DNA of 37,801 nt from a bacterium (GCA_046758365.1 JBHIAC010000016.1:1-37801); one strand, 5' to 3'; numbered from the stretch's first letter, positions 1 through 37,801 are shown. A program made the numbers and translations. Notes: generated by a model from the letters alone, not told the origin.

Positions 1-51
1 TACAACCTAGTGGTTAACAGCCACCCGCTCTGCCGATTGAGCTACCGAGGA
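1..51 (-). tRNA. tRNA-Asn(GTT), 3' end truncated by the window edge
   Basis: Reverse complement reads TCCTCGGTAGCTCAATCGGCAGAGCGGGTGGCTGTTAACCACTAGGTTGTA. D-arm GCTC...GAGC; anticodon loop CT-GTT-AA. Confidence 0.95.
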
Positions 52-278
52 ATTTTATTTTATTGAACAAGTCCAATTTATGAAATGTTCCGAAAATAGT
101 CAAGCGTTTTTTCAAGCTTAGAGCAACTTCTCCAACAACTTCCATTCAAACAAAAACATTGATTTTTTAGTCAGAATTTTGTAACTTTGGGCCGAAAAAT
201 AAAGGGAAAATTTTACTACCCAAGTAGAGATCCAGTAAATTACTTAATTTTTGCGCTACATCACAAGGAGATTCAACT

Positions 279-1283
279 ATGAAAACATTCCTGGTCACAG
301 GAGGGGCCGGCTTTATTGGGAGTAATTATATCCGATTTATGCTTAATAAATACAAGGAAGTAGAAATTATTAATTTAGACAAATTAACCTACGCTGGGAA
401 TTTGGATAATTTAAAGGATATTGAGAATAACCCGCGATACAAATTCATTAAAGGGGATATTTGTGACGAAAAATTAATCAACGACATAATGCCGCAAATT
501 GATGTAGTAGTAAATTTTGCAGCCGAAAGTCATGTGGATCGTTCTATTGGTGCACCCGATGATTTTATCAAAACCGATATTTTTGGGGCCTTTGTACTTT
601 TGGAAGCAGCTCGACTGAACAATATTGAAAGGTTCATCCAGATTAGCACAGATGAAGTTTATGGCAGTATTGAAAAAGGGTCTTTTAAAGAAAGCGACTC
701 CCTCATGCCTTCTAACCCTTATTCTGCTTCAAAAACAGGAGGAGATAGACTGTCATATTCTTATTTTGTCACCTACGATTTACCAGTACAGATAACTCGC
801 TGTTCCAACAATTTTGGTCCATTTCATTATCCAGAAAAGTTAATCCCATTGTTTGTTACTAATGCTTTAGAAAATAAACCGCTTCCAATATATGGTGATG
901 GGAAAAATGTGCGCGATTGGATTTTTGTGGAAGATCATTGTGAAGGAATTGATTTTGTTTACAACCATGGTGAAATCGGAGAAGTTTACAATATTGGTGG
1001 TGGGAACGAGAAAACCAATTTAGAAATTACCGAATATATTCTTAAAAAACTGCAAAAGCCTAAAAGTCTTATGACCTTTGTTCCTGACAGATTGGGTCAT
1101 GATAGAAGGTATTCTTTGGACTGTACTAAGATCCGGGTCTTGGGATGGAAACCAAAACACCAATTTGAAGAAGCTTTGGATAAAACGATTCAATGGTATT
1201 TTGAAAATCGCTGGTGGTGGGAAAAGCTCAAAAGTGGGGAGTATTTAGAATATTATAAAAAACAATATAAAATGAATCTTTAA
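279..1283 (+). CDS. rfbB: dTDP-glucose 4,6-dehydratase
   Basis: VTGGAGFIGSN, DKLTYAGN, FAAESHVDRSI, STDEVYG, YSASK and RDWIFVEDH motifs; AAGGAG RBS. Confidence 0.95.
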   Translation: MKTFLVTGGAGFIGSNYIRFMLNKYKEVEIINLDKLTYAGNLDNLKDIENNPRYKFIKGDICDEKLINDIMPQIDVVVNFAAESHVDRSIGAPDDFIKTDIFGAFVLLEAARLNNIERFIQISTDEVYGSIEKGSFKESDSLMPSNPYSASKTGGDRLSYSYFVTYDLPVQITRCSNNFGPFHYPEKLIPLFVTNALENKPLPIYGDGKNVRDWIFVEDHCEGIDFVYNHGEIGEVYNIGGGNEKTNLEITEYILKKLQKPKSLMTFVPDRLGHDRRYSLDCTKIRVLGWKPKHQFEEALDKTIQWYFENRWWWEKLKSGEYLEYYKKQYKMNL

Positions 1284-1292
1284 TAGGAACGC

Positions 1293-2618
1293 ATGTCAAT
1301 GTCATTAGAACAAAAAATTAAAGATAAAAGTGCAAAGATCGGGGTTGTTGGTTTAGGGTACGTGGGACTTCCCTTAGCAGTTGAATTTGCGGATAAGGGA
1401 TTTTATGTATTAGGGATAGATACCGATCGTAACAAAATTGAAAAATTAAATCGAGGCGATACTTATATTGATGATGTAGACAGTCATCGTCTCAGAAATT
1501 TGGTTAATGAAGCTTCTCTGGAAGGTACAACTATGTATGGAAGAGTAGGGGAGTTGGATATTATTTTCATTTGTGTACCTACACCCTTTACCCCTAACAA
1601 AGAACCTGATATTTCCTATATAAACGAAGCCACAGAAAAAATTTCTGAACATCTACGGAAAGAGCAGTTGGTGATTTTGAAAAGCACCACCTTCCCTGAA
1701 ACCACTAAGAAAGAGGTGCTGCCCAGGCTGGAATCAACGGGATTAAAAGTAGGAAAAGATTATTACTTGGCTTATTCCCCTGAACGGATTGATCCCGGAA
1801 GAAAAGATTTTACCACTGCTAACACGCCTGTTATAGTTGGAGGCATAACTGAGAAAGGTACTCGACTGGCCGTTTTAGCGTGCGGACAAATTATTTCTAA
1901 AGTTGTTTCTGTATCCTCACCTCAAACGGCTGAAATGGTTAAGCTTTTAGAAAATATCTTTCGCAGTGTAAATATCGCTTTAGTCAATGAATTAGCTCAA
2001 CTTTGCGATCGTATGGGCAATATCGATATTTGGGAAGTGGTCCAAGCTGCTGCCACTAAACCATTTGGATTCATGCCATTTTATCCAGGACCGGGTATCG
2101 GGGGACACTGTATTTTAGTAGACCCCTATTATCTTTCATGGAAGGCGAAAGAGTACGATTTTCACAGCGATTTCATTGAATTGGCCGCCAGAACCAACGA
2201 AAATATGCCATATTATGTTTTAGATCTGATAATTCGATCATTAAGCATAAACGGCGCAGCGCTTAAAACAGCTAAATATCTATTTTTAGGAATTTCTTTT
2301 AAAAAAGATGTGGACGATACACGCAATTCTCCAGGACTAAAAATAATGGAGTTGCTTTTGCAAAGAGGCGCCCAAGATGTGTTTTATAACGATCCATTTG
2401 TTAGCGAAATGCAACTCAATGGGATTACTTTCACGTCTCAGGAATTAACAGACGATTTGATTTCAGAAGCAGATTGTGTCATTATTACTGCTAATCATAG
2501 TATTTATGATTTTCATTATATTGTAAAAAACGCAAAATTAGTCATTGATACTCGAAATGCTACAAAATCGGTGACCACAGGGCGAGATAAAATCGTTCGT
2601 CTTGGATGTGGAACTTAA
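1293..2618 (+). CDS. Nucleotide-sugar dehydrogenase (WbpA/TviB/WecC-like)
   Basis: GLGYVGLPLA, ICVPTP, SPERIDPG, KLLENIFRSVNIAL and catalytic GGHC motifs. Confidence 0.92.
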   Translation: MSMSLEQKIKDKSAKIGVVGLGYVGLPLAVEFADKGFYVLGIDTDRNKIEKLNRGDTYIDDVDSHRLRNLVNEASLEGTTMYGRVGELDIIFICVPTPFTPNKEPDISYINEATEKISEHLRKEQLVILKSTTFPETTKKEVLPRLESTGLKVGKDYYLAYSPERIDPGRKDFTTANTPVIVGGITEKGTRLAVLACGQIISKVVSVSSPQTAEMVKLLENIFRSVNIALVNELAQLCDRMGNIDIWEVVQAAATKPFGFMPFYPGPGIGGHCILVDPYYLSWKAKEYDFHSDFIELAARTNENMPYYVLDLIIRSLSINGAALKTAKYLFLGISFKKDVDDTRNSPGLKIMELLLQRGAQDVFYNDPFVSEMQLNGITFTSQELTDDLISEADCVIITANHSIYDFHYIVKNAKLVIDTRNATKSVTTGRDKIVRLGCGT

Positions 2619-2698
2619 TTTTAAATTATTATCTAGCGCGGCATGGCCGTAAATTTGAGCATTGTTGGAGGCTTTGAACATTAAATCATTTACAGTTA

Positions 2699-2779
2699 AA
2701 GGGTATAAGGGAATAAGGTATAAGGTTTCGCAGTCCTGTAAAATAAGGAATCCTTATATCCCTATATCCTTATTTCCTT
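2699..2779. repeat. Inverted arms of ~8-bp tandem repeats with no gene between them
   Basis: Left arm AAGGGTATAAGGGAATAAGGTATAAGG (2699-2725); right arm CCTTATATCCCTATATCCTTATTTCCTT (2752-2779). Confidence 0.85.
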
Positions 2780-2810
2780 GTTGCTATGTTGCCCCTTTTG
2801 GACAAAAATT

Positions 2811-2849
2811 TTTTGCACAAAAAACAAAGATTTGACTGATAATACTATA
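2811..2849 (-). repeat. 39-bp dispersed repeat, copy A (putative element terminus)
   Basis: Reverse complement TATAGTATTATCAGTCAAATCTTTGTTTTTTGTGCAAAA matches 17780-17818 at 37/39 positions. Confidence 0.9.
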
Positions 2850-2857
2850 GTAGACCG

Positions 2858-4153
2858 ATGTATTTGAAATTAAATAAATTCTGCCCACTTTATATTCTTA
2901 TTATACTATTCTCTATTTCCCAAAGCCTGCAAGCGCAGAATATAAATGAAAGATTAGATAAAAAAGAGAGGCAAGATGTGAGGTTGCCTTTAAGATCAAC
3001 TTTGAATAGGGATAAAGTAAATGATGAATTGAAGAAAGAACCTTTCTCTGAAATGGAAAAGGAATTTGAAATGCAGGCTTTGGAAGCTCCTGTGGACCCA
3101 GATGACTATATCGTGGGGCCAGGAGATATTTTTCTAATCAATATATGGTCGATTATTGAAACAACGTTTAAAATAGCTGTCATGCCTGAAGGTAACATCA
3201 TAATACCAACCATCGGTTCTCTTCATGTCAATGGCAAAACAGTGTCTGAAGTAAGAAATATGGTGCAAGAGGCCGGGGCCAAAAAGTACCGCCAGTCTGA
3301 AATCACCACCAATTTATTAAAAATACGAAGTTTCCGCGTACATGTCACAGGCCAAGTTACAAATCCAGGTCTGTATGAAGCCTCAGCCATTGCGCGCGTG
3401 TCGAATATTATTAAAGAAGCCGGCGGATTGACAACCTGGGGTTATGAAAGGGCTATAAAAGTAAAGCATTTAGATGGTTCAGAAGAAACAGTCGATTTGC
3501 ACCAATATAAAAAACTTGGAAAGCTAGACTCCAATATTTATCTAAGGGGCGGAGACGTTATTTATGTACCTTCGATCAATTTCACTAAGGCAACGATTAA
3601 TGTTGAAGGGTTTGTGAATGATCCAGGGGTTTATCAACTGGCAGAAAAGGAGACTCTACAGGATTTTTTGCTTCGGGTAGATGCCTTTAACAAACGAGCT
3701 GATTTTAAACATGCCTATATTGAAAGGAAAACGGATTCCAATGGCGGGATTGAAATAATACCCATTTTCCCTTACCTGGAAAATTTAAGTAATGACCATT
3801 CGGAATTTTATTTACACGATGGCGATATAATCATGGTACCACAACGCCAGGAAGAAGTTTATGTAATTGGCGCCGTACAAGCACCAGGGCCTTATGTCTT
3901 TTATCCAAATCTTCGTGCCAGAGATTATGTTGGCTTTGCAGGCAGTACAGAGAGAGCTGCGAGTTTATCGAAAATTAAAGTAATTCGCACCAAGAGTAAA
4001 AAACAATTACGTGGCCAAGATTTGTTAATCGAACCCGGAGATACAGTAATTGTTCCACAAAAAGTTGATTTTGGTTTTAGAGAAATCACTACTTTGGTCA
4101 GTGCGATTACGGGAATTTTGTTATCTATGAAGGTAGTCGGGGTGATTAATTGA
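2858..4153 (+). CDS. SLBB-domain polysaccharide export protein (Wza/KpsD-like)
   Basis: Signal peptide, DYIVGPGD export motif, three GxVxxPGxY SLBB-like repeats, PGDTVIVP. Confidence 0.88.
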   Translation: MYLKLNKFCPLYILIILFSISQSLQAQNINERLDKKERQDVRLPLRSTLNRDKVNDELKKEPFSEMEKEFEMQALEAPVDPDDYIVGPGDIFLINIWSIIETTFKIAVMPEGNIIIPTIGSLHVNGKTVSEVRNMVQEAGAKKYRQSEITTNLLKIRSFRVHVTGQVTNPGLYEASAIARVSNIIKEAGGLTTWGYERAIKVKHLDGSEETVDLHQYKKLGKLDSNIYLRGGDVIYVPSINFTKATINVEGFVNDPGVYQLAEKETLQDFLLRVDAFNKRADFKHAYIERKTDSNGGIEIIPIFPYLENLSNDHSEFYLHDGDIIMVPQRQEEVYVIGAVQAPGPYVFYPNLRARDYVGFAGSTERAASLSKIKVIRTKSKKQLRGQDLLIEPGDTVIVPQKVDFGFREITTLVSAITGILLSMKVVGVIN

Positions 4154-4282
4154 AAGCACGTTAATAATAAATTTTTAGGATTTACATTTTTCCTCTAAGT
4201 TTTCATTTCACTTATCCGATCCATTATAATTCATTAATATATTAATTTATTGATTTTAATAAGAACTACATCCGTTTTTTGA

Positions 4283-5512
4283 ATGATTTCACGCGTTCGC
4301 AATGTCTTTATTATCTCAAGTTTTGGTGTTTTGGGTGGGTTTATTAAAAATATTTTGCTGGCGCGTGAACTTTCTAAAGATGAACTAGGTCTGTTCTCAT
4401 TGCTCATGGCCGTAGTTGGGTTTGTTTATCCTTTGACTTTATTGGGACAGCAAAATGCTATTGTACGATTTATGGCTAATAAAGAGTTTTCAAAATATAA
4501 CTGGCCAAAACAGTTTTGGCGTGTTCTGATATTGAGTTTAGTTTTGACCTGTGGGGCAGTTGCAATATTCACTCCAATTTATAACTTAGGTATTTTGGCT
4601 ATTATCTTTTTATTATTCACAACTTTCTCTTCGGGAGGTACAGACCTATTAGCCGCTATATTTCGTGCACAAAGGAAATATGAACTTTCTATGTTTACTT
4701 TTCGTTTACTCAGCTTGTTTTTGCCCGTGGTCGTTTTCTTGCTTTTGATTACAAAATTATTTACCTTTAAAAACATTTTAATTTTTTTTGCTGTTTTTTA
4801 TTTGCTTTCTCCAATTATAATGATTGGCGTTACAAGAAAAAAACTTTTAGTGGGCACGGAAGAGATTCCTAAGCTTGTCTGGAAGGACGGGTTATTTTTT
4901 TGGGGTTCTGATCTTTCCTTATTAATAATCTTTTCGGTAGATAGATTCTTTATCCCTAAGTTACTCAGCTATGAAGCCTTGGGGGAATATTTCGCTATTT
5001 ACTCTATCATGCGGCTTTTTGATTTGGTGCTTAAGTCTTTAGAATTCGTTATGATGCCTCATGTGAAAAAGTCACCTAAAATTCGATTAGGATGGCTCTT
5101 GGGATGGTCTTTGAGTATTGGTTTGATTCTATCTACGGCCTATTTGGTTTTCGGAAATTTATTGGTCTCTGTTTTATTTAAAGGCAAATATGACAGCACT
5201 ACTTTTTTGATTCCATTCTTTTGCATCTTAGGGGTTATTCGTTTGCTTCATGTGATACCTTACAGTGTGATAGGAGGTCTTCTAAATCAGGAACGTCTAA
5301 GACAAATGTTTTATGTTAATATTATAACCGTTGTATTGTGCGTAGTTCTTAGCTTCATATTAATAAAATCTTTTGGCTTGCTTGGTGCAGTAATTTCAAG
5401 TATTATCATTTGGATTCTTAAAACAGTAGCAGGATTTGGAATTATGTTTTTTGAAAAAATATTTGTCAAACAGAATAATTTACAGGTGGAAGGTGTCCAT
5501 ATCGATGTCTAA
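4283..5512 (+). CDS. Oligosaccharide flippase (Wzx-like)
   Basis: Polytopic membrane protein with LARELS-GLFS, VDRFFI-LGEY and FGLLGA motifs; locus context. Confidence 0.85.
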   Translation: MISRVRNVFIISSFGVLGGFIKNILLARELSKDELGLFSLLMAVVGFVYPLTLLGQQNAIVRFMANKEFSKYNWPKQFWRVLILSLVLTCGAVAIFTPIYNLGILAIIFLLFTTFSSGGTDLLAAIFRAQRKYELSMFTFRLLSLFLPVVVFLLLITKLFTFKNILIFFAVFYLLSPIIMIGVTRKKLLVGTEEIPKLVWKDGLFFWGSDLSLLIIFSVDRFFIPKLLSYEALGEYFAIYSIMRLFDLVLKSLEFVMMPHVKKSPKIRLGWLLGWSLSIGLILSTAYLVFGNLLVSVLFKGKYDSTTFLIPFFCILGVIRLLHVIPYSVIGGLLNQERLRQMFYVNIITVVLCVVLSFILIKSFGLLGAVISSIIIWILKTVAGFGIMFFEKIFVKQNNLQVEGVHIDV

Positions 5513-6671
5513 GTCTGAAGAAAAGTCTTTCATCCAGTTTTTAATGAATATACTAAAATGGAAGAGATTTTTATTTATTATTGTAAGTCTCTTTACAATT
5601 GCAGCATTAGTCATCAGTTTGTTCTTACCTAAATGGTATCGAGCAGAGACGAAAATATTGGGTGGGAGAAGCGAACTCAGCGATTTAGGATTATCTTCTT
5701 TCGCTGAGAATTTACCTTTAGAAGGGTTAGGGCTTATTCCTAAATCGGATAAAACTTTACGGTATTTAGCCATATTAAACAGCCGCACAGTTATGCTCAA
5801 TATAATAGATAGGTTTAATTTGCAAATTCGGTATAAAAAACCTAATTGGGAAAAAACCTTAATATTTTTGCAGAAAAATGTAAGTTTTGAAGTTAATCCA
5901 GATGAAACGATTAGTATTTTTGTCTTGGACAAATCTCCTGAGATGGCCTCTAAAATTGCCAACTCTTTTGTAAAAATGTTGGATAGTTTAAATATTCATC
6001 TCAAAGTAGAAAAGGCTAGAAATAATCGTAAGTTTCTTAATACCCGACTTGAAAGGTGTAAGTTAGATCTTTCCATTGCGGAACAAAATTTAAAAAATTT
6101 TCAAGAAGAATACGGATTAATTGATATTTCCGAACAATCAAAAGCAACCATAAACACTATTTCACAATTGGAGGCAGAGATTTTAGATAAAGAAACTGAA
6201 CTAAGATATAAACGCCACTACCTTTCTGAATATCACCTAGATATTGAAAACCTTATTACACAAATAAATGAACTTAAGGAGTCATTACAAAGAATAAAAT
6301 ATGGTTCAAAAAATGATATCAACGATGTCAACGGAACTAATGAGTTTCTTATACCAAGTAAAGAGGTCCCAGGGCTTGCTATGAAGTATTTTAGATTATT
6401 AAGGGAGGTAGAAGTACAAAATATTCTCTATAAATTACTAACTCAACAATTTGAACAATCAAAGATTTTAGAGGCGAAAGAAACACCGACGGTGCAAGTT
6501 TTAGACTGGGCTGTACCCCCTATTCAGAAATACCGACCCAAACGAGCATTTATTGTTTTGGGTGCCTTTTTTTTCAGCAGTTTTATCAGCCTATGTTTTG
6601 TGGCCGGAATTGAAAGGTGGAGAAGGTTTAGATTTGACTTGCAACAGCAAATAAATAAGAATGTTATCTAA
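5505..6671 (+). CDS. Wzz/GumC-like polysaccharide co-polymerase, no kinase domain
   Basis: Two TM helices flanking a coiled coil; LPKWYRA and VLDWAVPP-RPKR motifs. ATG 5505 overlaps the upstream gene end. Confidence 0.85.
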   Translation: MSKSEEKSFIQFLMNILKWKRFLFIIVSLFTIAALVISLFLPKWYRAETKILGGRSELSDLGLSSFAENLPLEGLGLIPKSDKTLRYLAILNSRTVMLNIIDRFNLQIRYKKPNWEKTLIFLQKNVSFEVNPDETISIFVLDKSPEMASKIANSFVKMLDSLNIHLKVEKARNNRKFLNTRLERCKLDLSIAEQNLKNFQEEYGLIDISEQSKATINTISQLEAEILDKETELRYKRHYLSEYHLDIENLITQINELKESLQRIKYGSKNDINDVNGTNEFLIPSKEVPGLAMKYFRLLREVEVQNILYKLLTQQFEQSKILEAKETPTVQVLDWAVPPIQKYRPKRAFIVLGAFFFSSFISLCFVAGIERWRRFRFDLQQQINKNVI

Positions 6672-8034
6672 TGGCTTAAAAAAGACATTTGTTGAGAAAG
6701 ATTGGATTTTTTGGACGATTTTTATTATTGTTCAAATTGGAACTTTAATAAACTTAGCCATCTTACCATACTTACCTATTTTCCCGTTGATTTCAATTCT
6801 CCTTTTGATATTAATTACCTCATATTATTTCCCAAAAGTTCTCTTGACCCTAATAGTGATATCGATCTTAGCATCTGAGGAACTATATTTTGAATTAGGC
6901 CTAGTAGTTGTAAGAATAATAGACATAATATTGCTCATCACTATTTTGTATATGTTCATGAAATGGCTTCTGCAATCGAAAATGAAAATAGAATCTTTAC
7001 CGATTTTTAAATTTGCTTTAGGCCTGATTATTTTGATGGCCTTTATTTCTTTAATTGGAACTTTATCAGTAAGCAACTCTCTGTTTGAGATTCTTCAAAT
7101 TATCGAACTTGTTATCGCTGCCATTTTGTTTTTCAATTTAATTAAGACAGAATCTGATATTAAACTGGTTCTAAGCACAATACTTATTTATAGCATAGTA
7201 GATGCCCTTTGGATATTTATTCAATATTGGCATGGAGATTTAATAGGTAGACATATTGGATTGTTTGGCACTTTAGCCAATGAATTAAGCTACGGTGTCG
7301 CATTGTCTGTGGGGTTTTTTTATCTTATTAGAAAAAAATGGCTCAGATTTGCTATCTTAATGAGTGGCGCTTTTCAAATTAGCGCCATTTATTTAACAAA
7401 GGGAAGGGGATTATTCATCACAGCCATAATAATGGCCTTAGTCTGTAGTTTATTGTTTGCCATGTATCGTAGGAGATACCTCTCGTTCGTTTATATAGCA
7501 GCTATGATTTTGATCGCCTGTTTAGTTTCTTTCTGGGTATTTTCATCTGAAATCCAGGCACGATATACCTCTATCATTGAAGGTGGGCAAATGAGAGACC
7601 TACGTTTAATATATTGGGCTGTGGCTTTAAAAGTATGGCAAAATTACCCTCTGTTTGGTGTCGGAGTTGGCAATATCAAGCTAGCTTCTGTACAATTTAC
7701 TCCTAAACCATTTGGACTTGCATTTGTAGCTTTAGGACAAGGGATGGAATCACCCCATAATGAATATCTGAGTTTTGCGATGCAGGCAGGTTGGATCGGT
7801 TTTATCTCTGGAATAATATTTTATATGATTCTTCTTTGGAATTCAATTCGTCTTTATTTAAAAAGTCGATTCCAGAATAAAGAATATTCAGTTCTCTTGT
7901 TATCATTTGTGATAGGACTTATTATTTGGAATATAGCAAATGATGTTCTATTGGCAGGCAAAGGTATCTTAGTGATGCTGTTCATCTCCATCCTATCAAG
8001 GATGCACGCCATACATGAAGATTATAGAATATGA
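6661..8034 (+). CDS. O-antigen ligase/polymerase (Wzy_C family)
   Basis: Multi-TM protein with LTKGRG, R-W-PLFGVGVGN and HNEYL motifs. Confidence 0.85.
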   Translation: MLSNGLKKTFVEKDWIFWTIFIIVQIGTLINLAILPYLPIFPLISILLLILITSYYFPKVLLTLIVISILASEELYFELGLVVVRIIDIILLITILYMFMKWLLQSKMKIESLPIFKFALGLIILMAFISLIGTLSVSNSLFEILQIIELVIAAILFFNLIKTESDIKLVLSTILIYSIVDALWIFIQYWHGDLIGRHIGLFGTLANELSYGVALSVGFFYLIRKKWLRFAILMSGAFQISAIYLTKGRGLFITAIIMALVCSLLFAMYRRRYLSFVYIAAMILIACLVSFWVFSSEIQARYTSIIEGGQMRDLRLIYWAVALKVWQNYPLFGVGVGNIKLASVQFTPKPFGLAFVALGQGMESPHNEYLSFAMQAGWIGFISGIIFYMILLWNSIRLYLKSRFQNKEYSVLLLSFVIGLIIWNIANDVLLAGKGILVMLFISILSRMHAIHEDYRI

Positions 8035-8066
8035 AATCAAGCTATTTTCCCTTTCAAAAATAAATT

Positions 8067-8987
8067 ATGGATGTCTCAATCATAATTGTTAATCATAACA
8101 CAAAAGAATTGTTAAAGGAACTACTCACTTCAATAACACAAAATGTTAAGAACATTTCTTATGAAGTCATAGTGGTAGATAATAATTCAACTGACGGTAG
8201 TTGCGAGTTATTTAAGACGAATTTTACAAAAGTTACTCTAATTGCAAATAAGTCTAACTTTGGATTCAGTAAAGCAAACAATCAAGCGGCCAAACTTACA
8301 AAAGGGAAGAATATTCTATTTGTAAATTCAGATACTATAGTTTGCGAAAATGCAATAGAAAGAATGTTTGCATTTTTAGAAAAAGAAAAATCAACAGCCG
8401 TAGTTGGTTGTAAACTTTTAAACAAAGACAATTCATTACAGCGGTCGTGCGGTATTTTTCCTAGACTCCTAACAGAATTTTATTTTAGAACCTTTCTTAA
8501 TCGCATTTTTCCAACAAGTAAAATATTTGGGTCGTTTAAATTGGGCTCATGGGATTATTCTTCTGTCTTAGAAGTCGATTGGGTTTCAGGAGCCTGTTTG
8601 ATGATAAGAAAAGAGATTTTTGACCAGATTGGCGGATTTGACGAACATCTTTATATGTATTATGAAGATGTAGACTTGTGCTTACGGGTTAAGAAGTTAG
8701 GATGGAAAATTTATTTTACTCCAAATGCCTCTGTGTATCACCTCCACGGAGGGTCATGGGAAAGAAATCGGGAAATACCTATTTTTAACAGTTGTATAAG
8801 TTCGTTATATTTTTTCCGAAAACATCATAAGAAATGGAAAATAATTTTTTTAAAATTATTCATATTAATTGAAACTTTTTTGAGCTATTTCGTCTTGATT
8901 CCTTATTTAGTCATAAAGGGAGAAGAGTATTCTGGGATAAAGTCTCGATTACGAGGCTATACAGCTTGTTTAAAGCATATTTTTTAG
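8067..8987 (+). CDS. GT2 glycosyltransferase (WbbL-like)
   Basis: VSIIIVNHN, VVDNNSTDGS, NFGFSKANN, WVSGACL and MYYEDVDLC motifs. Confidence 0.92.
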   Translation: MDVSIIIVNHNTKELLKELLTSITQNVKNISYEVIVVDNNSTDGSCELFKTNFTKVTLIANKSNFGFSKANNQAAKLTKGKNILFVNSDTIVCENAIERMFAFLEKEKSTAVVGCKLLNKDNSLQRSCGIFPRLLTEFYFRTFLNRIFPTSKIFGSFKLGSWDYSSVLEVDWVSGACLMIRKEIFDQIGGFDEHLYMYYEDVDLCLRVKKLGWKIYFTPNASVYHLHGGSWERNREIPIFNSCISSLYFFRKHHKKWKIIFLKLFILIETFLSYFVLIPYLVIKGEEYSGIKSRLRGYTACLKHIF

Positions 8988-9024
8988 TCAAAAAAGAAGT
9001 GTGTGAAATCTTTGAGAAATCCTG

Positions 9025-10425
9025 ATGATGCTCGCTCGAAGCAAACTGAAAAATATTAACCCCATATGGTATGTACTGTTAGCAGCTTTCGTTGTTAGAG
9101 TTCTAGTTCCATTGCTGGCGCTTATCATTACTAAAGACAATTCAGTATTCCATTCCAGAGACACAATCTCATACATAAGACCAGCCATGGAACTATTATC
9201 CTCAGGTCAATTCGCGAGTAATGGAATCCCAGAGATCGTCCGAACTCCGGGGCATCCACTATTTTTAATTCCCGGAATATTGCTAAATAAAACGGAACTA
9301 GTTACCATCGCTCTTCAAATAGTCTTGAGTTGTTTAACCGTGTATCTGATTTTTAGGATTGCATTAATACTATTCGATAGAGTTGAACTTGCGGTTCTAT
9401 GTGCACTCATGTATGTAATCGAACCCCTTTCTATATTATATACAAGCAAGCTTTTAACAGAAACGCTATTCACATGTCTAATTATCTTTTTTTTATACTA
9501 CTTGTTGATGTATATAAAGAACAGGTCATTAAACCAGCTACTCATTTCTGCAATCGCTTTAGCCGCATCTGTGTACGTCAGACCAATAAGCTATTACTTG
9601 CCTTTATTCATAACAGTTGTGCTTCTTATCTGGATATTGACCACGATGCCAAAAAAATCAATTTTGCTTATTCACACCTGTTTATTTTTTTTCGTTTCGA
9701 TGGGGCTTATTGGTTTATGGCAAATTAGGAATAAGGCCGAGACTGGATATACGGGCTTTTCCGCTATTACTGACATCAATCTATACTTCTATCAAGGAGC
9801 GTCTGTGATTGCTGTGCGACAAGGGGTACCCTACTATGAGATGCAAAACAAGATGGGATACCGAGATAAAGAGGTCTATTTTCTAAACCACCCTGAGCAA
9901 CGCCTATGGAATCAAAGTAAAAGGTATCAATATATGCGTAAAGAAGGAATAAGGATCCTACGGAATGATCCTTTTTTGTATTCAAAAATTCATTTAAAAG
10001 GGATAATTAGAACTCTACTTGATCCCGGCGCAATTGAGTATTTAAAATTATACAAGCTTTATCCTGAGTCCGGAGGGTTGCTTGGAATTATCGTTGATAA
10101 AGGTTTAGCAAAAACAGTCATAACTCTTATTAAAGAAAAACCTATAGTGTTCTGGATTAATTTACTGCTGGGAATGCTTTTAGCCCTGTATTTTTTGTTT
10201 GGAGTAACAGCTTTACTGTCCAAGAATTTTATTTACGATATGCCAATTATCACGCTTCTTTGTGTAGGTATCTACTTTTTAATATTTTCTGGAGGGCCAA
10301 ATAGTTTAAACAGGTTTCGGCATCCAATTATGCCGTTTCTGTGTATTCTTGCGGGACATGGTTTATCTTTGCTTTTTGGAAAGTTAATTTTGAAAAAAAC
10401 TTCGCACACCGGCGTTGTTGTGTAA
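9025..10425 (+). CDS. GT-C fold membrane glycosyltransferase (ArnT/PMT-like)
   Basis: DT-SY, RTPGHPLFL, LLTETLF, YVRP and RFRHP motifs; many TM segments. Confidence 0.72.
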   Translation: MMLARSKLKNINPIWYVLLAAFVVRVLVPLLALIITKDNSVFHSRDTISYIRPAMELLSSGQFASNGIPEIVRTPGHPLFLIPGILLNKTELVTIALQIVLSCLTVYLIFRIALILFDRVELAVLCALMYVIEPLSILYTSKLLTETLFTCLIIFFLYYLLMYIKNRSLNQLLISAIALAASVYVRPISYYLPLFITVVLLIWILTTMPKKSILLIHTCLFFFVSMGLIGLWQIRNKAETGYTGFSAITDINLYFYQGASVIAVRQGVPYYEMQNKMGYRDKEVYFLNHPEQRLWNQSKRYQYMRKEGIRILRNDPFLYSKIHLKGIIRTLLDPGAIEYLKLYKLYPESGGLLGIIVDKGLAKTVITLIKEKPIVFWINLLLGMLLALYFLFGVTALLSKNFIYDMPIITLLCVGIYFLIFSGGPNSLNRFRHPIMPFLCILAGHGLSLLFGKLILKKTSHTGVVV

Positions 10426-10523
10426 ATGTTTCACTACATCGGCGTTTGTCAGAGGTTTCAAGCACGCAATTTAATTATTTTTAAAAATAGCTACTGTAAA
10501 AAATCTGTGTACGACTTAGAATA

Positions 10524-11654
10524 ATGCACTTCGTAATCGACGCACATTTAGCTGTAAAAAAAATTGATGGGGTCGCCAGATATTTAATGGGTCTTTTATC
10601 CGAACTCCCCCAAATTGACAGGTCTATTCAGTACTCAATTCTGACTCTACCTCTTGAACATTCAAGCTTGCCCGAAGATATCTTTAAACAACCAAATGTT
10701 AACCGGGTCAGATTCAATTTAATAGGGCCGTCTCCAATACAGCATTTGAAGATGCGGAGTTTATTAAAAGACTTGAAAGCAGATCTTTATCATCATCCTC
10801 AATATGATTTGCCTTTTGGAGTGCAGGTCCCTTCGGTTGTAACTATTCACGATTTAAAATATCTCTTTCATGCGGAGTTTTTAAAGAAAGGAAGTCTACT
10901 AAAAAGCCTTTATATAAAGAAATCGCTTCAGCATACTATAAAGGCTGCAGACCAAATAATAGTCGCTTCGCAAAATACGCTGAGTGATTTAATAAAATTA
11001 TTTTCATTTGAGCAAGATAAAGTAACGATAATTTATCATGGCGTTAATCCTGCCTCGAAATCTTCTTCCAATCATAACCATGATTTCTTTGATATTCCAA
11101 ATGAATTTATTTTATTTGTGGGTACCCGTAGACCCCATAAAAATATTGAAGGATTAATTAAAGCATTAGCCATTTTGCGTAACAATCATAAACTTAATGT
11201 TGATTTGGTTATATCGGGCAAAGCCTACTCCGAATATTCAAAACCAGAGAAAGTGGTAAAAGAATTGGGTATCGAGACGCACACACATTTTTTAGATTTT
11301 GTTTCAGAGACAGAACTTACATCATTGTATCAGGCAGCCAAATTGGTAGCATTACCATCTTTCTATGAAGGGTTTGGCTTCCCATTGCTTGAAGCAATGT
11401 CTTATGGAAAACCTGTAATCGGATCCAATTTAAGCTCAATGCCTGAAGTGATTGGTAATGCCGGACTCTTGGTGGATCCTTATAATCCAAACGACATTGC
11501 TAAAAAAATCCATGAGATTATAACGGACTCCAATTTATACCAAAAGCTTTCAGAAGCAGGTCTGGAACGTTGCAAACAATTTTCTTGGAGTTCTGTTGCA
11601 AAAGCCACTTTTAATGTTTATATTAAGGCTTTAAAAATTAAAAAAATTAGCTAA
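10524..11654 (+). CDS. GT4 glycosyltransferase
   Basis: VVTIHDL, HKNIEGL and EGFGFPLLEAM motifs. Confidence 0.92.
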   Translation: MHFVIDAHLAVKKIDGVARYLMGLLSELPQIDRSIQYSILTLPLEHSSLPEDIFKQPNVNRVRFNLIGPSPIQHLKMRSLLKDLKADLYHHPQYDLPFGVQVPSVVTIHDLKYLFHAEFLKKGSLLKSLYIKKSLQHTIKAADQIIVASQNTLSDLIKLFSFEQDKVTIIYHGVNPASKSSSNHNHDFFDIPNEFILFVGTRRPHKNIEGLIKALAILRNNHKLNVDLVISGKAYSEYSKPEKVVKELGIETHTHFLDFVSETELTSLYQAAKLVALPSFYEGFGFPLLEAMSYGKPVIGSNLSSMPEVIGNAGLLVDPYNPNDIAKKIHEIITDSNLYQKLSEAGLERCKQFSWSSVAKATFNVYIKALKIKKIS

Positions 11655-12832
11655 TGTTAGATAAGCAGACTCGAATCCGTGTATTACATATCATAACGAA
11701 CCTCCCCATTGGCGGGGCGCAGGATAACACCCTCCTTACCGTAGAAAGATTAAACAGAAAAAAATTCGATGTAAGTCTCCTATGCTCCTCTGAAGGTCAA
11801 TGGTTGCAGCGGGCTCTACAAATAAAAGACCTGAATTTAATTTTTGTTGATGAACTAACTCGAAAAATCCAATTCGTTTATGACATTATTGCTTTTTGCA
11901 AAATTTATAACATCATCAAACGTGGAGGTTACACCATTGTCCATACCCACAGCTCCAAGCCGGGTTTCTTAGGCAGATTAGCTGCTAAGCTAGTTGGTGT
12001 TCCGATTATCGTTCATACCATCCATGGATTCCCTTTTCATGACTTTATGAATCCCATTGTAAAGCAATTTCTTATAATGATTGAGCGCTTCCTTTCGAAA
12101 ATTTCTGATAAACTTATTACGGTTTCAAAACTGAATCTGGAAAAGGCAGTAAAATTACGACTGGCAAAACGCAGTAAGTTTGTAAATGTTTATAGTGGTA
12201 TTGATTTTGAAAAATTTGAAGTGGATGTAGATGTGCAAACAAAAAAAAGGGAATTAGGGATTTTGAATAGTGAGAAAATAGTCGGAATGGTGGGCCGATT
12301 TTCAGTCCAAAAGGCACCATTAGATTTTATTAAAGCTATCCCGGAAGTAGTGAAAGCAAGAAATGATGTGCGATTTGTTCTGGTGGGGGATGGAGAATTA
12401 AGGGAGAAAATAAATAAGTTATCTAAAAAACTGCGGATAGATTCCAAATTGCACCTATTAGGGTTTCGTGAGGACATACCAGAACTTTTACACATTTTTG
12501 ATATATTTGTCTTGACCTCTTTATGGGAAGGGTTAGGCAGGTCTTTGACCGAAGCCATGTACACAGGACGGCCAGTTGTGGCTACCAATGTAGAAGGGGT
12601 TCCAGAGTTAGTTAAAAATGGAGAGACCGGCATTTTAGTCCATCCAAAAGACATTCAATCAATCGCCCAAGGTATTCTCACACTCTTATCTGACGAGCAA
12701 AGAGCCAAACAGATGGGTCATGTAGCAAAACAACGCATTACTAAGTCTTTTCGGGCGGATAAAATGGTCCAGGACTTAGAGAACGTTTATCATAAAATTA
12801 TTTTAGAAAAGAAGAAAAGTCTTATTTGCTAA
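11654..12832 (+). CDS. GT4 glycosyltransferase
   Basis: GGAQ, HTHSSKPG, HTIHG and EGLGRSLTEAM motifs; start overlaps the previous stop. Confidence 0.92.
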   Translation: MLDKQTRIRVLHIITNLPIGGAQDNTLLTVERLNRKKFDVSLLCSSEGQWLQRALQIKDLNLIFVDELTRKIQFVYDIIAFCKIYNIIKRGGYTIVHTHSSKPGFLGRLAAKLVGVPIIVHTIHGFPFHDFMNPIVKQFLIMIERFLSKISDKLITVSKLNLEKAVKLRLAKRSKFVNVYSGIDFEKFEVDVDVQTKKRELGILNSEKIVGMVGRFSVQKAPLDFIKAIPEVVKARNDVRFVLVGDGELREKINKLSKKLRIDSKLHLLGFREDIPELLHIFDIFVLTSLWEGLGRSLTEAMYTGRPVVATNVEGVPELVKNGETGILVHPKDIQSIAQGILTLLSDEQRAKQMGHVAKQRITKSFRADKMVQDLENVYHKIILEKKKSLIC

Positions 12833-14239
12833 ATGCCTAAATTTCTTGAAAAGTTTTTACTTCTTTTAATTGATTGTCTGGCGATTAATATCACCTTTTT
12901 TATTTGGACTTGGCTTCGAAAAGAAATGGGCTTTTTTGCAGAAACAGATTTTCTTACCCTTTTATACCTTTCTGTGTTTGTCTACATATTCTGGTTCTTT
13001 ATCTTTACATTTTTTGGCCTGTACGGATCTTGGTATGCTCAATCTCGAGTGGATGAGATCATCTCCATTTTTAAAGCAATTACTTTTGGTGTTTTTATCA
13101 TATTTCTCGTCACTTTTGACCTTGAAAAGGATTTGTCTCGGCCCCCTACTTTAAGCCGGATGTTTATTGTCAATTACTGGTTGATATTAATAGTATTTGT
13201 AACTGGATTCAGAGTAATTATTCGTACTTTTCAAAGAGCTTTATTATCTGCTGGCCTTGGTCATCGGAGAACCTTGATTGTTGGCTGGAGTAAAAGCAGT
13301 TGGGGATTGTCAGATGAAATATTGAAATTCCCAGCATTAGGCTACAAAGTTGTGGGTTTTGTAAGTGAAAAAAGATTTAATCACAATGAAACATTAACTT
13401 ATAAGCTTCTCCCTCTTTTAGGCAGTATTGAGGAAATTGAGCCTATTGTTAATAAAGAAAAAATCCAAGAAATTATATTTGCCATAAAAGGGAATTCCAA
13501 AAAAAAGATTATGGATGTCGTCAACCAATGCAATGGACTTCCAGTAAATTTTAAAATTGTCCCGGATCTATATGATATAGTTATGGGTCAAGCTCGCACC
13601 AATCAAATTTATGGCTTTCCATTCATTGATATTATGCCTCAATTCATGCCTGAATGGGAGCGTAAAATTAAACGACTCATGGATATCGTAATATCCAGTG
13701 CTATTATTATAATTATTTCTCCACTTTGGCTACTTATTGCTTTGGCCATTAAACTTGACTCTAAAGGTCCGGTGCTCTACAAACAGCAAAGAGTCGGCAA
13801 AGATGGCAAAGAGTTTACTATTTATAAATTTCGTTCCATGATTCATAAAGCAGAATCTGAGACCGGACCAAGATGGGCTGAACGCAAAGATCCTAGAATC
13901 ACTCGAGTAGGCCGAATAATCAGAAGAGCTCGTTTAGACGAAGTGCCACAGTTTTTTAATGTCTTAAAAGGTGAAATGAGTTTAATAGGGCCTCGACCTG
14001 AAAGACCCTATTTTGTTGAAAAATTTAAAAATCAAATCCCATTTTACACTCGCAGACTTAAAGTTCAACCTGGCATTACAGGCTGGGCCCAGATTAAGGG
14101 CGAATACGATACCTCGATAGAAAATGTCAAGACCAAACTCCAATATGATCTTTTCTATCTGGAGAATATGTCATTGAGAATGGATTTGAAAATATTATTA
14201 AATACCATCTATGTTATGTTTATGGGTAAGGGGCATTAA
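12833..14239 (+). CDS. Polyprenyl-phosphate sugar phosphotransferase (WcaJ/WbaP-like priming enzyme)
   Basis: KRLMDI, KFRSM, DPRITRVG, LDEVPQ, GPRPERP and PGITGWAQ motifs. Confidence 0.93.
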   Translation: MPKFLEKFLLLLIDCLAINITFFIWTWLRKEMGFFAETDFLTLLYLSVFVYIFWFFIFTFFGLYGSWYAQSRVDEIISIFKAITFGVFIIFLVTFDLEKDLSRPPTLSRMFIVNYWLILIVFVTGFRVIIRTFQRALLSAGLGHRRTLIVGWSKSSWGLSDEILKFPALGYKVVGFVSEKRFNHNETLTYKLLPLLGSIEEIEPIVNKEKIQEIIFAIKGNSKKKIMDVVNQCNGLPVNFKIVPDLYDIVMGQARTNQIYGFPFIDIMPQFMPEWERKIKRLMDIVISSAIIIIISPLWLLIALAIKLDSKGPVLYKQQRVGKDGKEFTIYKFRSMIHKAESETGPRWAERKDPRITRVGRIIRRARLDEVPQFFNVLKGEMSLIGPRPERPYFVEKFKNQIPFYTRRLKVQPGITGWAQIKGEYDTSIENVKTKLQYDLFYLENMSLRMDLKILLNTIYVMFMGKGH

Positions 14240-14324
14240 TTAAAGTACTTGATTTAAACTTTTTTATGTTTTTTTTAAAACACTCGCTCAAATAATTACA
14301 AATTAACTTTTTCCTTGGATTTAG

Positions 14325-15650
<1,326 letters not shown>

Positions 15651-15653
15651 ACC

Positions 15654-15802
15654 TATCATCAAATTAAACTTCGGAAGGGGCTGCCATTCGAAGTAAGAAT
15701 CCCAATAATACGACTATTAAGACATTCAAAGATGCCAATGCAGGTAAAAATATCGTCTATTGTGAAGATGCCAAAGATATGATTAGTAAGTTGAGAATTT
15801 AA
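15654..15802 (+). pseudogene. 5'-truncated, frameshifted RelB/DinJ-like antitoxin remnant
   Basis: Manual translation YHQIKLRKGLPFEVRIP / NNTTIKTFKDANAGKNIVYCEDAKDMISKLRI*, with one frameshift near 15703. Confidence 0.8.
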
Positions 15803-16035
15803 TGCATTTTGAGATTATCGGAAACATTGACAGGATTGAAACAATTGCAGTCGGCAAGTCCATTCGAGATATTACCCGCCTGCGGAAACAGTATGGTGCC
15901 GGGCGGTGGAGAAAGCTAAAGGGGATTGCAACCGTTCGCCTGTCTGATGGTACAATAAGAAAGGCTGAAATACACTGGTACGAAGCGCATGGCGTTGGCA
16001 GAAAGAAACTTAAGATCAAATATTTTGTGGATTAG
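15802..16035 (+). CDS. Small basic hypothetical protein (putative toxin-like)
   Basis: 77 aa, K/R-rich, WRKLKG and EIHWYEAHG motifs; first gene of a two-gene unit. Confidence 0.75.
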   Translation: MHFEIIGNIDRIETIAVGKSIRDITRLRKQYGAGRWRKLKGIATVRLSDGTIRKAEIHWYEAHGVGRKKLKIKYFVD

Positions 16036-16041
16036 GTAATT

Positions 16042-16272
16042 ATGAAAAAACACCATAATCAAGAAATTCATTTCGTGGTCTGCATTACTGATTGCGAGCC
16101 AGACTTGGAACGCCGCAAGGTTTACCAAGTTTTGCCGGATGAGTCCGCGGCCAAGGATAATTATGTTAGGGTGATTGATGAATCGGGCGAGGATTACTTA
16201 TATCCAGCGAGCTATTTTGTGACAATTGAATTACCGAAAACGGCACAAGAATCGCTGATTTTAGCGAGTTAA
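16042..16272 (+). CDS. Small acidic hypothetical protein (putative antitoxin/immunity-like)
   Basis: 76 aa, RVIDESGEDYLYP motif; starts 6 bp after its partner, AGGT RBS. Confidence 0.75.
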   Translation: MKKHHNQEIHFVVCITDCEPDLERRKVYQVLPDESAAKDNYVRVIDESGEDYLYPASYFVTIELPKTAQESLILAS

Positions 16273-16330
16273 TCCCTCCACCGCGGATGTCCCGACGACC
16301 CATTGACATCGGCAAAAATTCATAAGATAA

Positions 16331-16861
<531 letters not shown>

Positions 16862-16964
16862 ACAACAACCCTAATTTATTTTATTTATTCTCATAAACCT
16901 ATTCGAAATTGACTAATAAGAAATAATTCTGACTATTTTATTCGTGTTGCCCCTTTTAATAACT

Positions 16965-17124
16965 ACACTATTGTAAATTTAACATATTTGCTCTCTGAAT
17001 GTCATTCCAGCATGTTTTAAGCGGGAATCCATCAGTAAATTAGGCATGAGATTCCCGATAAAATTATTCGGGAATGACGATTTCGATTCGATTTACATGA
17101 CTTAGTTGAATTTTACAAGAGTCT
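16965..17124. repeat. Nested palindromic MITE/REP-like element
   Basis: GTCATTCC (17001) pairs with GGAATGAC (17071); CGGGAATC (17022) pairs with GATTCCCG (17050). Outer imperfect IR ACACTATTGTAAA / TTTACAAGAGTCT, 11/13. Confidence 0.75.
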
Positions 17125-17237
17125 TGTAATAAAAAGAATTAGTAAGCATTTTATTTGAAAAAATTATCTTGCTGTTCTCAAGTAGATACTCTATATTTTA
17201 TTATCTTATAGCAATTTGTGAGCAAAAGGCATTTTCT

Positions 17238-17756
17238 ATGACACAAAAAGAATTTATGAACCGCGTTGCAAATGGAAAAGAGGACATCTTACAACGCCTC
17301 CTTGATCTGTTAAATGAACATGAAATTGATTATTGTCTTATCGGTGGATTAGCTGTGAATGCCTATGTTGAACCTGTGGTAAGTTTGGATTTGGATATGG
17401 TAGTGGCTGCTGATGCAATAGATAAATTAAGCAAAGTTGCAGAAAAATTGTTTACAATAAAAAAGTTTCCTCATAGTTTGAATCTAAAAAGCCCACAATC
17501 TAATTTACGTATCCAATTGCAAACTAACTCCCGTTATCAATCTTTTATCAGTAGTGCCTCAAACAAAAAAGTAATGGGCTATACCATGAAGGTTGCCTCT
17601 TTGGAAGATGTCTTGAAAGGCAAAATTTGGGCCTATTCTGATGAGCAAAGGCGAAAAAGTAAACGACAAAAAGACTTAGCAGATATTTTTCGTTTAATTG
17701 AGGAATACCCACATCTGTCAGAATTATTGCCAGAATCTATAAAAACTATTGGATAA
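17238..17756 (+). CDS. Stand-alone nucleotidyltransferase-fold protein
   Basis: LIGGLAVNAY...SLDLD (GG plus DxD) and C-terminal K...KDLADI. ATG 17238 preferred over TTG 17169. Confidence 0.8.
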   Translation: MTQKEFMNRVANGKEDILQRLLDLLNEHEIDYCLIGGLAVNAYVEPVVSLDLDMVVAADAIDKLSKVAEKLFTIKKFPHSLNLKSPQSNLRIQLQTNSRYQSFISSASNKKVMGYTMKVASLEDVLKGKIWAYSDEQRRKSKRQKDLADIFRLIEEYPHLSELLPESIKTIG

Positions 17757-17779
17757 GAAACAGCATCTACTAATCGTAT

Positions 17780-17818
17780 TATAGTATTATCAAACAAATC
17801 TTTGTTTTTTGTGCAAAA
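17780..17818 (+). repeat. 39-bp dispersed repeat, copy B
   Basis: TATAGTATTATCAAACAAATCTTTGTTTTTTGTGCAAAA; inverted copy of 2811-2849. Confidence 0.9.
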
Positions 17819-17839
17819 GATCTCTACCAAAATATACTT

Positions 17840-17910
17840 CTAACGGATTAATAAACCTAACGGATATTTTTTTTAGCTTTTCCATCCGTTGGGTTATTTC
17901 TATCCGTTGG
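17840..17910. repeat. Inverted arms of 17-18-bp-period repeats with no gene between them
   Basis: CTAACGGAT at 17840 and 17857; ATCCGTTGG at 17884 and 17902. Confidence 0.85.
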
Positions 17911-18028
17911 CTTTAGTTGGAATTCCTGGCTATTGCTTTATAGGTATTCTCAGTGAACTCTGTATCCTAATATAATAAACTGCTGCGATAGGCGGTTTTT
18001 TTTGTGTCACAATGAATTTGAGGTTATA

Positions 18029-19441
18029 TTGGAAACAGTTGGCTGGCTTTCGATTCTTCCTCCTATTATTGCCATCATTTTAGCTATTTGGACTAAACAA
18101 GTATTTATTTCGCTATTTTTTGGCATCTGGTTAGGATGGTCAATTTTAGCTCACGGAAATCCTATTTCAGGACTTGCAGCAGCTTTGGAATCTTGCATCC
18201 GCGTCTTCGAGGATGGCGGCAACACAAAGGTCATTGCCTTTAGTGCCATGGTAGGTGCTCTGATAGCTTTTACCCAGCGTTCTGGCGGTGTGAATGGATT
18301 TATTCAATGGATTTTAGGGAAAGGTTTCGTAAAAGACCGAAGGAGCGCTGGACTTTTAGCTTGGATAATTGGCGTGGTGATCTTTGTGGAATCCAGCATT
18401 ACTTGCCTGGTGACAGGAGCCGTTTCTCGTCCTATATTTGATAAGTTAAAAATTTCAAGAGAAAAGTTGGCCTATATTTGTGATTCAACTTCTGCTCCGA
18501 TTTGTATTTTAATTCCATTAAATGGCTGGGGAGCTTATGTTATGGGACTTCTGGCAGCACAAAATGTTGACACCCCTTTTTTTACTTTGTTAAAATCGCT
18601 GCCTTTTAATTTATATGCTATTTTTGCCTTAGTCACAGTTCTTGTGGTAATTCTTACGGGCAAGGATTTCGGTCCTATGGCTAAAGCCGAAAAGAGAGCC
18701 AGAGAAGAAGGTAAGGTTTTGCGGGACGGAGCTGAGCCTTTGGTTTCTACTGAGATCATTGCCATTGCCACCAAGGAGAACGTGCGGCCCAAAGCAAAAA
18801 ACATGCTGATTCCCATAGCCGTAATGGTTTTCATGATGCCGATAGGTCTCTTGATTACCGGCCACGGAGATATTATGAAAGGCTCTGGTTCAACTTCTGT
18901 GTTTTGGGCCGTGTTGGCCGCGATTACTTTGGCGGGCAACTTGTATATGATTCAGGGCATTCTGAACCTCAGAGAAGTCGTAGACCTTTTTCTCAAAGGG
19001 ATTGGCGGACTGATGCCGTTAGCGCTACTTATGATGCTGGCGTTTGCCATTGGCAGTACCTGCAAAGAGTTGGGCACGGGTCCCTACGTGGCAAATTTAG
19101 CAAAGGCGTGGTTAAGTCCGAGCCTGGTGCCAACCATTTTATTTTTGGTTTCTTGTTTTATTGCGTTTTCAACCGGTACCTCCTGGGGGACTTTTGCCAT
19201 TATGATTCCTATTGGCATACCGATGATTGCTTTGATGGGTGCCAATTTGTATACAACCATCGGCGCCATACTTAGCGGCGGGATTTTTGGTGACCACTGT
19301 TCCCCCATTTCAGATACAACCATAATTTCATCTATGGCCTCTGCCTCTGATCATATTGACCATGTCAGAACGCAACTGCCCTATGCCTTGGTTGCCGCAG
19401 CTACTGCTTTGATTATTTATTTAATAATAAGCGTGTTTTGA
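18029..19441 (+). CDS. Na+/H+ antiporter NhaC-family transporter
   Basis: SREKLAYICDSTSAP, FSTGTSWGTF and GDHCSPISDTT motifs. GAGGT RBS precedes TTG 18029. Confidence 0.9.
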   Translation: METVGWLSILPPIIAIILAIWTKQVFISLFFGIWLGWSILAHGNPISGLAAALESCIRVFEDGGNTKVIAFSAMVGALIAFTQRSGGVNGFIQWILGKGFVKDRRSAGLLAWIIGVVIFVESSITCLVTGAVSRPIFDKLKISREKLAYICDSTSAPICILIPLNGWGAYVMGLLAAQNVDTPFFTLLKSLPFNLYAIFALVTVLVVILTGKDFGPMAKAEKRAREEGKVLRDGAEPLVSTEIIAIATKENVRPKAKNMLIPIAVMVFMMPIGLLITGHGDIMKGSGSTSVFWAVLAAITLAGNLYMIQGILNLREVVDLFLKGIGGLMPLALLMMLAFAIGSTCKELGTGPYVANLAKAWLSPSLVPTILFLVSCFIAFSTGTSWGTFAIMIPIGIPMIALMGANLYTTIGAILSGGIFGDHCSPISDTTIISSMASASDHIDHVRTQLPYALVAAATALIIYLIISVF

Positions 19442-19523
19442 AATTCTCAAGATGTCGTGTTCCGTTTTGATAATCTTCAGTTTTTAATAAATCAGGTGCT
19501 AAATTACTTCTTTATATTGAATT

Positions 19524-20948
19524 TCAACTGAAAATCGCTTTTAGAATATAGAAAAATAATATAGCCATACCAGCTCCAGCCGGTATGGTAACTAACCACG
19601 ACACGAGGATATCCCGTACGGTATTTAAATTTAACGCACCTATTCCGCGTGCCAGACCAACACCGAGTACTGCTCCAACCAAAGTATGCGTGGTAGAAAT
19701 GGGCAGGCTTAATTTTGAAGCAAGAACAATCGTGGTAGCGGCGCCAAATTCTGCTGAAAACCCACGGGTGGGGGTAAGTTCCGTAATCCTTTTTCCAACG
19801 GTTTCAATAACCCGCCAACCCCAAGTAGCCAGACCAAAGGTGATTCCGACTCCCCCCAGCGCCAGCACCCAGACGGGAACAGTAGTCTTCAATGCAACGA
19901 TGCCAGTTCTAAGAACCGCAATCACAGCAGAAAGTGGACCTATGGCATTTGCAACATCGTTAGCTCCATGGGCAAAAGCCACAAAGCAAGCACTTAATAT
20001 TTGTAAATAAACAAATATTCTTTCTACGGCATTATACTCAGAGCTCCCTACTTCTATTTCTGTTCCTTTTTTGACGGTATGCGACATGTCATCCACTATG
20101 TCTAAAACTCGAGATATTTGATATTGAAAGTCTCCAAGCGCCGCCGACTTTACCCGTTGTAATTGCTGTACCGCTTTGTCCAGTCCATTAATAACCTGGG
20201 GGGATTGAAATTTTCGAATTCTTTCAGGGCTGGGTTCCACGTGAATTCTTGAAGCCAACAAATAACTAACCCCGGCGCCCAGTAAACCTACCAACACCGC
20301 AGTAACCAAAGCCTGATGAAATGGAAGATTTAAATGTATATTTTTTAAACCTTTAAATACCATAACCAGAGTCAAAATAGCTAATACACAAAATACTAAA
20401 AAGGGGGTTAATTTCTTTGCTGCTTCAACTGGATTTAAGGCATAAAAAATTTTCCTTCGCAGCAAGCTAAATATTAAAAAGGAAATGGTTGCACTCAAGA
20501 ATGGAGAGACCACCCAACTCGCAACAATACTGCCTACTTTGTCCCAATGGATAGCATGCATCCCACCTACGACCACACCAAATCCTATAATTGAACCGAC
20601 AATAGAATGCGTTGTAGATACAGGCCAGCCGTAATAAGAAGCAATCTGCAGCCAAGCCGCAGCAGCAAGAAGCGCAGACAACATTCCGTACACAAATATC
20701 AAAGGATCGCTGGTAAAAATTTCTGGATTGACAATTCCTTTTCTCACTGTTTCAGAAACATGAGAACCGACAAACAGGGCACCAGAAAATTCCAAAATCG
20801 CTGCAAAAATTACAGCCCTTTTCAGGGTTAAAGCACCGGATCCCACTGAAGTACCCATTGCATTGGCGACATCGTTCGCACCAATGCTCCAGGCCATATA
20901 AAATCCAAAAATCACTGCGAGAGATATTAAAGTCGTTTCAATGCCCAT
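19524..20948 (-). CDS. pit: Inorganic phosphate transporter, PiT family
   Basis: Two GANDVAN signature motifs and two PxSTTH motifs; GGAGG RBS before ATG 20948. Confidence 0.95.
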   Translation of the reverse strand: MGIETTLISLAVIFGFYMAWSIGANDVANAMGTSVGSGALTLKRAVIFAAILEFSGALFVGSHVSETVRKGIVNPEIFTSDPLIFVYGMLSALLAAAAWLQIASYYGWPVSTTHSIVGSIIGFGVVVGGMHAIHWDKVGSIVASWVVSPFLSATISFLIFSLLRRKIFYALNPVEAAKKLTPFLVFCVLAILTLVMVFKGLKNIHLNLPFHQALVTAVLVGLLGAGVSYLLASRIHVEPSPERIRKFQSPQVINGLDKAVQQLQRVKSAALGDFQYQISRVLDIVDDMSHTVKKGTEIEVGSSEYNAVERIFVYLQILSACFVAFAHGANDVANAIGPLSAVIAVLRTGIVALKTTVPVWVLALGGVGITFGLATWGWRVIETVGKRITELTPTRGFSAEFGAATTIVLASKLSLPISTTHTLVGAVLGVGLARGIGALNLNTVRDILVSWLVTIPAGAGMAILFFYILKAIFS

Positions 20949-21011
20949 GCATACCTCCAAAATTCATATAATTGTCTCCGGGCTGGAATATAATATAGAT
21001 TAAATGGTGTG

Positions 21012-21686
21012 TCATTTAATTTCTAGGGTCGCACGCACTCGGTCCCCTAAATTCTCTGATAAATCAGAAATAGCCCCTATCGTTTCAATAATTCGTAGCC
21101 ATAGAATAAAAGAACTGTAGGATATTCTCTTTTCAAGACTAAATAAATTTCTAAGAAGTGTTTGTTGTAAAAGATCGGATTCATGCTCTTTGTAAGCGAC
21201 TTCGTCCACCATCGTTTTAACTTTTTCTGCTTCAATACCTCCAAAGGATGATTCAAGGAGTTCATCCATTTTCTGAATGATTCGCTGCGCCACATTAAAC
21301 GATTCTATATTTTTTGCAAGAAAAGCCTTAAAATCATCCTTCAATTCTGCTGGCATATCTAATTTCTGTAAAATCAACAAGTGACCGATGTCCTCGGCTT
21401 TATCAGCGATGCTGTCCTGAATTGCCAAAATTTCCAAAAGGTTCCCCTTATCTACCGGCAAAAACAACCCTTTTGGGAGATTGTTGCGAATTTCATTTTT
21501 TGTCAGGTCTGCCGTATGTTCTAATTCAGACACCTCTTTGGCAAGATTTTCAACTGTGTTTTGGTTACCCTTTTGAATAGCCTCAAAAAATTCTCCAACT
21601 TTATGAACACAGTCGGCGACCTTATTCATGTGTGACTGAAGCGGAGCAAAAGGTGAACGCCCAAATAACCTGGCTATTGTACGCAT
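21012..21686 (-). CDS. DUF47/TIGR00153 Pit accessory protein (PhoU-like)
   Basis: LFGRSPF, LEHTAD, QDSIAD and EHESD repeats; directly upstream of pit. Confidence 0.9.
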   Translation of the reverse strand: MRTIARLFGRSPFAPLQSHMNKVADCVHKVGEFFEAIQKGNQNTVENLAKEVSELEHTADLTKNEIRNNLPKGLFLPVDKGNLLEILAIQDSIADKAEDIGHLLILQKLDMPAELKDDFKAFLAKNIESFNVAQRIIQKMDELLESSFGGIEAEKVKTMVDEVAYKEHESDLLQQTLLRNLFSLEKRISYSSFILWLRIIETIGAISDLSENLGDRVRATLEIK

Positions 21687-22049
21687 TTTAGTCTTCCTTA
21701 TCTTAATCTTATAGTTATTATTAATAAGCCCATTCTTTCATTAACACCTGGTGAAGTGCGGCAATCTTTTTGATTATTCTTTAAGGTTCACGATAAGTTA
21801 AATATATAACTTCGAAAATCTTTTGCAATGGATTTTTAATTCGAGACAAAATTTCCTTGATTGTATTGAGCGAAATTATTATATTTGTGTAGCAAGATTT
21901 TTCAGTCAGTTTGTAACTTTAGTCTCAACATTCAAAAATACCGAAGAAGAGTTGTAAAGCGTTACAAAGATTTATTCACAATCATGAAATTCTAACCCGG
22001 AGGAGCTGGAACCAAAGATTTGCCTGAAGAGGGAATAAGGAGAGTTGAT

Positions 22050-23174
22050 ATGCCATCTCAATTAGAAGAAACCCTGCAACACGATATCGATCGGATTCGC
22101 GACAAGGTCATAGAAATGGGGGAGCTGGCAGAGAGTGCCTTAAGGACAAGTCTACAAGCGATCACAGAAAGAAATCGCAAGTTAGCTTATTCTGTCATCT
22201 TACGAGATGGGTATATAGACGAGTTGGAGAAGGAGATAGACAGGCTTTGCCAGGAATTTCTTGTCCGCCAGCTACCCGCTGGCGGTCATTTACGCTTTGT
22301 ATATGCAGTCATAAAAATCAATAATGAATTGGAACGCATTGGTGATTATGCCGAAAGCATTGCCAGGCAGTTTTCGGCCGTCAGTTCCCTCGAGCCCCAG
22401 CCTTCCTACGACAAATTTTTGGAGATTGCTAATCTGTCAATATCGATGCTCCGAAACGCGGTGCAGTCCTTTGTAGAGCAAAACGTGGAATTGGCGACCG
22501 CGACCATGAAAATGGAAAAAATGGACAAACAGGCCGACAGCATTCGTTACCGCATTCACGATGATCTGGTTCGACTCCGTGATGCCGGCAAGCTCCCATC
22601 GGAAGCTCTGCCGCCACTCATGATTATCGCCAGTCGCTTTGAACGCGTGGCGGATCAAGCCTGTAATATTTGCGAAGAAGTCTTGTTTATGTGCACGGGC
22701 AAGTATATTAAACATGAGGGCAAAGAGATTTTCCGCATACTTTTTATCGACGAACGCGACTCGTGTCGGGCTCAGATGGCCGAAGGGATTGGCAACTCTC
22801 TCGGCTTGCAGAGGTTCCGGTTTAATAGTGCAGGAATTTCACCTCGCCCCGTGGATGCGAAAACAGTAAAATTTATGGTGGATAAAGGCATCGATATTTC
22901 TCGTCAGACTTCCAAATATCTAAACCAAATTCCAAACCTTGAACACTACGATGTCATTATATCGCTTTGTAAAGAAGCTGAGGCAGCCTTCCCCCCTCCT
23001 CCCACAAAGACAGTAAGTATTCGCTGGAACATTGAAGACCCATCAAAGGTTGAAGGCTCAAAGAAAGAAATTCAAGCAGCATACGAAAAGGCGTTTCAAT
23101 ACCTCGATACACGCATCAGAGATCTCATCCACGCGGTGCTTGGTGATGAACCAAAATATAAGGAGGAAAAATAA
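22050..23174 (+). CDS. phoU: PhoU fused to a C-terminal ArsC/LMW-PTP-like domain
   Basis: DELEKEID, ELERIGDYA and FERVADQACNICE (PhoU), then ILFIDERDSCRAQMAEG, SAG, GIDIS and W-IEDP. AGGAG RBS before ATG 22050. Confidence 0.9.
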   Translation: MPSQLEETLQHDIDRIRDKVIEMGELAESALRTSLQAITERNRKLAYSVILRDGYIDELEKEIDRLCQEFLVRQLPAGGHLRFVYAVIKINNELERIGDYAESIARQFSAVSSLEPQPSYDKFLEIANLSISMLRNAVQSFVEQNVELATATMKMEKMDKQADSIRYRIHDDLVRLRDAGKLPSEALPPLMIIASRFERVADQACNICEEVLFMCTGKYIKHEGKEIFRILFIDERDSCRAQMAEGIGNSLGLQRFRFNSAGISPRPVDAKTVKFMVDKGIDISRQTSKYLNQIPNLEHYDVIISLCKEAEAAFPPPPTKTVSIRWNIEDPSKVEGSKKEIQAAYEKAFQYLDTRIRDLIHAVLGDEPKYKEEK

Positions 23175-24133
23175 TGTTCAAAAACACTACACTTAAATTA
23201 AGTATTTCGCTGGTGGCGTTAACAATAGCGCTGAGCGCAGCCGGGTGTACGAAGAAAAGTGACCACGAAGAGGCCGGCAAATCCGCAGTCGGCAAAATTG
23301 ATATCCAGAACTTAGGCTCGGACACGATGGTAAATCTGGCCCAGGCATGGGCTGAAGAGTACGCTAAAGTTGAACCTACGGTGTCGGTGGAAGTCTCTGG
23401 CGGTGGTTCCGGTACCGGGATTGCCGCTTTAATCAACGGTACCGTAGATATTGCCAACGCCAGTCGTAAAATGACGCCCGAGGAGTTACGAAGAGCGAGA
23501 GAAAATACCGGCAAAGAGCCAATCGAATTCGTGGTTGGTTATGATGCTTTAGCGGTCTATGTGCATAAAGACAACCCGTTAGAAGAGATTTCACTTGAAC
23601 AACTTGCTGAAATCTATGGTGAAGGTGGAACCATCACCAAGTGGTCCCAACTGGGCATTAGCCATCCCGCTTGTTCAAGTGATGAAATTATTCGCGTGAG
23701 TCGGCAGTCCAATTCTGGCACTTATTTTTATTTTCGCGAGACCGTGCTGGGCAAGCAACGAGATTTCAAATTAGGGTCGCGGGATTTGCATGGCTCAAAA
23801 GATGTGGTAGAATTAGTCGGCACAACGCCCTGCGCTATTGGCTACAGTGGCATGGGTTATGCCACCGACGAGGTAAGGATGCTAAGAATTTCTAAAAAGC
23901 AAGGCGCCCCGGCCTATAAACCAAATATGGAAAATGAACTCAGTGGCAGTTATCCAATCTCTCGTCCACTGCACATGTACTCCCTGGGTGAACCCACCGG
24001 CGCTGTTAAGAAATATCTCGAGTGGGTTCTTTCTGATGAAGGTCAGAAAATTGTAGAAACCACCGGTTACGTACCTGTACCGAAAGAAGAAAGACAGATA
24101 GTCGCAAAAAGCTCTTCGCAGGAATCTGAATAG
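23174..24133 (+). CDS. pstS: Phosphate ABC transporter substrate-binding lipoprotein
   Basis: AAGC lipobox, GSDTM, GGGSGTG, ASR, SGT and YPISRPL motifs. Confidence 0.95.
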   Translation: MFKNTTLKLSISLVALTIALSAAGCTKKSDHEEAGKSAVGKIDIQNLGSDTMVNLAQAWAEEYAKVEPTVSVEVSGGGSGTGIAALINGTVDIANASRKMTPEELRRARENTGKEPIEFVVGYDALAVYVHKDNPLEEISLEQLAEIYGEGGTITKWSQLGISHPACSSDEIIRVSRQSNSGTYFYFRETVLGKQRDFKLGSRDLHGSKDVVELVGTTPCAIGYSGMGYATDEVRMLRISKKQGAPAYKPNMENELSGSYPISRPLHMYSLGEPTGAVKKYLEWVLSDEGQKIVETTGYVPVPKEERQIVAKSSSQESE

Positions 24134-25027
24134 ATGATAAGTCGGCAGCGTCTGGAGTCCGTCTCGGAATTTATCATTGAATGGACGATTCGATTCTGCG
24201 GGATTAGTGCGATTTTATTTGTTTTTGGGATTTTCTTCTTCGTGTTCCGCGAAGGTGCTGACTTCCTTTTCCATGGCCTAAATATCCGAGAGTTCTTCAC
24301 CAGTCCAGAGTGGTACCCCACTTCTGTAAGCCACAAAAGATACGGGGTTCTGGCCTTGATGGCGGGAACTGGCAGCGTAACTCTGCTTTCTATGGCCATG
24401 GCAGTCCCCTTCGGCCTGGGTTCAGCGATCTTCATTTCCGAATTTTGCAGCCCTAAACTCAAAGAGACATTTAAGATTGTCATCGAGCTTCTGGCAGCTA
24501 TTCCCTCCGTGGTCTGGGGCTTCATCGGTTTGACGGTGATGAACCAACTCATCATTTCATTATTTGATGCACCGATTGGCTTGACGGTGCTAAACGGCGG
24601 CATCATTCTGGCGCTCATGAGTGTGCCCATCATTGTTTCCATTGGAGAAGACGCCCTCAAGGCGGTACCGGATTCCTATCGAGAAGCGGCCGAAGCGCTC
24701 GGTGCGACCCGCTGGCAGCTCGTGTACCGGGTTCTTTTGCCAGCCGCAAAAAATGGCTTGTTGGCTGCAGTCCTGCTGGGAATCGCCCGCGCTATTGGGG
24801 AAACCATGGCCGTACTCATGGCCACCGGCCATGCGGTAAAAATCCCGACCGGCTTACTCGATTCAGTTCGAACTTTGACGGCTACCATCGCAGCCGAACT
24901 CGGCGAAGCCCCCGTGCATTCAGACCATTACCAGGTATTATTCATTATTGGTGTTTTGCTTTTTTCCATCACCTTCGTGGTGAATCTCACCGCCGACTTG
25001 ATTGTAAAAGGTATTCGAAAAAAGTAA
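24134..25027 (+). CDS. pstC: Phosphate ABC transporter permease
   Basis: ELLAAIPSVVWG, EAA loop and RAIGETMAV motifs. Confidence 0.95.
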   Translation: MISRQRLESVSEFIIEWTIRFCGISAILFVFGIFFFVFREGADFLFHGLNIREFFTSPEWYPTSVSHKRYGVLALMAGTGSVTLLSMAMAVPFGLGSAIFISEFCSPKLKETFKIVIELLAAIPSVVWGFIGLTVMNQLIISLFDAPIGLTVLNGGIILALMSVPIIVSIGEDALKAVPDSYREAAEALGATRWQLVYRVLLPAAKNGLLAAVLLGIARAIGETMAVLMATGHAVKIPTGLLDSVRTLTATIAAELGEAPVHSDHYQVLFIIGVLLFSITFVVNLTADLIVKGIRKK

Positions 25028-25028
25028 G

Positions 25029-25063
25029 TGCTTGAGGCTGGTTGCTGGATGCCTGTTGCTGGT
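25029..25063. repeat. Heptamer tandem array, left arm (consensus TGCTGGT, 5 units)
   Basis: TGCTTGA GGCTGGT TGCTGGA TGCCTGT TGCTGGT, starting just after the pstC stop. Confidence 0.85.
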
Positions 25064-25114
25064 ATCACAATACAAAATGAGACAATAAATAATAATTGAA
25101 CGAGGCCGTATGTG

Positions 25115-25549
25115 ATGGCCAAAGAAAAGCCAAAGAGCTATCGTGATCTTGAAATTTGGAAAATGGCGCATGAACTGGCCGTGGCGGTTCATAAAATGAC
25201 TCTTGAAAAGTTGCCCAAGTTTGAAATGTATGAGGAAGGAAACCAGGTCCGTCGCTCATCGAAATCCATTTCGAGCAATATTGCGGAAGGTTTTGGCAGG
25301 AAAAGGTACAAGAATGAATACATCAAGTTTCTGACTTACGCTCTAGCATCCTGCGATGAAACCCACGAACACTTAGAATTGCTTTTTGAAACGGGATCAC
25401 TGACTGACACACGACTCTTTGAAAATCTATTTGAACGCTATGATATTCTCGGAAGGAAAATAAATAAATTCCTGCAAAAGATCATTTATGATTATCAACC
25501 ACCTAAAGATTTAGTTGCACAACAATTTTTGTACGATGAAGATGAATAA
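25115..25549 (+). CDS. Four-helix-bundle protein (TIGR02436 / 23S rRNA IVP-like)
   Basis: SYRDLEIWK, QVRRSSKSISSNIAEG and FL-A-S-E motifs. Confidence 0.93.
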   Translation: MAKEKPKSYRDLEIWKMAHELAVAVHKMTLEKLPKFEMYEEGNQVRRSSKSISSNIAEGFGRKRYKNEYIKFLTYALASCDETHEHLELLFETGSLTDTRLFENLFERYDILGRKINKFLQKIIYDYQPPKDLVAQQFLYDEDE

Positions 25550-25558
25550 GCAGAAGCA

Positions 25559-26500
25559 ATGCCAAACCAACAGCTAACAACCAGCAACCAGCAACAAGCA
25601 ACGAGCAGCCAGAGCATGTTTGCGGAAACCGCTCTCGGCCGCAGAAAAAAATTCAGTGAATACGCAGCCAAAGTCATTTTTCTTCTAATGACGCTACTCA
25701 TGATTTTCCCCTTGCTTCTCATCGTTGGTTATCTGTTCTACAAAGCTTTTCCAATTTTATCCCTTGATTTCTTGCTAACCAATCCAATACGCGGTATGCG
25801 CGCCGGTGGTATCTGGTCGCCTTTATTAGGCACCTTATATCTGATTGGTATTTCATTGCTCGTCTCTGCTCCCATTGGTGTGTTAGCCGCGGTTTATCTC
25901 AATGAATACGCCGGTGAAAATTGGCTGACCCGGATCATAAATCTTGCGGTAGTGAATCTTGCAGCCGTTCCCAGTATTGTGCACGCATTGTTTGGTCTCG
26001 GTGCGTTTGTGCTGTTCGCAGGTATGGGCCGTTCTATTCTTGCAGCTTCCCTCACTCTGGCTATTATGACCTTACCCGTGATCATAGCCGCCACCAAGGA
26101 AGCACTGGGTGCGGTTCCCATGGCATTTCGTGAAGCCTGCTGGAATGTTGGCGCCACCCGCTGGCAAACTATCCGAAAAATTGTACTGCCAAACTCTATC
26201 GGCGGGATATTAACCGGGATCATTCTGCAAGTGTCGCGAGCGGCTGGCGAGACCGCGCCCATCATGTTTACCGGCGCTGTTTTCTATAAAGCCATAAAGG
26301 AAGGAGATATATTTGCTTACGGTTTATTTGATCAGGTCATGGCTTTATCGATGCACCTGTTCACCATCTCCACACAAGTACCTAATGTGCCGGAAGCTTT
26401 GCCTTATGGGACGGCCGTTGTCCTATTGGGTACTGTATTGCTGGTCAATGCATTTTCCATCATATTACGAGTTTACTTGCGGGCTCGAAAAAAGTGGTAG
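25559..26500 (+). CDS. pstA: Phosphate ABC transporter permease (start 25559 or 25616)
   Basis: AAVYLNEY, NLAAVPSIV, REA-GATRWQ and RAAGETAP motifs. Confidence 0.93.
   Translation: MPNQQLTTSNQQQATSSQSMFAETALGRRKKFSEYAAKVIFLLMTLLMIFPLLLIVGYLFYKAFPILSLDFLLTNPIRGMRAGGIWSPLLGTLYLIGISLLVSAPIGVLAAVYLNEYAGENWLTRIINLAVVNLAAVPSIVHALFGLGAFVLFAGMGRSILAASLTLAIMTLPVIIAATKEALGAVPMAFREACWNVGATRWQTIRKIVLPNSIGGILTGIILQVSRAAGETAPIMFTGAVFYKAIKEGDIFAYGLFDQVMALSMHLFTISTQVPNVPEALPYGTAVVLLGTVLLVNAFSIILRVYLRARKKW
25566..25614. repeat. Heptamer tandem array, right arm (consensus ACCAGCA, 6-7 units)
   Basis: ACCAACA GCTAACA ACCAGCA ACCAGCA ACAAGCA ACGAGCA GCCAGAG; reverse complement of the left-arm unit. Confidence 0.9.
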
Positions 26501-26514
26501 AGATCGGAGCCCAT

Positions 26515-26598
26515 GTTTAGGAGTTCTGGTGTTAAAGTGCTAACGTGTTTAGCTTCTCAAGCAAGCGAACGCTCTAACACTCTCAATTATTTCAACAC
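26515..26598. repeat. Degenerate inverted arms of ~8-bp repeats with no gene between them
   Basis: GTTTAGGA GTTCTGGT GTTAAAGT GCTAACGT GTTTAG versus GAACGCTC TAACACTC TCAATTAT TTCAACAC. Confidence 0.65.
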
Positions 26599-26616
26599 CT
26601 CTTTAGAGGTATCCCA

Positions 26617-26653
26617 CCAACTCGTTCCCAAGTTAAACATGGGAACGAGCTGG
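26617..26653. repeat. REP-like hairpin
   Basis: CCAACTCGTTCCCA-N9-TGGGAACGAGCTGG, 13/14 stem, no U-tract. Confidence 0.8.
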
Positions 26654-26696
26654 AACCTCACTGTAACCGAGGTTTTACGATTACAGGGTAGATTCG

Positions 26697-27449
26697 ATGA
26701 AGAAGATTGAAATTTCCGACCTGAAAGTTAGATACGGCCACAAGGTGGCTCTCAAAGGAATTTCCCTGGATGTCTATGCTAATGAAATATTTGGCATCAT
26801 TGGACCCGCACAATCCGGGAAAACCACTTTATTAAAGGTCATCAATCGTACGACTGACTTTGTGCCAGGCGCTCAAGTACAAGGAACGGTTAAGATTGAT
26901 GGCGCGGATGTGATGAAAGTGAAGAATGTGCACGCATTTCGGCGTAAGATTGGCATGGTTTTCCCCTTGCCGGTCGGCTTACCGTTGTCCATTTACGATA
27001 ATGTTGCGTTCGCTCCGCGGGCGGCCGGCATTCATAACCGCGCCCAATTGGACGAGCTTGTTGAGCGCTGTCTCCGACAAGCAGCACTCTGGGATGAAGT
27101 GAAGGACAGGTTAGACAGCCTCGGCACCAAGCTATCCGGAGGGCAGCAGCAGCGACTAACTATTGCACGTGCGCTATCCCATCAGCCTGAAATTCTCTGC
27201 CTCGACGAGTTCTCCATCGCAGTCGATCCGGTCACCACTATGCGCATCGAAGATGTGCTCAAAGAACTGCGTTCCCAGATGACAATCATCCTGGTCACCA
27301 ATTTAGTTCAGCAGGCGCGACGTCTGGCCGACCGTACTGCTTTTTTGCTGAATGGAGACCTTATCGAAGTCAATTCCAACGAAGTGATTTTTTCCAATTC
27401 GCCGGCCAATAAGATGACCTACGACTATGTAAACGGAAACTTTGGATGA
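26697..27449 (+). CDS. pstB: Phosphate ABC transporter ATPase, subunit 1
   Basis: GPAQSGKT, LWDEVKDRL, LSGGQQQRL and LCLDE motifs. Confidence 0.9.
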   Translation: MKKIEISDLKVRYGHKVALKGISLDVYANEIFGIIGPAQSGKTTLLKVINRTTDFVPGAQVQGTVKIDGADVMKVKNVHAFRRKIGMVFPLPVGLPLSIYDNVAFAPRAAGIHNRAQLDELVERCLRQAALWDEVKDRLDSLGTKLSGGQQQRLTIARALSHQPEILCLDEFSIAVDPVTTMRIEDVLKELRSQMTIILVTNLVQQARRLADRTAFLLNGDLIEVNSNEVIFSNSPANKMTYDYVNGNFG

Positions 27450-28222
27450 GCGAACCAAGAAAATACAGCATCGAAACCAACCGACTCAATCTGTGGTACG
27501 GTGATTTTCAAGCTTTGATCAACGTCAGCATGCAAGTCGTGGATGGGCTGATCACATCGCTCATCGGGCCTTCTGGCTGCGGTAAAACCACGCTTTTGCG
27601 ATGCTTTAACCGAGTGAACGAACGCTACGGCAATGTCATCACCACCGGAGAGATCAAAATTTTACAAAAAAATATCTACGACCCGGATGTGTCCCTGACT
27701 GAACTGCGTAAGAGAGTCGGGATGGTTTTTCAGCGTCCTAATCCATTACCGATCTCTGTCTACGAAAATATCGTCTTTGGTCTTCGCATTCACTCAGGAA
27801 AGGGCACACTGAGGAAATCGAAAACAGACGAGATGGTTGAGCAAGCTCTGAAGGAAGTTTTTCTCTGGGAAGATTTGAAAGACAAACTGAATGCGAAAGC
27901 AACGACCTTGCAGCTCGAGCAGCAACAGAAATTGTGCATTGCCCGGCTTCTTCCTCTCAAACCGCAGGTTATCCTGATGGATGAACCATGTTCGGCGCTT
28001 GACGCTGAAGCTACGCGCACAATTGAAGAATTAATGCTGAGCCTGGCCGGCCGCTACACCATTCTAATCGTGACGCACAATATGGCGCAGGCACGCCGCA
28101 TCAGCCACGAATGTATTTTCATGCTCCTGGGCGAAATAATAGAACACAGCCGCACCGAGGAACTGTTTCTCAGGCCTAAAAGTCCAAAGACTGCTGAATA
28201 TATTGAAGGGAGATATGGATAA
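27446..28222 (+). CDS. pstB: Phosphate ABC transporter ATPase, subunit 2
   Basis: GPSGCGKT, VGMVFQRPNP, LMDEPCSALD, VTHNM and YIEGRYG motifs; ATGA overlap with subunit 1. Confidence 0.92.
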   Translation: MSEPRKYSIETNRLNLWYGDFQALINVSMQVVDGLITSLIGPSGCGKTTLLRCFNRVNERYGNVITTGEIKILQKNIYDPDVSLTELRKRVGMVFQRPNPLPISVYENIVFGLRIHSGKGTLRKSKTDEMVEQALKEVFLWEDLKDKLNAKATTLQLEQQQKLCIARLLPLKPQVILMDEPCSALDAEATRTIEELMLSLAGRYTILIVTHNMAQARRISHECIFMLLGEIIEHSRTEELFLRPKSPKTAEYIEGRYG

Positions 28223-28345
28223 TTACTTGAGGATTGTGAGTTTTCGTCATTGATTAATCAACAAAAATGGTCTGGAACAAATCCCTCAAAAAAGGCGAGC
28301 ACAAAAGCCCATCCAATTTCACATAAAAGGCTTCCCCATGACAAA

Positions 28346-28690
28346 TTAACCCTTTAATCCCTCCAGCGCATGTTCAACACTGTCATAGGTGTCGAAAATC
28401 TGTTCAAGATTGGTCATTTTAAGAAGGCCCTGTACAGGATTTGGTATATTGGTCAATAAAAGATTCCCGCCATTTTTTTTAGTAGTAGACAGAGAAGCAA
28501 TCAATTCACCGAGACCCGTGCTATCAATCCATTTGATATGAGATAGATTAATTATAATGTTATTTTTCTTTTTAGAAGTCAAAGCGCGAACTTTATCTTG
28601 GATCTTACCCCTGTTTTCTAAACCAGATAATTTTCCTTCTAAAGATAACACGACCACGTTTTCTACAATCTTTTCACTTATTTTTATCAT
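28346..28690 (-). CDS. STAS-domain anti-sigma factor antagonist
   Basis: IINLSHIKWIDSTGLGEL motif; about 114 aa. Confidence 0.9.
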   Translation of the reverse strand: MIKISEKIVENVVVLSLEGKLSGLENRGKIQDKVRALTSKKKNNIIINLSHIKWIDSTGLGELIASLSTTKKNGGNLLLTNIPNPVQGLLKMTNLEQIFDTYDSVEHALEGLKG

Positions 28691-28751
28691 ATTCAATTAA
28701 TAATTTTGGGTAAATATTTAATTAATCATTCTAAAGTTTTTGGTAAAGAGT

Positions 28752-29633
28752 TTACAGCAATTTAGCCTCTTTTAATAAAGGGTAAATTTCATCAATTTTT
28801 TCTTGACTTAATGTTAAAAGAGGCTCTCTTGGTTTACCCCCATAAAAGCCTAAAAGGTCCAAAGCAGCTTTGATAGCAGGGATACCATAGGTGCTTGTTA
28901 GTGCTTTCGCTAGGGGGATTAATCTAAGATAAAGCTTCCGGGCTTGGTTGTAAGACTTCTCACTGAACAGTCGATAAATTTCCACACAATCGTAAGGTGC
29001 CACATTGGCAAAAGCTAATATAGCTCCTTTTGCTCCTATTAAAAAGCCTGGAAGAAGAAGCGTGTAATTTCCAATTAGCACATGAAAATTTGATGTTGAA
29101 TCTTTGATAAGTTCTGTTAAATGAGACATCTTGTTTGAGCTATCTTTTATACCTAAAATATTTGGATGAGGCGCCAATTTCCTTACCAAGGATGGTGAAA
29201 TATCAAGACCAGTAAATTTAGGTACATTGTATATTAGGATTGGTATAGGGGAATTATCAGCCACCGAAATGTAATATCTGTATAGACTATCTTCGATCAT
29301 TTGGTTTTTATAGTAATGCGGGGTCACCACCAATGCCCCATCAACTCCAAAGTCAGCTACTAATTTAGTGAATCTGATAGTTTCCGCCGTGGACTCATGC
29401 CCGGTTCCTATAATAATTTTTTTATCTCTCGCACGATTGGCAAGTGCACATTTTATAGCTTCAACCTTTTCTGATTTTGATAAATAAACCGTTTCTCCCG
29501 TGGAACCCAAAATTACATAGCCATTCAACTTGGTAGCATTCCATTTTTGTAAATTCTCTGCTAACTTATCGGGAGCGACTTTATCATTCACAAATGGCGT
29601 CGTGATTGGACAATATATACCTGATAATTCCAT
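28752..29633 (-). CDS. DapA/DHDPS-family aldolase
   Basis: TTPF, GSTGE, VTPHYY, YNVP and GIKDSS motifs; substrate not assignable. Confidence 0.9.
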   Translation of the reverse strand: MELSGIYCPITTPFVNDKVAPDKLAENLQKWNATKLNGYVILGSTGETVYLSKSEKVEAIKCALANRARDKKIIIGTGHESTAETIRFTKLVADFGVDGALVVTPHYYKNQMIEDSLYRYYISVADNSPIPILIYNVPKFTGLDISPSLVRKLAPHPNILGIKDSSNKMSHLTELIKDSTSNFHVLIGNYTLLLPGFLIGAKGAILAFANVAPYDCVEIYRLFSEKSYNQARKLYLRLIPLAKALTSTYGIPAIKAALDLLGFYGGKPREPLLTLSQEKIDEIYPLLKEAKLL

Positions 29634-29675
29634 ATTTTTTTTAATTTACCTATTAAATTAGTAGATTATTGATTT

Positions 29676-29839
29676 ATGACGAGGTTGCAAAAACATGATG
29701 TTTTCAACTTTAAGGACGTAGGATTTCTATCCCGTTGGAAAAGTATCCTGCGAGATCTATCCAACGTCCTTAAGCAATCATAATTTCAATATTTTCAACT
29801 TATAATTTTTAACTATCTACCTTTTTGCAACTACGTCAT
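29676..29839. repeat. Nested inverted-repeat element
   Basis: Outer ATGACGAGGTTGCAAAAA / TTTTTGCAACTACGTCAT (16/18); inner TTAAGGACGTAGGAT / ATCCAACGTCCTTAA (14/15). Confidence 0.8.
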
Positions 29840-30001
29840 TTATAATCTGAGTTTATTTTTATAGGAGGGTCATATGGCAAATCAAATTAAATATAATAGA
29901 ATAGATCATATAAAGCAAGCGAAATTTATTTTAAAAAACACTAAAGTCATTGGATTATCTAAAAATAGTTGAATTAACGATCGTAAATTTTGTTTCCAGA
30001 A

Positions 30002-30964
30002 TTATTCCCATTTACTAAAATTAATTGCATTAGGATCATCTCTTTGTGAGAACCCGTTTAAAGTCATGCGAAGGTCACTATGTACTATTTTAAAATCTCT
30101 TTTTGCGATATACTCATATCCCCGACAATAGCGAGTAGGCACCCGCAGATAGATTTCTGTTAGGTACTCAGTTCGAGCCCAATCCTCTATCTCCTCAAGA
30201 AATGCATCCAAAGTATTTATGGGTAAATCTGAAGACATTTGTAGCACATTGATTTTGAGGTACTGTCGGACTTCTTCTTGAGAATACGGCTCAGTGTGGG
30301 CTAAAACAAAGCCCAGAGCTGCTTGATCTTTCGTCAACAAACAAGCATCCCCAAAACCATACTCAGTTGCCAATTGAACTTCTCTGGTGTAATCCAATCC
30401 CGGCTCCAAGGAATTGGACAACTGCCGCATTTGTGTCAAAAATTTCTCAGCCCTAATCGGTTCGATCTTACTGAATTTGACCGATTCAAATGATGTGGGT
30501 CGGTTCTGACTTGCCTTTGGGAAAACATGACGGACAAAATCTACCGTTAATTTGTCTGGCACAAATCCCAATTTTGTATAGAAACCCAAATTTCTATTAG
30601 AATGAGAAGGCATTTCAAGTCCTATGGTCTGAGCACCATTTCTGTTAAGAAATTCGATGCAAGCCGAGACCACTTCCTTTCCATATCCATGACCTTCTTG
30701 CGCAGGAATGACACTTAGGGGTCCAATCCATCCAACGGTTCCCCAGAGCCGCGAAAAACTATACGCAATGATTTCACCGTCCTTTTCGATGACAAAAGAC
30801 CCATCTGGACAGGAAGCTAAATACATTTCTAAGAATTCAATACGGCAAAGTGGTATTCGATCCGGCCGATAGCCATCTTGTACGCTGGCATGGGTAAATG
30901 ATTTTGAAAGAATTAAGTTAACGCGGTGCAAATCCCCCTGGGTCATACACCTTAGCGATATCAT
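30002..30964 (-). CDS. GNAT-family N-acetyltransferase
   Basis: IGPLSV-QEGHGYGK acetyl-CoA motif and N-GFYTKLGF. Confidence 0.88.
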   Translation of the reverse strand: MISLRCMTQGDLHRVNLILSKSFTHASVQDGYRPDRIPLCRIEFLEMYLASCPDGSFVIEKDGEIIAYSFSRLWGTVGWIGPLSVIPAQEGHGYGKEVVSACIEFLNRNGAQTIGLEMPSHSNRNLGFYTKLGFVPDKLTVDFVRHVFPKASQNRPTSFESVKFSKIEPIRAEKFLTQMRQLSNSLEPGLDYTREVQLATEYGFGDACLLTKDQAALGFVLAHTEPYSQEEVRQYLKINVLQMSSDLPINTLDAFLEEIEDWARTEYLTEIYLRVPTRYCRGYEYIAKRDFKIVHSDLRMTLNGFSQRDDPNAINFSKWE

Positions 30965-31137
30965 CCTTTTCTGCCTCTACCAATAGCGACTCGTAAGGCC
31001 ATACCGCCTCGTAGGGTTTGTAATCCAAAGATAACCAAAAGCACGGGATCCTTTCCAACAAAGAAATATACATAAATCAAACCCATAATTGCGGTCATCA
31101 AAAAGGGTAAAACATTAATGTCATTTCTTTTCACCAT
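30961..31137 (-). CDS. 58-aa small hydrophobic protein (absent from the ORF track)
   Basis: MVKRNDINVLPFLMTAIMGLIYVYFFVGKDPVLLVIFGLQTLRGGMALRVAIGRGRKG*. GGAG RBS; ATGA overlap with the GNAT start. Confidence 0.6.
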   Translation of the reverse strand: MVKRNDINVLPFLMTAIMGLIYVYFFVGKDPVLLVIFGLQTLRGGMALRVAIGRGRKG

Positions 31138-31308
31138 TCATTCACTCCAAAAGTAATTATTTGCTCCGGTGAGCACATTTTCCATAGTTTAACAAAATCA
31201 GGCAGAATTCTAAATATAAAATAATGGCTTTAATAAACAAGTAAAATTACCACAATCCAAGTCGAAGGTGCTCTAAAGAGTTTTAGTGTCTGAAATCGGC
31301 GCCCCCCT

Positions 31309-31600
31309 ATCAACGATGAGGTAAATGGGAAGTCAGTAGTGGCGACAAGCATGAAATTGGCGGCTTTTTATATCAGCTAATCAAGATTTACTCGAAAGGG
31401 AACTGATCTAACCTTTGACGTCAAAACAGAATCCCCAATATTGACCCTGTTAACTTGATAGACAATGAGGGAAACGTCTGAAACATTCTTGGAGAGGCTG
31501 ACTCTGGAGCACGGTGCTGGTGAAAAATTAACTCCTATTGTTTCCTACAGTGCTTACTGGCTTGCCGGGGGTAGTTTTTCCAGATGTACCTGTTTACTAA
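31309..31600 (+). pseudogene. Decayed 3' fragment of a DUF3179-like gene
   Basis: Across frames: INDEVNGKSVV, LTFDV, LIDNEGNV*NILGEADSG, GEKLTPIVSYSAYWLA, FPDVPVY*. Confidence 0.6.
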
Positions 31601-32481
31601 TTAACCCTAAAAAATCGTCTATTCCCCTCTCGGCGGAATGGCATAGCAAGGTAACCTTGACCTAAAGCTTCCACATTTTCACCGAGACTTTCGATTAATA
31701 GCCGGGGAACATCTTCGTTTTTGATTAACAGATATGGAATTACTTCATATTCACCCTTAGGGAGATCTTCAAGAGTCATCTTAATAGCCATGGTTCGCAT
31801 CACTGGTACGGAATCAATGGTATCTAGATCACTTTCAACCAGACCCGCTATGGCAGATTGAAGAATAACTACATCATCCGTGGTAATATTCCTAAAAATC
31901 AAAGGGCCAAACGTATCGTTGACCAAAGCGGGAAAAAACACCACCACCGTATCGGTTGTGGCTTCCAAAGTGACATCAACTCTCAAGATAAATGCTGCAT
32001 CCGCCGCCGACTCAAAATCAGCAGCCGACACCGAGGAAGGTCTGACATGTGTAGTAATTCGCAAGTTCTGAAATAAAGTTTTCGGGTTATTTAATTCACC
32101 GTTACCATCGACTTCTCCCTGAGAATAAACAAAAAAGCCATTTCTTGTGAATACTTGAGTTGAGTCTAAGTTGAAATTAGCAACAAAATAATAAATATTG
32201 AACGCTCCTGTCACTCCCGCGGGATTGCCTTGGCTCGATGGCAAAGGTAAGGTTATTTGGAAGTTTCCTTGTTCATCGGTTCTGGTGCCAATATCAAAAC
32301 CCTCCAGCCAGACATAAACACTGGCTGGGCTCATATTATTGCCAAGTTGAACTTTGCCGCGTATTTCTCTGTTTTCTGCTGAAACTTCAACTTCACCAAT
32401 AGGATTTTCAGTGCAGCCATGAATGACCACGAGGGAAATAAAAACGATAAGATTAGTTAGGTGCCACCTGCATAATTTCAT
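31597..32481 (-). CDS. Hypothetical lipoprotein with carboxypeptidase-regulatory-like N-domain (paralog 1)
   Basis: IHGC lipobox-like signal; VYVWLEGFDIGTRTDEQGNF. Confidence 0.8.
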   Translation of the reverse strand: MKLCRWHLTNLIVFISLVVIHGCTENPIGEVEVSAENREIRGKVQLGNNMSPASVYVWLEGFDIGTRTDEQGNFQITLPLPSSQGNPAGVTGAFNIYYFVANFNLDSTQVFTRNGFFVYSQGEVDGNGELNNPKTLFQNLRITTHVRPSSVSAADFESAADAAFILRVDVTLEATTDTVVVFFPALVNDTFGPLIFRNITTDDVVILQSAIAGLVESDLDTIDSVPVMRTMAIKMTLEDLPKGEYEVIPYLLIKNEDVPRLLIESLGENVEALGQGYLAMPFRREGNRRFFRVN

Positions 32482-32518
32482 TCGGCTAACCTCCTAGTTC
32501 TTGCTAAATAAGATATAT

Positions 32519-33394
32519 CTATATTTTTTTACCCGTTTCTACTACAAACTGACCTCCCTCACGTATAAAAGGTATCTCAAGATAATTTGACCCAATTTCC
32601 ATTACATCCTCACCAATACTACTTATCAATTCCTCGGGAACGCTATCGTGTCTCAAGAATAGATATGGTATGACTTCATACCTACCCACGGGTAACTCCC
32701 CAGGTTCTAACCTCTTAACAAAAGTCCGAGTGCGAGAATCCTCGTCTACCACCAGAAGATCTCCGAACTCAAAACCACCGAATACAAATCCGTGAATTAC
32801 AAATACGGTATCCGTGCCAATTTTTTCAAAGATAAGAGGAGCAAAGTATTGTCCAACCATCGTCGGGAAAAATACGGTAACTGTGTCCTCTATAGCTTGT
32901 AATCTAACATCTGCACGTATGATCCTACCAGAATCCCTCTCCACGGTATCGGGGATCATTTCAGTAAATATCCTAAGAGCCTGGGTTAGAAAAATCGGAC
33001 TATGAAATTCACCATCTTGATTGAGCCCGCCTTGGGAATAGACAAACAAGCCATCTTTAACAGCTACAGGTTTGATAACTAGATTAAAGTTAGCTATATA
33101 GAAATAAAGATTAAACACCCCACTAACACCCCCAGTTGACTGGCTAGAAGGTGGCGGTAATTCGATCCGAAAATTTCCTTGCTCATCGGTTTTGGTTCCG
33201 ATATTGAAACTTTCAAGCCAAACATATACTCCTTCTAATGGATTTAATTCTTGGCTGACTTGTACAACGCCGCTGATTCTTCTATCGCCACCGCTTATTT
33301 CATCATCACCAAAAGGGTTGCTTGTACAGCCTGAGAGAACCGAAAGCCCAATCACTATGGCAGCAATACTTGCCAGAGACCGTGTTGCTTTCAT
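32519..33394 (-). CDS. Hypothetical lipoprotein (paralog 2)
   Basis: LSGC lipobox; VYVWLESFNIGTKTDEQGNF and YEVIPYL shared with its neighbour. Confidence 0.82.
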   Translation of the reverse strand: MKATRSLASIAAIVIGLSVLSGCTSNPFGDDEISGGDRRISGVVQVSQELNPLEGVYVWLESFNIGTKTDEQGNFRIELPPPSSQSTGGVSGVFNLYFYIANFNLVIKPVAVKDGLFVYSQGGLNQDGEFHSPIFLTQALRIFTEMIPDTVERDSGRIIRADVRLQAIEDTVTVFFPTMVGQYFAPLIFEKIGTDTVFVIHGFVFGGFEFGDLLVVDEDSRTRTFVKRLEPGELPVGRYEVIPYLFLRHDSVPEELISSIGEDVMEIGSNYLEIPFIREGGQFVVETGKKI

Positions 33395-33451
33395 GATGAA
33401 TTCCTCCCTCTGTAACTTTACAAAAATTGTAACTATTCAGGCATATTAGAA

Positions 33452-33641
33452 GGCAAGACTATTTAGGGCAAAACAATTTCCTATGACGATTTTCACTCGC
33501 TTGATTATGAAGTGATGGGGTTCGTGTTGTCGATTCATCGACACTTAGGAAGATTTTGGAACGAGAGGATTTACCAAAACGAACCTGCTTATCGTTCATA
33601 CATAAAGCTTTTCATAATAGTCTTGCCCAAAATCGTTTTGC
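33452..33641 (+). pseudogene. GxxExxY-family N-terminal remnant (33482-33595) flanked by inverted ~14-bp-period repeats
   Basis: YDDFHSLDYEVMGFVLSIHRHLGRFWNERIYQNE. Arms GGCAAGACTATTTAGGGCAAAACAATTT and AATAGTCTTGCCCAAAATCGTTTTGC. Confidence 0.7.
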
Positions 33642-33695
33642 TTGTGTGGCGACACCTGAATAGTTACCAAAAATTTATGTAATGAAGGGGCCGTC

Positions 33696-35885
33696 TCAAT
33701 ACTGTGCCCCCAAGGTTAAGTAAAATCGGCGATCCCGAATCGCTATACCTTCTAAGACGAAGTCATCATTTAATAGGTTGCGACCGCTGGCGTTAATAAA
33801 AAATTTTAGTTTTGATATCTCAAATGTTTTACTTAAATGCATGTCGATGTTCATATTATCTGGCAGACTAATCTCCGCAAATTCGCCATTTTGAAAGCTT
33901 AACCACCCTGTTTGCTCACCTTCCTTGAACCAATGTAATTGAAATGAATAACCAGCATGGTCAACATTAAGATTAATGGTACGCTTATGGTCTGATTTGA
34001 ACGGAAAAGCTGCCTTTTCTGAGATAAAATATTTTGATAGACCTAGATCAACGGTTACTTTTTTGCGAAATAGAAAAATACTCGACTTTGCCTCAAAACC
34101 TGAAATCTTGGCATCTTGGACATTATCATATTTAGGTACGGGGTCCCTAGGAGTAATAAAAGTTCTAAATTTGTTGTCGTAGTGGTTTTGAAAATAATTT
34201 GCAGAGACCTGCCAACCATATACGCTGGTTTGACCTCCAACGTCTCGGATTAGGTTAACTCCTAATTCAAAACTCCGGTTTTTTTCAGGATTCAAATTTG
34301 GCTGCGTTGCAGGTGAAGATACCAATAGTGGTGAACTAACCTGTTGAAAAAGAGTCGGAAATTTAGTGTTCGCGCCAAAACTTAAAAAGCCATTAATAAG
34401 AAGATCATCGCGGTAACCAGAAAAATTTAAAGCAAATTTAAACATGGTTTCCTGCCAATTGTTTTTCTCAAACTGACCTAAATCATTTCCCTCTCCCTCA
34501 AAGTCACTTTGCCTATCATTTAATCTATCGTGACGAATACTCAGGTCAACATCAATGGTCCGAAGGAAATTTGAGCCAGTTTCTCCATGGTATTTCACTA
34601 TGGAAACAAATCCATGGTGCCTCCTCTGTAAATCGAACTTTCTTATCTGTTCGAGGAAATCAAGCTTGTTTTGTTGAAATTGATACGCAAACAGGATATC
34701 TAAGTCAGTAAATTCAAATCGCTTTTGAGCATTCAAGTAAAAAGCTCGATCATTGATATTCCTATTTGATTCTTCTTTCAAATTCTTGTAAGAAGCAGAA
34801 AGTTCCAGGTCTTTGAATTTAAGCAAGTCTCCACTATACTTTAATGAAAACAAATGGTTAAAATTTGACAGGGTAACCTTATCTCGCTGGTTATCGTAAT
34901 CTAAATCTGTGTAAATCCACATGGCACCAAAGGAGCCTCTTGGCTGTCCCTCAGCGTTTGTAGGTAAATCATAATAGATATTTGCGGTATGATGCAATGA
35001 AGTGTTTTCGAGCTTTGCTTGACCGTCTGCAACATCAACAAAGTGTCTCCTTAAACCTCCACGTTTTATACTGTATGACCCAGAAACTCTATCGAATTTC
35101 TTATAAAGATGCAACCCCCAATTTCCCGATCGATACGTTCCCAGTCGCTGCTGAAACCTAATGTTATAATCTTGCTGCACCTTGGGTACGACGTTAATCA
35201 CTCCAGAAAATGCTTCGGGACCATATAAAGCTGTGTTGCTGCCTTTGATAAGCTCAAATCGTTCTATGTCCTCTAAATCAATAAGTGATAAGTCGAAAAC
35301 GTTGTTGTAGGCGTTGTTCATTTTAATGCCATTGTATAAAACCACGACTTCGTCAGGATTGCCACCTCGAATCGCTAAAGTTTTCTTGCCGCTTAATTCC
35401 TCGTCAACTTGAACACTGTGGTCCGTTCTTAGCAGGTCGCCGGCGTCCACATACCCGCGAATTTCAAAATTTCTTGCCTCTATTACAGATATTGTTTGTG
35501 GTAAATCTCTCTCTATTTCTAAACGCTGAATGCCTGGCTCCTCTATTTCAACTCTTCCAAGTGGTATTACTCGAGGCTGCAGGTCTACACGATATAGTGT
35601 CCTCAGAGAATCCAGCGATATTTCTCGCGGCTCATAAGCAATGTGTCTAAAGACTACGACCATTTTCGGCGTGGGATGGAGTAGCAGAAACCTATAGCGT
35701 CCTGCAAAATCGCTAGTTGTACCAATTTCAGACCCTTTTATATAGATATTAACAGAACGGATTTCTTGGTGCGTATTCAGATCACGGACGATTCCAGAAA
35801 GTCTCACTTCTTGTGAAAGGGCGGTGGTGGTGATTAAACAAATTGAAAAAATGATGAGGCGGTTTCTAAGTCCTAAAAATAACAT
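33696..35885 (-). CDS. TonB-dependent receptor with carboxypeptidase-regulatory-like N-domain
   Basis: Plug motifs AIRGG, IERFELIKGSNTALYG-GVIN; NLNPEK; C-terminal FYLTLGAQY. Start 35885 or 35909. Confidence 0.9.
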   Translation of the reverse strand: MLFLGLRNRLIIFSICLITTTALSQEVRLSGIVRDLNTHQEIRSVNIYIKGSEIGTTSDFAGRYRFLLLHPTPKMVVVFRHIAYEPREISLDSLRTLYRVDLQPRVIPLGRVEIEEPGIQRLEIERDLPQTISVIEARNFEIRGYVDAGDLLRTDHSVQVDEELSGKKTLAIRGGNPDEVVVLYNGIKMNNAYNNVFDLSLIDLEDIERFELIKGSNTALYGPEAFSGVINVVPKVQQDYNIRFQQRLGTYRSGNWGLHLYKKFDRVSGSYSIKRGGLRRHFVDVADGQAKLENTSLHHTANIYYDLPTNAEGQPRGSFGAMWIYTDLDYDNQRDKVTLSNFNHLFSLKYSGDLLKFKDLELSASYKNLKEESNRNINDRAFYLNAQKRFEFTDLDILFAYQFQQNKLDFLEQIRKFDLQRRHHGFVSIVKYHGETGSNFLRTIDVDLSIRHDRLNDRQSDFEGEGNDLGQFEKNNWQETMFKFALNFSGYRDDLLINGFLSFGANTKFPTLFQQVSSPLLVSSPATQPNLNPEKNRSFELGVNLIRDVGGQTSVYGWQVSANYFQNHYDNKFRTFITPRDPVPKYDNVQDAKISGFEAKSSIFLFRKKVTVDLGLSKYFISEKAAFPFKSDHKRTINLNVDHAGYSFQLHWFKEGEQTGWLSFQNGEFAEISLPDNMNIDMHLSKTFEISKLKFFINASGRNLLNDDFVLEGIAIRDRRFYLTLGAQY

Positions 35886-36090
35886 ATCGACACCTTTTGA
35901 GTCTAACATTTCAGTTGAACTATGATATTTAAAATTGATCGGTTAGAAAGATTTTTCATCAAGAATGCGGGTAATGGTTAACCAATAAACTTCTTTGATT
36001 TGAAAATGTTCGCGTAGAATGCAAATTACTGAATTTAGCAGAATAGAGGGTATGATCTCTTGCTTTTTTAATACAATTCAATAAACAACT

Positions 36091-36861
36091 TTATTCCGGA
36101 ATATTCTTACGCATTAACTCCCAGGTGCCGCGGAGAGGAACGGCTGACTGTCCAATTTCTGCCTTGGTAAAATCAGTGATATATTTGATGGCTCCAAGCT
36201 TGGGTTCGAAATACTGATGGGCGGTACCGTGACTTGAAAAAAGGGTGTCACCAGTGGTTTCATTAATGATATAGGTGTTAAGTTCATACCAATGAGCGTC
36301 CGCGACACGCACATAATTGTGCCTCTCTGGAATATATGTCTTAGTCCAACCCGCATATCGCGCCTTGCCGTCGTGCATATAGTGTATTCGCTCAGTATTT
36401 CCAGCTAAGTTGATAGCATCAAAAGTTGTATCAACTGAAACGCTCCACTCGGTCCCAACTCCCTCATCCACCTTCAAAAGAATTTGCCAATATGAAACCA
36501 AAATAGGGGCCCTGAATGAAAGTCCATACGCTACAATCCGACTGCCAATGTCTTCAGTATTGTACTGCCATACCGTACCATTTTCATCAGTATAGAAATA
36601 TATTTGTTGATTGTAATAAACATAAGCATGAACTGGGTGTCCGTCTAAGGTATCTTTACGAATAACCTTACGACTAAAATTATGGATTTCACTTACAAGT
36701 TCTTCTTCCTCATCAGTCACAAACCCACGAAAATGAAGCTCGGCTCCTTCAATGAGAGGTAAGACACTTACGTGTGGGGTCTCACTTTCGCCACAGGATA
36801 ATATTACTAAAGATATTGTTAGAATGCAAATTAAGTTTTTATAATTTTCAATCTTACTCAT
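36091..36861 (-). CDS. Hypothetical lipoprotein
   Basis: ILSC lipobox; strong GGAGGAGAAGG RBS; beta-rich sequence. Confidence 0.75.
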   Translation of the reverse strand: MSKIENYKNLICILTISLVILSCGESETPHVSVLPLIEGAELHFRGFVTDEEEELVSEIHNFSRKVIRKDTLDGHPVHAYVYYNQQIYFYTDENGTVWQYNTEDIGSRIVAYGLSFRAPILVSYWQILLKVDEGVGTEWSVSVDTTFDAINLAGNTERIHYMHDGKARYAGWTKTYIPERHNYVRVADAHWYELNTYIINETTGDTLFSSHGTAHQYFEPKLGAIKYITDFTKAEIGQSAVPLRGTWELMRKNIPE

Positions 36862-36953
36862 CCTTCTCCTCCTCTAACAGCAGGGTTAGCGTCTAATAAC
36901 GCTAGTACAGAAGCCATTTTTATCCTGAACCACGGCTCCGCATGCTTGATTCC

Positions 36954-37801
36954 TCAACGAAATTCAGTGCTTCCTCTGGTGATCCATCGTTGCCAATCAG
37001 GTTCTTGCAGTTCACCGCGAAGTGTGGAGTGTATGAGCTCATATTTATTGAAACCAGTCCGGTCTATGAACACAAAAATCACGCCACCTTGTCCCTTCAA
37101 ATGATCATAGTTCCAAATTTCATAAGGTAAGGACGCCTGGGAGCTTGGAAAACGCTCGACATGGGTTGGAGAACCATAAAGTATAAAAACTCGGCCTCTA
37201 TCGCTTTTCCACCCTGATTTAAAAACCGATCTAAAGTTCATATCGGCTTTTCTCACTCTCCCGAGATACTGTTCTCTATAAAGCAATCCAGTAAGCTCTG
37301 GGTGGGTTATCCTAGGAGACTGCCAAATTGTGAAAACAAATTTTCTCTTCGCCTCTGCGTTAGTTAAGCTTTTATAGAATTTGATATCATCCTTAGCGGT
37401 TATATATACCATACGGTCAAATTCCTCATCCAGTTCTTCTTCAGATAACATATTCAGCGGGCCATAACTTCCTTCCTCAATCATTGCCTGTTCTCTCATT
37501 AGCGCAAAATCAGCAATAGAAATGTCCGGATTGTACACAAAGAATTTCTTTTCCTTGCTTAGGGTCACGTTTTCTGAAGAATCGCTAATCCCATAAACCA
37601 AAGTATATTTGCCTGACGGCAGTTTGGCAATATTCATCATACCCATTTCGACACTGGAATCGTGAACCTTCTTTTTTGTGCGATATGAGCTTCCCAGGCC
37701 TGTAATAGTTCTTCCGTCGGAATCCGTAACCTTACACAATGTCTTGTACTTTGCTCCTGGTATATTTTTGCTCAAATTATAAGCTTCAAAATAATAATAG
37801 A
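36954..37801 (-). CDS. GWxTD-domain protein, 5'-truncated by the window edge
   Basis: GWKSDRGRVFILYGSP and YEIWNY motifs. Frame stays open to the window edge (YYYFEAYNL). Confidence 0.9.
   Translation of the reverse strand, partial: YYYFEAYNLSKNIPGAKYKTLCKVTDSDGRTITGLGSSYRTKKKVHDSSVEMGMMNIAKLPSGKYTLVYGISDSSENVTLSKEKKFFVYNPDISIADFALMREQAMIEEGSYGPLNMLSEEELDEEFDRMVYITAKDDIKFYKSLTNAEAKRKFVFTIWQSPRITHPELTGLLYREQYLGRVRKADMNFRSVFKSGWKSDRGRVFILYGSPTHVERFPSSQASLPYEIWNYDHLKGQGGVIFVFIDRTGFNKYELIHSTLRGELQEPDWQRWITRGSTEFR

Follow-up and report, generated by a model that had tools for sequence, protein, structure and literature searches.

Integron cassettes are promoterless units of a single gene in sense orientation, and their structure-based sites are imperfect hairpins of variable sequence; each cassette has one attC and the cassettes are arrayed beside the integrase and attI. 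In Coxiella burnetii, helix 45 of the 23S rRNA contains a 428-nt intervening sequence which encodes S23p and is described as selfish (PMC4990558). REPINs and RAYT genes have been described by Bertels and Rainey 2011 (PMC3116915), and IS66 elements are described with terminal repeats that begin GTAAGCG and with 8-bp direct repeats (PMC11946415). From Geobacter metallireducens, paired inverted sites are reported that consist of four tandem octamers GTTGCTYN (24 pairs), three 8- or 9-mers (21 pairs) or five heptamers (8 pairs), with one paired site lying between proB and proA (Aklujkar 2009, PMC2700814).

Here we analysed a window of 37,801 nt, which is the entire contig C16 of a bacterial assembly of 318 contigs and 3.74 Mb. 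The assembly is fragmented and its contamination reaches 8.2 %, therefore all copy counts are approximate. Two kinds of small orphan genes are enclosed by long hairpins of short tandem repeats. Because gene-less copies of the hairpins are dispersed in the genome and variable between relatives, these elements would seem to be a poorly documented kind of selfish DNA rather than empty docking sites. The initial annotation had assigned one architecture, a tandem array followed by its reverse complement, to five loci in the window. Four of these loci are real and 26515-26598 is not supported, and in the gene layout of the window all five sites indeed lie between co-oriented genes. The repeat unit differs at every locus, as had been noted, only as long as the window is considered, whereas genome-wide the units form multi-copy families. 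It also held true that no recombinase is encoded in the window; the domain scan found no integrase-family domain among 33 window ORFs. Elsewhere in the genome we noticed one IS66-family DDE gene (PF03050) and one IS200-like Y1 gene.

The loci share with integron cassettes the apparently promoterless single-gene units in sense orientation and the structure-based imperfect hairpins of variable sequence, but here two arms flank the gene, the units are scattered in operon junctions and no integrase context is present in the window. As in the 23S rRNA intervening sequences, a small gene for a PF05635/TIGR02436 protein is situated between complementary ends within a host transcript, and these ends make a stem around the ORF. 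However, the element here sits in an mRNA operon (pstC-pstA) and its ends consist of tandem heptamers in phase, and the design recurs in derivatives without a gene and with GxxExxY as a second cargo family. The cassette does not lie within a 23S rRNA helix (25 or 45), and Rfam recovered zero rRNA in the window.

The likeness to the REPIN/RAYT system, as outlined in its description (PMC3116915), includes multi-copy extragenic hairpins of inverted repeat doublets with several families per genome, a single gene flanked by cognate repeats and, in the heptamer-armed type, no target duplication. Hairpin doublets are over-represented in extragenic space also in our genome. Unlike in that system, the genes within the arms belong to PF05635 or PF13366 and not to Y1/HUH transposases, and non-palindromic units in tandem make up the arms. 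The sole IS200-like Y1_Tnp gene (contig C230) is flanked by different repeats. The G. metallireducens sites are likewise opposite-strand pairs of 3-5 tandem 7-9-nt units with variable distance and many copies, and their octamer GTTGCTYN is similar to the GGTTGCT unit of the window; in contrast to our loci, the account of them in PMC2700814 reads them as IHF/HU sites, with no link made there to helix-bundle or GxxExxY genes.

Table 1. Repeat elements and associated features in the window
Feature	Position	Strand	Description and basis
Family A gene-less hairpin	2699..2779		about three 8-mers of the GGTATAAG type in each arm; fold z, TRF rows
Promoter-like motif attached to family A hairpin	2812..2850	+	42 genome copies; consensus scan
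Family B dispersed repeat, ~190 nt	17773..17963	-	core hairpin 17840-17910; fold, motif list
Left arm of helix-bundle cassette	25029..25063	+	about five GGTTGCT-type heptamers; pairs with right arm in minimum-energy fold
Four-helix-bundle gene (PF05635/TIGR02436)	25115..25549	+	intact, 144 aa; profile matches
Right arm of helix-bundle cassette	25566..25612	+	left-arm units in reverse complement; inverted-pair search
Strong simple hairpin in pstA/pstB gap	26617..26655		small repeat family; fold and genome copies
Miniature transposon	33429..33667	+	239 bp; fold, homology, terminal repeats, target duplication
Target-site duplication, left copy	33421..33428		CAAAAATT; 8/8 identical to 33668-33675
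Target-site duplication, right copy	33668..33675		pairs with 33421-33428

Inverted pairs of tandem arrays in the genome

Using a strict scan (k=7 seeds, at least 3 diagonals and at least 10 seeds), we found 47 inverted tandem-unit pairs in the genome, 4-5 of which may be loci that entered the assembly a second time through a co-binned strain (e.g. C52/C99, C78/C180, C15/C24 and C36/C60). The mirror-repeat control contained 2 pairs and three local shuffles contained 6, 1 and 2, which bears out the excess over chance on which the initial annotation had made its proposal depend. With a lax threshold (at least 4 seeds) we recovered 575 real pairs vs 366-418 shuffled ones, and these are mostly noise. 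Of the 47 pairs, 31 enclose no gene and are separated by up to 110 nt, and the other 16, separated by 150 nt or more, include four with PF05635 genes. Every assembled PF05635/PF13366 gene with both flanks available has arms (C16, C18, C23, C72, C158 and C179).

The helix-bundle cassette between pstC and pstA

The heptamer arms proposed to surround an intact four-helix-bundle gene at 25029-25614 were confirmed together with the gene. The ORF matches PF05635 with 99.1 bits (cut-off 33.8, E 2e-28) and TIGR02436 with 97.8 bits (cut-off 24), and 2gsc is the sole sequence match of the protein in PDB. The two arms are the longest among 114 inverted pairs in the window and repeat on five registers, 7 nt apart. 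The left arm begins 2 nt past the pstC stop codon and the right arm stops 4 nt ahead of position 25616, where pstA probably starts according to an alignment with relatives. The longest ORF, from 25559, would make the right arm coding. In the minimum-energy fold of 25020-25625 the arms are paired, and the pstC stop and the pstA start meet at the base of the stem; the fold of the whole cassette has z = -1.24. The cassette is single-copy in the genome.

Hairpins without genes

Two of the arm pairs previously considered empty, 2699-2779 and 17840-17910, were confirmed as hairpins (z -3.70 and -6.38, respectively, with 0/200 shuffles as stable in both cases). They are not vacated or waiting sites but copies of dispersed repeat families (7 and ~20 loci) in which the conserved sequence reaches past the hairpin. 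The hairpin of family A is situated between a UDP-glucose dehydrogenase gene and an SLBB polysaccharide-export gene. In the relative G015, units of this GGTATAAGG type flank an intact PF05635 gene on both sides. No terminator-like site was found in 2600-2900, and 2699-2779 does not qualify as an intrinsic terminator with a GC-rich stem followed by a T run. The promoter-like motif behind this hairpin ends 8 nt upstream of the SLBB gene start (2858), and the consensus scan places TGCACA-18-GATAAT at 2814-2843. Most copies of the motif in the genome are located 45-90 nt upstream of start codons, and the hairpins that precede them belong to different families.

Each arm of the hairpin 17840-17910 is built of two C[CT]AACGGAT units. 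At ~17795-17832 on the minus strand, the family B repeat contains the promoter-like motif again; the ~20 loci of the family carry convergent motif pairs, and the flanks are conserved in an alignment of six copies. In two further gene-less hairpins, C15:18057 and C1:116855, remnants of the C23 cassette persist as stubs of its helix-bundle gene.

The third empty pair, at 26515-26598, for which 8-mer arms had been claimed, was not confirmed. Its fold is unremarkable (z -0.76, 36/200 shuffles as stable) and it has no second copy in the genome. The neighbouring region 26596-26690 folds with z -4.79; it contains, at 26617-26655, the actual hairpin of this gap, which has relatives on C190 and C57.

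A miniature transposon with a GxxExxY stub

The 14-mer arms around a GxxExxY fragment at 33452-33641 were confirmed, and the element extends beyond them to a miniature transposon. The region 33430-33670 folds with z -4.45 (0/200 shuffles as stable). The terminal inverted repeat of 13 bp (33429-33441 and 33655-33667) matches in 13/13 bp, and inside it we found two-unit arms at 33452-33474 and ~33619-33645. The stub at 33470-33596 (127 nt) comprises ~41 N-terminal codons of the gene, the catalytic part being deleted, and the profile search of the genome missed it. Contig C34 carries an intact TIGR04256 gene whose 5′ end is 88 % identical to this stub and whose protein scores 67.8 bits against TIGR04256 (cut-off 35) and 71.2 bits against PF13366. 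The stub element is a deletion derivative of the C34 cassette. Its deletion junction is common to at least five copies at other loci in the genome G007.

Target duplications were compared at seven terminal-repeat pairs in the genome G000. They match in 8, 8, 8, 7, 8, 5 and 5 of 8 positions, compared to 3, 3, 2, 3, 4, 1 and 1 in the next 8 nt outward, i.e. five of the seven pairs reach at least 7/8 and the control maximum is 4/8. With its terminal inverted repeats, target duplication, occurrence at many unrelated loci and no internal transposase, 33429-33667 qualifies as a MITE. The same terminal end also flanks an unrelated MITE of ~125 nt. The IS66-derived MITEs, as described in PMC11946415, are similar in the repeat starting with GTAA, the 8-bp direct duplication, the absence of a transposase and the many copies. 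They differ from our element, which carries a nuclease-gene stub and internal two-unit arms and whose repeat is GTAACTATTCAGG, not GTAAGCG. With its 13-bp terminal repeat beginning with GTAA and its duplication of 8 bp, both IS66-like, the element is probably moved by a conventional transposase acting in trans by cutting and staggered insertion. No full IS with this terminal end was found in the assembly; the sole PF03050 gene is located on a partial 1.9-kb contig (C295), where the 13-bp repeat was not seen.

Occupancy of the junctions in relatives

The initial annotation had predicted that the pstC/pstA, pstA/pstB and dehydrogenase/SLBB junctions would be polymorphic in occupancy, and such polymorphism is seen across relatives. 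The three junctions are arm-free, hairpin-filled or gene-filled depending on the relative (gap lengths are approximate, as taken from alignment coordinates). The pstC/pstA gap is arm-free and at most 87 nt long in 7/11 relatives, measures 171-202 nt in three and 566 nt in one, and spans ~1.47 kb by coordinates in G032. In G014, a heptamer tract directly upstream of the pstA start codon is 79 % identical to the right arm of the window. The pstA/pstB gap does not exceed 36 nt in 7/11 relatives, and inverted heptamer arrays are present there in G014. For dehydrogenase/SLBB, the gap is at most 27 nt in 6/12 syntenic relatives, and hairpins of other families are found in G005, G014 and G010.

Arms at homologous loci

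Homologues of the window helix-bundle protein with 55-77 % identity occur in many phyla, and none of 80 has pstC or pstA as a neighbour. Arms were detected at 53/78 of these cross-phylum loci (mirror control 0), with a spacing of 7 nt in 48/53. Elsewhere, 19/27 PF05635 loci (mirror 2, permuted 1) and 18/29 PF13366 loci (mirror 1, permuted 0) have arms. A phased heptamer core G[AT]T[GA]C is found upstream of the gene at 53/78 homologous loci vs 2 on the control strand, and downstream at 40/78 vs 1. The suggestion that the process depends on structure and not on sequence therefore fails, as one gene lineage keeps the core with fixed polarity across phyla. Its conservation could result from linkage with the gene and not from recognition by a protein. 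None of the ends of 53 heptamer-armed cassettes reaches 7/8 matches in an 8-bp duplication, and three reach 6/8, vs seven in the offset control. The end structures thus differ, the locus 33452-33641 having a terminal inverted repeat and an 8-bp duplication and the heptamer-armed helix-bundle cassettes being without such duplication.

The cargo gene is in sense orientation to the upstream gene at 68/70 loci. Both neighbours are co-oriented with it at 61/70 loci and both opposed at 1/70; for GxxExxY loci the numbers are 19/25 and 0/25. As 77 % of ordinary genes of this genome are co-oriented and 3.7 % opposed, the orientation bias, measured for intact genes only, is only mildly stronger. Sense arms fold better at 35 loci and antisense arms at 18 (mean -2.1 kcal/mol, p 0.057), the loci being related and non-independent.

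Origin of the elements

We consider it probable that the loci represent a population of selfish hairpin-forming elements and their deletion derivatives, sense-oriented in operons, and not stages at fixed docking sites. As originally proposed, one architecture does occur with a gene, in decay and without a gene, and homology connects these states, but the loci do not make up a uniform system. Internal deletion removes the gene from cassettes and leaves lasting shells, of which at least one type multiplies non-autonomously. Short junctions of co-oriented genes are repeatedly occupied by different families, and each gene lineage has its own unit sequence. The full-length form is a cassette of ~0.5-0.7 kb with one small gene, for a four-helix-bundle protein (TIGR02436) or a GxxExxY PD-(D/E)xK nuclease (TIGR04256), between inverted arms in which a unit of 7-9 (up to 17) nt is tandemly repeated 2-12 times. 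The cargo gene seems promoterless and would depend for its expression on read-through of the host operon. In the transcript the arms may pair and loop out the cassette, rejoining the upstream stop with the downstream start codon; insertions in operons would therefore be tolerable, like the rRNA intervening sequences. The phased units may serve as arrays of binding sites for a protein acting on the ends. We observed neither a transposition event of heptamer-armed cassettes nor an intermediate or an enzyme for it.

Such pairing could also mean that the arms are an RNA device, which is conceivable but rather unlikely: the double-stranded stem in the operon transcript would be cut by RNase III as in 23S rRNA intervening sequences, freeing the small-gene mRNA or uncoupling the flanking cistrons, with mobility incidental. 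The same gene family in the rRNA intervening sequences as described in PMC4990558, the stem with the pstC stop and pstA start at its base in the 25020-25625 fold, the 68/70 sense genes and the slightly better folding of sense arms all agree with this. Yet a stem by itself has no need of tandem phasing or of a conserved 5-nt core, the gene-less shells multiply, the difference between sense and antisense arms is not significant and the whole-cassette z is modest. We find it hard to believe that the paired arrays are host regulatory sites, binding a global DNA-bending regulator or kept as terminator or promoter modules, with the small genes as unrelated neighbours. The description of the G. metallireducens pairs as putative IHF/HU 'global regulator' sites (PMC2700814) and the promoter-like motif at both 2699-2779 and 17840-17910 point in this direction; however, shells retain stubs of cargo genes, one and the same junction is occupied by unrelated families from genus to genus, with a tight spacing in others, target duplications flank one shell type, the motif copy at ~17795-17832 faces no gene and 2600-2900 is free of terminator-like sites.

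Equally improbable is a single structure-dependent, sequence-independent process of gain and loss, with empty arm pairs vacated by gene micro-cassettes or receptive for them. It would account for the filled, decayed and gene-less states and for the real polymorphism of junctions. Against it, gene-less copies come from internal deletion and then spread carrying the deletion, the units are lineage-specific and conserved, the end structures differ between families, and we saw no instance of a gene entering an existing empty pair. The view that the loci are unrelated products of replication slippage and chance palindromes, forming no system, is hardly credible and is refuted by the controls: lax-threshold pairs are mostly noise and one of the five loci failed, but under the strict threshold the pairs far outnumber those in controls, multi-copy families have conserved flanks, and arms are associated with two gene families across phyla.

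The four-helix-bundle protein is a relative of pentameric Avd, the accessory protein of diversity-generating retroelements; to our knowledge, neither its fold nor that of GxxExxY has been linked to mobility before. It is a speculative and rather doubtful extension that the helix-bundle protein and the GxxExxY nuclease recognise the ends of a class of recombinase-less mobile cassettes. Each lineage would read its own 7-9-nt unit in phase on the arm hairpin or cruciform, such as G[AT]T[GA]C with a 7-nt period, and favour copying or excision both of its own cassette and, acting in trans, of the gene-less shells. If true, this would be a partnership similar to RAYT/REPIN built on two protein folds, and it would unite long-unexplained bacterial heptamer repeats with the rRNA intervening sequences.

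Inverted tandem arms in the window

The window is contig C16 (37.8 kb) of an assembly of 3.74 Mb in 318 contigs, with 38.4 % G+C, 95 % completeness and 8 % contamination. Its gene blocks, taken from the Pfam annotation, are tabulated below with the other mapped features. The serS duplicate fragment and the AbiEii fragment make up a scarred region adjoining repeats. Rfam at gathering thresholds recognised no family at any hairpin of the window, the sole match being the tRNA gene cut by the contig end.

Positions of annotated features (window coordinates unless a contig or locus is named)
Feature	Position	Strand	Basis
tRNA gene, truncated by contig end	1-51	minus	Rfam
Polysaccharide-synthesis cluster	279-14239		Pfam
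Promoter-like motif, joined to hairpin 2699-2779	2812-2850	plus	
serS, full gene	14382-15650		Pfam
serS, second fragment, C-terminal part only	16337-16861		Pfam
AbiEii-type toxin gene fragment	17169-17756		Pfam
Promoter-like motif, joined to hairpin 17840-17910	~17795-17832	minus	
Phosphate block: PHO4, PhoU, pstS, pstC, pstA, two pstB-like ATPases	pstC 24134-25027		Pfam
Four-helix-bundle gene, PF05635/TIGR02436	ORF 25115-25549		profile matches
TonB-receptor-type genes	after phosphate block	minus	Pfam
GxxExxY-fragment element: 13-bp terminal inverted repeat GTAACTATTCAGG, 8-bp duplication CAAAAATT	33429-33667		
Mini-hairpin CACCCCGTGAGATAA...TTATCTCACGGGGTG	C34:22250-22330, C23:22930-23000 (this genome); L213, L214, L217 (copies in the relative G007)		

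The initial annotation described heptamer arms around a helix-bundle gene at 25029-25614, and both the arms and the gene family were recovered. The two arms (25029-25063 and 25566-25612) are the longest among 114 inverted pairs in the window and match on five registers at 7-nt intervals, as is characteristic of tandem heptamers; in the minimum-energy fold of 25020-25625 they pair with each other. The left arm begins 2 nt past the pstC stop and the right arm ends 4 nt short of the pstA start at 25616, a start position common to the relatives. The longest pstA ORF, from 25559, translates the right arm as protein.

Two of the pairs proposed to be empty folded better than any of 200 shuffles, namely 2699-2779 (z -3.7) and 17840-17910 (z -6.4). 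The locus said to enclose a GxxExxY fragment also folds well (33430-33670, z -4.45), and over 33470-33596 it shares 88 % identity with the 5' end of a GxxExxY gene that is intact on contig C34. The third pair proposed to be empty, 26515-26598, had to be dropped: its fold was unremarkable (z -0.76, 36 of 200 shuffles as good), it has no second copy in the genome, and the actual structure of this gap is a plain hairpin at 26617-26655.

Arm pairs in the genome

Pairing of arrays based on TRF proved too insensitive, yielding no more than 17 inverted pairs and overlooking the loci of the window itself; in its place we used a scan in which inverted 7-mer seeds were clustered on at least 3 diagonals. 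A lax threshold returned noise (575 real pairs against 366-418 shuffled). At the strict threshold of at least 10 seeds, 47 inverted pairs, a few of which may be a single locus assembled twice, stood against 2 mirror-repeat controls and against 6, 1 and 2 pairs in three local shuffles, so the arm pairs do exceed chance. Their gaps measure at most 110 nt in 31 pairs, 111-300 nt in 3, 301-700 nt in 9 and more in 4. Of the 16 gaps of at least 150 nt, four hold helix-bundle genes and two are ORF-less shells (gene-less hairpins) with arms that flank GxxExxY genes at other sites. An IS200-like Y1 gene between REP-like flanks fills one gap, and another has what may be a fragment of such a gene, without a Pfam match. 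The others contain ordinary genes (ZapA, DeoC, a TadA-like deaminase, a helicase/DUF790 junction) or ORFs with no assigned family; this group consists in part of chance pairs or of genes standing between two separate shells. At C230:2246-2933, an IS200-like Y1 transposase gene lies between REP-like inverted repeats of the GGGTCAGCGCCACCCTG type, an ordinary RAYT-like unit coexisting with the other families.

Inverted tandem-unit arms were present at all six helix-bundle or GxxExxY genes with both flanks assembled (C16, C18, C23, C72, C158 and C179), each with its own unit. The GxxExxY gene of C34 has its left arm and the contig ends beyond, and no arms were seen at the cargo gene of C134, whose upstream flank reaches only about 130 nt to the contig start. 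In C158:1-1200, three arrays of one unit family bracket a TadA-like deaminase gene and then the helix-bundle gene, with a tRNA gene just outside the outermost array.

Contrary to what had been supposed, not every unit is private to its locus. Seven loci of the genome, 2699-2779 among them, carry units of the GGTATAAGG type. The unit of 17840-17910, C[CT]AACGGAT, recurs in a family of some 20 hairpin loci whose flanks, about 190 nt, are conserved too. A near-invariant promoter-like motif of 45 nt (TTGCAC..N..GATAATACTATA; 42 sites in the genome) comes after hairpins belonging to five or more unit families, mostly 45-90 nt before a start codon; it looks like a mobile or shared promoter tail. Five hairpins of the C[CT]AACGGAT family (C11:124-250, C24:205-331, C26:20081-20190, C50:2960-3103 and C71:7765-7908) have in common a conserved loop of about 100 nt, perhaps a small RNA or what is left of another cargo. 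The mini-hairpin listed in the table is nested in cassettes and shells of two different families and is an element that inserts into them.

The architecture across phyla

The same architecture was seen at cargo genes of 40 relatives, where multi-register inverted arms were present at 18 of 29 usable GxxExxY loci, against 1 in the mirror control and none with permuted flanks, and at 19 of 27 usable helix-bundle loci, against 2 and 1. In G015, arms of the GGTATAAGG type, as at 2699-2779, surround one helix-bundle gene. Homologues 55-77 % identical to the window's helix-bundle protein occur in MAGs labelled KSB1, Acidobacteria, Verrucomicrobia, Planctomycetota, Ignavibacteria, Nitrospirae, Bacteroidales, Deltaproteobacteria, Clostridia and others. 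None of 80 such homologues adjoins pstC or pstA. Arms were detected at 53 of 78 usable loci, against 0 in the mirror control, and in 48 of these the spacing is 7 nt. When the upstream flank of one locus was combined with the downstream flank of another, 13 of 78 still scored, because the units are alike.

This likeness bears on the proposal that the process depends on structure rather than sequence, which does not hold. Counting the core G[AT]T[GA]C where it occurs at least 3 times in 7-nt phase, we found it upstream at 53 of 78 loci on the sense strand and, as its complement, downstream at 40 (2 and 1 on the other strands). A phased core of fixed polarity means that the arms are not arbitrary sequence selected only to pair. 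The fold of the arms was better in sense at 35 loci and in antisense at 18, which is not significant (p 0.057). A correspondence between protein and unit type was sought with groups at 45 % identity, which proved too coarse, with 22 of 35 helix-bundle proteins in one cluster with many unit types. A sequence search of the PDB with the GxxExxY protein gave no match.

Among intact cargo genes, both neighbours are co-oriented with the cargo in 61 of 70 helix-bundle and 19 of 25 GxxExxY cases, and both opposed in 1 of 70 and 0 of 25. If insertions into co-directional gene pairs were oriented at random, the two classes would be equally frequent. The bias fits a dependence on host read-through; it is no proof, as ordinary genes of this genome are also biased (77 % co-oriented, 3.7 % opposed) and the sample consists of intact genes.

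Descent of gene-less copies

Filled, decayed and gene-less states had been proposed as stages of one process, and homologous copies related by descent were found. The gene-less hairpin C15:18057-18237 is 83 % identical over 123 nt to the C23 helix-bundle cassette, in a match that takes in the gene's first codons and 22 nt past its stop, and the gene-less hairpin at C1:116855 carries a shorter stub of the same gene. The element at 33429-33667 matches the left end of the C34 GxxExxY cassette and 127 nt of its gene and then jumps to the right arm. The identical deletion junction recurs in at least five copies at other loci of G007 with different flanks, so the shell spread after the deletion.

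How this last element spread can be judged from its ends. Octamers flanking seven terminal-repeat pairs in this genome agree at 8, 8, 8, 7, 8, 5 and 5 positions, and the next octamers outward at 1-4. The IS66 elements treated in PMC11946415 have a terminal repeat starting with GTAA and an 8-bp duplication, both also seen here. The genome has one IS66-family DDE gene, on the partial contig C295, on which no copy of the 13-bp repeat was found. Because of its terminal repeat, 8-bp duplication and dispersed copies, the element is a conventional non-autonomous transposon happening to carry nuclease-cassette remains. At the ends of 53 heptamer-armed cassettes, presumably mobile as well, we found no 8-bp target duplications.

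A separate MITE-like repeat with the internal hairpin GTCATTCC...GGAATGAC lies at 16955-17141, with 12 further full or partial matches in this genome and several dozen (up to about 40) in G007. Related copies elsewhere form a MITE about 125 nt long; though not related to the element at 33429-33667, it ends in the 13-bp terminal repeat of that element.

Window positions 30093-37801 are about 100 % identical to G007:C128:1-7709, G007 being placed in another genus, and for the remainder of the window G007 has either no counterpart or one of at most 81 % identity. The pattern suggests a mis-binned contig, a chimeric join or a very recent transfer. The GxxExxY-fragment element is identical in G007 within this stretch, and the comparison is therefore uninformative on its presence/absence polymorphism.

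Junction occupancy in relatives

The expected occupancy polymorphism was found at the pstC/pstA, pstA/pstB and dehydrogenase/SLBB junctions, which are arm-free in some relatives and bear hairpins, arrays or other inserts in others; all relatives' gap lengths are approximate, from alignment coordinates. Among 11 related genera with both pstC and pstA in the locus examined, the gap is about 11-87 nt and arm-free in seven, 171-202 nt in three and 566 nt in one (G040); by coordinates, G032 has a gap of about 1.47 kb. The group of three includes G037, with a strong plain hairpin, and G014, in which a tract of heptamers resembling the right arm of the window (79 % identity) stands directly before the pstA start with no gene, probably a decayed allele. 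The pstA/pstB gap is at most 36 nt in 7 of 11 relatives and in G014 holds a 196-nt pair of inverted heptamer arrays (L004). Of 12 syntenic relatives, 6 have no more than 27 nt between the dehydrogenase and SLBB genes; in G005 the gap contains an inverted heptamer hairpin belonging to another family, in G010 a plain hairpin and in G014 an ACGGAT-unit array (L172). G014 thus has an insert, hairpin or array, at each of the three junctions, in every case of a unit family other than those of the window's genome. These contents indicate that the same junctions were struck repeatedly by different families.

Relation to known elements and meaning

In a full-text literature search, subscription journals excepted, no paper describing the gene-in-arms cassette came to light. 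Paired arrays of Geobacter metallireducens that enclose no gene are described in PMC2700814 as putative regulator sites. The two nearest concepts are REPINs (PMC3116915) and the Coxiella intervening sequence (PMC4990558).

Two large orphan families, TIGR02436 and TIGR04256, and the short hepta-, octa- and nonamer tandem repeats of many bacterial genomes, hitherto unexplained, come together in one testable subject, with the repeats as ends and remains of cassettes carrying these genes. The cassettes insert between operon genes and sometimes supply promoter-like sequence, and their arms are sometimes read as coding, as in the pstA ORF of the window. For annotation, such hairpins should not be taken as regulator sites or terminators by default, and care is needed with ORF starts adjoining them. 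For the biology of mobile DNA, this is a family whose members with and without genes, and whose conserved phased end motif, lend themselves to comparison over more than 12 phyla.
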